64,000 bases of DNA from Polyangiales bacterium (GCA_046598735.1 JBKJIA010000466.1:17292-81291), one strand, 5' to 3'; numbered from the stretch's first letter, positions 1 to 64,000 are shown. Numbers and translations are program-made. The notes: generated by a model from the sequence alone, not told the origin.

Positions 1-966
1 GAAGGCTTCGTTGATGAACTGACTGGCGAGCACGGTATGGGCCGCATCGAGCGCGTCGGCCGTGGTCAGGTAGTTGTCTTCGCCCGTGTTGATGATGATG
101 CGCGAGCGCCCGATGATGCGTCGCGAAAAGTACTGGTCCACAAAGGTGCGACGCATGTTGATGTCGCGAAACAGAATCCCGTACATGGAATCGTTGAGCA
201 GCATGTCCAGGCGCTCGACCGCGGCCATCCACGCGATCTCGCTCATGCACAGGCCTGAGCTGTAGTTGGTGCCCATCACATAACGGCCCAGCTCTTCGCC
301 CGCTTGGTCGAGCGCTTGGCGAATGATGCGAAAGTTTTCTTGGGTCGCGTACGTGCCGCCATACCCTTCCGTGGTCGCGCCGTGCGGCACGTAATCGAGC
401 AAGCTTTGGGCTGTGGCGCGAATCACAGCCACCACATCGGCACCCGCGCGCGCTGCTGCTTTGGCCTGCACGGCGTCATCGTGAATGTTGCCCGTCGCGA
501 CGATCACGTACTTCCAGGGCGTGCCGCCCATCACGCGTTTGGCTTTGTTTTGTTCGCGTTCGTTGCGGGCGTCATCGATTCGCGCGATGCCGGCGCGCGT
601 CGCCTCCGTCAGCACGGCGGCAATGGCTTCGCGCGATTCCGAACCCTCAGGTGTGATCGGCGCGCGACCGTAGGCTAGTTGTTCTGCTGCTTCGAGCGCG
701 CTGCAACGCTTGCGTAACATCTCGCGACCGAGCACAAATGCGATGCCGCGATCAAGCAGGCCCGCGGCGTGCACACGATCGACAAGCTGATTGACCAAAG
801 GCGCGCCTTGATCGTCCACGCCCTCCACGCCCAGGGCGCGCGCGACCGTTCGCTCCACGCCCACCGTGGTATGCGCGTCGATGAAGCGCTGCACTTCCGA
901 CGCCACCTCCGCCGCTAGAAAGCGGCAGCGATTCACGACGCCCTGATCCAGCGCTACACGTCCCAT
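1..966 (-). CDS. kamD: Lysine 5,6-aminomutase alpha subunit (KamD-like); N-terminal 322 codons, gene continues past the left window edge
   Basis: Absent from the ORF track because there is no stop inside the window. My translation of the minus strand from the ATG at 966-964 stays open for 322 codons down to position 1: MGRVALDQGVVNRCRFLAAEVASEVQRFIDAHTTVGVERT ... IVATGNIHDD ... LLDYVPHGATTEGYGGTYATQENFR ... INTGEDNYLTTADALDAAHTVLASQFINEAF. These blocks match my memory of the B12/PLP-dependent lysine 5,6-aminomutase alpha family. Confidence 0.75.
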   Translation of the reverse strand, partial: MGRVALDQGVVNRCRFLAAEVASEVQRFIDAHTTVGVERTVARALGVEGVDDQGAPLVNQLVDRVHAAGLLDRGIAFVLGREMLRKRCSALEAAEQLAYGRAPITPEGSESREAIAAVLTEATRAGIARIDDARNEREQNKAKRVMGGTPWKYVIVATGNIHDDAVQAKAAARAGADVVAVIRATAQSLLDYVPHGATTEGYGGTYATQENFRIIRQALDQAGEELGRYVMGTNYSSGLCMSEIAWMAAVERLDMLLNDSMYGILFRDINMRRTFVDQYFSRRIIGRSRIIINTGEDNYLTTADALDAAHTVLASQFINEAF

Positions 967-1160
967 GCTCGTGCCTCCCGCGCCGCACCAGCGGCCAAAA
1001 GCCGACTATTTCCGGGCGTCTATAGAGACTAAGTGGCTTCGGGAAGCGCAGCAAGGGCGGGGGTGTGTGCCGCGTGAGCAAGAGCACTTTGTGGGCAAGA
1101 GACGGCCGCGCTTACGGCTGACGCGTTTTTTCCGGACAATCCCCGTGCTGCCATGTACGT

Positions 1161-1176
1161 TAGTGAGCACTCACTA
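1161..1176. promoter_or_regulatory. Putative TetR operator: inverted repeat TAGTGAG-CA-CTCACTA overlapping the tetR start codon
   Basis: Perfect 7-bp inverted arms with a 2-bp centre at 1161-1176. The last base is the A of the ATG at 1176. It lies in the divergent kamD/tetR intergenic region, and TetR-family regulators typically bind palindromes of this kind. Confidence 0.35.
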
Positions 1177-1826
1177 TGGATGAACCGGCCCACGAAAATG
1201 GCACGCGCGCGACGCGGCCGCCGCGACTGCCGGCAGCAGAGCGTCGTCAGCAAATCCTAGCGGTCGCCATTCGTGTGTTCGCGCGCTCGGGCTACGTCTC
1301 GGCCAGCACGGCGGAGATCGCGGCGCAGGCGGGCATCAGCGAGCCCACTATCTATCGTCACTTCGAGAACAAACAGGCGCTCTATCTGGCGGTGCTTGAG
1401 CAGACTACGACTGAGCTTATCGGAGCATGGCGTCAGATTGCGGAAGCCGCGCCCGATCCGTTGAGCGCGCTGTCGCGCATGTCGACCTGGTACCAGCAGC
1501 AACTGGAGGTCAGGCCGCAAATGCTCGAGCTGCGCTTTCGCTCGTTCGCTGCCACGGACGATCCGGTGATCGCGGAAGCCGTGCGCGATGGTTATCGCGA
1601 AGTCATCGAGCTCGTGCGTGGTCTGTTCGAGCAAGCGATCGAAAGCGGCAAGCTCCCGAAGACGCTCGATCCGTTGGTCCCGACGACTTTGTTTTTAGCG
1701 CTCGGTGCTTTGACCGATGTGGTCGATCACCTCGGCCTGCAAGACGACCTTGGCGGCAAGCGCTTTGCCAGCATGGGCACGGAGCTGGCGCGACTTTTTC
1801 AGCACCCCTTAACCACCAAGAAGTGA
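1176..1826 (+). CDS. TetR/AcrR family transcriptional regulator
   Basis: ORF track, 216 aa. The N-terminal HTH is RRQQILAVAIRVFARSGYVSASTAEIAAQAGISEPTIYRHFENKQALYLAVLE, a classic TetR_N signature. Confidence 0.9.
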   Translation: MDEPAHENGTRATRPPRLPAAERRQQILAVAIRVFARSGYVSASTAEIAAQAGISEPTIYRHFENKQALYLAVLEQTTTELIGAWRQIAEAAPDPLSALSRMSTWYQQQLEVRPQMLELRFRSFAATDDPVIAEAVRDGYREVIELVRGLFEQAIESGKLPKTLDPLVPTTLFLALGALTDVVDHLGLQDDLGGKRFASMGTELARLFQHPLTTKK

Positions 1827-1835
1827 GCAGACGTC

Positions 1836-3245
1836 ATGAGAGCCCACGAAGAAAACCCGTTCTTACAAGGCAACTTTAGTCCGGTCCATGACGAGCGCTC
1901 AGACCTGAGTCTCGAAGTCATCGGGACGCTGCCGCGCGAAATCGATGGCCTGTTTCTACGCAACGGACCGAACCCGCGTTTTTCGCCGCTCGGCACTTAC
2001 CATTGGTTCGACGGCGACGGCATGATGCACGCGGTACGCATCAAAGATGGTAAGGCCAGCTATAAGAATCGCTGGGTCCGTACGCGCGAATTTTTGATCG
2101 AAGAAAAAGAAGGCAAGGCAATCTGGAAGGGGTTGGAAGAGCCGCCCGACTTCTCGAACCCGCACGGCATGATGAAGAACCGGTCCAATACCTCGAGCGT
2201 GTTTCATGCCGGCAAGCTACTTTCGATCTGGGAAGGTGGACCACCCTACGAGCTCGACCCGGAGACGCTCGAAACCAAGGGTCGCTACAACTTCGAAGGC
2301 GTGCTCAAGGGCGCGTTTACCGCACATCCCAAGGTCTGCCCGGTCACGGGCGAGATGTTCTTCTTCGGCTACTCACCGCTGCCACCTTACCTTCGCTATT
2401 ACGTAGTTTCGCCCGAAGGCGAGCTCGAACAGTCCGAAACGATCGATGTGAAGTTGCCGGTGATGATGCACGACTTTGCCATCACCGAGCACTACGCGAT
2501 CTTCATGGACTTGCCCGCTGTGATGCGACCTGAGCGTTTGATGAAAGGTAAGTCCTTCATCAACTGGGAGCCGGACAAGGGCGCGCGTTTTGGCGTGATG
2601 CCGCGCTATGGCAAGGCGAGCGAAGTGCGCTGGTTCGAGGTGCCGCCGTTTTACATGTATCACACGGCCAATGCCTACGAAGAGGGCAGCGAAATCGTGC
2701 TCACGGGCGCGCGCATGCCGGGCACGTTCATGGTGGCGCAAAACACGGCGATCGACGCTAGCGAGCAAATCGACAGCGCCGAAGAAGGCGTCATGCATCG
2801 CTTTCGCATCAACCTAGAGACCGGCAAGACCACGGTGGAGAAGTTGGACGACGCGCCGATCGGCTTCGAGACCGTCAATGAAGCACGGCTTGGTCGCAAG
2901 GCTCGCTACAACTACGCGACCGTGATGCGCGACAACAAGGCGGTGGACGGTCCCGAGTTCATTGCGTTGCGCAAATACGATCTCGAGACGAACAGCTTCG
3001 AATCGCACGTGTTCGGGGACGGCGTGGTCGGAGGCGAGGGCGTATTCGTGCCGAAGCGCGGTGCAACCCAGGAAGATGAGGGTTGGGTGCTCGTGCTGAC
3101 CCATGACACGAAGACCGAGCAGTCGGAGCTGAGGGTGGTGGACGCACAGAAGTACGCGCAGGAGCCGGTCGCCCGGATCGTGATGAAACGCCGCGTTCCT
3201 CACGGGTTCCACGCACGTTTCGTTCCAGGCAGTCAACTTGGTTGA
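1836..3245 (+). CDS. Carotenoid/apocarotenoid cleavage oxygenase (RPE65/CCD family)
   Basis: 469 aa. It contains NPFLQGNFSPV..E, LPREIDGLFLRNGPNP, HWFDGDGMMH and conserved His positions (FTAHPK, MMHDFAITE, HTANAYE, HGFHA) typical of the carotenoid oxygenase family. It starts 10 bp downstream of tetR. Confidence 0.9.
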   Translation: MRAHEENPFLQGNFSPVHDERSDLSLEVIGTLPREIDGLFLRNGPNPRFSPLGTYHWFDGDGMMHAVRIKDGKASYKNRWVRTREFLIEEKEGKAIWKGLEEPPDFSNPHGMMKNRSNTSSVFHAGKLLSIWEGGPPYELDPETLETKGRYNFEGVLKGAFTAHPKVCPVTGEMFFFGYSPLPPYLRYYVVSPEGELEQSETIDVKLPVMMHDFAITEHYAIFMDLPAVMRPERLMKGKSFINWEPDKGARFGVMPRYGKASEVRWFEVPPFYMYHTANAYEEGSEIVLTGARMPGTFMVAQNTAIDASEQIDSAEEGVMHRFRINLETGKTTVEKLDDAPIGFETVNEARLGRKARYNYATVMRDNKAVDGPEFIALRKYDLETNSFESHVFGDGVVGGEGVFVPKRGATQEDEGWVLVLTHDTKTEQSELRVVDAQKYAQEPVARIVMKRRVPHGFHARFVPGSQLG

Positions 3246-3348
3246 CGAGTAAACGCGCAGCGCTGCCCACGCGAGCTTACATGTGAGCAGCTCTGCCTTC
3301 GCGTGTCCCCTATCGACGCGCCATCCGCTTGGCCGTTAGGATCAGGGT

Positions 3349-4149
3349 GTGAACAGCTCCAAGCTATCTGTCGCGACTACCGCGCTGGACGCAGGCACCT
3401 TGGTGCGCGTCGAGGGTACAATCGACGAGTCCACGGAAATTCAGACGCTTTTGCCCGCGGGGGCCGAGGTCGTCATCTATGATCTCGACGGCGTCAAGCG
3501 CATCACCTCGTACGGCGTATTGCAGTGGGTAAAGGCACTAAAGGAACTGCGCGCCCGTTACTACGGTTTCATGCGCTGCCGGCCATGCATCGTGCGTCAG
3601 TTCAACATGGTGGCGGGCTTCGGCAAGCAGGGCGAAGTGCTGAGTGTCTACCTCCCTTACTTTTGCGAGGGTTGCGACGCTGAGTTCGAGAACCTGCTGG
3701 ACCTGCGTGCGGACTTCGTGATCGCACAAACTGCATCGCCGCCTGAGGTCCGCTGCCCCACGTGCAGCGCCGTGGCCGAGTTCGATGACGTGCCCAAGAG
3801 CTTCTTGGCGTTTTCATCGGACTATCCCAAGCCCCATCCACCGGAGCTTGCGGTGCGCCTGATCTCAGAGGCGTTGCGCACGGCAGCGCCGCGCATGCGC
3901 AGCCTCAGCCCACCGATGCGCTCCTCCCTCCCTTCGCCAGCCATTCCGGTCCCGATCAGCACGCGCAACATCGCCACGTTCACGAACCCAGACTCGCGCA
4001 GCCTCAGCTTGCCGCCGTCCGCCACCACCATGAAAAGTCACGGAGGCAGCCCGGAGAGTGTCGATCGGTTGCGCAAGCTTCAAGACGATTTGGATGTGAC
4101 GCGCGACAGATTGAACAAGATGATTAAGGACCGTAAGTCGAAAACATGA
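3349..4149 (+). CDS. Hypothetical protein: STAS-like (anti-sigma-antagonist-like) N-domain plus CxxC...CxxC zinc-ribbon and a Ser/Pro-rich tail
   Basis: 266 aa with a GTG start. TLVRVEGTIDESTEIQTLLPAGAEVVIYDLDGVKRITSYGVLQWVKALKEL resembles a STAS fold. FCEGCDAEF...VRCPTCSAV gives four Cys. Its stop overlaps the next gene start (ATGA at 4146-4149). Confidence 0.5.
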   Translation: MNSSKLSVATTALDAGTLVRVEGTIDESTEIQTLLPAGAEVVIYDLDGVKRITSYGVLQWVKALKELRARYYGFMRCRPCIVRQFNMVAGFGKQGEVLSVYLPYFCEGCDAEFENLLDLRADFVIAQTASPPEVRCPTCSAVAEFDDVPKSFLAFSSDYPKPHPPELAVRLISEALRTAAPRMRSLSPPMRSSLPSPAIPVPISTRNIATFTNPDSRSLSLPPSATTMKSHGGSPESVDRLRKLQDDLDVTRDRLNKMIKDRKSKT

Positions 4150-5150
4150 GCATGTCGGCGGGTAGAAACAACGCACCGACCCGGCCCCGCGGCTTTTCGG
4201 ACGCCGCAGCGGGACGCGCGTTGCTCATGGAACGGGATCCAGCGTGCGCACGGGATATCGCGCGTGTATTGCGCACGGTGGTGGGAACCACGGACGTGCG
4301 GGACAACTTCAGCGCGATCGAGTGGCAAGGTAAGTGGGACGTTGCGGTCATCAACTACGATCAGCTTTCTCAGAGCGAGAAAGATCGCGTGTTTACGCGT
4401 TTCAGCGAGCTGAATGCCTCAGGGGGCCTCTTACTGTTTGCAGCGCAGACCGAGCGTGAAGAGCTCGTGACCCTGTTCGGTCGCCATAAGGCGCGCAAGC
4501 TGCTCGCTCGCAACGGTCCGGTACATGCCGAAGACCTACTCGTGACCGTGCAAAAAACCCTCCGCAAGGACATCTTCGGTTTGGATAAGTACTTGGGCTG
4601 GGGCGCCCATGCCCGCCGCCTTAGTGTCACGAGCTCGAGCGACAAAGAACACGTGCTCGCGGGTTGCCAAAGCTTGGCCGATGCCATTGGCTTGAGTGCT
4701 CGTAAGACCGAGCTGCTCCTTACCGTTGCCGATGAGCTCACCACCAACGCCTTGTACGACGCGCCGGTAGACGCCTTGTCTCGCGCGCGCCATGCCGGGC
4801 TACCGCGCAGCGAACGCGTGGAGCTTGCCCCGACCGAAGAGATTGCCGTGACCTTTGCCAGCGACGGAAGACGCATCGGCATCTCGGTCGAAGACCCGTT
4901 TGGATCTCTCAGGCCCGAAACAGTGGTGGACTACCTCGCCAAATGCTTTCGCCGCGGCACCGACCAGATCGATCGCAAGGAAGGCGGCGCTGGGCTTGGT
5001 CTGTTTTACGCGTTCAACTCACTCTCGCACTTCGTGGCCAACATCGAGCCACGCAAACGCACCGAGCTTATCGGACTCATCGAGATCGCGGGCAGCTTTC
5101 GTGAGTTCGAGCAACGCGCCAAGAGCTTCAACGTCTTCGTCGAAGAGTAA
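4146..5150 (+). CDS. RsbW/SpoIIAB-like HATPase_c protein (putative anti-sigma serine kinase) with an N-terminal receiver-like domain
   Basis: 334 aa. The C-terminal half has ELLLTVADELTTNALYDAP (N-box-like) and KEGGAGLGLF (G-box-like). The N-terminal ~120 aa looks like a degenerate receiver (WDVAVINYDQL, with the acceptor position apparently Asn). It is translationally coupled to the STAS-like gene. Confidence 0.5.
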   Translation: MSMSAGRNNAPTRPRGFSDAAAGRALLMERDPACARDIARVLRTVVGTTDVRDNFSAIEWQGKWDVAVINYDQLSQSEKDRVFTRFSELNASGGLLLFAAQTEREELVTLFGRHKARKLLARNGPVHAEDLLVTVQKTLRKDIFGLDKYLGWGAHARRLSVTSSSDKEHVLAGCQSLADAIGLSARKTELLLTVADELTTNALYDAPVDALSRARHAGLPRSERVELAPTEEIAVTFASDGRRIGISVEDPFGSLRPETVVDYLAKCFRRGTDQIDRKEGGAGLGLFYAFNSLSHFVANIEPRKRTELIGLIEIAGSFREFEQRAKSFNVFVEE

Positions 5151-5158
5151 GGGCTGCC

Positions 5159-6460
5159 CTACCGAGACCAGCGGATGGTTTCTGCGCCACCGCTGATGAT
5201 GCGGATCTGATTGAGCCCCTGAGGGTTCGAAATGTACACGCCGCCGCGCGATGAAGAGAACGCGACCATGCGGCAATCAGGCGAAAAAGCCGGGTCCTTG
5301 TTGATGCCTTGGCCCTGCGTGATGCGTGTGTAGGCGCCGGTCTTCAGATTGAGCGTGAAGACGTCGAGTCCGCCATCGCGACCGGTAAAGGCGAGCAACT
5401 GCTGCTTGGGATCCGGGCACCAGGCGGGCGTCTGATTGTAATCGCCTTTGTACGTGACGCGCTTGGCGCCGCCGCCATTGGCATCCATGACCCAGATCTG
5501 CGGCGAGCCGTGACGATTGGACACGAAGGCGATCTGCCCGCCGGGCCCACACGCGGGGCTGACATCGATGCCTGGATCGTTGGTCAAGCGGCGCACGTCG
5601 CTGCCATCGGTGTTCGCGCTGTAGATCTCGGAGTTGCCATCCCGAGTCGACACGAAAACCATACGGTTGCCGCAGGCCGATACGCCCATGTTGAGACCGT
5701 TGCCGCGAATCAGTGGCTTGTCGCCGCTGCCTGCCCGCGTGATGAACATGCCGTCTGGGCTGAGCACCGAGTACCAAATGCCGCCGGGGCCAAACGCGGG
5801 CAACATCGAGACGCCTCGCCCGCCCGAAATACGACCGACATTAGCCCCGTCGAAGTCCGCTACGAAGACATCTTTCTTACCGGGGCCCTCGCGACGCGCG
5901 AAGGTAAGGCGCGTGCCGAACGCGGCGGCCGTGCCCGTCAAGACGCGCACCACCTCGTTGGCAAAGTCGTGCATGAACGTGCGCAGATCGCTGGCCGTAC
6001 CTTGATACGTGCGCTTGAGGGTGGCGTCTTTGCCGCGCGCAAGCTCGAACAAGTGCATGGTGACGGAGATCTTGCCACCCGTTTGCTTGACGTCGCCTTT
6101 GATCACGCCCTGGGCGCCCACGCTCTGCCAGGATGGCGCGTTGACCGTAAGGCCCTCGGCCTGCAGGTCGGCGACAAATGACGCGGGGTCGAGCACCTTG
6201 AACAACGAGATCAACGCGAAGTCGTTGCGCAAGATACCCGCGCCTTGCACGGACGAACTACCCTGCAAATCAGGCACGGCGATGCGATAGAGCGCTTGCT
6301 CGGGCGCGCTGACATCGATCACGGGCGCCGTGGGCAGGGGCGCCTCCGCGGCCGGTGTGTCTTGACCTCTTACAGTTTGCAGCGGAGCAAACCACAGTGC
6401 GACACAGCACACAGTAAGGGACAGCGTAATCAGGGCTTTCATCTTCATCCTATTCACCAA
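5159..6460 (-). CDS. tolB: Tol-Pal system beta-propeller protein TolB
   Basis: 433 aa with a signal peptide, a TolB_N-like region and repeated propeller blades (FSPD, SRDGNSEIY, SNRHGSPQIWVM, PAFSPDCRMVAF). It is the last gene of a tolQRA-like operon. Confidence 0.85.
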   Translation of the reverse strand: MVNRMKMKALITLSLTVCCVALWFAPLQTVRGQDTPAAEAPLPTAPVIDVSAPEQALYRIAVPDLQGSSSVQGAGILRNDFALISLFKVLDPASFVADLQAEGLTVNAPSWQSVGAQGVIKGDVKQTGGKISVTMHLFELARGKDATLKRTYQGTASDLRTFMHDFANEVVRVLTGTAAAFGTRLTFARREGPGKKDVFVADFDGANVGRISGGRGVSMLPAFGPGGIWYSVLSPDGMFITRAGSGDKPLIRGNGLNMGVSACGNRMVFVSTRDGNSEIYSANTDGSDVRRLTNDPGIDVSPACGPGGQIAFVSNRHGSPQIWVMDANGGGAKRVTYKGDYNQTPAWCPDPKQQLLAFTGRDGGLDVFTLNLKTGAYTRITQGQGINKDPAFSPDCRMVAFSSSRGGVYISNPQGLNQIRIISGGAETIRWSR

Positions 6461-6519
6461 CGGATCGAAGTAAGGGGAACATTCCGGGTAGCAGCGAGGC
6501 AGCGCGACGCACCAGGAGC

Positions 6520-7314
6520 TCAGCGCGCATCGGAGCCGCGAAAGCGCACTGGCAGCGTGCTGTTATAGAACGCATCACGCAATTCGGCGGGTGGCTCGGG
6601 AATACTGGCGTTGGCTGCGATCAGCTCCTGCACGCGATCGAGCACGCTCTGATCGAATAGCGGATCGCCACTCGATTGCTGGATCTCCACGGACTTGATC
6701 CGGCCATCGTTCAAAACTTCCACGGCTGCGATCGCCGATAGGCCTTGGACGCTCTGCACGACGTTCGGCACGGTCCAACCGCGGCGAAAGAACAACGTAA
6801 GCTGGCCGAGGTAAATGTTGCCCGCCTGCGCCGTGGTCGCCGTACCTTCAGCGATGCCCTGCGGGTCGCCTTCCTGTTCGTCGGGCACGTCCTCCGCGAA
6901 CTCTTTGGTGCGATCGACCAGGTTGTCGAGCATGGAGTCTTGGGCTTCGGCCGGGCGATCTTTTTTGTCTTTGGGTTTGGGCTCGGTCTCCTGAGCGTCT
7001 TTAGAAACCACCACACCGTCAGGGGTGCGCTTGACGATCGGAGGCACCTTACGGTTTGGCAGTTTCGTGGGGTCGAAGGGCTTACCCAAACGCACGAACT
7101 CGGCGGCGATAGTGTTGGGCGGCAACTTCACGAGCTTGCGATCTCCGACCGGGATCGCCAGGCCCAAAAAGATCAGCAGCCATTGCGAAATCATCATCGC
7201 GAGGGGCACGAACACGTGTGCCGTGATCACGGCGGCGCCGCCCGCAGCCAACATCCCGGGCGAAACGGGCTGACGCGTGAGCAGAGACGGCGGACGCTCC
7301 TCGCTGACCACCAC
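6520..7314 (-). CDS. TolA/TonB-family energy-transducer protein (TonB_C-like C-terminus)
   Basis: 264 aa with an N-terminal TM, a Pro/Lys/Glu-rich linker (KPKDKKDRPAEAQD) and a C-terminal domain (GWTVPN...AVEVLNDGRIKSVEIQQSSGDPLFDQSV). Its position between tolR and tolB and its 1-nt overlap with tolR support the call. Confidence 0.7.
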   Translation of the reverse strand: MVVSEERPPSLLTRQPVSPGMLAAGGAAVITAHVFVPLAMMISQWLLIFLGLAIPVGDRKLVKLPPNTIAAEFVRLGKPFDPTKLPNRKVPPIVKRTPDGVVVSKDAQETEPKPKDKKDRPAEAQDSMLDNLVDRTKEFAEDVPDEQEGDPQGIAEGTATTAQAGNIYLGQLTLFFRRGWTVPNVVQSVQGLSAIAAVEVLNDGRIKSVEIQQSSGDPLFDQSVLDRVQELIAANASIPEPPAELRDAFYNSTLPVRFRGSDAR

Positions 7315-7724
7315 TACTCCGATGCCAAGGGGTCAGTGACGAGCCCGAGCTTTTGGATGCCTGCCTTGCGCACGATGGCCAGGATCTTGACTACGAAACC
7401 GTAAGGTACGGTCTCGTCGGCTTGGACGTAGAGCTCCTTTTCGCGCTTCATGCGGTCGTTCGACAGTAAGGTTGCCTCGAGCTTGTCAAAGGCGACCTCG
7501 TCACGGCCCAGATACACCTTCTGGTCCTTGGACACCGTCAACAGCAGCTTTTCCTCGTTGAGCTCCACGCGCGGCGCTTGCGCGGCCGGCAAATCTACCT
7601 CGACGCCTGTATTCATCATCGGTGCGCTCACCATGAAGATGATGAGCAACACCAACATCACGTCGACCAGCGGCGTGACGTTGATCTCTCCGATGGGTCC
7701 TTTGCCGCCACTACTGAACGCCAT
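7314..7724 (-). CDS. tolR: Biopolymer transporter ExbD/TolR
   Basis: 136 aa. INVTPLVDVMLVLLIIFMV is the ExbD/TolR signature TM. The operon context is consistent. Confidence 0.9.
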   Translation of the reverse strand: MAFSSGGKGPIGEINVTPLVDVMLVLLIIFMVSAPMMNTGVEVDLPAAQAPRVELNEEKLLLTVSKDQKVYLGRDEVAFDKLEATLLSNDRMKREKELYVQADETVPYGFVVKILAIVRKAGIQKLGLVTDPLASE

Positions 7725-7754
7725 GCTCTGCTTGCCTCGCTGCTGGGACCTGAG

Positions 7755-8576
7755 TCAGTTGACGAGGAAGTGACGACGCACGATGTTGAGGTAGTCGCTC
7801 ATGAAAGCGTCCATCTCGGTCTGCAGCACGTGGATGCGCCGGATGAAATAGTTGTACGCCATGACGGCGGGAATGGCGGCCACGAGGCCGACGGCGGTCG
7901 CGATCAACGCTTCTGCGATGCCGGGCGCCACCACATCAAGGCTTGCGCTCTTTTGCCCGCCGATTTGAATGAACGAATTCATGATGCCCCAGACCGTGCC
8001 GAACAGTCCGACGAAGGGCGCCGTGGAACCGGTGGTCGCTAGAAACGGAATCATGTTTTCCATGATCGTGACCTCGTTCATCGAAGCGCGACGCAACGCA
8101 CGCTCGACGTTGGTGAGCTCGCCGGCACCGGCCGCGCGTCCGCCTGCGGCACCGAGCACGCGCGCAAGCTCCACATAACCTGCGTGAAAAACCTTGGCGA
8201 GCGGCGAGGTGTTGACACTCGCCAGCTGTCCGTAGACGGCTTCCAGACGCTGCGCAGTCCACTGTGCTTGACCCGCGCTCTGGCCCGATTCCCAGAAAAT
8301 ATCGAGGAATTTGTTGCTCTGTCGGGTCGCGCGCTCCAAGCGAAACAGCTTCGCGCCGATGATGAACCAGCAGATCAGCGACATCATCACGAGCACCACG
8401 AGCACCAGCTTCACGGTGGGCGATGCTCCGAGCACCAGCTGCCAAGGGTCGAGCTGACCGCCTTTTCCGGCGGCGGAGGCGCCTGCATTGAGCCCGACTA
8501 AGTTCACAAAGATCAGTGTGTCCATGCCGTTTTTCTGCGCTGATGTTCGGGGGGATCCCGGACCCGTTCCGTTCAA
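7755..8576 (-). CDS. tolQ: MotA/TolQ/ExbB proton-channel protein
   Basis: 273 aa. LATTGSTAPFVGLFGTVWGIMNSF and IAEALIATAVGLVAAIPAVMAYN are the conserved TolQ/ExbB helices. The true start may be the internal Met near 8525. Confidence 0.9.
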   Translation of the reverse strand: MNGTGPGSPRTSAQKNGMDTLIFVNLVGLNAGASAAGKGGQLDPWQLVLGASPTVKLVLVVLVMMSLICWFIIGAKLFRLERATRQSNKFLDIFWESGQSAGQAQWTAQRLEAVYGQLASVNTSPLAKVFHAGYVELARVLGAAGGRAAGAGELTNVERALRRASMNEVTIMENMIPFLATTGSTAPFVGLFGTVWGIMNSFIQIGGQKSASLDVVAPGIAEALIATAVGLVAAIPAVMAYNYFIRRIHVLQTEMDAFMSDYLNIVRRHFLVN

Positions 8577-8756
8577 CCACGACCCTGCCGGGGTGTCAAC
8601 GAAAGCGCGGGCACGCTTATTTCCGTGTGCTGCGCGTTCAGCCCCCTCAGGCTATGACGGTCTGCCTTCTTCTTGACGGGGCGGACTATCGACGCGACAA
8701 CGTCAGTGGCCCTCGTCGGGCGGAGTGCCACCATCGTGGAAGCCGGAGAAGGAATC

Positions 8757-10307
8757 ATGCGTAGCGCATGCGCATCACGCCCAAGGCGTGCGCGGCTCAT
8801 CGTGCTCGGAGCTGTGTTGGGGCTGGCCTTCGCCGCTGCAGACTCAAGCGCGCAGCAGCAAGATGTGAACCCGATGGAGGTTTCGCGCGAGCACATGGAA
8901 CGCGGCCAGGCGCTGTATCAGGCCGGGCGCTTCATCGAATCCGCCGAGGAATTTTTGCGCGCCTATGAAGCGCAGCCCTTCGCGGCCTTCCTTTATAACG
9001 CGGGCGTATCGTACGAAAAGGTCGACGATCCGGGCCGCGCAGCGGATTATTTCGGCCGCTATCTGGGCGCCGATCCGCAGGCCGACGATCGCCGCGAGCT
9101 CGAGAATCGCATCGAGCGTTTGAAAGGGTTAGCGCGCGCACGCGAAACCGAGCACGTGGCGGCAGCGGCCGCCGCTCAAGCAGAACAGAGCGCCGATGCT
9201 CAGGCCGCGGCTGCTGCGCAGGCAGAGCTTGCGAACGCCAAACAGAAACTAGCGCTGCTCGAAGCACAGCTCGCGGCAGTGAAAGCCTCGGGCCAAACGT
9301 TCAAGTCGTTGTTGTCGGTGCAGACCAAGCCCGAAGACGCGACCATCACGCTCAAAGACGCTCAGGGACGACAGATCGGCAAGGGCACGGGCTCGCCATT
9401 CGCGCAGACCTTGGATGAAGGCCGCTACTACGTCGAAGTCGAGCATCCCAAGTACAAGACCATCTCCACACCGGTCTCGATCTCGCCCGGTAAGGTGTAC
9501 GTGATCATCACGGAGATGAGTCAGGGCCAATTTTTGGGCTTCTTGCGCGTGGCCACCAACGTGCCGGGCGCGCAAATCTTCGTGGACAAGAAAGAAGAAG
9601 GCGCACTCGGCAAGACGCCTTTCCAGAATGCGATGGCCACGGGCGCCCATCACGTGTGGATCGAAAAGCCGGGTTACGAAGTCGTGGAACGCGATGTCGA
9701 AGTTGGCGTGGGCGACGACGTGGAACTGCGCGTGGACTTGGTGCGCCTGAACTATGGGCGGATTCGCGTGCTTGCTAGCCGACCCGATGCGGAAGTGTTC
9801 ATCGATGGTAAGCCGATTGGACGCGTGCCTGTGGAGAGCGATGTTCGCGGTGGACCTCACCAAGTACTGGTGACGGCGCCCAACATGAAGAACTGGCAAG
9901 AGACCGTGAACGTCAGCAATGGTCAGGTCACGCCAGTGCGCGTGCGTCTGCGACCTTCGGTCAGTCGCGCGGGGGCCTGGGTGACGGCGGGCGTTGCCGC
10001 GGGTTTCCTCGGCGCGGCAATCGTGGCGGGCGTGATCGGCAAACGCGTCGAGGATGATCTGAACAAGGCGCTCGACGGCGGCATTCTGGCGCAGGACGAT
10101 CCGCGCATCTTGCGGGGCAAGATCCTCTACATCACGTCGGACATCGGTTACGGGTTGGCGGCTGCACTGGGCGGTCTTGCTACGTATTACTTCCTGCGGG
10201 ATCCATTACCTGACTCCGAAGGTCGCGCGCTCGAGTCACGTGATTGGACATTCCTGCCGGCGCTGAGCCCGCAACGTGCAAGCGCCAACTTTAACCTGAG
10301 CTTCTAG
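8757..10307 (+). CDS. TPR / coiled-coil / triple PEGA-domain membrane-anchored protein
   Basis: The ORF track starts at 8673. I prefer the ATG at 8757, which is preceded by GGAGAAGG and followed by a signal peptide (RLIVLGAVLGLAFAAADSSAQ). The protein has a TPR-like region (YQAGRFIESAEEFLRAY...), an Ala/Gln coiled coil, three PEGA-like modules (ATITLKD.., GAQIFVDKK.., AEVFIDGKPIGRVP..) and C-terminal TM segments. Confidence 0.75.
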   Translation: MRSACASRPRRARLIVLGAVLGLAFAAADSSAQQQDVNPMEVSREHMERGQALYQAGRFIESAEEFLRAYEAQPFAAFLYNAGVSYEKVDDPGRAADYFGRYLGADPQADDRRELENRIERLKGLARARETEHVAAAAAAQAEQSADAQAAAAAQAELANAKQKLALLEAQLAAVKASGQTFKSLLSVQTKPEDATITLKDAQGRQIGKGTGSPFAQTLDEGRYYVEVEHPKYKTISTPVSISPGKVYVIITEMSQGQFLGFLRVATNVPGAQIFVDKKEEGALGKTPFQNAMATGAHHVWIEKPGYEVVERDVEVGVGDDVELRVDLVRLNYGRIRVLASRPDAEVFIDGKPIGRVPVESDVRGGPHQVLVTAPNMKNWQETVNVSNGQVTPVRVRLRPSVSRAGAWVTAGVAAGFLGAAIVAGVIGKRVEDDLNKALDGGILAQDDPRILRGKILYITSDIGYGLAAALGGLATYYFLRDPLPDSEGRALESRDWTFLPALSPQRASANFNLSF

Positions 10308-10319
10308 GCGGAGGGCGGC

Positions 10320-11810
10320 ATGTCGAAGCTCCATTCATTGCGTTCTGTGCTGCTCGCGGTCTCGGCATTGTGCCACGTGCAAGCCTGCGATTGGCGCGTG
10401 TTCGATGACCTCGAAGCGGATGCACCCGTGCGCGTGCTCGACGCTCCTGACGGGTACCGCCAATCCAGGTACGGGCAGGTCGTGATCACATCGAATGGTA
10501 AGCTCGGTGGACGCGAAGTATCGCGAATCGTGGCCAGCGCGGGCGCCGAATCGCCGGTGGTGGTCCAGCGGGTTTGGAATGGTGAGGATCTGAGCTCCGG
10601 CCGCACGATTCGCTGCAAGAACAAGAACCAGTGCAACAAGGGAACGGGGATCGGAGCCACGTTGGTACCGGTGGAGGTCTGGGGCAAGAACCTCAAGGTC
10701 GACGGCACATCGCTCGAGCAGCAAGGTTGCGTGCTTTCGCCCGGCGTCCCGAACGGTTACATGTTCTGCGAAACCACGGCGTCCGCAAATCAGTTTCTCG
10801 ATCTCGGCGTACCCGTGCGCGACAAGACCACGGTGCATTTCAGCGGCGCAAGCTTACCGTCTGACCATCCGCTGGGCGTAGCGCTGGTGGCCGCGCAATG
10901 GATCGAAAATCGTAGCAACTCACCGCTCGGAGCTGAGCTCTATCGGCTGCCTGACGTGCGCTCGAGAACGGCGCCTAAGCTCGTGAAAATCGAGCTCATG
11001 GATCCCGGCACCAAGGCGCCCTTTTCCGAGAACGAAGCGCCGAACGATTTCGGCTATTCGATGGCGACGGCGACGAATGGTAAGGGGGAGCTGGTGCTTG
11101 CGATTTCTCAACCTCGCAACAACCGCGTGATCATCGCGACGTTTGATGCGAAAGAAAACGGCGACGACGTCAACAGTAAGCTGCGCACGCGCGCCTGCAT
11201 CAAGACGCCAGAGCCCAAGCTCAAGGGCTTTGGTAAGGTGCTGACCTTGGGCGACATCGACGGTGATGGCGAGCCCGAAGTGTTCATCGGCATCGACCCA
11301 CTTGACGGTCAAAACACGAACCAGGCCTTTCGGCAACGCGTCTACGTGTACGCGGGGGCGAGCATGCCCGCTGCGTCCGAAACTGAAAACGGAGTTTGTC
11401 CGCTCTGGGATGACGAGCCCGTCCACGTCGGTTGCCACAACGGCGTGCGCAGCGTGGGTTGCGACAATACAGCATTCGGCGCGGCGCTCGCCGTAGGCGA
11501 CGTCGATGGTGACGGCTTCGGCGATTTGATCGCGGGCGCGCCGAAAGCCGACGTGCAAGGCGAAACCGAGGCGGGCGTGGTCTGGATCATTCCCGGCAGC
11601 GAAGGTGGTTTGGTGTTCGACGACATGACCAACCTCTATGCAACGGGTCTTGGTAAAGAAGATCACCTGGGTACCTCGGTTGCAGCGTTGCGCACCAAGG
11701 ATCGTGACGAGCCGGTCGCAGGCGCACCCGGCGGAGAAGCGGTCTATCTCTTCATGTGCAGCAAGCTCGAGGGTGACCTGTCGCCTTCGAGTCTGTGCTT
11801 GCCCAAGTAG
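10320..11810 (+). CDS. FG-GAP (integrin-alpha-like) repeat lipoprotein
   Basis: 496 aa with a lipobox-like LLAVSALCHVQAC and FG-GAP/Ca-binding motifs LGDIDGDGEPEVFIG and VGDVDGDGFGDLIAGAP. Confidence 0.7.
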   Translation: MSKLHSLRSVLLAVSALCHVQACDWRVFDDLEADAPVRVLDAPDGYRQSRYGQVVITSNGKLGGREVSRIVASAGAESPVVVQRVWNGEDLSSGRTIRCKNKNQCNKGTGIGATLVPVEVWGKNLKVDGTSLEQQGCVLSPGVPNGYMFCETTASANQFLDLGVPVRDKTTVHFSGASLPSDHPLGVALVAAQWIENRSNSPLGAELYRLPDVRSRTAPKLVKIELMDPGTKAPFSENEAPNDFGYSMATATNGKGELVLAISQPRNNRVIIATFDAKENGDDVNSKLRTRACIKTPEPKLKGFGKVLTLGDIDGDGEPEVFIGIDPLDGQNTNQAFRQRVYVYAGASMPAASETENGVCPLWDDEPVHVGCHNGVRSVGCDNTAFGAALAVGDVDGDGFGDLIAGAPKADVQGETEAGVVWIIPGSEGGLVFDDMTNLYATGLGKEDHLGTSVAALRTKDRDEPVAGAPGGEAVYLFMCSKLEGDLSPSSLCLPK

Positions 11811-11812
11811 CC

Positions 11813-13258
11813 ATGGCGGCCGAAAAAAAGCAGGTCCTCGTCGCCGATGATGAGCCCAACTTGCGCCGTGTGCTCGCAGCGCAGCTCTCGCGCGATGGCT
11901 TCGATGTGCACGTCGCCGAAGATGGCGAACAGGCATTGCGCGTACTCGGCGAGCATCACATCGACGTGGTGATCACGGATCTACGTATGCCCAAGCTCGA
12001 CGGGATGGGTCTGCTCAAGCGCATCATCGCCGATTACTCAGACGTGCCGGTGATCATGATCACCGCGCACGGCACTGTGAACACTGCGGTCGAAGCGTTG
12101 AAAGTCGGCGCCTTCGATTACGTCACCAAACCCTTTGACCGCGCGGAATTTCAAAGCGTAGTGGCCAAAGCTGCGCGCACGCGCGAGCTTGCAGGTCAGC
12201 TGTATCTGGGCGGCTCCGAGGAGCGCGGGCGCTTTCGGCTGATCGGTGAAAGCCAAGCCATGCAAGACGTTTATCAGCTGATCGATCGCGCCGCCGACAC
12301 ACCGAGCACCGTATTGATCACGGGCGAAAGCGGCACCGGTAAGGAGTTGATCGCACGCGCGCTCCATGAGCACAGCTCCCGCAAAGACAAAGCGTTCATT
12401 CGCGTCAACTGCGCAGCCCTGCCGCCGGAGCTCATTGAAAGCGAGCTGTTTGGTTACGAAAAGGGCGCATTTACAGGCGCTGTCACCAGCAAGCCCGGCC
12501 GCTTTGAGCTCGCTGACGCCGGCAGTCTGTTCCTCGACGAAATCGGCGAGATTCCGGTCAGCATGCAGGTGAAGTTGCTGCGCGCGATTCAAGAGAGCGA
12601 GTTCGAGCGCGTGGGTGGCGTCAAAACCATTCGCGTAGACGTGCGCTTGATCGCCGCCACCAATCGCAATCTTGCAGAGGACATCGCGACCAGTCGCTTT
12701 CGCGAAGATTTGTATTATCGGCTCAACGTCGTGAACGTGCACTTGCCGCCGTTGCGCGAACGTAAGACGGACATCCCGCTCTTGATTGAGCACTTCTTGC
12801 GGCGTTTCAACACACGCTTGAAGAAAAACGTGCTGGGCGTGGATGCTATCGCCATGGACCTGCTGACGAGTCATGCCTGGCGCGGCAACATTCGCGAGCT
12901 TGAGAATGCGATCGAGCGCTGCGTTTTGTTTTGCGATACGGACCGCATTCACGCCTCGGATCTGCCCGCGGAGTTGCGCGACCAAGCACGTCCGCGCGAA
13001 TCTGGCGCGGCACCTTCGATCCACGTTCAGCTCTCGGATGCCATCGATCTTACTGAGCCGCTCGCAGAGTCCGTCGCGGATGAGGGTGGCCTTAAGGAAG
13101 CCGTGCGCGAAGCAACGCAGCGCATCGAGCGCGAGCTCATTTTGCGGGCGCTCAATCAAACGGGCAACAACGTCACGCACACCGCTCGCCTGCTCAAGAT
13201 CTCGCGCAAAAGCCTGCAGATCAAGATGAAGGAGTTCGGCCTGCGCGAGGAGGGCTAG
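11813..13258 (+). CDS. Sigma-54-dependent response regulator (NtrC family: REC + AAA+ + Fis HTH)
   Basis: The ATG at 11813 gives [17 protein letters not shown]; the ORF-track start at 11795 overlaps the upstream stop. Motifs: REC ([14 protein letters not shown]), Walker A (GESGTGKE), GAFTGA (EKGAFTGA) and a C-terminal HTH ([16 protein letters not shown]). Confidence 0.9.
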
Positions 13259-14611
13259 ATGGCGACTTCGGTCCTTATCGTCGACGACGAGAAAAACATT
13301 CTGCTGACACTCAGCCGCGCCTTACGGATGGAAGGCTTCGACGTCGATGTCGCTGGCGGCGGTAAGCTTGCGCTCGAGAAGGCACGCACGCGTAGTTTCG
13401 ATGTCGTGCTGCTCGATGTGCAGATGCCCGATATCGATGGCCTTGATGTGTTGCGTGCACTGAAAGCAGACCGCGAAGACTTGCCAGTGCTGGTCATGAG
13501 CGGACACGGCAACATCGACACGGCAGTGACGGCCACGCGCATGGGTGCGCACGATTTCATCGAGAAGCCGATCAGCACGGAACGCTTGCTCGTGTCGCTG
13601 GCGCGCGCGCTGGAGTCCAGTCGCTTGACCCAAGAAAATCGCGAGCTGCGCGAAGCTGCGGGCACTCAGGGAGCGCTGATTGGCGCAAGCGAAGCGATGC
13701 AACGATTGCGCGAGCAAGTGGCGCTCGCAGCCAATGCTCAGGCGCCCGTGTTGATCACAGGCGAGCGCGGCACCGGCAAAGAGCTGGTCGCCCACGCGAT
13801 CCACCTCGGCTCCAAACGTAAGGCAGGCCCGCTTGAAAAACTCAACTGCGCTGCGGTGCCGCCCGATCTAGTCGAAAGCGAGCTATTCGGTCACGAAGCG
13901 GGCGCGTTCACGGGTGCGACCCGACAGCGGAAGGGTAAGTTCGAGCGCGCCTCAGGTGGCACGTTGTTTCTCGATGAAGTCGGCGACATGCCCCTGCCCA
14001 TGCAAGCCAAGCTATTGCGTGTGCTGCAAGAAGGCGAGCTTGAGCGCGTGGGCGCAAGCGAGCTCGTGCGCGTCGACGTGCGCGTGGTGGCGGCGACGAA
14101 CAAGGACCTCGCCGTCGCGATGAAGCAAGGAGAGCTGCGCGAGGATCTGTACGACCGTCTGAACGTCTTACCTTTGCGCATCCCGCCGTTGCGCGAGAGA
14201 AAGAGCGACATTCCGCTACTCGTCGAGCGCTTTCTGGTGCTGGCGGGCAAGCAGAACGACAGGCCCGGCAAACGTCTTAGCGAAGGCGCGACCGCGTTGC
14301 TCGCTGCGTACGAATACCCAGGCAACGTGCGCGAGCTCAAGAACTTGGTGGAACGGCTGGTCATCCTTACGCCACAAGCCGAAGTGACCGAACGCGAGGC
14401 GCGTGCGCTCTTGCCGATCGCTGCGGGGAGTGCTGAAGGCGTCAGCTATGTGCCTGGCAAGAGCTTGCGCGACATGACCGATGACGCGGAGCGCGCATTG
14501 ATCAGACAAGCTCTCGCCCACCACTCAGGCAATGTGACGAACACGGCGGATGCGCTGGGCCTCGAGCGCAGCCACCTCTACAAAAAGATGCGCGCGCTAG
14601 GTCTACGTTAG
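13259..14611 (+). CDS. Sigma-54-dependent response regulator (NtrC family), second tandem copy
   Basis: 450 aa. The start is immediately after the stop of the previous gene. Motifs: REC (DVVLLDVQMPDIDG), GERGTGKE, EAGAFTGA and a C-terminal HTH (NVTNTADALGLERSHLYKKM). Confidence 0.9.
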   Translation: MATSVLIVDDEKNILLTLSRALRMEGFDVDVAGGGKLALEKARTRSFDVVLLDVQMPDIDGLDVLRALKADREDLPVLVMSGHGNIDTAVTATRMGAHDFIEKPISTERLLVSLARALESSRLTQENRELREAAGTQGALIGASEAMQRLREQVALAANAQAPVLITGERGTGKELVAHAIHLGSKRKAGPLEKLNCAAVPPDLVESELFGHEAGAFTGATRQRKGKFERASGGTLFLDEVGDMPLPMQAKLLRVLQEGELERVGASELVRVDVRVVAATNKDLAVAMKQGELREDLYDRLNVLPLRIPPLRERKSDIPLLVERFLVLAGKQNDRPGKRLSEGATALLAAYEYPGNVRELKNLVERLVILTPQAEVTEREARALLPIAAGSAEGVSYVPGKSLRDMTDDAERALIRQALAHHSGNVTNTADALGLERSHLYKKMRALGLR

Positions 14612-14632
14612 CTGCATGAGAGTCTGCTGAGC

Positions 14633-15460
14633 ATGCCTGACGATGAATTGAAGAGTGCGCTGCACCCCTCGGCGCCGGCTGAGCCTGACGATTTGGGCGA
14701 GCTGACCGATGACGCGATCACGGGTTCCTTTCGCATTCTGCAGCGCAAACACGGCCATCGCTATTCGCTCGATGATGTGATCACCGCCTTCGTCGCCGCA
14801 CGCGCGCTGCCTTCAGCGCAACGCTGCCTCGATCTCGGCACGGGCATCGGCTCGGTGCTGTTGATGCTCGCGTACAAACTACCGCACGCTCAATTTTACG
14901 CGGTCGAAGCGCAGACCAACTCGTTTCGCCTGCTGCAAGACAACGTGGCCCGCAACGGCTTGTCTGCACAAATCACCCTCGTGAACGGCGACTTGCGCGA
15001 CACGGTGGGACGCGCGCCGCTTACTGGCGCGTTCGACCTTGTAACCGGCACGCCACCTTACGTTCCTCCCGGTCAGGCAACACCCTCCACCGACGCGCAA
15101 CGTGCCTATGCTCGGCAAGAGTATCGCGGCGGGGTGGAAGCTTACCTTTCGGCCGCAGCACGCGTGCTCGCGCCAGAAGGTCAGGTCGTAGTCTGTGCCG
15201 ATGCGCGCTTTCCCGAACGCGTAGTGAGCTTCGGCCGCAGCGTGGGCCTGATTCTTACCGATAAGCTCGATGTGATTCCGCGAGCGGACACCAAAGGCCC
15301 TCTATTCAGCGTATTCACGCTGATCCGCACAGAGGTGCTCAGTGCGAGCCCCCACAAAGAAGCTCGCGACACGCGCTGGATCGCACGCAACGCCGACGGA
15401 ACGCGCAGTCAGGCATACCTGGATTTGCGGGCGTTTTTCGGCCTGCCCGCACGTTTCTGA
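14633..15460 (+). CDS. Class I SAM-dependent methyltransferase, TrmN6/YfiC-like (methyltransferase small domain)
   Basis: 275 aa. FRILQRKHGHRYSLDDV..., SAM motif I LDLGTGIGSVLLMLA and catalytic-type motif FDLVTGTPPYVP (TPPY in place of NPPY). The layout resembles E. coli YfiC as I remember it. Confidence 0.6.
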   Translation: MPDDELKSALHPSAPAEPDDLGELTDDAITGSFRILQRKHGHRYSLDDVITAFVAARALPSAQRCLDLGTGIGSVLLMLAYKLPHAQFYAVEAQTNSFRLLQDNVARNGLSAQITLVNGDLRDTVGRAPLTGAFDLVTGTPPYVPPGQATPSTDAQRAYARQEYRGGVEAYLSAAARVLAPEGQVVVCADARFPERVVSFGRSVGLILTDKLDVIPRADTKGPLFSVFTLIRTEVLSASPHKEARDTRWIARNADGTRSQAYLDLRAFFGLPARF

Positions 15461-15516
15461 GGCCTGCCCCAGCGGTAAGCCTTCGCACGGGCGGAAGAAG
15501 CGCATTCCAGTAAGCT

Positions 15517-16737
15517 GTGGCCGAGATGTCCGAGCAACCTCCCGAGCACAAGGCCACAAAAGCGCCCGCCAACGCGCGTCCCCGAACCTCGCTGACGAAC
15601 ACGGGCGGCGAAACGTGGGTGGCAGGCGATCCCGATATCAGCCAAGTGCTCGCCTACGCGATGCAAGTCGACGGCGTCGAGCGCGACCAGCTCACGCACG
15701 GTTTTCATAGCTACCCTGCGCGCATGCATTGGGCCACGGCCGAGCGCATTCTGAGCGCGTTCGGTCCCGATGCGACACGCGTGCTCGATCCATTCGTAGG
15801 CAGCGGCACCGTGCTCGTGGAAGCGCGCGTAGCCGGTTGCGCAGCGACGGGCGTCGACCTCAATCCGCTCGCTGCGCGTTTGGCGCGCGTGAAGTGCGAT
15901 CCGCTCGATGCCACACGCCGCGCCCAGCTCGCTACGTTCTCGCGCGAAGTCGCAGCTCGCTCCGAAGAGCGCGTGCGCGCGCGTGTGCCCGTGCACGCGC
16001 AACTGCCTGAAGGCGAAGTCGCGTGGTACCTGCCGCACGTGCTCAAAGAAATGGCGGGTTTGTTCGAGGAAATCGGGGCCGTCAAAGACGAGAGCTTGCG
16101 CGAGCGCTTGCTGATGGTGTTCTCATCGCTCGTGGTCAAGTTCTCGAAGCAACGCTCAGATACCGCCGAAGAAGAAATCGATCGACGTTTGCGCAAAGGC
16201 TTGGTCACGGAGTTCTTCGTGCGCAAGACCTCAGAGCTGTGCGAGCGATTGGAGGCGCTAGAGGCCGTTGTTACGGGCCCCTTCCCGCAAGTATTGAACG
16301 GCGATGCGCGGCGTCTGCAAGATCGCGTGGGGACAACGGCGCGCTTCGATCTCGTACTCACGTCTCCACCTTACGGTGGCACCTACGACTACGCGTCCCA
16401 TCATCAGAGGCGCTTTGGTTGGCTCGGCATCGACGGCTCGCAGTTTGCCGCGCGTGAAATCGGCGCCCGTCGACACGGCGATGCGCGTGCGCGTTTCGAG
16501 GCCGAATTACGCGCTGCCTTGAGCAGTATCCACGAAGTCACCGTGCCTGGCGCCCTGTGCATTTTCCTGATGGGCGATGCGCAGTACGGAAGCGAACGCG
16601 TACCGGCCGACGAGCTTATCGAAGCCTTGGCAGACGACGTGGGTTTCGAGCCACTGGCTCTTGCATCCCAAGAACGCGTGGACTTCGGCGGCGGTGCGCC
16701 GCGCCGCGAACATTTGATGGCCCTAGAACGCTCCTGA
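15517..16737 (+). CDS. Putative N4-cytosine/N6-adenine DNA methyltransferase (motif I before motif IV; solitary)
   Basis: 406 aa. HSYPARMHWATAERILSAFGPDATRVLDPFVGSGTVLVEA is the PF01555-type AdoMet region. About 190 aa later comes FDLVLTSPPYGGTYDY (SPPY catalytic motif). No restriction endonuclease-like neighbour is present. Confidence 0.55.
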   Translation: MAEMSEQPPEHKATKAPANARPRTSLTNTGGETWVAGDPDISQVLAYAMQVDGVERDQLTHGFHSYPARMHWATAERILSAFGPDATRVLDPFVGSGTVLVEARVAGCAATGVDLNPLAARLARVKCDPLDATRRAQLATFSREVAARSEERVRARVPVHAQLPEGEVAWYLPHVLKEMAGLFEEIGAVKDESLRERLLMVFSSLVVKFSKQRSDTAEEEIDRRLRKGLVTEFFVRKTSELCERLEALEAVVTGPFPQVLNGDARRLQDRVGTTARFDLVLTSPPYGGTYDYASHHQRRFGWLGIDGSQFAAREIGARRHGDARARFEAELRAALSSIHEVTVPGALCIFLMGDAQYGSERVPADELIEALADDVGFEPLALASQERVDFGGGAPRREHLMALERS

Positions 16738-16753
16738 GCAAAAAGTCGAGTTT

Positions 16754-17800
16754 GTGGCGGTTCGTGCCGGTTCTTGGACCTGGCCCACACGCACACGTCA
16801 TCGTCCTCTCGCGATGGCGTGTGCTCCACGTAGCGACCTTCATGGAACGGTGCTCGATGGGCGCTACCGTGTGGACGCGACGATCGGCATCGGGGGCAGC
16901 GGCGCCGTGCTCGCCGCGCAACGACTGTCAGACAGTAAGGTGGTCGCGATCAAAGTATTGCAGCAGAACGCGGCAGCCCATGCAGACTTTGCCCAGCGCC
17001 TGCGCTGCGAGGCCGAAATAGGCCGAACCCTACGGCACCCCGGCGTCGTGCGCTGCATCGACGAGGGAACGCTGTCTGACGGTTCACCTTACTTAGTGAT
17101 GGACCGGCTCGAGGGCGAAAGTCTGGCGGCCCTACTTTGGCGCCTCGGCCCGTTGCGGCTCGAACACGTCTGCGTCATCGGCGCCCGCATCGCCAGCGTG
17201 CTGCACACCGTGCATGCCCAAGGCTACGTGCATCGCGACGTCAAAACCGAGCACGTTTGGCTCTCGCGCGCGCCCGACGGCGACTTGCATCTGCACTTGC
17301 TCGACTTCGGTGTCTGCCTCCTGCCCGACGTCACAGCCATGCGCGTCTCTGCCAAACCGGGCGAGCTATTCGGAACGCCCGGCTATATGTCGCCCGAGCA
17401 GGCGCGTGGTGATGCGCCCATCGACCCGCGCTCGGACTTGTTCGCGCTTGGTGTCGTGCTGTTCGAAGGACTGACCGGTGAGTTGCCTTTTCAAGGTCCA
17501 AACCCGGCCGTGTTGATGCGACGCGTGATCGAAGAGCGTGCCCCTTACGTCGGTGCCTTGCGCAAAGATGTGCCGCAGGCCTTGGCGCAGATCATCGCGC
17601 GCTTGCTCGATCCCGATCCCAATGCGCGCATGGCGAACGCACGCAGTACCGAACGCGCACTGCTCGCGCACGCTGGCGTTGCGCACCAACAAGCACGAGC
17701 GCTGGCAGCGCGGGTGCAGCAGGTCCACGAGCCAAGCGCCGAAACGCAGCTATCGCGGCAAACTACCCCCACGCGCAATCTCGCCCTGACCGCGAGCTGA
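16754..17800 (+). CDS. Eukaryote-like Ser/Thr protein kinase (kinase domain only)
   Basis: IGIGGSGAV (G-loop), VAIKVL, YVHRDVKTEHVWL (catalytic loop), DFG and GTPGYMSPEQ (activation segment). An alternative start is the ATG at 16814. Confidence 0.85.
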   Translation: MAVRAGSWTWPTRTRHRPLAMACAPRSDLHGTVLDGRYRVDATIGIGGSGAVLAAQRLSDSKVVAIKVLQQNAAAHADFAQRLRCEAEIGRTLRHPGVVRCIDEGTLSDGSPYLVMDRLEGESLAALLWRLGPLRLEHVCVIGARIASVLHTVHAQGYVHRDVKTEHVWLSRAPDGDLHLHLLDFGVCLLPDVTAMRVSAKPGELFGTPGYMSPEQARGDAPIDPRSDLFALGVVLFEGLTGELPFQGPNPAVLMRRVIEERAPYVGALRKDVPQALAQIIARLLDPDPNARMANARSTERALLAHAGVAHQQARALAARVQQVHEPSAETQLSRQTTPTRNLALTAS

Positions 17801-18046
17801 GAACGCGGCTCGGAACGCTCGCAGATCAGCCGACCTGAAAAGGCGTACACCCGCGAGCTGGCCTTGCGCACACACTGCCACACGCGCGCTCGCGTTTGTC
17901 GACGCGAGCCCGGCGAACCTCAAGGCAAATTTGAGATAATCGTGAATGAACGGTGTACCCTTAGGCCTCGTGGGCAGAACCTCGTCAGCGGGTGAGCTGC
18001 TCCGAGTCGTTGGGTCTTTTCGGCTTTTCGCGGGGGTTTTCGAGGC

Positions 18047-20110
18047 ATGTTGGACAAGATTCCGCCAGATCGCCGCTGGATGCTGCTCATTGCTGCAGGC
18101 ATCGGCGCCGCGCTTGGCTACTACCTCAAGCCAGACCGTCCAACCGAAGGCTTGATTTACGGCCTCGTCGCAGCAGCTGGCGTCATCGTGGTCGTGTTGA
18201 ACGCAGCCGGTGGTGGCGACTTCAACGCGCTGCTCAATGCGGTCCGCGGCACGAGCGAGGGCATGCGCGCGGCGCGTCCGCTGGGCGCGGGTCCGCAAGA
18301 GGGCGCCGTGTACGACGCGCTCGATCAGCTCGCAAAGCAAGTATCAGGCCTCGACACGCGCGCGTTGGGTGCCGAAAAGAGCACGGAAGAGCGTAAGGGC
18401 GAGCTTGAACGTCTACGCACCGAATCCGAACGTTTGCGCACCGAATCCGATCGCCAGCGCAGCGAAGCCGATCGCTTTCGCGGCGATGCTGAGCGCTTTC
18501 GCGGCGATGCTGAGCGCGACAAGAGCGAAGCCGATCGCCAGCGCGTGGAAGCCGAGCGGCAGCGCAGTGAAGTCGAACGCATGCGGAGTGACATGGAGCG
18601 CTCTCGCATCGAGCTCGACGCATCACGCCGCGAAACCGATGGACTACGCCGCGAGCTCGACTCCATGAGCTCGCGTAGCGACAGCGCCACGAACGAAGCA
18701 TCACAACATCGCGAGCGCATTGGTCGTCTTGAAGCCGAGCTCAGCGGCACGCGCGGTGACGTGGAAGCCGTACGACGCGAAAACGAAGGCATGCGCGTTC
18801 GCCTCACCAGCATGCGCAACGAAGTGATGGAGCTCGAGAAGGTGGTCGGCGATTCGATCGCTGAAATCGGCGAAGGCGTCGATGAGCTTTCGGCCTCGCT
18901 CGAGCAGACCATGCGCGCGATTCACTCGCAGGCGGATGCCACGAAGGAGCTTGCGAACAACGTCGAGATGTTGGCCTCGAGCGCCGAAGAATCGAGCTCG
19001 TCCATCCTCGAGATGACTGCCACCAACGCAGAGGTTGCGGACAACATGTCGAGCCTCGGCGCAAGCGTGCGAGAGACGGTGTCTTCGATCGAAGAGATGG
19101 CGTACTCGATCAAGGAGGTTGCACGTAACGTCGACGCGCTTTCGCTCACTGCTGAAGAGACGTCGTCATCGATGAACGAAATGGACGTCTCCATCGATCA
19201 AGTGCGCTCGAATGCGAACGAGACGGCGCGCTTGTCCGAAGAAGTAGCCGTCGACGCCGAGCGCGGTGCAGAAGCCATTTTGAAGACGCTGGAAGAGGTC
19301 AATCGCATCAAGGAGACCTCGAGCGAAACCGTGAACATCATCGCTACGCTCGGTCAACGCATTGAAGCTATCGGCGATATCTTGAACGTCATCGACGACG
19401 TCGCCGAGCAGACAAACCTGCTCGCACTCAACGCTGCCATCATCGCCGCGCAGGCAGGTGAACATGGTAAGGGCTTCGCGGTCGTTGCCGATGAAATCAA
19501 GGACTTGGCCGAACGCGCCGGTGCATCGACCAAGGAGATAGCCGAGCTTATCAAGACGATTCAGGCCGAATCGAAGAACGCGATCAAAACGGTGGAACGC
19601 TCGAACGCTACCGTCGATCACGGCGTGCAGGTGTCTGCTGAAGCAGAAGCCGCCCTCAAGAAGATTTTGGATTCGTCGCAGAAGTCCACGAACATGGTGC
19701 GCGCCATCGCCCGCGCCACGGTGGAGCAGGCCAAGGGTAGTAAGCAGGTCACGGATGCGATCGGTCGTATCGCGGAAACCGTGCAGCAGATCGCAGCGGC
19801 CACGAGCGAGCAGGCGCGCGGCTCCGAGCTCATCATCAAGAGCGCAGAAAAGATGCGCGTGATTACCCAGCACGTGGAGCGCTCGTCGCAGGAGCAGGCG
19901 CGCGGCGGCAAGCAAGTTACGCAAGCCATCGAGAGCATCTCCACGATGGTCAATCAGCTTAACCAAGCGCAGCGGCAGCGCGCGGCGGAGGCCGACCAGT
20001 TGATGGCGGCGGCCAGCCGTGCACAACAACTGGTCCGCGACTTCGAACGTCAGATGCGAGCCCTCGGCAGCACGGCCGAGCGACTCCACAACATGGCGAC
20101 CACCACCTGA
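18047..20110 (+). CDS. Methyl-accepting chemotaxis protein (membrane hairpin anchor, no sensor domain, long charged repeat arm)
   Basis: 687 aa. Two closely spaced TM helices lie at about aa 11-27 and 36-52. The highly conserved MCP hairpin tip is [38 protein letters not shown]. No che genes are adjacent. Confidence 0.85.
18410..18682 (+). repeat. 13 tandem 21-bp (heptad) repeats inside the MCP gene, consensus R-x-R-S/G-E/D-A-E/D
   Basis: Translation: [91 protein letters not shown]. The DNA shows exact duplicates, for example cgctttcgcggcgatgctgag twice. Confidence 0.8.
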
Positions 20111-20180
20111 CAGGCCACGAGTAGCGAGCGGCGCGGCACCTTCTGCCTGTTCCGCGAATCTGCTACACAGTCGGGAGAGC

Positions 20181-20561
20181 ATGTTCGGCATCGGCTTCGG
20201 CGAAATGTTGGTGATCGCCGTGATTCTGCTGATCGCAGTAGGACCGCGGCAGTTGCCGTCGTTGATGAAGACGGTCGGCAAAGGCATCCGTGAGGTGCGC
20301 AAGGCCTCGGGTGAGCTGCGGCGCACGGTCGGCATCGAGCAAATGCTCGCGGACGATGACCTGCGCGATCCAATGCGCGACAAAACACCGCCGCGCTACA
20401 AGCTCAAGCCCGCCGATTTGGAACGTGAATCACCGCCCGAAGGCGTGGACGTGAACGCGCTCCAGCACAAGACCGACGAAGCGGCGCGCGTAGCGGCTTC
20501 CACCAACGACGCAGCCTCCGCACCAGTCGCGCGCGATCACCCCACGAGCGAGAAGAGCTGA
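20181..20561 (+). CDS. Twin-arginine translocase TatA/TatB-family protein
   Basis: The ATG at 20181 is preceded by GGGAGAG. MFGIGFGEMLVIAVILLIAVGPRQLPSLMKTVGKGIREVRKA is the TatA/B signature. At 126 aa it could be TatB-like. The ORF-track N-terminal extension from 20019 overlaps the MCP gene and looks spurious. Confidence 0.85.
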   Translation: MFGIGFGEMLVIAVILLIAVGPRQLPSLMKTVGKGIREVRKASGELRRTVGIEQMLADDDLRDPMRDKTPPRYKLKPADLERESPPEGVDVNALQHKTDEAARVAASTNDAASAPVARDHPTSEKS

Positions 20562-21364
20562 TGGCGGCGATCGAGGAGGAGCCCGACGAGTCGGACGAGC
20601 ACATGACGTTCATCGAGCACCTCGAGGAGCTCCGCGCACGTCTGATTTCGAGCATGATTCCGATCATTCCCATGTTCATTCTGGCGTGGATGTTCCGCGA
20701 GGAGATCTTTTCGCTGCTCGTGATTCCGCTCAACGAAGCCTGGACGAGCATGGGCATGGGTAAGCCCAAGCTGCACTTCTCGAGCCCCGTGGATCCGATC
20801 GTCGTCTATCTCAAACAGTCAGGTGTCGTGGCCTTCTTAGGCTCGAGCCCGTGGGTGTTCTATCAAGCGTGGGGCTTCATCGCGCCCGGCCTGTATGCGA
20901 AAGAGAAGAAGCTCGTGATCCCGTTCGTGGCTGCAAGCACGGTCTGCTTCACGATCGGCGGCTTGTTCGGCTGGTTCTATATCTTCCCGCCCACGTTCGT
21001 GACCTTGCTCGAGTTCGCGGGCGAATTGCCCGGCGGCAAAGTCACGATCGAAGCCACGCTGATGATGGGGGAATACGTCAGCTTCATCTCGCAGATGCTG
21101 TTCGTTTTCGGCATTACGTTCGAAGTGCCGGTGGTGATCGTATTTCTCTCGTTCGCGGGCATCGTGACCGCCAAGCAACTGGTTGGCTTTGGCCGTTGGT
21201 GGCTGGTGGTCTCGAGCGTATTGGCCGCGATTCTCACGCCCACGCAGGACGCCTTGAGCATGTTGTTGTTGCTCGTGCCGCTGGTGGGCCTCTATTACGT
21301 GGCGGTGGTGGTCGCGTACTTCGTCGATCTCAAGCGCGCGCGCACGGCTGCCGCCGAAGCGTAA
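20561..21364 (+). CDS. tatC: Twin-arginine translocase subunit TatC
   Basis: 267 aa. MTFIEHLEELRARLI, six TM segments, and a 1-nt overlap with the tatA/B stop. Confidence 0.9.
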   Translation: MAAIEEEPDESDEHMTFIEHLEELRARLISSMIPIIPMFILAWMFREEIFSLLVIPLNEAWTSMGMGKPKLHFSSPVDPIVVYLKQSGVVAFLGSSPWVFYQAWGFIAPGLYAKEKKLVIPFVAASTVCFTIGGLFGWFYIFPPTFVTLLEFAGELPGGKVTIEATLMMGEYVSFISQMLFVFGITFEVPVVIVFLSFAGIVTAKQLVGFGRWWLVVSSVLAAILTPTQDALSMLLLLVPLVGLYYVAVVVAYFVDLKRARTAAAEA

Positions 21365-21381
21365 GGTCCGAGGCGCCCTAC

Positions 21382-21504
21382 CTCGCGACCTCACGCTCGC
21401 GACCTCACGCTCGCGACCTCACCCCTTGCCCCTCTCCACTCGTAAAGAGGGGAGGAGATCTGGCTCCCCTCGCCACGGAGTGGAGAGGGGTTGGGGGTGA
21501 GGTC
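21382..21504. repeat. Composite intergenic element: 3 x 14-bp tandem repeat running into a nested imperfect palindrome (possible bidirectional terminator / REP-like element)
   Basis: CTCGCGACCTCACG occurs three times (21382-21423). The outer arms are 21415-21441 (GACCTCACCCCTTGCCCCTCTCCACTC) and 21478-21504 (its complement, 24/27 matches). The inner stem is GAGGGGAG (21447-54) / CTCCCCTC (21464-71). It sits between the convergent tatC and SDR genes. Confidence 0.6.
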
Positions 21505-21524
21505 AGTTGGGCGCGAGCTCGGGT

Positions 21525-22319
21525 TCACATCTGTGGCGGATCAGCGCCGGGAATCCCGTCGGCGATCGAAAAGATATCGCCCCACAAGCTCTGGCCACCA
21601 TCGATGTAGAAGCTCTGGCCGGTGATGAAATCCGCGGCTTTGCTACCAAGGTAAACAATCAGGTGGCTGACTTCTTCGTCGCGTCCCAAGCGCTTGATCG
21701 GCGTGGCCTTGCGCCCCATCTCGAGCAACGCAGGTGGATACTGCGCGGTGCCGCTAGTTTTGATCACGCCCGGAGCCACGGCGTTGACGCGAACCCCGTA
21801 TTGCGCCCACTCGATGGCGAGGGACTTCGTCATGTTCTCTACGCCTGCACGCGCCGCGCCGGTGTGCACCATGCCTGGAAAGCCGCGCGCAATTTGGGCA
21901 ATCACATTGACGATCTTGCCACTCTTTTGCTTGATGAACGCGCGCGTGGCGACCGCATGCGTCACGTTCCAGGTGCCAAATAAGTTGTTGCGCACCACGG
22001 CCTCGAAACCCTTGAGCTGCAAATGCTCAGCCATGGTCGGAAACTGCCCGCCCGCGTTGTTCACGAGCACATCGATGCGACCGAACTGAGCGAGCACCGC
22101 GTCCACGAACTCGATCACCTGCTCGGGCAAACGCGTGTCGCAGGTCTTGGCGAAGACGTCGATGCCCATGGCAGATAGCTCGGCCTTGGCCGTGTCGAGC
22201 TTCTCTTGTTTGCGCCCGCAAATCGCTACTTTCGCGCCTAGTTTGCCGGCCTCCTCGGCCACACAGCGCCCGATCCCGCTACCGCCGCCGGTGACGACGA
22301 CTACCTGTCCCGAAAACAT
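21525..22319 (-). CDS. SDR-family oxidoreductase (enoyl/dienoyl-CoA reductase-like)
   Basis: MFSGQVVVVTGGGSGIGRCVAEEAGKLGAKVAICGR (TGxxxGxG) and the NNAG motif (VLVNNAGG). I place the start at the ATG at 22319. The ORF-track extension to 22520 has an Arg/Cys-rich, non-protein-like N-terminus. Confidence 0.85.
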   Translation of the reverse strand: MFSGQVVVVTGGGSGIGRCVAEEAGKLGAKVAICGRKQEKLDTAKAELSAMGIDVFAKTCDTRLPEQVIEFVDAVLAQFGRIDVLVNNAGGQFPTMAEHLQLKGFEAVVRNNLFGTWNVTHAVATRAFIKQKSGKIVNVIAQIARGFPGMVHTGAARAGVENMTKSLAIEWAQYGVRVNAVAPGVIKTSGTAQYPPALLEMGRKATPIKRLGRDEEVSHLIVYLGSKAADFITGQSFYIDGGQSLWGDIFSIADGIPGADPPQM

Positions 22320-22411
22320 TCCGGATGCGAATATCTGTTCCACCGTGTTTCCTCCGAGGCCGGCCGTATACCAGTTTCGTGGACCCCAAACCAGGCGATG
22401 GCACGAGCCGC

Positions 22412-23782
22412 ATGGTACGAGCGTCGTCGATGCGCGCTCTTGGCCCTGCCGATGCACTGGTCGCCTCGTGGCGGCTGTTGAAAACGCGTCCTTTGCACAC
22501 GCTGATGCTGGGCGCCGCACTGCTTACGTCGCTGTTATCAGTCGTGTGTGGCGTGGGAGCCTTCGCCGCGGCTTGGTTCTTGTGCGAGCTGTTCGCCTTA
22601 CAAATCGGCATCGGCACGGGCCAGCCACCTCTGCGCACCAAGGCCTGGCTTTGGGCCGGCTTCATTCAGGTGCTGGCGGTGCTCGTCATGAGCTCGGTGG
22701 CAGGACTAACCTTACTGTCTGTGGGGCCGGACGTGCTGCTCGGTGGAGGCCGCGTTCAAGCCAACGCCCTTGAACAGATCGGCCTGACGATCTCGCTGCT
22801 GTTGATCGCCGGCAGCCTCTCCTTGGCGCTGACCGTGCATTTTGAGCATACGCCGGCGATTCTCATCGATCGTGGCGGAGACTTGTCGTGGGCTTTACTC
22901 GAAAGCGCGCGCTTGGTCGTGCGCAGCGGCTCGCTGCGAACTTGGCTTACGAGCGGCGCCGCGCACGGTTTGCAGATTGCGCCGGCCGTGTTGGGTATTT
23001 CACTGGCCAGCGTGCTCGGCTCGATGGAAACGCTGCCCAAGTGGGCGCTGTTATTCGTGCCGTTGTGCGCGCTGTGTCTTTCGCTCGGGCAAGGCATGGT
23101 GGTGTCGAGCTATCTCGCGCTGCGCGATCAAGTCGCGACCCCACCTGCAGCGCACGATGCCGCGCGGCCCTCGAAACGTTTCGCAGCGTTGTGGACGAGT
23201 CTGCTCGCCGTCGCACTCGCCGGTCCTTTGTGCGTGAGCGGCGCCTTGCTCAGGCCCAGTCGCCCGGTGCAGAGCACGCTCGCCAAGAACGCCCGCGTGA
23301 TGCTCGAGGTCGTCGCCAAGCCCGAGCCACAACAAGAGTACATCCCTGACACCGCCTTGGCCGTACGGGTCACTCAAAAAGCCGCACGCGTGATCGCAAG
23401 CGATGGCGGTGGCGCAGGTAAGATTCCGCTATTGCCGGGACGCATCGCGCGCGTGCGTGTGGCCCGCATTTTCACGCTTCCATCGTGGGCCGAGCTGTTG
23501 CCCGCTTCGACCAGTGCGCACGCCATCGAAGTTACGCTGGAAGATGGCCGTCACTACACCACGTACATCGACGAAGCCGGCGTACGCCTCGATGATTCGG
23601 CCACGCGCCGCTTGTCTGCCCTATTGCCCGCGTGGGCCGTACTCGGCCTCGCGCTGTGTCTGGCGTGCACTGCGCTGTGGATCGCGCGCGCCCTACCCCA
23701 GCAAAAGTGGACGAGTGCCATTTGGCTTTTGCCGCCATCGTTGGTCTCGCTGTGGATCGGCTTGTGGGCAGCATTCGCCTAA
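22412..23782 (+). CDS. Hypothetical polytopic membrane protein
   Basis: The ORF track gives 22325..23782. The start is probably an internal Met (22412 or 22430), because 22325 lies 5 bp from the divergent SDR start. It has multiple hydrophobic helices, a soluble middle segment and two C-terminal TM segments. I recognise no family. Confidence 0.45.
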   Translation: MVRASSMRALGPADALVASWRLLKTRPLHTLMLGAALLTSLLSVVCGVGAFAAAWFLCELFALQIGIGTGQPPLRTKAWLWAGFIQVLAVLVMSSVAGLTLLSVGPDVLLGGGRVQANALEQIGLTISLLLIAGSLSLALTVHFEHTPAILIDRGGDLSWALLESARLVVRSGSLRTWLTSGAAHGLQIAPAVLGISLASVLGSMETLPKWALLFVPLCALCLSLGQGMVVSSYLALRDQVATPPAAHDAARPSKRFAALWTSLLAVALAGPLCVSGALLRPSRPVQSTLAKNARVMLEVVAKPEPQQEYIPDTALAVRVTQKAARVIASDGGGAGKIPLLPGRIARVRVARIFTLPSWAELLPASTSAHAIEVTLEDGRHYTTYIDEAGVRLDDSATRRLSALLPAWAVLGLALCLACTALWIARALPQQKWTSAIWLLPPSLVSLWIGLWAAFA

Positions 23783-23797
23783 CGCAAGCTGCCGTTC

Positions 23798-24025
23798 GTG
23801 TCTGACAATGAGAGCCGCCAAGCCGCCATGAAATCCGCTTACGCACGCGGCGATCATCAGCGCGCACGGAGCCTCGCCCAAGCGTTGCTCGCTAGCGATG
23901 AGGCGGAAGCCCAACAAGCAGCGACAGACGTGCTCAAAAAAACGGAGCCCGATCGGATCATCGAAGCCTTTGCGCTGCTAGGTCTCGGCGTGATCGCGTT
24001 CCTCGTGTACAACTACGTGCTGTGA
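23798..24025 (+). CDS. Small hypothetical protein with a C-terminal TM anchor
   Basis: 75 aa with a protein-like composition and a C-terminal IIEAFALLGLGVIAFLVYNYVL. It has a 4-nt overlap with the next gene. Confidence 0.4.
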   Translation: MSDNESRQAAMKSAYARGDHQRARSLAQALLASDEAEAQQAATDVLKKTEPDRIIEAFALLGLGVIAFLVYNYVL

Positions 24026-24630
24026 GCCATCGCGTCATCCCATTCTCAAGTGCGTTCCTGCTCTGCTCGCTGGCATGCGTCGTATCTTTGCCTGGCTGCG
24101 GCGCGTCACGTCCCAACACCCCTGTGCAAGAGCGGGCGACAGTGCAGCGGCTTTACCCCATGCGCATGGGGTCAGTATGGACTTACGACGTGGAAACTGG
24201 TCAGGGCTTGCCCATCCTCGCCATCACGCGCGTCACCGCCAACGACGGTCAACGCGTAGAGATCTCCTCGGGCGGAGATCCCATCCACTACGAGCTGAAA
24301 CCTGAGGGTCTGTTTCACAGCGATCGCGACGGCTACTTGCTCAAGCCACCTTTCAACAAGGGTGCCACCTGGGACGCAGGCGGCGGCGCAAGCGCTCAGA
24401 TTACCGAGATCGGCCGCAGCGTCGAAACCATGGCCGGCGCATTCACGGACTGCATCGAAGTCAGCGAGACGGGTGGCAACAATAGTAAGGTCGTACGGAC
24501 CGTGTATTGTCCGGACGTGGGCCCGGTTGAAGTCGAATCCAGCATGCACATGGATTTGAGCGGCCAAACCGCGCGGGTCGTGGCCAAGTTGCGCGGGTAC
24601 GACTTCTCCGCCGCGCTCGCCAACCCTTGA
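24022..24630 (+). CDS. Hypothetical lipoprotein
   Basis: 202 aa with a lipobox LACVVSLPGC. It is coupled to the upstream small ORF. Confidence 0.5.
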   Translation: MSHRVIPFSSAFLLCSLACVVSLPGCGASRPNTPVQERATVQRLYPMRMGSVWTYDVETGQGLPILAITRVTANDGQRVEISSGGDPIHYELKPEGLFHSDRDGYLLKPPFNKGATWDAGGGASAQITEIGRSVETMAGAFTDCIEVSETGGNNSKVVRTVYCPDVGPVEVESSMHMDLSGQTARVVAKLRGYDFSAALANP

Positions 24631-24651
24631 GTTAGAACGCAAATCCGCGAG

Positions 24652-25470
24652 TTAGAAGGCGCGCGGCGCACGGCCCGCCACGAGATCGGCGGCGCGCACG
24701 CTAAAACCAGCTTTGGTGGCCTCGTGCGTGAGCACGTAAAACCTATCGGCGAGCACGGCATCGAACACGCTCGTCGCGACGAGCGCGGGTGATATCCCTT
24801 CGTTGACGGCCTTTGTCAGCGCCGAGCGCGCGGCTTCGGCCTGCGCGTCGACCTTGCATCGATCCCCATCGCCTTCGCGCAACACGAGCGAAGTTTTGAC
24901 CCACGACGGGCACACCAGGGTTACGCCGATGGCGGTTTCTCGTTCGCGCAGATCGTGATAGAGCGCTTCGCTGAAGCCGACGACCGCGAATTTGCTCGCG
25001 CAATACGCACCCAGTCCGGCCACGGTGAGCAAGCCCGCCGCCGACGCGATGTTCACCACGTGCCCTTCGTCTGTTTGCGCCAGCATGCGCGGCACAAAGG
25101 CGCGCACGCTGTGGATCACGCCGAACAGATTCACATCGATGACACGCTCATACTCTTCGAGCGGCGTGTCCCAAGCGCTGTTCGCGTAGCCGACGCCCGC
25201 GTTGTTAATGAGTAAGTGCACCGCACCAAATCGCTCGTAGGCAGCATCCGCCAGGCTCTCGACCGAATCCGGGTCGGTCACGTCAGTCGGTACGGCTAGC
25301 ACTTGTGCGCCCAACGCCTCGAGCTCGGCCGCGGTCTCTCGTAAGCGCCCTTCGCGCTTGTCTGCGAGCACGATCTTCATCTCGCGCTTGACCGCTTCCA
25401 GCGCGACCGCGCGACCGATGCCATCCGCGCCGCCGGTCACCACTACGACTCGAGTTGAAAGCGATTTCAT
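24652..25470 (-). CDS. SDR-family oxidoreductase
   Basis: MKSLSTRVVVVTGGADGIGRAVALEA.., NNAG and YCASKFAV (YxxxK). I chose the start at the ATG at 25470; the ORF track extends to 25506. Confidence 0.85.
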   Translation of the reverse strand: MKSLSTRVVVVTGGADGIGRAVALEAVKREMKIVLADKREGRLRETAAELEALGAQVLAVPTDVTDPDSVESLADAAYERFGAVHLLINNAGVGYANSAWDTPLEEYERVIDVNLFGVIHSVRAFVPRMLAQTDEGHVVNIASAAGLLTVAGLGAYCASKFAVVGFSEALYHDLRERETAIGVTLVCPSWVKTSLVLREGDGDRCKVDAQAEAARSALTKAVNEGISPALVATSVFDAVLADRFYVLTHEATKAGFSVRAADLVAGRAPRAF

Positions 25471-25610
25471 GGTGTCCGGCGTACCACTGCTGGCTGCGCT
25501 TGGCACTGCTTCTTGGAGAACTCGCAGCGCCGTCGCTGTCCGGCCCCAAACGAATGCGACGCAGCGCCCGGAACTGGTCTAAAGTCCCCTGCGTGGCGCC
25601 TTGCCCCTGA

Positions 25611-28301
<2,691 letters not shown>

Positions 28302-28310
28302 CGCAAAACG

Positions 28311-28940
28311 TCAGAACTCCACACCGCGCCGGGCTTTGATGCCGGCTGCGTAAGCGTGCTTGATCGGGCGCATCTCCGTCACGGTGTCGGCAATGTCGAT
28401 GAGCTCCTGCTTGGCGCCGCGACCGGTCGCAATGATCGTGAGCTCGGTCGGCTTGTTGCGCAGTACTTCGACGACTTCGGCGATGGGTAAGTAGTCGTAG
28501 CCGAGCACGATATTGATCTCATCGAGCACGAGCACCTGATACTTCGGGTTCTCGCCGCGGCTCGCCTCGATCATCTCTTTGACCGCGTCCCAACCCTTGC
28601 GGGTCAGCGCGATGTCTTGCGCACGATCTTGCGTATTCCAGGTGAAACCGTCGCCAGCCACCACGTGATCGATCTCGGGGAAACGCGCAAAAGCGGCCTG
28701 TTCGCCGGTCTTCCAGGTGCCCTTGATGAACTGCACGATGCCCACGCGCTGACCGTGGCCGGCCGCACGCAGCGCGACGCCGAACCCCGCCGTGCTCTTA
28801 CCCTTACCATCGCCCGTGTTCACGATCAGCACGCCACGCTTGATCGTCTTGGAGCGCACCTCGGCGTCTTGCTCGGCTTTGAGCTTCTCCATGCGCGCTT
28901 TGTGCTCGGCGTTGAGCTGGGCTTCGTCTTGATCGGTCAC
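28311..28940 (-). CDS. cobO: Cob(I)yrinic acid a,c-diamide adenosyltransferase (CobO/BtuR type)
   Basis: 209 aa. GVLIVNTGDGKGKSTAGFGVALRAAGHGQRVGIVQFIKG and LVLDEINI are typical CobA/CobO motifs. Confidence 0.9.
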   Translation of the reverse strand: MTDQDEAQLNAEHKARMEKLKAEQDAEVRSKTIKRGVLIVNTGDGKGKSTAGFGVALRAAGHGQRVGIVQFIKGTWKTGEQAAFARFPEIDHVVAGDGFTWNTQDRAQDIALTRKGWDAVKEMIEASRGENPKYQVLVLDEINIVLGYDYLPIAEVVEVLRNKPTELTIIATGRGAKQELIDIADTVTEMRPIKHAYAAGIKARRGVEF

Positions 28941-29632
28941 GGCTTCTCCTGGGAATGGTGCGCCGCCTCGACCTTGACGCGCGCATCATCGCTAAGCCAG
29001 CGCTTGGTAGCGATATCCATGGCGCCCAAGACGCTCGCCCCGATTGCGCTACCCACGGCCGTGTGTTTACCCGCGTAAATCTGCGCATCTCCTGTCGCAG
29101 GGCATGCGACCACCACGCAGTCAGTACCGGTGCCCGTCGCAGGCTCGCCGCTGACTACACTCGCCACATCGAACGCTGCCAACGCGGCCGTGCGCGCTTC
29201 GACTACGATGGACAGCGCTTCGATCAACCCCGCGTCAGATAGAGGAACCGACACCTGACACAGGATGTTGATCGTGCCCACGGCTTGCCGCACATGCACG
29301 GCATCGCCGACACGGAGAGCATTGCCCATGCCCACGGTCGCGACGGCATGCGCAGACACGCCGTCCACTGTGCGTAAGGCTTGCGCGAACGGTGCGAGAT
29401 AACGGGCAGTCAACAGGCCCACCACCTGGCCGTAACTACGTTCTGTCAGACGATTTCGAAATAGCTGCACCGGACACGTATGCTCAGCGAGCTCTTCCCG
29501 CCGCACGAAATGCCAGACCACCTTACTGTGTTGACCCAAGCCTCCGCCGATCACGGCCCAGCTCAACGTGCGATGGGGCGTGAGTAAATCCGCTTCAAGA
29601 AAGCGCTCGTCTGCAGACAACGTCAGTCGCAT
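28937..29632 (-). CDS. cbiZ: Probable adenosylcobinamide amidohydrolase (CbiZ family)
   Basis: VGTINILCQV...EARTAAL...ATGTGTDCVVVA resembles the CbiZ family motifs as I remember them. It has a 4-nt overlap with cobO. The start is either the ATG at 29632 (avoids overlap with the upstream stop) or 29674 (ORF track). Confidence 0.5.
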   Translation of the reverse strand: MRLTLSADERFLEADLLTPHRTLSWAVIGGGLGQHSKVVWHFVRREELAEHTCPVQLFRNRLTERSYGQVVGLLTARYLAPFAQALRTVDGVSAHAVATVGMGNALRVGDAVHVRQAVGTINILCQVSVPLSDAGLIEALSIVVEARTAALAAFDVASVVSGEPATGTGTDCVVVACPATGDAQIYAGKHTAVGSAIGASVLGAMDIATKRWLSDDARVKVEAAHHSQEKP

Positions 29633-29645
29633 GTCGCGCTGCGCC

Positions 29646-30458
29646 TCAGACCTTACGCATGGCGCGCGCGGCATCGAACATCTCGACGAACGGCTGATAG
29701 GCAGCGCGGCTACTCGCTATCACCGCACCGTTGCGCACGTCCACGGTCGAACCGTCATAGCCGCGCAATCGGCCACCTGCCGCCAGCACGAGCGCTGCAC
29801 CTGCTGCGACATCCCACGGTGCTAGGCGCTGCTCCCAGTACACATCGTAAGTTCCGTCTGCAACCATCGCGAGGTCGAGCGCGGCGGAGCCACAACGTCG
29901 CACGCCACGCACGCGATTCTTGATATGCACGAACTCGCTATAGTTGTTGTCGGGATTTATGGCTCGATCGCGCGGAAAGCCAGTCGCGCAGAGCAAATCG
30001 ATCACTTCCTCGCGCTCGGCTACGCGACAAGCCTCCAGGTTGCGCATGGCGCCGCTTTCGACGCTACCGCTCCAAGTCACGCCCAGCGCAGGCGCGTGAA
30101 TCACGCCCAAAAGCGGCGCACCAGCGCGCGACAGTCCGACCGACGCGCAAAAAAAAGGATGGCCATGCGCGTAGTTCATCGTGCCATCGATCGGATCGAC
30201 GTAGAACACCAGCTCATCCGGACGATCGGCAACCGACGAGTCGTAGCTCTCTTCGGCGACCACGCGAATCTCAGGGAACGCGCGGCGCAGCTCGGCAAGG
30301 ATGTGTACCTCGCACGCGACGTCGAACTCGGTTACCAGATCGATCGCGCCCTTTTTGTGAATGGCAGTGCCCGCGCGATAACCGCGCATGGCGATTTCAC
30401 CGGCTTCGCGTGCGATGCGCTCGATCACGGGCACCATCGTGCTGAGCGGCAGGGTCAT
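29646..30458 (-). CDS. Inositol monophosphatase family protein (SuhB-like)
   Basis: 270 aa. VVAEES, YVDPIDGTMNYAHG and WDVAAGALVLAAGG are the IMPase signatures. Confidence 0.9.
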   Translation of the reverse strand: MTLPLSTMVPVIERIAREAGEIAMRGYRAGTAIHKKGAIDLVTEFDVACEVHILAELRRAFPEIRVVAEESYDSSVADRPDELVFYVDPIDGTMNYAHGHPFFCASVGLSRAGAPLLGVIHAPALGVTWSGSVESGAMRNLEACRVAEREEVIDLLCATGFPRDRAINPDNNYSEFVHIKNRVRGVRRCGSAALDLAMVADGTYDVYWEQRLAPWDVAAGAALVLAAGGRLRGYDGSTVDVRNGAVIASSRAAYQPFVEMFDAARAMRKV

Positions 30459-31906
30459 GGCTGAACGGTTGCCATAGCGGCTTGGCTGGCACGCAAAGTA
30501 AGACCCGCAATCACGCGTTCGAGCACGCCTTTGAAATCACCATTGGACATGATGACTACCGTATCGCCCGCATGGGTTTGCTCGAGCAGACTGCGCACGA
30601 TGCTGTCGTGATCGGGCGCGGCCTCTGCGCGCTTGCCCGTAGCTGCAATGTGCTCAGCTATCGTGCTTACGTCCAAGCGCTCGGCTGCTGCGATTTCCAA
30701 GCGTCCGACGGGCGCAAGGATCGTCCAGTCTGCGCTTTCGAATGCTGCGGCGTAGACGTCTTGATGCAGTTTGCGCGAGGCCGTGGCGCTGCGTGGCTCG
30801 AACACCGCGATGACCTTACCGTCTGGATGACGCGCACGAAGCCCGCGCAAGGTCTCGCGTACGGCCGTTGGGTGATGGGCGAAGTCATCGTAGATGCGCA
30901 CGCCGTCTGCCACGGCTACGAGCTCCTGGCGCCGTTTTACGCCGCGGAACTGGCTCAGGCTGCGGGCGAGCTGTTGCACGGCCACGTTTGCGCCCTCCGC
31001 ACAAAGTGCGATCGCGGCCACGGCATTGCGAATGTTATGGGCCCCCGACAACGGCGAATGCACGCGACCACAGCTCGATCCGCCAAAGAACAAATCGAAC
31101 GGTTGCTGATTGCCAACCGCGGGCGCCGCCGCAGCAAGCCACACGGGCACGACATCGCCTGTATCATCACCGTCGAGCGCGTAGAAACTCACGCGACAAC
31201 GCGCGTGGGCCGCAAGCTTGCGCACTTCCGGATCGCCTGCGTAAGCCACGAGCAAACCATCGGCCGGAATGCGCTCCACAAAACCTGCGAACGCCGCCCG
31301 ATAGCTTTCGATCGTCGGATAGATGTCGATGTGATCGTGTTCGACGGACGTGATGATCGCAGCGAACGGCCGATAGCGGAAAAACTTGGGTTGCTTCTCG
31401 AAAAACGCGCTGTCGTATTCGTCGCCTTCGATCACGAACGGCGAATCCGCTGCACCGAGTCCGAAGCTCTCCGGAAGATCTTGCGGCACGCCACCGAGCA
31501 AAAAGCCGGGATCACGACCGGCCGCCCGCAAAAGTTGTGTAACGAGCGCCGTGGTTGTGGTCTTACCGTGTGTACCGGCCACGACAAAACTCTGCCGATC
31601 GGCAAGGAACAGCTGCTCGAGCGCTCCCGGCATGGACAAATAAGGCAGCCCACCATCGATCGCCGCGCGTGCTTCTGGGTTGTCGCGTCTACATACGTTG
31701 CCCACCACGACTAAATCGGGAGCTGGCTCCAGGTGCTCCGCTAAGAAGCCGCGCTTGGCTTCGACACCCCACTGCGCGAGCTTGTCACCCATTGGGGGAT
31801 AGAACGCCGTGTCACTCCCTGTTACGCGATGTCCAGCCTTACGTAAAAGCCCGGCCAGCGCGCCCATGCCCGTGCCCGCGACGCCTATCAAATGTACGTG
31901 TTTCAT
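30455..31906 (-). CDS. mpl: UDP-N-acetylmuramate:L-alanyl-gamma-D-glutamyl-meso-DAP ligase (murein peptide ligase Mpl)
   Basis: MKHVHLIGVAGTGMGALAGLLRKAGHRVTGSD..FYPPM (the YPPM block is typical of Mpl rather than MurC) and GTHGKTTTT. The start is the ATG at 31906; the ORF track uses a GTG at 31918. Confidence 0.85.
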   Translation of the reverse strand: MKHVHLIGVAGTGMGALAGLLRKAGHRVTGSDTAFYPPMGDKLAQWGVEAKRGFLAEHLEPAPDLVVVGNVCRRDNPEARAAIDGGLPYLSMPGALEQLFLADRQSFVVAGTHGKTTTTALVTQLLRAAGRDPGFLLGGVPQDLPESFGLGAADSPFVIEGDEYDSAFFEKQPKFFRYRPFAAIITSVEHDHIDIYPTIESYRAAFAGFVERIPADGLLVAYAGDPEVRKLAAHARCRVSFYALDGDDTGDVVPVWLAAAAPAVGNQQPFDLFFGGSSCGRVHSPLSGAHNIRNAVAAIALCAEGANVAVQQLARSLSQFRGVKRRQELVAVADGVRIYDDFAHHPTAVRETLRGLRARHPDGKVIAVFEPRSATASRKLHQDVYAAAFESADWTILAPVGRLEIAAAERLDVSTIAEHIAATGKRAEAAPDHDSIVRSLLEQTHAGDTVVIMSNGDFKGVLERVIAGLTLRASQAAMATVQP

Positions 31907-32006
31907 CGACACCCACACAGCGTACCCTCACCCACGTCATGACGCATGAAACGCGCAATTGTGAGAGTAAGTAAGGGAACAATGAGGTGAACGGGAAAGC
32001 ACACCG

Positions 32007-32034
32007 TTGACACGGCCGCTGCACGCCGCATCAT
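32007..32034 (+). promoter_or_regulatory. Candidate sigma-70-type promoter (TTGACA - 16 nt - CATCAT)
   Basis: A perfect -35 hexamer lies at 32007-32012 and a 4/6 -10 match at 32029-32034, about 60 nt upstream of the small ORF at 32096. This is sequence resemblance only. Confidence 0.2.
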
Positions 32035-32095
32035 GAGAGAGTAGGCACGAGCTCGTGAAGCACCGATTACAGGCCTCAGCACGGCGGTAAACAAG

Positions 32096-32272
32096 ATGGC
32101 GGAACGGCGTCCAGAGAAGTCAAAGAAGTCGCTTAAGGCAAGGGCGCAAGATGTCATCCAGGGCGTACTGCAGGACGTGTTGGACGCAGTCGGATCGATG
32201 ATCGCCCCCGCTCCCCAGCTCGTTCCGATTCCCGTGCGCTCCAGGCAGCCCCGGCACGGACGCCGCTACTAG
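32096..32272 (+). CDS. Candidate small protein (58 aa), below the 60-aa cutoff of the ORF track
   Basis: My own translation: MAERRPEKSKKSLKARAQDVIQGVLQDVLDAVGSMIAPAPQLVPIPVRSRQPRHGRRY*. Third-position GC is about 74 % (hand count), similar to real genes here. It lies in the largest intergenic gap of the window. I recognise no family. Confidence 0.25.
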   Translation: MAERRPEKSKKSLKARAQDVIQGVLQDVLDAVGSMIAPAPQLVPIPVRSRQPRHGRRY

Positions 32273-32393
32273 ACGCGATGTTCGTTGCGCGCGCCGCTGC
32301 TAGACAGCGTGATCGCGCTGCAAATGCCCAGGGGCTGAGCCGCTCTCGAGCGAGCGCCAAGTCGGCGCCGTCTTTGCGGTCACCCTGTCCGAG

Positions 32394-32663
32394 TCAGGCT
32401 TCGCCTTTATTAGTTTCGTCTTTATCGGCCTCGTCGTCGGCTTCGTCGTCGGCTTCGTCGTCGTCGTCGTCGTCTTCGTCGTCACCTTCGACGATGTCGT
32501 CATCGTCGTCATCGTCGCCGTCGAGGGACACGCTTACGGCGTTCTGCTCGGTGTCGGGCAAGGCCTCAAGCTGACGCTTGAGAAGCTCGGGATCCACGAG
32601 ACCCTTTGCGATGTTGCGCTCTACGACACGCTTGTCGACCAGCTTATTGGAGTACGTCGTCAT
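32394..32663 (-). CDS. Small protein with an extremely acidic Asp/Glu tail
   Basis: The internal ATG at 32663 gives MTTYSNKLVDKRVVERNIAKGLVDPELLKRQLEALPDTEQNAVSVSLDGDDDDDDDIVEGDDEDDDDDDEADDEADDEADKDETNKGEA (89 aa). The longer ORF-track version overlaps the Omp85 gene and looks spurious. It starts 43 bp downstream of the Omp85 gene on the same strand. Confidence 0.5.
   Translation of the reverse strand: MTTYSNKLVDKRVVERNIAKGLVDPELLKRQLEALPDTEQNAVSVSLDGDDDDDDDIVEGDDEDDDDDDEADDEADDEADKDETNKGEA
32427..32518. repeat. GTC/GAC triplet and 12-bp tandem repeat tract (encodes the acidic tail)
   Basis: ggcctcgtcgtc ggcttcgtcgtc ggcttcgtcgtc gtcgtcgtcgtc ttcgtcgtc ... gtcatcgtcgtcatcgtc. It was read directly from the sequence. 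Confidence 0.7.
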
Positions 32664-32706
32664 GGGCGCGATTGTGGGAGGCCCGTGAAATGCTGTCAAC
32701 TGGCGT

Positions 32707-35700
32707 TCAAAACGTCTGAAATGCGAACTGAAAGGCGCCCACCACATCGAACGGCGAGGTGGAGATGCTGCGCACACCATAGTCGAGCGCAAGCGACGCA
32801 ACGGGCGTTTGAAAGCGCAAACCCATGCCCACGGTGGTTTCCACCTGACCTAGGTCGAGCGCCTTCGGATTGGCCCACAGATTGCCAATATCCGTAAACA
32901 CGCCGCCATATAGCTCGGAAAACAACGGAAACCTTAGCTCGGATTGGACCGCCGCAAACGTCTCGCCGCCGCGCGAAACGATGTTGTCGGAGTCGATGTT
33001 GGGATTGTCTTGCAGGTCCTGCGGGATCATCTGATTTTGATTGAAGCCGCGAAAGTTGGCACCACCGAGATAGAAGCGGCGATTGGGGTAGCTCTTGGAG
33101 TTCTTCTCGAGGTGCACGATGCGTCCGTAACGAGCTTGCGTGGCGAGAATTAACCAATCCGCGAGCGGAACATAGAACGCAACGCTCGCCAGGAAGCGCA
33201 ATAGGTTACTGCGGAAGAGCACGCTCCTATTGCCTGCGTCGAGCGTGATGTTGGCTTGCTTGTCTTGCAGCGTGTGCGCCCACTCGGAGTTGAGCGAGAT
33301 CAAGGCGCCGCGCTTGGGGTTGTAGGTGCGGTCGCGCAGATCCCAAGCCCAGTTGAACTGCGTGGCAGCGAGTGTGTTCTTACCATCGGGCACGATGGCA
33401 GACGTGGGAAGGTTGCCGTAGCTCACGCGCTCCGAGCCATCTCCGTGCAAAGCGAACAGATAGAAGTCGCTCGCCTCGACCTCTTCGGCGACCGACAACG
33501 TGACGCGCTTGATCGGCCGATAGAGCACCGTGCCCACGACACTTTGCTTGGTCATGCGAAAGTCGCGCTGGATGTCTTGGAGCGATACGAGATCGACCGT
33601 GACGCTGTTCTTGGGAAAATGCGGAATGTACGGAATGCCGGTGGTGAGCATCGCTTGGTATTCGAGGCGCTCACTCAGATCGAGCGACGTGTAGCGCTCT
33701 TCGATCTGCTTATCCAAGAACACGAACTGGTAGCCGAGCTGACCGCGGAAGGTGGTGCTAACGGCGCTGCCGAAGAGGTTGCGATAGCCGTACTCGAAGC
33801 CCCCACGTATGCCTTCACCGGTACTGAATCCCGCATTCCAGCCCAAAAACTGCGTCTTACGTTCGCCTACGCTGACGACGATGGTCTTGACACGCGCGGG
33901 CAAATCTTCGGCATCGGGTGAAACGGTGACGCTCGTGAACACGTCGAGCGCGAACAAGGCGTCTTGGGTTTTGCGCGCGAGCGAAGGACGATAGACGTCG
34001 CCCGGCTTGAGCATCACGCGGTTTCTGATCATCGATTCGTTCGAGCGTTCGCCGCCTCGTACTTCGATACTGCCCACTCTGACGAGAAAGCGTTCGACGG
34101 TGTCGAAGGTCACTTCGGCCCGTGTCTTGTCGTCGGACATGCGCACGCGCGGCTCGACGGTAGCGTAGAAGAAGCCTTGTTCTTGGTAAGCCTCGACCAC
34201 GCGCAGGCGCGCCTCTTCGAGCTTGAGATAGCTAAATGGCGCGCCGCGCTTCAGGCCCGCAGCATCTAGCAAGCTGCGGCTCGGCAGCTGCGCATTTCCT
34301 TGAACCTGAATGTCGTAGAGGAAGGTGCGCGGGCCTTCGGCTATCGCGACTTCCACGACGGCGCGACCCGGCTCAGGCAGTGGAATGACCTTGGGCGATG
34401 CGACTGCAACACTCAGGTAGCCATCCGCGCGATAAAGCTCTCGGATGTGCTCGATGGCTTGCTCATAGGTGGGGCCGTAAAATATGCGGCGCGGATCGTG
34501 CACGATCGGAGCCTTTGCCGAGCGACGCTCTTGCGCTTTACCACCGCCAAACCCGAGCTCATCGGCTACCTCGGAATCGACGGGCATGCGCACGGTCGAG
34601 CCCGGCAAATCTTCTTCGAGGTAGCTGTAGATTTGGTCGCGCAGCAAGTCGCTGTCGAAATGGTAAGCCCCAGGAAAGCTGATGGCGGAAATTTCGAGTT
34701 GAGCTCCAGGCACGATTTGCACGTCGACCACGACCGAGCTCAGTTCCCACGCTTCGCTCGACTCGCTCTCGGTGAGCGGCTCCTTCAGCCTTACGGTTCG
34801 AATGTGCGCTTGAGCATCCACGAAGCCGTAGCGACGGTACAAGTCGAGCAGACGGTTCTCGAGCGCGTGCAGCGACGTATCGCCGACCAGGCGTTCGGCC
34901 CCGAGATCGAGCGCCTCGAACAGCTCGCTCTTGGATAGCGGTTCGTTGCCCCGAAATCGCACTTCGTGATGGGGGCCGACCGCGCTCGGGACCAACACGC
35001 GGGCACGACGCTCTGTGCGCTCGATCTTGGGCGCTCCGAAAGCAGCCGCGTAAAAGCCGGTACGGCGCAACAGCTCTTGGGCTTGCTCTAAGTTCTCTTT
35101 GATCTTGGCTTCGTCGACGATGTCGCCCACGCCGAAACGCAGCACGCGGCCGAGTCCCTTACGCCTTGGTAGTCGGTCGCCGATGAACACGATTTCGATG
35201 ATGCGCGTGGGCTCGCCCTCGACGATCTCTACGCGTACGACTTTGCGGCCCGGGTCTTCGGTGTCGCGCAACACGATCTTGACCTGAGCTTCGTGATAGC
35301 CGCGGCCGTGATAGGCCTCGGCCACCGCAGCGGTCCAGAGCGAGAACGCGGTGTCGTCGATCTCGCTTTCTTCACGCACGCCGACCAAGCGCAAGATCTC
35401 ACGGTCAGTCAGGACGCGGTTGCCGATCATCTCGACGCGCTGGGCGATCACGCGCGGTGCGAGTAGAAACACCACCGCCACGCCGCCACTCGCCGGCACG
35501 ACGTCGATATCGATCTGCGCCCAACGCCCAGTGTCGGAGAGCTTTTGGATCGCATCACGCAGCAGCGCGCGCGTGAGCTGTGCACCCTTACGCACGAAGA
35601 GCTCGCTCTCCGCTACGCGCCCCACCTGTTCGCCGGCGACGCGCACCTCGACGATGCGCAGGTTCATCCACTCGGCCGGTATTTCGGCCCGCACCGAACG

Positions 35701-35787
35701 GCAATACAGTAAGCACGCGCCGAGCACTACCAGCGCGGAAAAAAGGCGGCGCCTCGCGCGGCTCGCTGCTGCGGACAAAATGCTCAC
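32707..35787 (-). CDS. Omp85-family outer-membrane protein (BamA/TamA-like), unusually long (1026 aa)
   Basis: It has a signal peptide, multiple POTRA-like repeats (e.g. IVEVRVAG.., IEIVFIGDR.., ISAISFPGAY.., LYDIQVQGNAQLP.., VGSIEVRGGERS) and a C-terminal barrel ending in the aromatic beta-signal ...GAFQFAFQTF. Confidence 0.85.
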   Translation of the reverse strand: MSILSAAASRARRRLFSALVVLGACLLYCRSVRAEIPAEWMNLRIVEVRVAGEQVGRVAESELFVRKGAQLTRALLRDAIQKLSDTGRWAQIDIDVVPASGGVAVVFLLAPRVIAQRVEMIGNRVLTDREILRLVGVREESEIDDTAFSLWTAAVAEAYHGRGYHEAQVKIVLRDTEDPGRKVVRVEIVEGEPTRIIEIVFIGDRLPRRKGLGRVLRFGVGDIVDEAKIKENLEQAQELLRRTGFYAAAFGAPKIERTERRARVLVPSAVGPHHEVRFRGNEPLSKSELFEALDLGAERLVGDTSLHALENRLLDLYRRYGFVDAQAHIRTVRLKEPLTESESSEAWELSSVVVDVQIVPGAQLEISAISFPGAYHFDSDLLRDQIYSYLEEDLPGSTVRMPVDSEVADELGFGGGKAQERRSAKAPIVHDPRRIFYGPTYEQAIEHIRELYRADGYLSVAVASPKVIPLPEPGRAVVEVAIAEGPRTFLYDIQVQGNAQLPSRSLLDAAGLKRGAPFSYLKLEEARLRVVEAYQEQGFFYATVEPRVRMSDDKTRAEVTFDTVERFLVRVGSIEVRGGERSNESMIRNRVMLKPGDVYRPSLARKTQDALFALDVFTSVTVSPDAEDLPARVKTIVVSVGERKTQFLGWNAGFSTGEGIRGGFEYGYRNLFGSAVSTTFRGQLGYQFVFLDKQIEERYTSLDLSERLEYQAMLTTGIPYIPHFPKNSVTVDLVSLQDIQRDFRMTKQSVVGTVLYRPIKRVTLSVAEEVEASDFYLFALHGDGSERVSYGNLPTSAIVPDGKNTLAATQFNWAWDLRDRTYNPKRGALISLNSEWAHTLQDKQANITLDAGNRSVLFRSNLLRFLASVAFYVPLADWLILATQARYGRIVHLEKNSKSYPNRRFYLGGANFRGFNQNQMIPQDLQDNPNIDSDNIVSRGGETFAAVQSELRFPLFSELYGGVFTDIGNLWANPKALDLGQVETTVGMGLRFQTPVASLALDYGVRSISTSPFDVVGAFQFAFQTF

Positions 35788-35802
35788 GGCTAGTCGTGTA
35801 TC

Positions 35803-38800
35803 TCAGTCAAACTCGAGCCGCCAGCGTAGATCCAAACCCACATTGCCAAACTGCGAAGAAGTCGTGGTCTGCACGTTGTCGTAGGCGGCTTCCACGCTGG
35901 TCTGGTTGCTAAGGCGCCATTCGACACCGGTCTTGAAGTTCGAGTCCGCTGTCAGGCCCGTGGTGGCGCTGGCGCGTACGGTGTCGGTCAAACGTTTGCC
36001 CACCACGACTTGCGGTTCCGTACGATTGGTGCGCACGGAATAGGCACTGGTGACGTTGAAGTCGTCGATCAGCGGCAAGGCGCGTTTCACCTCGCGATCG
36101 ACGCCTGAAACGGTGGCTAGCGCTTCGAGGGCTGCGCCACCGGTAAGACTACCCGTGCCCAAACGCTCCGCTTCCGCGCGCGTCAGGCCCGCCGTGAGCA
36201 GCAGTGCGATATCTTCTTGCGCGAGTGCGGGATCGCTCGATGTCTCGATCTTGAGGTTGTCGGTCTCGCCCGAAGCATGCAAGTTGATGAGCCAGCGAGC
36301 GCCCGACGCATCGGCAGCGCGGCGAAATTCCGTACGCGCATGCACATCGAGGCGCGGCGTGATGTGATGTTCATCGTCGAAGCGCACGGTGCCTTCGTCG
36401 AGCGTGAACGTACTGCTACGGAAGCGCAGCGTGCCGCGCGTGAGCGCCAACGTGCCGAGCACACCCACGCGTTGATCGGTGCCCAAGATACGGAAGGCGC
36501 GCTCGCTATCTTCGATGCGCAGCTCGGCGCTCAATAGATTGTTGGCGATGCGAATGGGCTCGTCGTCGACGATCTTCAGATCGAACGCGAGTCTATCGAG
36601 CGCGGGATCGTAGACCTCACGATACACTCGTTTGGCCTGCGAAAGACCGGTAAGACGTTCGGTAATGCCGAGGGAAAAAGGGCGCTTGTAGCGTGCGCGC
36701 AAAAGACGCACGGTGCCTGTGAGCTCTGGGATACGAGCACCGGCATCGAAGTTCAGACGCGTGTCTGCTGCAAACGCTAGCTCCACGCCACCATACGGTT
36801 CGATACTCACGTCGCGCACCGTCAGAAAGAACTCATAACGGTCCAGGCTCTGCCCTTTGAGGGCGGCGGAACCACGCATGTTAACTTTGCCGCCCGAAAG
36901 CGTGGCATCGAAGCGTTCGAGCAAGACCTCCCGCTCACTGAAGGCAATGCTCGCGGAAATCTTTTCAAGCGGTTGCGGATAGCCTTCGAGCAGCAGCGTA
37001 CCGTCTGCGAGCGAAGCGCGGCCGTAGATGCTGGGCGCTGCCACTCGGCCAGTGACCTTGACGTCGAGTGTGAACTGTCCAGTCGAACGCGAGATGCCGG
37101 GCACGAGTGCCGAGAGCGCGCTCAAGTCGACATCGCCATGCAACGTAGTCTGCAAACCCGAGGCCATGGCAGCGCCACCCTCGACCGTAAGGACCGAACC
37201 ATTGCCAATCAAACGCGCACGCTCGATGCTCGCGCCGCGACCGGTCAGACGTACGACCAAGGGCCCGTCGCTCTCGATCCAGGCCTTGTCGCGACCGATG
37301 CGTGCGTTGAGTAAGGTGACTCGACCTTGCAATGAATCGAGATCGGCCATGACGCCGCCGCGCAAGTCCACGTGCCCGCTGAGGGCGCCTGTGATGGGCT
37401 CGTCGGTTCGCTTACGCGGCCCAAATAACCAGGCCATCGGAAGCTTCTCGAGATCGAGCGTGCCGCGCACAGGCAGGCCCTCTGCCGCGCCGACCGCCAG
37501 ATCGAGTGCAAGTCTGTTATCAAAGCCTCTGCCGCAAATCAGATAGGCGACGGGTGGCGGAGGCGGTCCACCGTCAGAGATGATGTCGTCGCTTTGCCAC
37601 GTGGCGTGTACGAGACCGATGCGCGCGCTCGCGCAGCGTTCACCACGCGGGGGATGATCGACGTCCCACTGGGCCGCTGCCTGCACCCACGGATCGTCAC
37701 GATGCGTGAGCTTGACGTAGCTGCGCAAATCGCCCAGCGAGCGCGTGCCAAATGCGGCCCCGATCAGCTCCACATCGAAGCCTGCCATCGGTTGCGCCAA
37801 CGTTCCGCGCACGACGCCAACGGCGTTGAGATCGCCATGGATGTGCTCTGGCATGGTCGCGAGCGCTTCGAGCTCACGCAGGTTCAGTTCCTCCGCAAGC
37901 ATGGTCATGTTCAGCTTGGTGCCGAGATCCATGCTGCCGGAAGCGTGAAGCGCACCCTTACCTTTGATCAGATGCAGCTCGGAAAGCGCCAACTGCACGC
38001 CGCGTGTGCCGTCGGAAATATGCCGCCACGTAAAGACTCCGTCCACGCGTCCGCGGTTGAAGCGTATCCCGTGCACGGTCGCTTCACTGACATCGAGATC
38101 CGCATCTACGGCGAGTGTTCCATCCGCGTCATCCCCGGCAAAGCCAAGTGAGTAATGGGCGCTGACCGAACCCTTCACGACGCCTTGGTAAGGTTTGAAG
38201 TCCGCATCTTCTTCGAGCACGAACGTGTGATAGAAATCCGCCAAAGTCAGCCTATTGAGGCGAGCGCTGCCATCGATCGAAAAGTGCTGGGTAAAGTCCA
38301 AGAACAAATTGTCGATCACGTAGCGCGTGCTGTTCTTGGCGACCTGAGTGTCTTTGAAGCGCACCGCCAGGCCTTCTTGTTCGAGCACGGCGTTCGTCTT
38401 GACGTGCCCGAGCCGATAGCCATCAATGGAGAAATTCTCCATGGCAAGACTGCCCGTAAGCGTGGGATTCGAATAGGTGCCGCCCACATCGAGCTGGAAC
38501 TTACCTACGCCTGTGAGCGGCATGCCGACGAGGCCCGTGCTGTCCGCAAGGTCGAGGTGATCGCCATAGGCCGTGACGCCGAGCGCGTCTTTAAAGCCCA
38601 GATGCACCGTCGCGAATATCTCGGAATGGGGCAAGAAGCCGTGCAGATCCTCGAAGCGCAACGCGTCGGGCCTGATCGCTACGCGCCCCGAAACCTGCCC
38701 CGGTGGCGTGCCGATGATCTCGGTCGACGTCGGGTCATGGTAAGCGCCTGACAGGGTCTTGAAGCTCACGTGCTCGGCCCAAATCGGGCCTGCTATCGCG

Positions 38801-39984
38801 ATCGGGTTGACGGTCCCCTTGATCTTGAAGCCGCCCTTCAGCACCCACTTCACCACGCAGTTTTGCGTGACATCGAGCTGGGCCATCAGTTTTTCGAACT
38901 CGAGGTGCGGCACGTCGCCCTGCACTTCGATCGGCATGTTTCCGGTCAAACCCATGCGGCCAGAGATCTTGGCGACACCACCGTTCTGAACGATCAGTCC
39001 TTGGCTGCCCGGCAGTAAGCGAATCTCATCCGGCGAGGCTTCGAGCTTCAGATCGAGCACTCCGAAGCCGAAACCTGCCACGTGCGCGTCGGCGAGGTGT
39101 ACGTCGGCCACGGCGTGCGGAACCTTGCCGGCGCCATCGATCGTGGCGCGTAGCGAAAGCTGTCCATCGATCGGCGGCAGGTCCACGCCCAGCGGCCACT
39201 GCGCAATCTTTTGCAGATCTGCCTTGAGCTTCAGGCGCAGCGCGTAACGCCCGTGCTCTACCGGTAGCGCAACCTTACCATCTTGAATACTCAGGTCGAA
39301 GGTGCTTGCCTCGACGCGCAGGCGCTTCACCTCGATGGCGTCCGGCGCAAGATGCGCTTCGAGCGCAACGCCCTTGACCTTCTCGCGCCCCGCTTCGTGG
39401 TCGACGTAACCTTCACCCACGGAGAGCTGCAACTGCACACGCGTTCCGTCCGTGACGCGCGCGACCAAGTTGAGCCGCGACAACTCGCCTGAAAATGTAG
39501 GCGTTCCGTCGACGACCAAGCGCGCGCGGCGCACGATCAGCTCCTCGAGGGGCACTCGTTCTGTCGCCGTGGCCTCACGCTTTTTCTTGGTGATCGGCAG
39601 CTCGGGCAGATTGACGATGCGGCCGTCTTCGATCCGCAAACGCACGTACGCGCCCTCGACCTGCAAGCGCGCAATCTCGACGCGCCCCCGCAACAGCGAC
39701 CACAGCGCAGGCTCGATCGTCACGCGCGAGGCAGTGGCTAGCAGACCCTTTCGCGGATGGGAGACTCGAATGGTTTGGGCCACGACGCGAAAAGGCAGCT
39801 CGAATGAGATGGGTCCAAGCTTCGCATCGAGCCCGAACTGCTCATGGATTGCGTCCGCCATACGTGCGTGGATGTGAGCCCGCACGCGAGGATGCTGAAG
39901 CGCACTCCATCCCAGGATGGCGCACAGCGAAAAGCCGAGCAGTATCCAGCGCTTTCTGAACCTGCGCCCTGTGGAGACGGACAT
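35803..39984 (-). CDS. tamB: TamB/AsmA-like translocation and assembly module protein (DUF490-type C-terminus)
   Basis: 1393 aa with an N-terminal signal-anchor (WILLGFSLCAILGWSAL), a long beta-rich body and a C-terminal VVVGKRLTDTVRASATTGL...VEWRLSNQTSVEAAYDN...DLRWRLEFD. It ends 15 bp upstream of the Omp85 gene. Confidence 0.8.
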   Translation of the reverse strand: MSVSTGRRFRKRWILLGFSLCAILGWSALQHPRVRAHIHARMADAIHEQFGLDAKLGPISFELPFRVVAQTIRVSHPRKGLLATASRVTIEPALWSLLRGRVEIARLQVEGAYVRLRIEDGRIVNLPELPITKKKREATATERVPLEELIVRRARLVVDGTPTFSGELSRLNLVARVTDGTRVQLQLSVGEGYVDHEAGREKVKGVALEAHLAPDAIEVKRLRVEASTFDLSIQDGKVALPVEHGRYALRLKLKADLQKIAQWPLGVDLPPIDGQLSLRATIDGAGKVPHAVADVHLADAHVAGFGFGVLDLKLEASPDEIRLLPGSQGLIVQNGGVAKISGRMGLTGNMPIEVQGDVPHLEFEKLMAQLDVTQNCVVKWVLKGGFKIKGTVNPIAIAGPIWAEHVSFKTLSGAYHDPTSTEIIGTPPGQVSGRVAIRPDALRFEDLHGFLPHSEIFATVHLGFKDALGVTAYGDHLDLADSTGLVGMPLTGVGKFQLDVGGTYSNPTLTGSLAMENFSIDGYRLGHVKTNAVLEQEGLAVRFKDTQVAKNSTRYVIDNLFLDFTQHFSIDGSARLNRLTLADFYHTFVLEEDADFKPYQGVVKGSVSAHYSLGFAGDDADGTLAVDADLDVSEATVHGIRFNRGRVDGVFTWRHISDGTRGVQLALSELHLIKGKGALHASGSMDLGTKLNMTMLAEELNLRELEALATMPEHIHGDLNAVGVVRGTLAQPMAGFDVELIGAAFGTRSLGDLRSYVKLTHRDDPWVQAAAQWDVDHPPRGERCASARIGLVHATWQSDDIISDGGPPPPPVAYLICGRGFDNRLALDLAVGAAEGLPVRGTLDLEKLPMAWLFGPRKRTDEPITGALSGHVDLRGGVMADLDSLQGRVTLLNARIGRDKAWIESDGPLVVRLTGRGASIERARLIGNGSVLTVEGGAAMASGLQTTLHGDVDLSALSALVPGISRSTGQFTLDVKVTGRVAAPSIYGRASLADGTLLLEGYPQPLEKISASIAFSEREVLLERFDATLSGGKVNMRGSAALKGQSLDRYEFFLTVRDVSIEPYGGVELAFAADTRLNFDAGARIPELTGTVRLLRARYKRPFSLGITERLTGLSQAKRVYREVYDPALDRLAFDLKIVDDEPIRIANNLLSAELRIEDSERAFRILGTDQRVGVLGTLALTRGTLRFRSSTFTLDEGTVRFDDEHHITPRLDVHARTEFRRAADASGARWLINLHASGETDNLKIETSSDPALAQEDIALLLTAGLTRAEAERLGTGSLTGGAALEALATVSGVDREVKRALPLIDDFNVTSAYSVRTNRTEPQVVVGKRLTDTVRASATTGLTADSNFKTGVEWRLSNQTSVEAAYDNVQTTTSSQFGNVGLDLRWRLEFD

Positions 39985-40049
39985 CTTGGTGGCCTATCTA
40001 TCTGGATAGCACGAAGGCCCCGAATTCTCGTGATTTCAGGACCTCAACG

Positions 40050-40598
40050 TTGTCAGACGCCCGGGACGCGGACACAGTTCAAGGCATGGATCCCAACAAA
40101 GCGGCCTTTGGTCTTTCGCGCGAAACCACGATCTTGCGCAACGCCGACGGAAAATGGTTTCAAGACGGTGAGCCGCTGGAACACGAGCGCCTCACACGCG
40201 CCTTCGATGGCTGGATCGAGCGTGCCGAAGATGGGCGTTTTTGCCTGAAGAACGACATCAACTGGGCTTACTTCACGCTCGAGGGCGCCCCCTTTTTCGT
40301 ACGCAGCGTGAGGATTCAGGACGGCATCGCACAGCTCACGCTATCGAGCGCACGGGAAGTCACGCTCGATCCGCATACCCTGCGGGAAGGGCCCGACGGG
40401 GCACTGTACTGCGATGTCGGCCCGGATTTGTGCGCTCGTTTCGACAAGCACGCGGCGATGCAATTGTCGGAGCTGATCGGCGAAGATGAGCTTGGCCCCT
40501 ACGTGCAGGCAGGCCATGATCGCGTGCGGCCGCCCCGTGTCAGCGACCCGCTCAAGCCCCTGACGAACACTCAGATAGCCAAAGAAACGAGCCCATGA
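40050..40598 (+). CDS. DUF1285-like protein
   Basis: 182 aa. ILRNADGKWFQDGEPLEHERLTRAFDGWIERAEDGRFCLKNDINWAYFTLEGAPFFV fits the DUF1285 pattern (DG-W-..G.P....L...F...l....dGry.L......veDaPF) as I remember it. It has a 4-nt overlap with the next gene. Confidence 0.5.
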   Translation: MSDARDADTVQGMDPNKAAFGLSRETTILRNADGKWFQDGEPLEHERLTRAFDGWIERAEDGRFCLKNDINWAYFTLEGAPFFVRSVRIQDGIAQLTLSSAREVTLDPHTLREGPDGALYCDVGPDLCARFDKHAAMQLSELIGEDELGPYVQAGHDRVRPPRVSDPLKPLTNTQIAKETSP

Positions 40599-41209
40599 AC
40601 AAGAGTGCAGACAAGGTCGCCGCCGTGCTCGCATTTGCGCTCGGCGCCCCCTTCGTGTTCATGATGGTGCAGAGTTTTTCCGAAGGCGAGGTCAGGCGTC
40701 GCGAGATCCCCGTGCGCGCCATGATCGGCGACGAAAGCTTCGAAGGCTTTCGCGACGGCGACAAGCCCAAGCAGCACTATTTCGGACGCGATCGCTTGGC
40801 ACCGGACTTCGAGCTCAAAGATCAACACGGTAAGCCTTGGAAGCTGAGCGCCCAACGCGGCAAGACCGTCGTGATGAACTTCTGGACGGTCACCTGTGGG
40901 CCGTGCGTGGAAGAGATGCCCTCACTCGAGCAACTCGCGTTGATCGCTAAAGAGCGTAAGGATGTGGAGGTCGTCGCAATCACCACCGACAAGAGCTGGG
41001 CGGACATCCAGCATTTGTTCAAGCCAGACTCGAAGCTCAAGGTGTTGTTCGATCCCGAGAAGAAAGTGGTGCGCGACAAATTCGGCAGCAAGCTCTTTCC
41101 GGAGACGTGGGTCATCGATCCCAAAGGCGTGATCCGTTTGCGCGTAGACGGCGGCCGCGATTGGTCGGCGCCGATTGCGCTCGAGATGATAGGAACGCTG
41201 TCGAGCTGA
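40595..41209 (+). CDS. TlpA/ResA/CcmG-like periplasmic thiol:disulfide oxidoreductase
   Basis: 204 aa with an N-terminal TM anchor, the thioredoxin motif NFWTVTCGPCVEEMP (CxxC), and ...FPETWVIDPKGVIR. Confidence 0.85.
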   Translation: MNKSADKVAAVLAFALGAPFVFMMVQSFSEGEVRRREIPVRAMIGDESFEGFRDGDKPKQHYFGRDRLAPDFELKDQHGKPWKLSAQRGKTVVMNFWTVTCGPCVEEMPSLEQLALIAKERKDVEVVAITTDKSWADIQHLFKPDSKLKVLFDPEKKVVRDKFGSKLFPETWVIDPKGVIRLRVDGGRDWSAPIALEMIGTLSS

Positions 41210-41210
41210 G

Positions 41211-41272
41211 CTTACGGTTGTTGGCGCTCCCGCAACCTTACGGTTGCTGGCCCTCGAATAATCTTACGGTTA
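41211..41272. repeat. Three CTTACGGTT units at exact 26-bp spacing; the middle unit forms the hairpin GCAACC-TTAC-GGTTGC
   Basis: The units start at 41211, 41237 and 41263. Units 1 and 2 are about 19/26 identical. A perfect 6-bp stem lies at 41232-41237 / 41242-41247. The third unit overlaps the ccmB stop (41270-72). Confidence 0.7.
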
Positions 41273-41947
41273 CTCGCTGTTGAGCGGCCCGAACAAGACC
41301 GCGCCCATCACGACGAACACCATGTCGAAGGCGCCCAGGATGCGCAGCCAATTGCCGATTTCGTCGATCGTGGCGCCGCCGAGCACTTCGCGCGTCGCGA
41401 CCACGCCAGCGAGCAAGGCCGGCGAGACGAGCGGGAACAGCACCACGCTGAGCACGACCTCTTTGGTTCGCGTGCGCACGCCCATGGCTGCGAACAACGT
41501 GCCGGCCGCTGAAAAGCCGATGGTTCCGAGCACGACCAAGGCAGAGACGGGCAACCATACCTTACCGAGATCGAGCCGATACAGAACCGCGATGATCGGT
41601 ACGAGCAGGACCTCGACCATCAGTAAAAACACCAGGATGCCGAGCGCCTTACCGAGAAAGATCGCTGGCCGCGGCAGGGGCGAAAGCAATAGTCCTCGCA
41701 TCACATCGTTGTCGCGCTCGCGTTGCCAGGTGCGGCCCATGGCGAGCACGCCAGAAAAGGCGATGCTGATCCACAAGACACCGGGCGCGACGCGACGCGA
41801 GGTGACGTCGTCGAGGTAGAACGACAGCGACGACATCACAGCGACGAGTAGCGCGAAAAAGCCCGTGGTGATCAGAATCTCGCCCGTGCGCAGCTCGATG
41901 CGCATGTCTTTCTCGAAGACGAGCCAGCTGCTGCGTAGCAAGCTCAC
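41270..41947 (-). CDS. ccmB: Heme exporter permease CcmB
   Basis: 225 aa with six TM segments. FEKDMRIELRTGE, WQRERDNDVMRGLLLSPLPRPAIFLGK and its length parallel E. coli CcmB. It has a 4-nt overlap with ccmA. Confidence 0.8.
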   Translation of the reverse strand: MSLLRSSWLVFEKDMRIELRTGEILITTGFFALLVAVMSSLSFYLDDVTSRRVAPGVLWISIAFSGVLAMGRTWQRERDNDVMRGLLLSPLPRPAIFLGKALGILVFLLMVEVLLVPIIAVLYRLDLGKVWLPVSALVVLGTIGFSAAGTLFAAMGVRTRTKEVVLSVVLFPLVSPALLAGVVATREVLGGATIDEIGNWLRILGAFDMVFVVMGAVLFGPLNSE

Positions 41948-42654
41948 GCCGCCTCCTCGGTGCTGACTCGGCCGCGCGATAAACGCAGGCGACGATCGGC
42001 AAGCGCATCGGCCAATGCGACATCGTGCGTGATCAACGCCACGATCGAGCCACGCGTGCGTTCGATTTTGACGGCTTCGACCAGCTGCGCTGCGGCGCGT
42101 ACATCGAGGCCGGTGCTGGGCTCATCGAGCAAAAGCAAACGCGGTTGATGCAAGAGCGCGCGCGCCAGCGACATGCGCTGCAACTGCCCCCGCGAATAGG
42201 TGCGCGTAGGTCGATCCCAAAATGCGGTGGCTTCGAAGCGCTCCCCGAGCTCGTTCACGCGCGTGCTGGGAACGGCGTAAATACGCGCGAATAACTGCAG
42301 ATTTTCGCGGCCGCTCAGCTCGGGATACAACATCGCTGCGTGGGCGAGCACGCCGAGTGTGGCGCGCAGATGAGCGCGTTCGCGCCAGGCGTCGAGCTTG
42401 CCGAAAAAGAGCGTGCCGCGCGTGGGGCGACTGAGCAGCGAGAGAATCTCGAGCAGCGTGCTCTTGCCAGCACCATTCGGCCCTTCGATCACGGTGATCT
42501 CGCCCGCACTCAGACTCAGGTCCACACCCGCGAGGGCACGCGTTGCGCCAAAGACTTTGACGATGCCTCGCGCCTCTACGCGATCGAAGTCGAACGCCAC
42601 GACCGCGAGGTTAGCACGAAGGTTCGGCCACTTGACGATTCCTGGGCGCGCCAT
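41944..42654 (-). CDS. ccmA: Heme ABC exporter ATP-binding protein CcmA
   Basis: GPNGAGKSTLLEILSLL (Walker A), YSRGQLQRMSLA (signature), LLLLDEPSTGLD (Walker B). It lies upstream of ccmB. The start is uncertain. Confidence 0.8.
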   Translation of the reverse strand: MARPGIVKWPNLRANLAVVAFDFDRVEARGIVKVFGATRALAGVDLSLSAGEITVIEGPNGAGKSTLLEILSLLSRPTRGTLFFGKLDAWRERAHLRATLGVLAHAAMLYPELSGRENLQLFARIYAVPSTRVNELGERFEATAFWDRPTRTYSRGQLQRMSLARALLHQPRLLLLDEPSTGLDVRAAAQLVEAVKIERTRGSIVALITHDVALADALADRRLRLSRGRVSTEEAA

Positions 42655-42680
42655 GCGCCAGCATGCTCAGTGCGAGTGAT

Positions 42681-43376
42681 TCAGAGGCCGACGAACACAG
42701 CGCGTACATCGTCGTCATCGTCGATGGCGGACAAGAATGCTTCGACTTCGGCGCGCTTTTCGTCGTCGAGCGCGACCGGGTTCTTGGCCACCCACACAAG
42801 CTCCTGCGAGGTGAGATTCCAGCCGCGTGCGGCGAGCGCACGACCGACGGTGTCGACCTCCGTGGGCTCGGTGAGAAAGCGCGTGCTGCCTTCGTCGCCG
42901 GCTTCGACGTCTTGCGCGCCGGCTTCGATGGCGGCCTCTTCGGGGTCATCGCCCTTGGCAGGTGCCGTCGCTTCGATCGCGCCGCGGCGCAAGAAATCCC
43001 ACGATACGGAGCCGCTGGCACCGAGTTGCCCCTTACGGAACAGCTGGCGAATATTGGGTGCGGTGCGGTTCTTGTTGTCGGTCAGGCACTCCACGATTAC
43101 GGGCACCTGATGGGGCGCAAAGCCTTCGTAGACTACCGTTTCGAAGTTGGCCGGATCGTCGAGCAAACCGGCGCCTTTTTTGATCGCACGGTCCAGCGTG
43201 TCGCGCGGCATGGACTGCTTTTTCGCAGCTTCCACGGCCAAACGCAGCCGCGGATTCATGCCTGGATCAGGCCCCGCTTTGGCGGCGATCATGATCTCTT
43301 TGGCGAGCTTGGTGAACAGACGACCTTTGGCGTCTGCTGCCTGCGCGCGGCCCTTGGCTTTCCACTGTGCACCCAT
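42681..43376 (-). CDS. yebC: YebC/PmpR-family DNA-binding transcriptional regulator
   Basis: [68 protein letters not shown] is the canonical YebC N-terminus. Confidence 0.95.
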
Positions 43377-43387
43377 GGAGGCTGGAT

Positions 43388-43687
43388 CTAGCTCACCGGC
43401 TCGAATTCGGCTCGCGAATCAGCATCGCCTTCCACACGCTCTTCAGCCTCGTCCGGTGCCCTTGCAAGCTCTTCGCGCCTCAATAACGTGACGGACTCCG
43501 ATTCGGGGTCGAAAACGATCACCACGTGCCCGCGCTCGAGCTGTGCGCGTACGCTCTTTTTCTTCGCGTCAAGCGAGTGCTCCACCAGCCCGTAATCGGT
43601 GCCCTCGCGGGTGATGAACTCTTCGAGCAGAGCCTCTAGCGCGGCCGTACTCAACTGCGCATGGGGAACCGTGACGAAACCGGCCAT
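43388..43687 (-). CDS. YheU-family (UPF0270) protein
   Basis: 99 aa. [17 protein letters not shown]...[13 protein letters not shown] parallels E. coli YheU (LENLIESFVLREGTDYG...). Confidence 0.8.
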
Positions 43688-43795
43688 GATCGAGGGCTTT
43701 CGTTGTGAAGCGACGCACTGTCCTATCAGGAAAAGCGGCCAGCACGTCGTAGAATCGCGCGGTTCGAACGTACACTGCCCGGCCGAGGTGAGCGC

Positions 43796-45223
43796 GTGCT
43801 CTTCAGCGAAGCGTCGTTTTTGTGTTGGTTTCTACCCGCCGTACTCATGTTGTATTGGCTGACGCCGAGTCGCTTGCAGAACCTGATGCTGCTGCTCGCA
43901 AGCCTGTACTTCTATGCGTACGGCGAGCGCGTCTACATCCTGATCATGCTGGCTTCGATCGTCCTCAACTACACGTTGGGGTTCCTGGTTGCAGACGGCA
44001 AACAGAGCCGTAGCTCCCGCGTCTGGATCGTACTCGCGATCGTGTTCAACCTGAGCTTGCTGGCGTTCTATAAGTACGCGAATTTCGCGGTCGAGAATCT
44101 AAACTTACTGTTTGCGAATTTCGGCGTCGCCAAGCTGACGATCGAGCGCGTGCCTCTGCCGATCGGCATTTCCTTCTACACGTTTCACGGGCTTTCCTAC
44201 GTGATCGACGTGTTCCGTAAGCGCTGCGCTGTGCAGCGGGATCCGTTAATCGTCGCGCTCTATATCTCGCTGTTCCCGCAGCTCATCGCCGGTCCCATCG
44301 TCCGCTACGTCGATGTCAAAGACGAGCTCAAGTCACGTCGTACCGATGTTGAAACGTTCGGCTCGGGCGTGCGCCTGTTCGTGATAGGTCTCGCGAAAAA
44401 GATGATCATCGCCAATGCCGTGGCGCGCCCGGCCGATGCCATCTTTGGCTTACCTAGCGATGAGCTAACTGGACCCGTGGCCTGGCTCGGCGTCGTTTGT
44501 TACGGCCTACAAATCTACTTCGACTTCTCGGCCTACTCCGACATGGCACTGGGCCTAGGGCGCATGTTCGGTATCCACTTTCATCCGAACTTCAATTACC
44601 CCTACATCTCGCAGAGTATTACCGAGTTCTGGCGGCGCTGGCACATCTCGCTCTCCACCTGGTTTCGCGACTACTTATACATTCCGCTCGGTGGTAATCG
44701 CGTCTCGTCGGCGCGCGTGTATTTGAACCTGATGATCGTATTCTTCCTGTGCGGCCTGTGGCATGGCGCCAGTTGGAACTTTGTGTTTTGGGGCATGTAT
44801 CACGGCTTTTTGCTGATCCTCGAGCGCTTCAAGTTATCGGCCTGGCTCGAGAAGCTGCCGCGGCCGCTGCGTCATGCGTATGTGTTATTGCTCGTGCTAA
44901 TCGGCTGGGTGCCGTTCCGCGCGGACACGTTCACCTCCACGGTGGACTTCTTTGGCGCGATGTTGGGTTTTGCCCAACCTGCCCTGCATGCCCTACCCGT
45001 TTCGGCTTACCTCGATCCGGAAATCATGATCGCGATCATGTTAGGGATCGTAGGCTCGACGCCCATTCTGCATACCATCGCGACCCGGCTACGGACGCTG
45101 CCGGATTCCATGACGCGCTTTGCCGAAGCCTTTGAGGTGATGAGCGTGATGGGTACCTTCGTGTACTGCACGATGTTGATCGCCGCGGGCTCGTACAGTC
45201 CGTTCATCTACTTCCGTTTCTAG
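43796..45223 (+). CDS. MBOAT-family membrane O-acyltransferase (AlgI/PatA/DltB-like)
   Basis: 475 aa. GISFYTFHGLSYVIDVFR, FWRRWHISLSTWFRDYLYIPLGGNR and LWHGASWNF (catalytic His region) are the MBOAT hallmarks. Confidence 0.9.
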   Translation: MLFSEASFLCWFLPAVLMLYWLTPSRLQNLMLLLASLYFYAYGERVYILIMLASIVLNYTLGFLVADGKQSRSSRVWIVLAIVFNLSLLAFYKYANFAVENLNLLFANFGVAKLTIERVPLPIGISFYTFHGLSYVIDVFRKRCAVQRDPLIVALYISLFPQLIAGPIVRYVDVKDELKSRRTDVETFGSGVRLFVIGLAKKMIIANAVARPADAIFGLPSDELTGPVAWLGVVCYGLQIYFDFSAYSDMALGLGRMFGIHFHPNFNYPYISQSITEFWRRWHISLSTWFRDYLYIPLGGNRVSSARVYLNLMIVFFLCGLWHGASWNFVFWGMYHGFLLILERFKLSAWLEKLPRPLRHAYVLLLVLIGWVPFRADTFTSTVDFFGAMLGFAQPALHALPVSAYLDPEIMIAIMLGIVGSTPILHTIATRLRTLPDSMTRFAEAFEVMSVMGTFVYCTMLIAAGSYSPFIYFRF

Positions 45224-45280
45224 GCGCTGCGCCCAACGGTAAGAACCCATTTGTTTTCGAGTAGCTGAGGATCCGACACC

Positions 45281-46435
45281 ATGACCGTACCCGCCACTTC
45301 GTTTCCGATGCGCAAGCGTCAGGCCTTGGCCCTGAGCGTGCTGTTCGTAGGGCTGCTTTGGTTGCCCACGATGGATTTGGTGTTCGGCATCGATCGCAAC
45401 CCCGTGCGCTCGCGGGAACCCATGCGGTTCCCCACCTTCGATCTGGCGTTGTCCTCGCTGAAGAAGTACCCAGGTGAGGTCGAGTGGTACCTGCGCAATA
45501 CGATGGGTTTTCAAGGCACCCTTTTGCGCTTGAACGGTCTATTCAAATTTCACGTGCTCAAGACTTCCGCCAACCCTCAGGTCGTGCTGGGCAAGCAAGG
45601 TTGGCTGTACCTCGAAGAAGACATCAAGGACTATCGGCATCTCAATGCCTTCAAGCCGGAGGAGCTTGAAAAATGGCTCGAGGTGGTCGGTGCGCGCAAA
45701 CGCTTCTTAGACAAGCGCGGCATTCGCTACTTCATCGTGGCTTGCCCCGACAAAGAGCTAGTCTACGACGAGTACCTGCCGCAGGCGTTCAAACGGGGCC
45801 AAGGGCCCTCTCGTGTCGAGCAGTTTGCAAGGGCTGTGCGCAAACGCTTGGGTGTTGAAGTGCTGGACCTGACGGAAACGCTGCGCGCCGCAAAAGGTAA
45901 GGATCGCCTCTACCATAAGACCGACACCCACTGGAACGACTTGGGTGCCTACGTGGGCTACGACGCGATCATCAATCACCTCGCCCACCACTATCCGAGC
46001 CTCAAGCCTGTCGAGCGCAGTGCGTTCAAACTCGAGGACCGCGCGGAAAAAGGCGGTGATTTGGCGCGCATCATCGGACTCAAGCTCGACATCCAAGAAC
46101 GCGCCCTGCTCCTGCACAACCCGGGCGCCCAGGCGCGTTTGCGATCCGGGCGCCCCATTACCTATCAGACCTTGGACGTGGGCGAAAACCCTAAGGTCGA
46201 GACTGTGTCGCCGCGCGCCGAGATTCCCTCGGCCGTGTTCGTGCGCGATTCGTTCGGCGAAGCGCTGATGCCGATGTTGTCTGAACACGTGGGCAAGGCG
46301 CAATGGCTGTGGACCGACTACAAGTTTCCCGCGCGCGAGATCGATGAGATGCGACCGAGCCTGGTGGTAGAGCAATGGGTAGGTCGCACCCTATCGAACT
46401 ACAAGGCCGAGAACCCGCCTGAAGTGAACCAGTAA
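45281..46435 (+). CDS. AlgX/AlgJ-like (DHHW/SGNH-type) O-acetyltransferase partner protein
   Basis: 384 aa with an N-terminal anchor, LYHKTDTHWNDLGAYVGY (D-x-H-W catalytic block) and RDSFGEAL. It lies directly downstream of the MBOAT gene. Confidence 0.7.
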   Translation: MTVPATSFPMRKRQALALSVLFVGLLWLPTMDLVFGIDRNPVRSREPMRFPTFDLALSSLKKYPGEVEWYLRNTMGFQGTLLRLNGLFKFHVLKTSANPQVVLGKQGWLYLEEDIKDYRHLNAFKPEELEKWLEVVGARKRFLDKRGIRYFIVACPDKELVYDEYLPQAFKRGQGPSRVEQFARAVRKRLGVEVLDLTETLRAAKGKDRLYHKTDTHWNDLGAYVGYDAIINHLAHHYPSLKPVERSAFKLEDRAEKGGDLARIIGLKLDIQERALLLHNPGAQARLRSGRPITYQTLDVGENPKVETVSPRAEIPSAVFVRDSFGEALMPMLSEHVGKAQWLWTDYKFPAREIDEMRPSLVVEQWVGRTLSNYKAENPPEVNQ

Positions 46436-46630
46436 GGTTTCCTCGCGGCAGAGCCGGTGATGGCATCGGTGATGGCATGGGTGGTGGTCGGTGCTGCATT
46501 GGCGGCCGACGGCGGAAGCTGGCGGATGCGCGCGTTGTCTGAGCCTATCCGTACGAGATGATTGACGCCGCGGCCGGCATCGCCGCTGCAAACCGGGCTT
46601 GTGAACCTCACAACCACCCGGAGCGATGTC

Positions 46631-47611
46631 ATGCGCAAGTCTTCAAGCATCCTGTTTTTCGCATTCCTGCTCAGCGCCTGCGGAACGGCTGAGTCCGCAG
46701 CGAACGTCGGCGAGCTTTCGCTTTCGTTGTCTACCCAGGCCGGCGGCCAAACTTACCGTTTGAGCCAAGCCGAGTTCGCCTTGAAAGGTCCGGTCGAGCA
46801 AGAATTCTCGGCCGAAAACGATGATCCGATTGCGTTGACCTTACCCATTGGCAGCTACACCCTCGAGCTCAAGGATGGTTGGGTGCTGTCGCGTGTAGAC
46901 GCCGACGTTGCGATTCAGGTCGCGGCCAAGCTCGACAGCATGAACCCGGCGGCGCTCGTGATTGGCCCCGCCACCACCACCCAAGCCATGCTGCGCTTTT
47001 CACTGGCGGATGGCACCTCCATGGAAATGGCCACGGGTTCGCTCCACGTCGGCGTTAAAGTGGGCGACGAAGACACGGATGGAGGCACGCCTGCTACAGA
47101 CTCGTGTACCCGCGGCCTTCTCGTCAATGAGATTGACTATGAGCAGACCGGCGTCGATGATGCCGAATTCGTCGAGATTCTGAACACGGCCAGCTGCGCG
47201 GCAAGCCTAGGCAACGTGACGCTCGAGCTCGTCAATGGCGGTGATGGTAAGGTATACGGGCGCAGCATGCTCTCGACCGCCGGCGAGTCGCTGGCTGCGG
47301 GCGCACGCCTGGTGGTCGGTAGTGCCAAAGTGCTGGCGACCTTACCCGCCGAAGTCATGCGTATGCCGCTGGGCTCTGGAGGCTTGCAGAATGGCGCGCC
47401 CGATGCCGTGCGCTTGGTGGAAGGCAGCCGCGCGATCGATGCATTTTCTTACGAAGGTCAGGTCGCAGGCTCGGTCGAGGGTGCTGGCGCGGCGACCGAC
47501 GACGGGGAAGGCACGTTTTCGCGCTGTCCGGACGGTTTTGATCACCACGACAACGCCAAGGATTTTCGCTTGGTGCCGGCCACGCCGGGCGCTGTCAACG
47601 CTTGTCCGTGA
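46631..47611 (+). CDS. Lipoprotein with a C-terminal lamin-tail domain (LTD)
   Basis: The ATG at 46631 gives MRKSSSILFFAFLLSACGTAES (lipobox). The C-terminal LLVNEIDYEQTGVDDAEFVEILN...LELVNGGDGKVYG...GAPDAVRLV is LTD-like. Confidence 0.65.
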   Translation: MRKSSSILFFAFLLSACGTAESAANVGELSLSLSTQAGGQTYRLSQAEFALKGPVEQEFSAENDDPIALTLPIGSYTLELKDGWVLSRVDADVAIQVAAKLDSMNPAALVIGPATTTQAMLRFSLADGTSMEMATGSLHVGVKVGDEDTDGGTPATDSCTRGLLVNEIDYEQTGVDDAEFVEILNTASCAASLGNVTLELVNGGDGKVYGRSMLSTAGESLAAGARLVVGSAKVLATLPAEVMRMPLGSGGLQNGAPDAVRLVEGSRAIDAFSYEGQVAGSVEGAGAATDDGEGTFSRCPDGFDHHDNAKDFRLVPATPGAVNACP

Positions 47612-48796
47612 TCAGAACAACGCGGCCACGATGCCATCGAGCATGAGCCAACGTTCGACCGGTACGAACATACGGTCCGCTTCGATGCGTAAATCCCCCT
47701 GCGCGAGGCGGCGCGTGATCTCGCGCTCTCGGCCCACGCGCGGATCGACGCCCGTGCGCTCGGTCAGTCCCGCAAGGTCGACACCCTCCGACGTACGCAA
47801 GCCGAGCATGAGCGCTTCGCGAATCACATCTTGAGCCGCCAGGCTTTCTTCGAACACTTCGACGTCGGGGCCGCTTGCGCGCTGCATGTAACGGGGGGCA
47901 TCGGGATGATTGCGGTACCGTCGCGCGCCCTGCTCCGTGCGCAGACAACCCACCGCAGCGGCGCCCAAACCTAAGTACGCACCACCACGCCAGTAATGCA
48001 GATTATGTCGGCTCTCTTCGCCCGCGGTCGCGTAGTTCGACACTTCGTAGTGCGACAGCCCGCGCTCTGCGAACAGCCGATGGTTCCCCTCGAACATGCG
48101 CGCATAAGTCTCATCCGGTGCCGGGCGCAGCAGGCCCCTGCGTGATTGATCGCCAAACGGTGTGGCTGGCTCAATGGTAAGGGCGTAGGCAGACACATGC
48201 TTGAGCCCGCGATCGAGCAGCGTGCGCACGTGAGTATAAAATGTTTCGGGGGTCTGATTCGGTAGACCGAACATAAGGTCGGCACTCACGCGCTCATGGC
48301 TCGCCAGCGCGGCATCGATTGCATCGAGGGCCAGTTGGCGATCGTGGAGTCTGCCCAAGAAGGTAAGCTCGCCATTGTCGAGCGACTGCACACCGATCGA
48401 TAAACGATCCACACCGGCCTCGCGCAAAAGCTCCGCATGCGCGCGGTTCAAGGAGCTGGGATTGCACTCGACGGTGACTTCGACCTCGGCGACGGAGTAT
48501 TGAAACGCAGCGCGGATGCCTTGCACCACGCGGCCCAAGGCCACGGGATCCCATAGCGAAGGCGTGCCGCCGCCGAAAAAAACTGACACCAACTGCTCTT
48601 TAGCGAGCGCCTGCGCCCGTTGCGCGAGCTCGCGTAAGACCGCGTCTGCATAGTCTGCGTGGGGAATCTCATCGCGCCCGAGCGGTGACGTCGCAAAGTC
48701 GCAATACGGACACTTGCGCAGGCACCACGGGAAATGAACGTAGACGGATAGACCGGTCATGGGCAGCTGTAGAGCGTGACTTGCCGCGCACCGCAT
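47612..48796 (-). CDS. hemW: Radical-SAM heme chaperone HemW (oxygen-independent coproporphyrinogen oxidase-like)
   Basis: YVHFPWCLRKCPYCDF (CxxxCxxC), FFGGGTPS and a HemN_C-like tail. Confidence 0.9.
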   Translation of the reverse strand: MRCAASHALQLPMTGLSVYVHFPWCLRKCPYCDFATSPLGRDEIPHADYADAVLRELAQRAQALAKEQLVSVFFGGGTPSLWDPVALGRVVQGIRAAFQYSVAEVEVTVECNPSSLNRAHAELLREAGVDRLSIGVQSLDNGELTFLGRLHDRQLALDAIDAALASHERVSADLMFGLPNQTPETFYTHVRTLLDRGLKHVSAYALTIEPATPFGDQSRRGLLRPAPDETYARMFEGNHRLFAERGLSHYEVSNYATAGEESRHNLHYWRGGAYLGLGAAAVGCLRTEQGARRYRNHPDAPRYMQRASGPDVEVFEESLAAQDVIREALMLGLRTSEGVDLAGLTERTGVDPRVGREREITRRLAQGDLRIEADRMFVPVERWLMLDGIVAALF

Positions 48797-48846
48797 GCAA
48801 GGGCACGTGCTTGCGAGGCCTGCCGGTCAGCCTCAAACTGCATGGG

Positions 48847-49710
48847 ATGTCTTTCGCTACAGATCACGTAATTCGTGCGCTCACCGACGATGGATCCTTT
48901 CGCGTGCTCACCGCGCGCACCACCCTCACGTGCCGCGAAGCCGTGCGCAAACAGTCAGCTCAAGGTGATGTGGCGCGCCATTTGGCGGACCTGCTCACAG
49001 GCACCGTGCTGGTGCGTGAAACCATGGCGCCTACCCTGCGTGTGCAGGGCATCGTGCGCGGCGCAGCAGGAGGGTGCACCATCGTGGGTGACTCCTTCCC
49101 AGACGGGGGCACCCGCGGTCTCGTCAACTTGCGCAATGGCGCAACCCAGCTCGATCTAAGTCACGACGCAGTCATGCAGTTCATGCGCAGCTTACCCAAT
49201 GGCGAAGTACACCGCGGTGTCGTGGAAGTGCACGAAGCTGGCGGTATGTCGGCCGGACTGATGGCTTACATGCAGGATTCCGAGCAAATCTTTACGGTCA
49301 CTGCCGTGCGTTCGCTGTTTGATGCAGACGGCAGCGTGCGCTCTGCGGGCGGCTACGTCGTGCAGCTTCTGCCGGATGCGCACAAAGATTTGGTCGCGAT
49401 CATGACCGAGCGACTGGCCGCAGATTTCAGTGACATCACGCGTTTTGTGGCGGCCGATGATTTCAATCCAGACACGTTGCTGGAGGAGATCCTCTATCAA
49501 GTGCCGTTTGCGCGCGTGGAAACGCGCGACGTGCGTTTTCACTGTCCGTGCAGCCAAACGTCGGTGCTCGCCAGCTTGTCCACCTTGCAGATCGCGGACA
49601 TTCAGCAGTTTATCGACGATGGCGAGGTGCTCGACATCGCCTGCGATTATTGCGGTAACGACTATCAAGTTGCGCCCGACCAACTACGCGGACTCGTATC
49701 CCAGAGCTAA
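48847..49710 (+). CDS. hslO: Redox-regulated chaperone Hsp33
   Basis: The ATG at 48847 gives MSFATDHVIRALTDDGSFRVLTARTT... The C-terminal zinc switch is FHCPCS...CDYCGNDYQV. The ORF-track N-extension from 48685 overlaps hemW and looks spurious. Confidence 0.85.
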   Translation: MSFATDHVIRALTDDGSFRVLTARTTLTCREAVRKQSAQGDVARHLADLLTGTVLVRETMAPTLRVQGIVRGAAGGCTIVGDSFPDGGTRGLVNLRNGATQLDLSHDAVMQFMRSLPNGEVHRGVVEVHEAGGMSAGLMAYMQDSEQIFTVTAVRSLFDADGSVRSAGGYVVQLLPDAHKDLVAIMTERLAADFSDITRFVAADDFNPDTLLEEILYQVPFARVETRDVRFHCPCSQTSVLASLSTLQIADIQQFIDDGEVLDIACDYCGNDYQVAPDQLRGLVSQS

Positions 49711-49712
49711 GC

Positions 49713-50633
49713 ATGTTGTTTCGCGTGATCGCACTCGTATCCGTCGGTGTCGTCGCGGGCTTCGTGCTCGGCGGCGTGGGGCCACAACGAGAGCTAAGTA
49801 AGGTTTCCAGCGAGCTCGCGCTGCTGAAACGTCGCATCGATCGCCTCGACAGGCCGAATCCGTTGCGGGAGCTGTTGCCAGGATTGGTCGCGCGGGGCGA
49901 ACCGAACCGTAAGGGACGCGAGCTCGCTCGGCAGACGCCGTTGCCCGCCCGAAACCAAGGGGCTGCGGGGAATGGACCTGACGGTCACCCGCGAACTGCG
50001 GACACGGGTTCAAGCGGCGCCGTGATCATCCGTGGCAGCGAGGACGACGGTCTGCGTGCTAGGGCCGCGCCACGCGCAGACGAAGATACTCAGCTCGCCC
50101 AGGCAGATGCCCAGCAAGCCGAGGACCAGGGCAGCACAAGCCGTAGGCAGCGCAGCGGGTTTGGGCAGCTGAACCTTGCGCGCTTCGACGAGCTGTCCGC
50201 CGCGCAGGCGATGCGCTTTGCGGCTTCGCGTGCCGCCCTTATCGAGCAGGCAGGCCTCAACGAAAAAGAAACCGCGGCGGTGGATAGTACGGTCAAGAAA
50301 ATGAACGATGATCTGTCCGGCTACGGCGAGGAGATTTTGTCGCAAGCATCGTCGGAGGAGCCACCCTCCCCGTCGCAGGCCTTGGGTCTTGGGCACGACG
50401 TAAGCGGCATTATGTACGATGGCCAAAAACAGCTCGAGGGGATCGTAGGCAAGCGCGCCGAAGGCGTGGAGCCTGGCGCACTCGAGATCTGGAACTACGT
50501 CGACATGGCCCGTCTACGCCCCGCCGCGGAAAAGTACTTACCCGGCGCAGGCCCCGCTGCTGACACGCAAGGGACAGCGCCTAGCACCGCTGTGCCAGCA
50601 CCTTCCAATCCTGACACTCAGGACGAAGAGTGA
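49713..50633 (+). CDS. Hypothetical membrane-anchored protein
   Basis: 306 aa with an N-terminal TM (VIALVSVGVVAGFVLGGV) followed by charged or low-complexity sequence. It has a 4-nt overlap with the next gene. I recognise no family. Confidence 0.4.
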   Translation: MLFRVIALVSVGVVAGFVLGGVGPQRELSKVSSELALLKRRIDRLDRPNPLRELLPGLVARGEPNRKGRELARQTPLPARNQGAAGNGPDGHPRTADTGSSGAVIIRGSEDDGLRARAAPRADEDTQLAQADAQQAEDQGSTSRRQRSGFGQLNLARFDELSAAQAMRFAASRAALIEQAGLNEKETAAVDSTVKKMNDDLSGYGEEILSQASSEEPPSPSQALGLGHDVSGIMYDGQKQLEGIVGKRAEGVEPGALEIWNYVDMARLRPAAEKYLPGAGPAADTQGTAPSTAVPAPSNPDTQDEE

Positions 50634-51535
50634 GGTCTGTGCGCGATGCGCTGATCGTCGCGGGCTTCGAGCTCCTCGAGGCCCTGCGCAGCAAGCGCGT
50701 GTTGGTCCTGTCACTTCTCTACGTGGGAGGCTCGGTCGCAGGCGCCGTGTTGTTCGTCGATCTGCTCGCCAGCATCGAAGCCACCTTGGCCAAAACCTTG
50801 TTCGTGGCCGATCCGAGCAAACCGGGCGCGATGACGTTCGCGCTCCTGCAGAGCGAGCAGTTTCGGGCCGTGGTCAATCGCTTGATCCGCGATCCTGACC
50901 TTACGGATCGACTGATTACCTTACCCCCGCTTGCGACCTTCTATGGCTGGCTTGCGCTCACGTTCTTGCCGGTACTGGTGATGCTGACGTCGGTCGAGTC
51001 GATCACGCAGGACTTGCAGTCGGGTGCCGCGCGCTTTTCGCTCGTACGCTGTGATCGCTTGAGCTGGGCCGTGGGCAAGCTGCTCGGGCAAAGCGCATTG
51101 ATGTTAGCAAGTCTGACGCTCGGCTCGCTAGCCACTTTGCTGGTGGGGCTATTCCGAATGGATGGGATCGCGTTGCTGCCGACCTTACTGTGGTCTCTGC
51201 AGCTCTCGTTGCGTGCCAGTGTGTTCGGCTTTGCTTATGTAGGGCTCGCCCTGGGGCTCTCGCAGTTGACGCGCTCGGTGCAGATCGCACGGGCGCTTGG
51301 GCTGGCTGTGCTAGCGCTCTTCGGAGCGATGCGTGCCGTGCTCGAAAGCGATTGGACGATCGAGCGCGCACCAGTGATCGCTGCAACGCTCGGTCGTCTG
51401 TTGCCACGTTCCCACCAGATCGATCTGTGGCGGCCTGAGCTCAGCGCGCGTCTGCCGGCCATGGTCATGTTAGTCGCCTTAGGCATTAGTTTTTTCGCGG
51501 TAGGTCACGTCGTACGCAAACGCAGGGACGCCTGA
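50630..51535 (+). CDS. Putative ABC-2-type transporter permease
   Basis: 301 aa with about six hydrophobic segments. It is translationally coupled on both sides (ATGA-type overlaps), including to the downstream ABC ATPase. Confidence 0.5.
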   Translation: MRSVRDALIVAGFELLEALRSKRVLVLSLLYVGGSVAGAVLFVDLLASIEATLAKTLFVADPSKPGAMTFALLQSEQFRAVVNRLIRDPDLTDRLITLPPLATFYGWLALTFLPVLVMLTSVESITQDLQSGAARFSLVRCDRLSWAVGKLLGQSALMLASLTLGSLATLLVGLFRMDGIALLPTLLWSLQLSLRASVFGFAYVGLALGLSQLTRSVQIARALGLAVLALFGAMRAVLESDWTIERAPVIAATLGRLLPRSHQIDLWRPELSARLPAMVMLVALGISFFAVGHVVRKRRDA

Positions 51536-52476
51536 TGAACGATGCGCTGAGCTTCGATCAGGTGCACAAGCATTACGGCAAACGCCGCGCGCTCGATGGG
51601 CTCACCTTACGCGTGCCGCAAGGCAGTATCTCGGGCTTGATCGGGCCGAACGGCGCAGGGAAAACCACCACTTTTGGCGTAGCCTCAGGTTTGTTGCGCG
51701 CGGATGCGGGGCGCATCGACGTGCTCGGGCAAGGACCTTACGATCCCTACCGGCAGCGCGGCTTACTCGGACTCTTGCCACAAGACTCGGAGCTCATTCC
51801 CCATGGTCGGGTAGCGATACAGCTCACCTACCTTGCACGCTTGCAGGGCTTGAGCGCGAAAGAAGCCGACCGTGATGTCGCACGGGTGCTCGAGCTCGTC
51901 GCCTTGCGCGATCGCGCGGGTGAACGCATTGGTGCGCTTTCCCATGGCATGCGCCGCCGGGTCGCGGTGGCGCAAGCGCTGCTCGGTACGCCTAAGCTCG
52001 TGCTGCTCGATGAGCCTACGAGCGGCCTCGATCCGCACTTGGTCAAGCAGATGCGCGATGTGATCGTAGAGACCAACCAACGTCAGCGGGTGACCTTCGT
52101 CGTGAGCTCCCATGTGCTCGCCGACTTGGAGGCGATCTGTGATCACGTGATCTTCATCGAAGCGGGGCGCACCATCCAGAGCGGCTCGTTGAGTCAGATC
52201 ACGGGGCGTGGGCAGCACATTCAGGTGAGCGTGAAGCGCATGCCTACACTCGATCAGCTGCATACAGCGTTAGGTGAGCTGAGCTTCGCATGCGCGGAGC
52301 AAACCATCAGCGTGCAAGTCCCGACGGGCGCTGAAGTGTCGTCGATCAACGCACGATTGCTGCGCGCCTTGCTCGACCTCGACGCTGGCGTGCTCGAAGT
52401 GAAAGCGGGCGGCAGTCTCGAGCAGACGTACTTGGCAGAACGTAAGGCCTGGCAGGCGCGCAGCGCACAGGGGTAA
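51535..52476 (+). CDS. ABC transporter ATP-binding protein
   Basis: GPNGAGKTTTF (Walker A), LSHGMRRRVAVA (signature) and LVLLDEPTSGLD (Walker B). Confidence 0.9.
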   Translation: MNDALSFDQVHKHYGKRRALDGLTLRVPQGSISGLIGPNGAGKTTTFGVASGLLRADAGRIDVLGQGPYDPYRQRGLLGLLPQDSELIPHGRVAIQLTYLARLQGLSAKEADRDVARVLELVALRDRAGERIGALSHGMRRRVAVAQALLGTPKLVLLDEPTSGLDPHLVKQMRDVIVETNQRQRVTFVVSSHVLADLEAICDHVIFIEAGRTIQSGSLSQITGRGQHIQVSVKRMPTLDQLHTALGELSFACAEQTISVQVPTGAEVSSINARLLRALLDLDAGVLEVKAGGSLEQTYLAERKAWQARSAQG

Positions 52477-52511
52477 GCAGGGAATCACCAAATTCCACCG
52501 CGGCTTGCGCC

Positions 52512-53594
52512 ATGTACTGCCGACGCGTGGCACAGTGCCTGGCCATGGCCGATCGCATCGCTGACTTTTTCGCGGAGAAGACCGCGCGCCGCGGGTTCGC
52601 ATTACTCAGCTTTCTGCTGCTGCTCTTTGCGTTTCGCCACCTTGCACTGTTGCTTATCTTCTTTGTCTCCTTCGAACGTGCGCTCTTCTTCTCTGCCGGC
52701 CTTTTGTCGCGACGCTGGGGTCTCAGACGTCTGACCGCTCTCGTGCTCGTGCTGTTCACGGCCGCAGCGTTGCTCGTGCTCGTGGGCTTCCTATCCGCAG
52801 GCCGATTGACCCGACTGATCGTGGAAACGCGGCAGACGTTCCCCCTGCGCATCGCGGAGTTGCGCGGACATCCTTGGTACCTTGCCATGCGCGAGCACCT
52901 GCCCGATTCAGAAGACCTCGCGCAGTCCGCCGAACATTACGCAGCCGATATGGCCAAGTCTGCAGCGGCCGTCGGACGCGCCTTTCTATCGGCCATCATC
53001 GGTTTGATCCTGGCCGTCGTCTTCTTTCTGGACGCTGAGCGCATTCATGAGTTTCGCAACACGCTATCGGAACGCTCGCTGTTCGGTACGCTAGTGCGTT
53101 GGGGCGAATACCTCGCAGAATCCGTGGTCCTTACGGTGCAACTTCAGCTGGTGGTGGCCGCGTGCAATGCCGTGTTGACGCTGCCAGTTCTGCTGTTTCT
53201 GGGCGTTCCCCATGTACCTGCCCTGATGGTGTTGATCTTTGTGTCGGGCCTTATCCCGGTCGTTGGAAATCTGCTTTCGGGGGCTGTGCTGGTGCTACTC
53301 GCATACCAAGTCAAAGGATGGCTTGGCGTTGGACTATTCATCGGCCTTACCTTCATCCTGCATAAGATCGAGTCCTATTACTTGAACCCACGGTTGACTG
53401 CACGACACGTGGCATTGCCTGGCTTCGTCCTTATTTTGTCGCTGATCGCATGGGAGCATTTACTGGGTTTTGCGGGTCTGTTCGTATCTTTTCCGGTGCT
53501 CTATTTGGCCGGAAAGATTCGCGCCGAGTTCCTGCAAGATGACTTACGAGGGGCGTCGACCGCCAGGCCGAAGGCCCCCTCTGCCTCGCCCTGA
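52512..53594 (+). CDS. AI-2E family transporter (PerM/UPF0118-like)
   Basis: 360 aa with about eight TM segments. GLIPVVGNLLSGAVLVLLA and KIESYYLNPRL resemble the AI-2E family conserved blocks. Confidence 0.7.
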   Translation: MYCRRVAQCLAMADRIADFFAEKTARRGFALLSFLLLLFAFRHLALLLIFFVSFERALFFSAGLLSRRWGLRRLTALVLVLFTAAALLVLVGFLSAGRLTRLIVETRQTFPLRIAELRGHPWYLAMREHLPDSEDLAQSAEHYAADMAKSAAAVGRAFLSAIIGLILAVVFFLDAERIHEFRNTLSERSLFGTLVRWGEYLAESVVLTVQLQLVVAACNAVLTLPVLLFLGVPHVPALMVLIFVSGLIPVVGNLLSGAVLVLLAYQVKGWLGVGLFIGLTFILHKIESYYLNPRLTARHVALPGFVLILSLIAWEHLLGFAGLFVSFPVLYLAGKIRAEFLQDDLRGASTARPKAPSASP

Positions 53595-53597
53595 ACC

Positions 53598-54053
53598 TTA
53601 CGGTTTGCTAAGCGCGGGCTTGGGCTCCACCAGCTCGATCAACATGCCGCCTGTGTCTGCGGGGTTCAGGTACGCCATCTTGAACGACGGTAGCTCGACC
53701 ATCCCGTTCGGCGTGACGTGACCCGGTCGAATCCCGCGCGCGGCCAGGCGGGTTAGTACCTGACCCAAGTCGCGCACCGTCCATGCGACGTGATTGATGC
53801 CGGGCCGGTCTGCGAGCAGGATCTGTTTGAAGTAGTCCGACACTGGCTCGATCAGCTCGAACTCGGCGCCGCACACGCGCACAAAACCGAAGCGCGTCTC
53901 GCAGGCTTCGCCAAATGGCGGAGTCACCGTGATCTGATCGGGCGTCAGCTCATAGACATGCGTGAAATGGGCAAGCGTCGCCTGCAGGTCGCTGGTGATG
54001 TGCCCGACGTGCCGTAGGCCGACGATAAGGTCCTGAATGCCAAGCTGCATCAT
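53598..54053 (-). CDS. VOC-family protein (glyoxalase / methylmalonyl-CoA epimerase-like)
   Basis: 151 aa. VGLRHVGHITSDLQ, GINHVAWTVRDL and ELVE are paired beta-alpha-beta-beta-beta metal-site motifs. Confidence 0.7.
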   Translation of the reverse strand: MMQLGIQDLIVGLRHVGHITSDLQATLAHFTHVYELTPDQITVTPPFGEACETRFGFVRVCGAEFELIEPVSDYFKQILLADRPGINHVAWTVRDLGQVLTRLAARGIRPGHVTPNGMVELPSFKMAYLNPADTGGMLIELVEPKPALSKP

Positions 54054-56617
54054 TCGTAAGCGAGCGCCTCTTTCACATCCATTCCGGCAGCCTTACGCCC
54101 CGGAAAGAAGCCGGCAAAGGCGGCAGCGCCCACCACGAACAACGTCATGCGAATCGCCGTGTCCATGGGAAAGCCGTAGGCCAAGTTCCAACCACTGGTG
54201 GCCGTGCCGATCACCTTCAAGAAGATGTAACCCTGCGGCACGCCCGCGATGACCCCGCATACCGATGCCGCCAAGCCAAGGAAGCCCGCTTCGACCACTA
54301 AGCTCACCACCACCTGATTGCGGGTGGCACCGATGGCGCGCAGCATGCCGATTTCGCGGATGCGGTCGATCACGGCAGCCAACATCGTGCCGATCACGCC
54401 CATGATCGCGACGAGTAAGGTAATAAGCTCGGGCGCCTTGGCGTACGCAAACACGCTCTTGGCGACCGACGACAGCTCCTTACGCAAATCATCGTGCAAC
54501 GTGACGAACAGACTCTGGGTGGCACCCAAGCGCTCGCGGATGGTCTTGACGATTGCCTCGTGGTTGGTCTTGTCGTCGAAGAACATATCGACACCATCAA
54601 CCTTGTCGTCCTGCCAGAGCGAGCCGTACCACTTACGGTCCATCATCATCCAGCCTTGATCGTAAGAGTAGTCGACCACCACGGCGTAGACCTCGAAGGC
54701 CTGCGCGCCGGAGGGCGTGTCGAGCTTGACCGAATCACCCACAGACAAATGATGAATGTTGGCCATGTTCTCGGAAATCATCACGCGCTGCTTGTCAACG
54801 AGTGCTGTGTCACCGATTACGGCGGGGCCTTCGATCACGTGGCGGCTGCGACCCTTTTTCTTCGATTGCTCGAAGTAGATCTTAGTATCCACCGAAGCTA
54901 TCTGAGCACGACGACCATTGACGTCGTGGAATACGGCGCGCACCGGGTTTATCCCGATCACGCCCGGAATGTTTTGCAGCTTGTCGACGACGTTCGGCGC
55001 AAACGGAACGTGATGCCGATCGAGCAGCGGAGAGCCGGCCGTGATCAGTGCGTCGGCGGGGAACGCGTCGTCTGCCCACTGCACGACCGACTGCTCAAAG
55101 GCGCGTGCATAGGCGCCCACGCTCATGCTCATCGCCACCGCGAGCATCAGCGCCACGACGGTGATCGCGCTGCGGCTCAACGAACGTTCTACGTTATCAA
55201 GCGCAATGCGACCGGGTATGCCGAGCAACGCTTCAACGATCTTGACGAGGGCAAGGCGCAGCCACTTGACGGCAAAGGGCACGAGTAAGGTCAGCCCGAT
55301 CACGAGCACGATGCTGGCGATGTAGCCGTTGATTTCGCCGCCGCGCATGGCGGGGATCCAAGACAAAAGCGCGATCACGATGCCCGCCACCGCCAAGCGA
55401 CCTTGGGACATGACACCCGACATCGAGGTGGAGCGCGAGGCGCGCAGAGCTTCGGCGGGATCGACTTTGTTCGTTTCGCGCGCCGGCAAATAGGCCGCGA
55501 TCAAGGTGGTGATGAAGCCGGCCGCTATGCCGGCGAGCGCGACCTGTCCGGTGATGCGCGGGGGCGGTGGATGGATGGGCATCACGAAGCGATTGACGGT
55601 GCCTTCCACGTTGGCGAGAGCCACGTTGGCAAGCTGTTGTGCGAGCACCAGGCCGAGGGCCGTACCGATCGCGGCCATCACCAAGGCCTCGAGACAGAAC
55701 AACCACACCATCTTGTTCTTGGTCACGCCGAGCGCGCGCAAGATACCCACCTCGCGACGACGCTGCGCAACGCTCACGCTGACGGCGTTGTAGATCAGGA
55801 ACATGCCGACCCAAAGCGAGACGAGCCCGGACATATTGAGGCCGTTCTTGAAGGCCCACAACGACGCCACAAGACGCTGCGTACGCCCCTTGGGAGCTTC
55901 GACCTGAGCCTTACCTTTGATGAGCTTCGCGATGCGGGCCTGCACCTCGGGAACCGGCACGCCTTCCTTGACGACGATGTCGATGCGATCGACCGAATAA
56001 CCGCGCGAAAAGCTGACCTGCGCGGCATCGATGAACATGACCACGACTTGACCGCCGAACGACGCGGCAGGGCCGGCATCCTCGAGCAGACCGCGCACGA
56101 AGAACTCTTTGTTGCCCTCCGAGGTCACGAGCGACAACGAATCGCCGACCTTCAGACCGCGGCCTTGCGCAAGCTTCTTCGATACTAAGATCGCGGTCGG
56201 ATCGTTCACGAACGCGAGCGGATCAGAAATCACCGAATCCTTACCCTCTTGCGCAAAGGGTAGGAAGAACGTGTCGCCCAAAAAGTCGACGCCCAAAACC
56301 AGGAGCGCGCCGCCTTTGCCGTCCGGGGTGCGCGTGGTGACCTCGAGCATCGCGGCAGCGTGATCCACGCCATCGATGTCTGCGATGTCGCCCGTAAGCG
56401 AGCTTGGAATGCCAGCGTCGCTACCAGCAACCGTAAGGTCTGCTTTGCCGGCTACGCGGTCCACCATGTCTTCGAACGCGGCCACCAAACTCGCGTTGGT
56501 GGCGAGCACGGCGCACAGCATGCACACGCCGAGTGAGATCCCGAAAATGACGAGCGCCGTGCGAAACGGAGAGTGACGCAAGTGTCGTAACGAGATCTCA
56601 CGCAATAAGGTCCACAT
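54050..56617 (-). CDS. Fused double FtsX-domain ABC transporter permease (MacB/YbbP-like)
   Basis: 855 aa with two copies of the FtsX module (..RRREVGILRALGVTKNKM.. and ..RIREIGMLRAIGATRNQV..), each preceded by a large extracytoplasmic domain. Confidence 0.85.
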   Translation of the reverse strand: MWTLLREISLRHLRHSPFRTALVIFGISLGVCMLCAVLATNASLVAAFEDMVDRVAGKADLTVAGSDAGIPSSLTGDIADIDGVDHAAAMLEVTTRTPDGKGGALLVLGVDFLGDTFFLPFAQEGKDSVISDPLAFVNDPTAILVSKKLAQGRGLKVGDSLSLVTSEGNKEFFVRGLLEDAGPAASFGGQVVVMFIDAAQVSFSRGYSVDRIDIVVKEGVPVPEVQARIAKLIKGKAQVEAPKGRTQRLVASLWAFKNGLNMSGLVSLWVGMFLIYNAVSVSVAQRRREVGILRALGVTKNKMVWLFCLEALVMAAIGTALGLVLAQQLANVALANVEGTVNRFVMPIHPPPPRITGQVALAGIAAGFITTLIAAYLPARETNKVDPAEALRASRSTSMSGVMSQGRLAVAGIVIALLSWIPAMRGGEINGYIASIVLVIGLTLLVPFAVKWLRLALVKIVEALLGIPGRIALDNVERSLSRSAITVVALMLAVAMSMSVGAYARAFEQSVVQWADDAFPADALITAGSPLLDRHHVPFAPNVVDKLQNIPGVIGINPVRAVFHDVNGRRAQIASVDTKIYFEQSKKKGRSRHVIEGPAVIGDTALVDKQRVMISENMANIHHLSVGDSVKLDTPSGAQAFEVYAVVVDYSYDQGWMMMDRKWYGSLWQDDKVDGVDMFFDDKTNHEAIVKTIRERLGATQSLFVTLHDDLRKELSSVAKSVFAYAKAPELITLLVAIMGVIGTMLAAVIDRIREIGMLRAIGATRNQVVVSLVVEAGFLGLAASVCGVIAGVPQGYIFLKVIGTATSGWNLAYGFPMDTAIRMTLFVVGAAAFAGFFPGRKAAGMDVKEALAYE

Positions 56618-56705
56618 AACTCAAGCTCCGGTAGCGCGGGGCGCCATCGCGTCCCGTCACCTTCAAGCGACTGGTGAAATAAGAGAGGTGCTAGAGACTT
56701 GAAAA

Positions 56706-57488
56706 TCAGCCGATGCTGGGCGTGGGCACGTGACCTATCACGGAGGGCATCGGCTCCGCGTGCATCTCGCTGCCATGCGCGCCCGCAAACACGGCATCGG
56801 CCGTCTCTGCTTGCATGCATTCGTCGGCGGCAAGCTCACCGTCGCGAATGGTAAGGACGCGATCAGCCACGCGCGCAATGCGCGGATCGTGCGTGACCAA
56901 GATGACCGTACGACGCTTGTCGACCGCGCCGCGCAACAGACGCATGACCTCGCGGCCGGTCTTGGAATCGAGATTGCCCGTGGGCTCATCGGCCAAGAGC
57001 ACGGGCGGATCCATGATCAGACCACGCGAAATCGCGACGCGCTGCATCTCGCCACCGGACAGCTGATCGGGACGATGGTGCATGCGATCGCCGAGACCGA
57101 CGCGCTTCAGTAGCTCTTCGGCGCGCGCTTCCAGATCTTTCGACGGACGGCCCGCCAGCTTTGCGGGCAGCATCACGTTTTCTTTTGCCGTCAAGGTCGG
57201 CATCAGATTGAAAAATTGGAACACGAACCCGATCTTGTCGCGGCGCAAACGCGTGCGTGCGTCGTCGTCGAGCGTGCCCAAATCGGCACCGGCGACGATG
57301 ACTTGACCGCTGGTCGGCTGATCCAAGGCACCAAGAAGATTCAACAATGTGCTTTTGCCCGAGCCCGAGGGGCCAACGATAGCCGTAAGAGATCCAGCTT
57401 CGATGCCCGCCGAAATGCCCTTGAGCGCCTGCACACAACTTGCGCCCTGACCGTAAGTACGGCGGACGTCTTTAAGCTCAATGATCAT
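56706..57488 (-). CDS. ABC transporter ATP-binding protein (LolD/MacB-ATPase-like) with a ~35-aa C-terminal tail
   Basis: The ATG at 57488 gives MIIELKDVRRTYGQG... Motifs: GPSGSGKSTLLN, LSGGEMQRVAISR and LLADEPTGNLD. The ORF-track N-extension to 57575 is unlikely to be translated. Confidence 0.9.
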   Translation of the reverse strand: MIIELKDVRRTYGQGASCVQALKGISAGIEAGSLTAIVGPSGSGKSTLLNLLGALDQPTSGQVIVAGADLGTLDDDARTRLRRDKIGFVFQFFNLMPTLTAKENVMLPAKLAGRPSKDLEARAEELLKRVGLGDRMHHRPDQLSGGEMQRVAISRGLIMDPPVLLADEPTGNLDSKTGREVMRLLRGAVDKRRTVILVTHDPRIARVADRVLTIRDGELAADECMQAETADAVFAGAHGSEMHAEPMPSVIGHVPTPSIG

Positions 57489-57722
57489 GACCGAGCGTTT
57501 TATGTGGAATGGACGGGAAATGGTAGTTGCTTTTTCCCAGGTGGTGAGGCGGAACGCACATCCGCCCACGTCCAAGCTTGGCCGTAGTGGAAAAAGAGGT
57601 CTCTCGCCGTCATGCGCCCAACATCGGGATACTGAACGGATCGTCCGCTTCTTGCCTTTTGCGGTCCCAGACTTAGATTGCGCGCGCGTGAACCTATCCC
57701 CGGCCGAGAAGTACTGCTGACT

Positions 57723-58799
57723 ATGTCAAAGCGCGATTACTACGAAGTGCTCGAGGTTGAGCGCACCGCCTCTGGCGATGAGATCAAAAAGGCGTACCGC
57801 AAGCTTGCGCTGAAGTACCACCCCGATCGCAACCCGGACAATCCAGAAGCCGAGGAGATGTTTAAGCTCGGCTCCGAGGCGTACTCGGTGTTGAGCGATC
57901 CCAGCAAGCGGCCTCGCTACGATCAGTTCGGGCATGCGGGTGTCGATGGCAGCCAAGGCGGCGGCTTCCAGGACATGGGCGACATCTTCAGCCAGTTCAA
58001 CGACCTGTTCGGCGACTTCTTTGGTGGCGGCGGGGCCGGCGGCGGTCGCGGCCGACAACGGCGTGATGGTCCGACCCAAGGCGCGGACTTGCGCACGGTC
58101 GTGCAGCTCACGCTAGCCGAGGCCGTGTTCGGCGTGAAGAAGGACGTGGAGCTTGCCCATCCATCGCCCTGCGAGAGCTGTCATGGCAGCGGCGCGAAAA
58201 ATGGTGCGATCGCCACCTGCGCCACCTGCCATGGTAAGGGTCAGGTTTCCCACGCACGCGGTCCGTTCTTGATGAGCAGCACCTGCCCGTCCTGTCAGGG
58301 TCGCGGTTCAGTGCCCAAGGAAGCGTGCCCGAGTTGTCGCGGCGCAGGCGAAGTCCAAGTAGACCGTAAGGTCAAGGTCACCATCCCAGCGGGCATCGAT
58401 CACGGCCAAACCTTACGCGTGGCAAGTCAGGGCCAGGCCGGACGCAAGGGCGGGCCCTCCGGGCACTTGTACGTGACCGTCGATGTGGCGGACGACACGC
58501 ACTACGAACGCCAAGGCGTCGACTTGGTGCACGAGTTGCGCGTACCCTTCCCAGTGGCCGCGCTCGGTGGTGAAGTCGAAATTCCTACGCTCGAAGGCGA
58601 AAAGGCCAACGCTAAGATTCCGGCGGGCACGCAGCCTGGTCAGACCGTGGTCGTCAAAGGGTATGGTGTGCCGCGCCTGGATGGTCGGGGCCGCGGCGAC
58701 CTTATCGCAGTCGTGCAGATCGATGTGCCTAAGAAGCTGTCGTGGAAGGCCAAGGGTTTGCTCAAGGATCTGCGCGAAGCGCTCGCCAAAGACGAGTGA
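57723..58799 (+). CDS. dnaJ: Molecular chaperone DnaJ
   Basis: The ATG at 57723 gives [12 protein letters not shown]. It has the HPD motif (KYHPDRN), a G/F-rich linker and four CxxCxGxG repeats ([32 protein letters not shown]). Confidence 0.95.
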
Positions 58800-58826
58800 T
58801 AAACGCTGCTGCGCCGCCGCTTTGGA

Positions 58827-61142
58827 CTAGAGCGCGGCGGGCAAGCTGAGCAAGGTCCCGGAATCGAGCCAAGCGTAGATGCCGTAGCTTTGCAGCACGC
58901 GTCGCGTGTAGTGGCGCGTTTCATCGTAAGGCACGTTTTCGATCCACACGTCGAGGGGCTCGCTCGCGCGCTCGGACAGCCAGCGCTGGGTGGCGCCGGG
59001 GCCCGCATTGTACGCAGCCGGCACGAGCGCGAACTGCCCGCGCAAACCGGAAGCCAGCGTGTTGATGAAACGCGTACCGAGCGCGAGATTGATGTCGGGA
59101 CGACGCAACGCCTCGGTATCGGTCGGCAAGTCGAGACCGCGCGCAATCATACGTGCGGTGGGCTCGATGATCTGAATCAAACCGTAAGCCTGCGCGCGGC
59201 TGACGGCGCGCGGATTGAAGGCGCTCTCTTCGCGCGCCACGGCACGCACAAACGCGCTGGGCACCTGCTCTTTGTCGCACGCTTCTTCGATCATGGGTGC
59301 AAACGCGGGTGGATACGCCAAGCGATAGAACGCGAGATCGCGGCCCTTAGGCGCACGTTGCAACAAGTCGAACACGCGCTTGCGTGCGAGCTCGACCGAA
59401 AGGGTATGGGCACCGGCACGATCGAAGAGAGCGACCGACAACCAATGAAGCTCGGAATCTGCAGACTCCGCAAGGAAGCCCAACGTGCGTAGCTCGGTCA
59501 TGGCAAGTGCAGTATCGCCAACTTGCAGCAGGGCGACGGCACGCAGAAAACCTGGGCGTGCCAAGGCCGCGTCCGCTGCGAACACCAGATCTGACGGTTT
59601 GACGGCGGCAAGTTTCTGCAGCAGCTCGTTTGCTCGCTGGGGCGCAGACGCGGCCAGCCGCGCAAAAGCTTGCTGTCCGTAGTAGCTGAGCGGCGTGTGC
59701 AAAAATAGCGCGGCAAACGCTGCTTGCGCCGCGGACTCGTGGCCGGATTCCGCTAGAAAACGGGCATGCCAGTAAGGTGCGCGACCGTGCAAGTCCTCCG
59801 CGTCCTCTCGCTCGATGCTGGCATCGGCGAGCAAGGCCGCGGCGCCCGCTGCGTCGCCTTCGGCATAGACTTGCCAGGCTAAAGCGAAACGCGCACGTGA
59901 CCGCATGTCGCCGCCTGGATAGCGCAATGGTAAGGATTGCAAACGCGCGCGCGCCTCATCGAGGTTCCCCATGTCGCGCATGACTTTGGCGGAACGAAAC
60001 AACGCGTCGTCGGCCAGACGATGCTCAGGTGCTTCTGCTTGCAGCGCGTCATAGTGATGAATCGCCAGCTCGTTTTGAGCGAGGGCCGAGAACGCGCGCG
60101 CCGCATGGTAGCGAGCCCAGGCGCGTTGATCTGGGTCGTGGTCGCACTGCACGGCGACGTCGGCCATGCGCTGCGCACCTTCCGCGCGAGCCCGACGATC
60201 GAGCAGCAACTTCGCGCGACCATAGCGCGCGCGACACAGTAAGGTCGGCGGCAGATTCGGCTCGGCTTCGAGCGCAGCGTAGGCGCGTTCGGCATCGCTA
60301 AATCGCGCATCGGCGAGCAGCGCATCCGCCCGTGCCAGCACGTCTTCTGCCGCGGGCTTGCGCAGGCTTTCGCGTGTTTTCGGCGGCAAGGTCGCGAGTA
60401 CTTGCGCTGCGCTCAGCTCGGCCGCTCGGCTCAAGCGGGTACCTGGCAAACGGTAAGCCACGCGGCGATACAACGCGAGCGCCCGCACGCGCGCCTCTTC
60501 GTCCGGACGCACCGCGAGCAAGTCCGCAAGTGGTAGCGCGACCTGGGCGGCTGCGCCTTGATCGGACATCGCGCCGAGGGATGCCTCGAGCTGCGCTATC
60601 GCTTCGTCGACACGGCCGAGCTTGGCGAGTAAGCGGCCACGCACGCGCTGCGCGGCTTCCAGACCTGGAAAGACCTCGTCCTCCGTAGCGATGAGCAGCG
60701 GCTCGATGATGGTAAGACCGCGCGCGGGGTCGGTTCCCTCGAGCCACTCTGCAAGATTCAAACGGGCCCACAAGGCAAGCGGGTGCTCGCTCTCGGCCAG
60801 CGGTCGCAGCACGTCGACGGCTTGCGGGACGAGGCCGCGTTCACGCGCGATCTGGGCCGCCATGAAGCGTAAGAGAGGCGCCTCGGCTGGCTCCGCAACC
60901 AGGCCCGCGATCGCCAGCGCATAGGCGCGATCGAACGCTCCGCTGGCCCGCGCGTCAAGCACCGCTCTGCGTGCGGAGCCCTGCGGCGCGACCACCACAT
61001 TGGGATCGAAGGTCGAAAAAGGTGCGGGATCTGCCGCCAAAGCGTGCGAAAGCCGAGCTCCAGGTTCATCGGAACGCGCGCTGAACAAGGCGAGCGAGCC
61101 TGACAGAGCCAGGGAAAACACGACGAGGCGAGGCAGCAGCAC
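58827..61142 (-). CDS. Soluble lytic murein transglycosylase (Slt70-like: superhelical TPR-like N-domain + SLT domain)
   Basis: 771 aa with a signal peptide. The C-terminal catalytic block is VAREESAFNPRAVSRAQAYGLIQI ... AAYNAGPG. Confidence 0.85.
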   Translation of the reverse strand: MLLPRLVVFSLALSGSLALFSARSDEPGARLSHALAADPAPFSTFDPNVVVAPQGSARRAVLDARASGAFDRAYALAIAGLVAEPAEAPLLRFMAAQIARERGLVPQAVDVLRPLAESEHPLALWARLNLAEWLEGTDPARGLTIIEPLLIATEDEVFPGLEAAQRVRGRLLAKLGRVDEAIAQLEASLGAMSDQGAAAQVALPLADLLAVRPDEEARVRALALYRRVAYRLPGTRLSRAAELSAAQVLATLPPKTRESLRKPAAEDVLARADALLADARFSDAERAYAALEAEPNLPPTLLCRARYGRAKLLLDRRARAEGAQRMADVAVQCDHDPDQRAWARYHAARAFSALAQNELAIHHYDALQAEAPEHRLADDALFRSAKVMRDMGNLDEARARLQSLPLRYPGGDMRSRARFALAWQVYAEGDAAGAAALLADASIEREDAEDLHGRAPYWHARFLAESGHESAAQAAFAALFLHTPLSYYGQQAFARLAASAPQRANELLQKLAAVKPSDLVFAADAALARPGFLRAVALLQVGDTALAMTELRTLGFLAESADSELHWLSVALFDRAGAHTLSVELARKRVFDLLQRAPKGRDLAFYRLAYPPAFAPMIEEACDKEQVPSAFVRAVAREESAFNPRAVSRAQAYGLIQIIEPTARMIARGLDLPTDTEALRRPDINLALGTRFINTLASGLRGQFALVPAAYNAGPGATQRWLSERASEPLDVWIENVPYDETRHYTRRVLQSYGIYAWLDSGTLLSLPAAL

Positions 61143-61247
61143 TCCTTACGGTATGTGTTTGCCGCTGCCGCAATCAAGATTTCGCGCACGGAGCATGCGA
61201 CTTCCTAGGCCGGGCTAGGAAAGGGTTAGGGGAACGGGGCGGAAGGC

Positions 61248-61700
61248 TTAGCGCCGACGGGCGCGGTGCGTGTCTTCGGCATCCTCTTCGCTGCGCAACT
61301 CGAGCTTATGGGCCCGTGCGGCCTCGCGCTGCGCCATCACGTGCCCCACAGCCCTGCGCCCAAGCTCGGCGTCTAGCAAACTGCGCTCGGCGAGCTGCAC
61401 CCGGAGTTGGGTCTGCGCGCGTTGGGCCTGGGCCGCGCGCAGCCTCTGCTCGCTCTGCGCGGCAGATACGCGTGCACGGCGCTGCATGCGCTCGGCCCAC
61501 GCAAAGTCCGCGACCGTGTCCAAGGCCACCTCGGCGCGGGCGCGCTCTATCTCTGCACTCACCTGTTGCAGACCTGCGGCAAGCGAGCGTACGAGGTCGT
61601 CTAGCTTCGTAAGTTGCGCGCGTTCCTGGGCCAAAGCTTCGCGTGCTTGCTCGACCGCATCGGCGCGCAGCTTCTCGAGCGATCGTAGCCCCTCGCTCAT
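61248..61700 (-). CDS. Hypothetical coiled-coil protein (FliJ-like composition)
   Basis: 150 aa, Ala/Arg/Glu/Gln-rich with heptad character. It starts 8 bp downstream of the preceding lipoprotein gene on the same strand. I recognise no family. Confidence 0.4.
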   Translation of the reverse strand: MSEGLRSLEKLRADAVEQAREALAQERAQLTKLDDLVRSLAAGLQQVSAEIERARAEVALDTVADFAWAERMQRRARVSAAQSEQRLRAAQAQRAQTQLRVQLAERSLLDAELGRRAVGHVMAQREAARAHKLELRSEEDAEDTHRARRR

Positions 61701-61708
61701 GGCGCGGA

Positions 61709-63418
61709 CTACAGCGCGGGCACGCTGCTGATCACACTAAAATCAGCATCGACGGGGTCGGCCTGCTCAGCCCTGGGTGCCTTGCCCCAGCTGCCCTGAA
61801 AGGCGGCGGTGCCGAGCTCATCGACGATGCTGTCGCTATCGCTGTCCGACACGAGCAGCTCGCCGCGCACGCCGATGCTGGGATGATCGACGTCAAGCGT
61901 GGTCAATTTTGCGGTGGCCTTCATGAGCAGGACATCGATGGCGCTGTCGCATGCGGCGCTTACGCAGTTCCCGTCACAGGCGTTCGCGACGACAGGTTGT
62001 TTGGCGGCCCATTGCACGAGCTCGTCGCAACCAGATTGGGGTGCGAGTAAGCCTACAAGACCGTTCTTTTCCGCGGCCTCGATCGCATCGAGCAAGTGCC
62101 CCGCATAAGTGCCGAGAGGGAGCTGAATGCGAATCGTGTCGACTGCGATCACGGCCCGCGCGTCGTCGTACTGAGCATCGATACTCGTCACCGGGAGCAG
62201 CGTCGCGGGGCAGCTGAGTGAACGCATGCCATCGGCCGAGCGCGACTGCATGGCCGAAAGTGTCAGGCTCATGGGCACGCCCGCGACCGAGGTCACACCG
62301 TAAGATGCCTGCAACGCCAGACGGCTGCCGCGGTCTTGAATCTCCGAGCCCAGCTTGGCGAGCCAGGGCTGCGGCCCCGCGTTGGCGCCGTTCAAATCGG
62401 CCTGCAGAGACGTGTCGAGCGTCCCGCCCATGCGCGCCACTACCAAAGCGTCGGCGTCCGCGCGCCTGCCTGCCCTGCGCATGCCCGCTTCGATGGCATC
62501 GAGGAAGTAATCTGCGCCAGCCAAGTTGGCGGTGCTAAGCACGGATTGTCCGCCCGCGATCGCCGTTTCGCCTGCACGCTGCGCAGAGCGGGCCACGTCG
62601 AGCTCAAGCGTGACTTTGTAGCTACCGCGTAAGGTGAGCGCGCGATCGCGCAACTCGATCGTGACGCCCTCGATGGTGGGCCCCGGCGCGACCGGCACGT
62701 CGATTTCCGTGCACCCATCTGCCAAGACGCCGCCGCGTCGACCGCTGCCCCAGCCGATGATCGCGTAGTGCAGACCCGGTCCAAGCTCGAACGTCAGGCT
62801 GCCTTCTGGGTTATCGTAAGCGTCCGTGGTTTCGCCCTTGGTCGCGTTCGCGAGCGCAGCCAGGGCGGCGTCGCAGCCCAAGCCAGGCAGGACGGTTACC
62901 GTGCGCAGAGCCAGGTCCCGTAGGCCGGAGTAGCTCGCCGTCACCTGCACCTCGCGCACAGCGCTCTTCGAGACCGAGACATCGACATAGGCGGGCGCCG
63001 CCCCCGCAGCGCTCGCTCGCACGCGAAACTCCGCAGCATCGCTGCCTACGGTGAGCTGCGCCACCGCTTCCCCGTTTTCATCGGTGACGGCCTGGGCCCA
63101 GATCCCCGCGTTGATCGAGCGCTCTGGCGACAACGAAGCCCCCTTGGCATCCCCTACCAAGGCGAACTCGATCGCTACGCCAGCGAGCGGCTCGGGCCCA
63201 CCCTTACCGTCGAGGTTGTCGGCAAGATAAACAATGCGGATTTCAGCCGTGCCGCGCGGGGCCACCCTGAGTTGCGTGGGGCTCAGCACCGACAACGTGC
63301 CGCCCTGCGTACTCCCATAGTTACCGTCGGTGTCGGCCGATTCGGCAGAGTCACCACAGGCTGCAAGCACCGGGCAAAGCAGGCAGGTAGCGAGTGCGAT
63401 GATTGATCGGGTAAACAT
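61709..63418 (-). CDS. Hypothetical lipoprotein (Ig-like/beta-rich)
   Basis: 569 aa with a lipobox LLCPVLAACG and several Cys pairs in the C-terminal region. I recognise no family. Confidence 0.5.
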   Translation of the reverse strand: MFTRSIIALATCLLCPVLAACGDSAESADTDGNYGSTQGGTLSVLSPTQLRVAPRGTAEIRIVYLADNLDGKGGPEPLAGVAIEFALVGDAKGASLSPERSINAGIWAQAVTDENGEAVAQLTVGSDAAEFRVRASAAGAAPAYVDVSVSKSAVREVQVTASYSGLRDLALRTVTVLPGLGCDAALAALANATKGETTDAYDNPEGSLTFELGPGLHYAIIGWGSGRRGGVLADGCTEIDVPVAPGPTIEGVTIELRDRALTLRGSYKVTLELDVARSAQRAGETAIAGGQSVLSTANLAGADYFLDAIEAGMRRAGRRADADALVVARMGGTLDTSLQADLNGANAGPQPWLAKLGSEIQDRGSRLALQASYGVTSVAGVPMSLTLSAMQSRSADGMRSLSCPATLLPVTSIDAQYDDARAVIAVDTIRIQLPLGTYAGHLLDAIEAAEKNGLVGLLAPQSGCDELVQWAAKQPVVANACDGNCVSAACDSAIDVLLMKATAKLTTLDVDHPSIGVRGELLVSDSDSDSIVDELGTAAFQGSWGKAPRAEQADPVDADFSVISSVPAL

Positions 63419-63604
63419 CGGAATTTGGGAGAAAACCGCCTAGGATCGGGAAGCTACGGGCTGCGCCTGGGAATCGCAAATCCGCGTTTGTGTCTCAACA
63501 CAGCTCGGCCCACTGGGCATTCCCGTGTCATTTCGGGAGCTATTGCGCAAAGCACAGCTTGCGCGCGCCTCGTGCCCGTCGCCCCAGCGTGGTAGGCACG
63601 GGCC

Positions 63605-64000
63605 GTGTCCTACTCGCTCGTCGTCGGATTGCGCTATCTGCGCTCGAAAAAGCGCAAAACCATCTCGGCCATCACGTTCATCGCGGTCGCTGGCGTGGCG
63701 CTCGGCGTGGCCGCGCTCCTCACCGTGATGTCGATCACAGGCGGCTTTCAGGATGCTTTTCGCGCCAAGATTCTGGGCGTGAACTCGCACGTGTTGGTGC
63801 TGAAATACGGTGTCGATTTCAGCGAGTATCGCGAGGTCGTCAGCCACGCCGAAGACCTCCCCGAAGTCGCAGGCGCCGCGCCATTCGTGATTCACGAAAT
63901 GATGTTGTCGAAGGGCAGCCGTCTATCGGGCGTGCTCGTGAAAGGCATCGACCCCGAGCGCATGCCTAAGGTGCTCGATTTGCCGAGCCAAATGGTGCGC
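63605..64000 (+). CDS. Lipoprotein-releasing system permease LolC/LolE family (N-terminal 132 codons; continues past the right edge)
   Basis: Not in the ORF track because there is no stop in the window. The frame opens after a TAG at 63593-95. The GTG at 63605 gives VSYSLVVGLRYLRSKKRKTISAITFIAVAGVALGVAALLTVMSITGGFQDAFRAKILGVNSHVLV..., which parallels the E. coli LolC/LolE N-terminus (..IGLRYMRGR...). Confidence 0.8.
   Translation, partial: MSYSLVVGLRYLRSKKRKTISAITFIAVAGVALGVAALLTVMSITGGFQDAFRAKILGVNSHVLVLKYGVDFSEYREVVSHAEDLPEVAGAAPFVIHEMMLSKGSRLSGVLVKGIDPERMPKVLDLPSQMVR

Follow-up and report, generated by a model that had tools for sequence, protein, structure and literature searches.

CTTAC-NN-T is an over-represented, lineage-specific DNA word in an uncultured Polyangia lineage

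The window, which is the whole 64-kb stretch of DNA that was analysed, holds 55 genes, and the pentamer CTTAC and its complement GTAAG are evenly spread across these genes and the intergenic DNA. A direct count in both orientations gave 86 CTTAC and 98 GTAAG, 184 copies from position 1 to 64000 (2.9 per kb), in agreement with the figure of at least about 180 in an earlier sequence-only reading. The iso-compositional control words CTTAG/CTAAG and GTTAC/GTAAC occurred 33 and 31 times. The 17 octamers reported in that reading were also found exactly, namely ten CCTTACGG (starting at 7047, 13320, 16369, 34789, 41236, 43031, 50899, 53129, 53596, and 61144) and seven CCGTAAGG (6145, 7399, 26306, 37185, 49907, 56431, and 58364). 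Its count of 68 copies between 43 and 64 kb (30 CTTAC and 38 GTAAG) was exact, CTTAG/CTAAG numbered 19 there instead of about 17, and the GC content of the window is 61.7% and not the assumed 64%. The density was uniform per 8-kb bin and per gene, and the spacing between sites was slightly more even than random placement (coefficient of variation 0.873 vs. 0.989 ± 0.072, p = 0.038).

CTTAC/GTAAG ranked first among the pentamers under the order-1 and order-2 Markov expectations alike (184 observed vs. 45.3, z = 20.6, and vs. 69.5, z = 13.7, respectively). When synonymous codons were shuffled, 58.7 copies of the two words together were expected against 167 observed; within-gene shuffling gave 29.0 for sense CTTAC (98 observed, z = 14) and 30.6 for sense GTAAG (69 observed, z = 7.8). 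The sequence-only reading had allowed that the ratio might fall to near 1 under a null preserving both codons and dinucleotides, and it did not: such a shuffle gave 52.5 sense CTTAC (z = 8) and 27.2 sense GTAAG (z = 9.8), that is, z = 8–10. The ratios of the control words in this shuffle were near 1. Under the synonymous null, the ratio of 2.84 (z = 15.4) for CTTAC/GTAAG was the highest among all pentamers and lay at 2.6–3.0 in each of the three 22-kb thirds of the window, whereas the best pentamer in each of 24 control loci reached no more than 1.5–2.1, and the CTTAC ratio was 0.5–0.9 in most outgroups.

Sense-strand CTTAC was distributed over the three reading frames as 27/33/38, and GTAAG was excluded from one frame only, that in which it carries an in-frame stop. 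Relative to gene orientation, 98 CTTAC and 74 GTAAG lay on the sense strand, far from the 3:1 preference for CTTAC that had been described, and intergenic copies numbered 12 vs. 3.7 expected (3.2-fold). As the sequence-only reading had noted, the word occurs in every frame, on either strand, and between genes, and the enrichment was equally strong in each. The lack of plus/minus skew was likewise borne out, the 86:98 ratio being flat along a window that may itself contain an origin or a terminus; seven of the eight 8-kb bins were balanced, and the last (5 vs. 21) contains mainly minus-strand genes.

For the codons, the C-TTA-C context was seen in 38 of 82 TTA codons overall and in 21 of 43 in plus-strand genes, so that this context is indeed frequent, but at about half rather than the claimed "more than half". 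At Gly/Arg/Ser-Lys pairs, where NGT-AAG had been called frequent, it was chosen for 63 of the 193 dipeptides that would allow it (25.9 expected), and from such counts the odds ratio for each synonymous opportunity comes to about 3–6, similar in strength to codon-usage bias. Five of the 10 TAA stops lie in the G-TAA-G context, as had been observed for several of them: four on the plus strand within GTAAG at 5147–5151 (gene 4269–5150), 21361–21365 (tatC, 20561–21364), 46432–46436 (gene 45281–46435), and 52473–52477 (gene 51535–52476), and one in the minus-strand gene 53598–54053. The tatC stop is genuine, the orthologue in the relative L164 having 268 residues vs. 267 in the window. All the C-TTA-C codons, G-TAA-G stops, and the two mini-palindromes listed in the earlier reading are present. 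Since the excess passes codon- and dinucleotide-preserving nulls and is equal across frames, strands, and spacers, the bias targets the DNA word itself, as had been proposed, and not codon, codon-pair, or dinucleotide usage.

The favoured word proved to be longer than the pentamer and asymmetric, a-C-CTTAC-[not A]-N-T-[not A], spanning about 11 bp, with the short form CTTAC-B-N-T, in place of the octamer CCTTACGG previously taken as the core. Its information content is about 12 bits, from the 5-bp core and weak flanks. The form CTTACNNT occurred 97 times in the window vs. 8.7 ± 2.9 in dinucleotide shuffles, and 88 times vs. 16.8 in coding sequence. The T at position +7 was found in all frame classes and in spacers, at 34–63% (classes with at least 12 sites) vs. 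a background of 19%, and at 72% in the enriched relatives L164 and L082 vs. 28% in a non-enriched pool. One-off variants of the core followed by NNT were not enriched, and the flank positions, tested for mutual dependence, showed independent preferences and no covariation. The full 11-mer consensus ACCTTACGGTT was present in 5 copies vs. 0.01 expected, at 7046–7056, 41235–41245, and 53595–53605 on the plus strand and at 7397–7407 and 56429–56439 on the minus strand. The copy at 41235 lies inside a 26-bp tandem repeat of 2.3 units (41211–41271, plus strand) between convergent genes, each unit of which opens with CTTACGGTT (at 41211, 41237, and 41263), and the complement of the copy at 53595 provides the G-TAA-G stop (53598–53600) of the minus-strand gene mentioned above. 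A footprint of this sort, gapped, additive, and one helical turn long, argues for a protein that recognises a specific sequence and not for context effects of a polymerase or of lesions.

The comparison was extended to about 90 kb from relatives. Four close relatives exhibited a graded CTTAC excess, and three shared the extended motif. The order-1 ratios were 4.1 in the window, 3.8 in L082, 3.2 in L164, and 2.2 in L166, and were lower in L165 (1.5), L081 (1.4), and L083 (1.25); L164 and L165 share 96.5% GyrB identity. Neither the more distant relatives nor some 100 further bacteria showed such an excess, and about 75 loci from more distant bacteria gave a mean ratio of about 0.8 to the order-2 expectation. 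These results indicate that CTTAC-NN-T is a genuine and probably genome-wide signature, akin in kind to uptake sequences or HIP1, a likeness that the sequence-only reading had drawn, and that an uncultured lineage of myxobacteria (Polyangia) carries it at three to eleven times the expected copy number.

Most sites are found in one genome only, and the residues encoded at motif sites are as conserved as the background. Motif copies showed no extra conservation across genomes relative to average pentamers; relative to matched rare codons, on the other hand, the motif-forming ones were shared more often among the enriched relatives (38% vs. 22%, p = 0.0015), and less often with the weakly enriched relatives (8% vs. 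17%). The orthologous precursors were the one-step neighbours CTTGC, CCTAC, CTCAC, and CTTTC, sites being gained through transitions (C to T and G to A) at three positions, namely C[C]TAC, CT[C]AC, and G[C]AAG, and through the CTTTC transversion. These gains were largely synonymous and turnover was rapid. Since the sites turn over fast and are reached from several one-step neighbours, it is the density of the word that appears to be maintained.

The excess is best read as a continuing motif-directed bias from a sequence-specific DNA-recognising activity, and the interpretation given in the sequence-only reading is partly supported overall. The word is favoured wherever the protein sequence permits, by synonymous codon choice and equally in spacers, and its density is kept up under a continuing weak directional bias with single sites dispensable. 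As for the mechanism, the leading but tentative guess is a molecular drive like that of uptake sequences. Machinery for DNA uptake or recombination would bind CTTAC-NN-T preferentially, so that word-bearing alleles from relatives would be taken up and recombined in more often than word-less ones; the word would thereby accumulate genome-wide, in either orientation and every frame, with a drive strength that differs between sister lineages. No competence gene or receptor was found in the 64-kb window.

The uptake sequences of Pasteurellaceae (USS) and Neisseriaceae (DUS) are described, in part in PMC3458573, PMC2817400, and PMC3630211 and otherwise as general knowledge, as asymmetric cores with weaker flanks that occur in all frames and both orientations, in coding and non-coding DNA, with even spacing, no replication skew, and differences between relatives. 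The word in the window resembles them in its short asymmetric form, strict in the core and weaker at the flanks, its over-representation in both orientations, all frames, genes, and spacers, its fairly even spacing without replication skew, the thousands of copies expected across the genome, its lineage-specific and variable strength or dialect, and its maintenance as a density in which individual sites are not essential. Against an uptake-like reading, the core is 5 bp (about 12 bits with the flanks) rather than 9–12 bp, and the excess is 3- to 11-fold rather than hundreds-fold; in addition, the CTTAC word lacks the inverted pairs that serve as terminators.

An almost identical static pattern would be expected from a methylation-linked process or from direct selection on the density of sites; the former is nearly as likely as uptake-like drive, although still a doubtful candidate. 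An asymmetric methyltransferase (Type III, Type IIG, or BREX-PglX-like) would read CTTAC(NNT)/GTAAG and raise its equilibrium frequency by protecting the word from mutation or GC-biased repair, or by steering repair to restore it. An asymmetric 5–6-bp core with flank preferences is typical of such enzymes, the patchy, graded strength in sisters, as between L164 and L165, fits a gene prone to gain and loss, and entry from several neighbours would be expected if exit were slowed rather than one entry route sped up. The cyanobacterial HIP1 (GCGATCGC) and alternate HIPs are similarly hyper-abundant in genes, all frames, and spacers, and are likewise lineage-specific, being lost or replaced in some relatives. 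They are, however, GC-rich palindromes with a 15- to 300-fold excess and sites conserved between genomes, unlike the AT-centred, non-palindromic CTTAC(NNT) with its lower excess and rapid turnover. HIP words co-occur with cognate methyltransferases, and whether they stem from selection or from biased repair linked to methylation is under debate (PMC5861425, PMC4390886), the repair model having been proposed in PMC4390886. For CTTAC(NNT), no cognate methyltransferase was identified in the window, where the only DNA-methylase-like gene (15517–16737) gives a weak partial match and has a conserved counterpart in the weakly enriched L083.

A protein reading GGTAAG does exist, as this is the experimentally determined site of the asymmetric N6-adenine methyltransferase PglX/BrxX of the E. 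coli HS BREX system (PMC6326788). The hexamer is identical, but in the window CTTAC may be followed by C, G, or T (V before GTAAG on the other strand), and the counts of CTTACC (69) and CTTACG (75) show that GGTAAG is not favoured over CGTAAG. No BREX genes were seen in this analysis, and BREX sites are, to our knowledge, not over-represented in their hosts. The VSP (Dcm/Vsr) footprints of E. coli (CCWGG excess, CTAG deficit) are likewise frame-independent, repair-driven shifts of short words throughout the genome. Vsr, however, acts at a single position of a single site, where it turns T:G into C:G, which is the opposite direction (T to C); a Vsr-type origin, for which a nuclease search had been suggested, is rejected because the sites arise by C-to-T and G-to-A at three different positions. 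In addition, no one-step neighbour is selectively depleted, TTTAC and CTTAT included, and no known repair system restores an entire asymmetric word.

Direct weak selection for dense binding sites, for instance of a nucleoid-organising protein or as a Chi-like "self" marker towards a nuclease or defence system, is rather unlikely. The 3- to 11-fold excess and the motif length (5–8 nt) are closer to known Chi words (such as GCTGGTGG in E. coli and AGCGG in B. subtilis) than to USS or HIP, and Chi sites are likewise asymmetric, few-fold over-represented, frequent within genes, and different between bacterial groups. Chi and KOPS-type words are, however, strongly co-oriented with replication, and the equal orientations over 64 kb speak against such behaviour, which had also been suggested earlier. 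The slightly even spacing and the sharing of sites above the matched-codon level are consistent with selection, as is the argument that HIP1 is kept by selection in a nucleoid-scale role (PMC5861425); the largely private sites, no more conserved than average pentamers, speak against it.

A neutral, context-dependent bias, in which a lineage-specific polymerase or repair quirk makes CTTAC(NNT) a functionless mutational sink, is improbable. It would account for the equal excess at intergenic and synonymous positions, for rapid turnover that leaves the amino acids unaffected, and for the tendency of the more enriched genomes to lower GC (61.7–64.4% vs. 64.0–67.0%). It does not readily account for three transitions in three unrelated contexts and a transversion converging on one word, for the failure of one-off cores with NNT to be enriched, or for a dependence on a base three positions beyond the core across an indifferent one, unlike known polymerase or lesion effects.

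A cause at the level of translation or RNA, whether codon-pair bias, an effect of tRNAs, or selection for transcript hairpins of the C(GUAA)G GNRA type, is contradicted by the data and very improbable. The effect on TTA codons and NGT-AAG pairs is strong, and a few perfect mini-palindromes are present, such as CCACC-TTAC-GGTGG (16366–16379) and GACC-GTAA-GGTC (58362–58373), both on the plus strand. Nevertheless, enrichment is the same in the three sense frames, in antisense orientation, and between genes, and the excess outlasts the shuffles. The stem-length distribution of complementary flanks around CTTAC/GTAAG equalled the chance expectation, so that stems of this kind are no commoner than chance, and an Rfam search gave no match. 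The mini-palindromes of the sequence-only reading are thus not in excess, and neither its tetraloop idea nor a REP-like palindromic element is supported.

A sequencing or assembly artefact, such as systematic base-calling errors at a modified motif, might be raised because L164 and L082 both come from one JGI metagenome, but is hardly credible, as the excess also occurs in NCBI assemblies of independent origin (GCA_038257655.1 and the MAG that contains the window), motif-site differences are mostly synonymous with amino acids conserved at the background rate, in-frame GTAAG is confined to genuine gene ends, and none of the genes is broken at a gene density of 94%.

Overall, the excess is very probably real and specific to its lineage, a property of the double-stranded DNA of a single clade of uncultured Polyangia (Myxococcota). 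It could plausibly represent a genome-wide class of "self" word not described before, with nearly as much for this idea as against it, in which CTTAC-NN-T, an AT-centred pentamer with a gapped flank, would be read by a sequence-specific protein and its density kept up by an active drive, either biased uptake and recombination or repair that restores the motif, with a strength that switches between sisters. If this is true, phenomena of the HIP and USS type would reach the Myxococcota and extend to short, non-palindromic words.

The window, whose GC content is 61.7%, carries 86 copies of CTTAC and 98 of its reverse complement GTAAG (184 in all), whereas the iso-compositional control words are far rarer (33 copies of CTTAG/CTAAG and 31 of GTTAC/GTAAC). 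CTTAC/GTAAG was the most over-represented pentamer against both an order-1 Markov expectation of 45.3 copies (z = 20.6) and an order-2 expectation of 69.5 copies (z = 13.7). The counts that a sequence-only reading had made by hand agreed with these: in 43–64 kb, 30 CTTAC and 38 GTAAG copies were confirmed alongside 19 of CTTAG/CTAAG, the coordinates given for the octamer (CCTTACGG, n = 10; CCGTAAGG, n = 7) were all exact, and every listed TTA codon and TAA stop, as well as both mini-palindromes, was present.

When synonymous codons were shuffled within each gene, 98 sense copies of CTTAC were observed against 29.0 expected (z = 14), and 69 of GTAAG against 30.6 (z = 7.8). A codon- and dinucleotide-preserving null, under which the same reading had named a ratio near 1 as refuting, left the excess in place: with boundary dinucleotides also kept, the expected numbers were 52.5 for CTTAC (z = 8.0) and 27.2 for GTAAG (z = 9.8), and control words stayed at about 1. 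Under the synonymous null, the ratio of 2.84 (z = 15.4) is the highest among all 512 strand-merged pentamers in the window, and each third of the window gives 2.6–3.0. In 24 other bacterial loci (~22 kb each), run with the identical gene caller and null, the best pentamer reached only 1.5–2.1, and CTTAC itself was usually under-represented (0.5–0.9).

Alignment of all motif copies, with offsets counted along the CTTAC strand, showed preferences for C at −1 (47%) and A at −2 (34%), a near absence of A at +5 (3%), a scarcity of A at +8, and T at +7 in 53% of the copies against a background of 19%; no information was found outside −2 to +8. The gapped word CTTACNNT occurs 97 times in the window, against 8.7 ± 2.9 in dinucleotide-preserving shuffles, and 88 times in coding DNA, against 16.8 under the synonymous null, where it is the top gapped word. 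The 11-mer ACCTTACGGTT occurs five times against 0.01 expected. One-off core variants followed by NNT were not enriched (ratios 0.6–1.7), and they lacked the T at +7, save for a fainter version of it at CATAC (43%, n = 30) and CTGAC (32%). The flank positions are statistically independent of each other and their complementarity is no higher than chance, which rejects a hairpin or GNRA loop; the octamer and mini-palindromes are therefore no hairpins but by-products of two independent preferences, C at −1 and G or C at +5. A −10 promoter-like reading was set aside, as TACNNT fits the TAnnnT spacing but upstream information is absent and the sites lie on both strands within genes.

What is enriched is the DNA word itself; neither translation nor RNA accounts for it. 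All three frames are occupied by sense CTTAC (27/33/38), the excess in intergenic DNA (12 versus 3.7 expected) equals that in genes, and the T at +7 shows up whatever the frame class or strand, spacers included. Sense GTAAG lies nearly always in NGT-AAG (63 copies), and the frame that yields an in-frame TAA is used at five genuine stops only. The sense to antisense split of CTTAC, earlier put at 3:1, is in fact 98:74. Plus- and minus-strand copies are near even in seven of eight 8-kb bins; the last is unbalanced (5 versus 21), and minus-strand genes dominate there. Motif density is alike across all gene-sized stretches, and the copies are spaced a little more regularly than random placement would give (CV 0.873 versus 0.989 ± 0.072, p = 0.038). 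Synonymous opportunities are filled at 8–33% in the four enriched frame classes, whereas the Val-Ser/Arg class (GTA-AGx) is filled at only 2.6%. Going by the odds ratios per opportunity, which calculated from the occupancy counts are ~3–6, the motif pressure is comparable to codon bias.

Codon and word usage in the window has other peculiarities. Codon usage is atypical of a genome with 62% GC: among Leu codons, TTG (505) is close behind CTG (594) and CTC (675); GTG is the predominant Val codon; and TAA accounts for 10 of 53 stops, half of them inside the motif. Under the synonymous null, CGAGC/GCTCG stands at 1.9-fold (z = 19); it heads the list in the related loci L164 and L166 too, as it does in L101, an unrelated locus. 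Avoided words are GGAGG/CCTCC (0.33-fold, an avoidance of Shine-Dalgarno-like words), CCCCC/GGGGG (0.28-fold), CTTAA/TTAAG (0.20-fold) and AATTG/CAATT (0.21-fold).

By its GyrB (25818–28301), the window belongs to uncultured Polyangia/Myxococcota. Among GTDB representatives, the best GyrB match is a Polyangiales MAG with 68% amino acid identity, and a GyrB scan of metagenome contigs gave, among the matches listed, distant relatives only (at most 65%). The loci of six closer relatives were recovered through a protein collection; all are syntenic with the window at 15.7–39 kb, with nucleotide identities of 71–86%. Three have a clear excess: L166 (GCA_038257655.1; GyrB 97%; order-1 ratio 2.2, codon-aware 1.9), L164 (JGI 3300050184; 93%; 3.2 and 1.9) and L082 (JGI 3300050184; 87%; 3.8 and 2.2), compared with 4.1 and 2.84 for the window. 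Three are weakly enriched or not enriched: L165 (GCA_031409455.1; 93%; 1.5 and 1.0), L081 (GCA_031413855.1; 90%; order-1 ratio 1.4) and L083 (GCA_047601445.1; 79%; 1.25 and 1.4). The extended signature is shared, T at +7 reaching 72% in L164 and L082 versus 28% in the non-enriched pool. In ~75 loci of more distant bacteria, the mean CTTAC ratio was ~0.8 and the maximum 1.6 against the order-2 expectation, and the window's order-1 ratio of 4.06 was not exceeded by any pentamer when 104 loci (each at least 15 kb) were compared. By GyrB distance, L164 and L165 are each other's sisters (96.5%), yet their enrichment differs about two-fold, and L082, further removed, is strongly enriched, indicating that the pressure is clade-specific but variable in strength. 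In L165, CTTGC/GCAAG, one step away from the motif, ranks with the most over-represented pentamers (91 versus 47.4, order-1).

The pressure targets density, not particular sites. At window motif sites, CTTAC is kept at 10/50 in L164, 8/26 in L082 and 10/26 in L166, and at 2/45 and 2/35 in the weakly enriched L165 and L083; the majority of motif sites are private to one genome. Where CTTAC is absent, the orthologue mostly reads CTTGC, CCTAC, CTCAC or CTTTC, which represent several distinct one-step routes; CTTGC is the one most often found opposite. Amino acids under motif codon pairs are conserved at the background rate (L164, 72% observed versus 69% expected; L165, 62% versus 67%), indicating that the motif arises through the choice among synonymous codons while the proteins stay under their normal constraint. 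Sequencing error at a modified motif is rejected, since the differences are synonymous and no gene is broken. Orthologue conservation, proposed earlier as a check, showed no excess over average pentamers but an excess over matched rare codons (the same types, TTA, CTT, NGT, GTA and NCT, coding for a conserved amino acid) among the enriched genomes, where 38% are retained or shared inside motifs versus 22% outside (p = 0.0015). With the weakly enriched genomes, the same codons are shared less inside motifs (8% versus 17%, p = 0.047).

The window holds 55 tightly packed bacterial genes (94% of its length), with housekeeping content including Tol-Pal, GyrB, TamA/TamB, Tat, DnaJ, Hsp33, Ccm and ABC transporters; no tRNA genes or Rfam matches were found in it. 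These densely packed long ORFs reject eukaryotic GTAAG 5′ splice donors. A repeated element or MITE is likewise rejected, since copies sit within conserved housekeeping genes and the sole repeat with the word is a small 26-bp tandem (41211–41271; 2.3 units, 80% match, each opening with CTTACGGTT) in the spacer between the convergent AhpC/TSA-like gene (40595–41209) and ccmB (41270–41947). Other repeats are a perfect 14-bp tandem, CTCGCGACCTCACG ×2.9, directly 3′ of the tatC stop (21382–21422); ~7 copies of a 21-bp (7-residue) tandem (18407–18580; 71–81% match) within an MCP-like gene (18047–20110; 687 aa, methyl-accepting chemotaxis signalling domain); and a TCG-triplet run of ~31 triplets with 12-bp repeats (32425–32523) within a minus-strand 89-aa ORF without a Pfam match (32394–32663), at whose position, directly downstream of a DUF1844 gene, relatives have a small unannotated gene. 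At the window edge, a truncated D-lysine 5,6-aminomutase alpha-subunit gene (1–966, minus strand) adjoins a TetR regulator and an RPE65-type carotenoid oxygenase. No candidate driver gene for the motif excess was found among the window's genes. A plus-strand gene for a 406-aa protein (15517–16737) has a weak partial DNA-methylase match in its C-terminal segment (PF01555, 33.8 bits); it neighbours a Ser/Thr kinase, the MCP-like gene and tatA/tatC, and its position is kept in L164, L083 and the P0007 contig. The gene does not follow the excess, being present in both relatives whose DNA extends to it, the enriched L164 and the weakly enriched L083.

Collectively, a clade-specific, strand-symmetric, frame-independent pressure for an asymmetric ~11-bp word is real. 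Tentatively, an uptake-sequence-like molecular drive, through uptake or recombination, may keep the word abundant; our grounds for ranking this slightly first are the word's asymmetry, even spacing and turnover. A methylation-linked, HIP-like process, which predicts an almost identical static pattern, is a somewhat less probable candidate, in whose favour GGTAAG is a known site of a BREX methyltransferase (PMC6326788). Selection for site density appears unlikely, and a neutral context bias more doubtful still. A core that is strict, with a gapped flank that contributes additively and covers one turn of the helix, suggests DNA binding by a sequence-specific activity rather than a polymerase or lesion context effect. 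The word is also reached by three different transitions, each in a local context unrelated to the others, and this convergence argues against a single mutational hotspot. The same convergence argues against a Vsr-type mechanism, which acts in the opposite direction; single-route conversion of this kind is rejected by the several entry routes and by the pentamers under the synonymous null, where no one-step neighbour is selectively depleted.

The earlier likening of the word to HIP1, uptake sequences and Chi/KOPS stands in part, in that its behaviour is nearest to that of the USS/HIP class, whereas the absent skew argues against a Chi/KOPS-like role. It fails defining features of each known system: it is not a palindrome, unlike HIP; it lacks the skew of Chi/KOPS; the direction of change at VSP sites is opposite; and its information content is too low for USS/DUS, whose orientation, frame, spacing and dialect properties it otherwise matches (PMC3458573, PMC2817400, PMC3630211). 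The literature searched held no report of a CTTAC/GTAAG excess or a CTTAC methylation motif; the fold excess is modest, and the data comprise the window and the relatives' loci.

Few words that are over-abundant throughout a genome have been characterised (Chi, KOPS, USS/DUS and HIP1), and each led to DNA-handling machinery. We know of no such word in the phylum Myxococcota, for which CTTAC is a clean, statistically robust new case. As the strength changes about two-fold between sisters with 96.5% GyrB identity, the responsible gene should be findable by presence/absence correlation with complete MAGs. The word could serve as a lineage signature for binning and for spotting foreign DNA in these genomes, and it would help explain their odd use of TTA, NGT and TAA codons.
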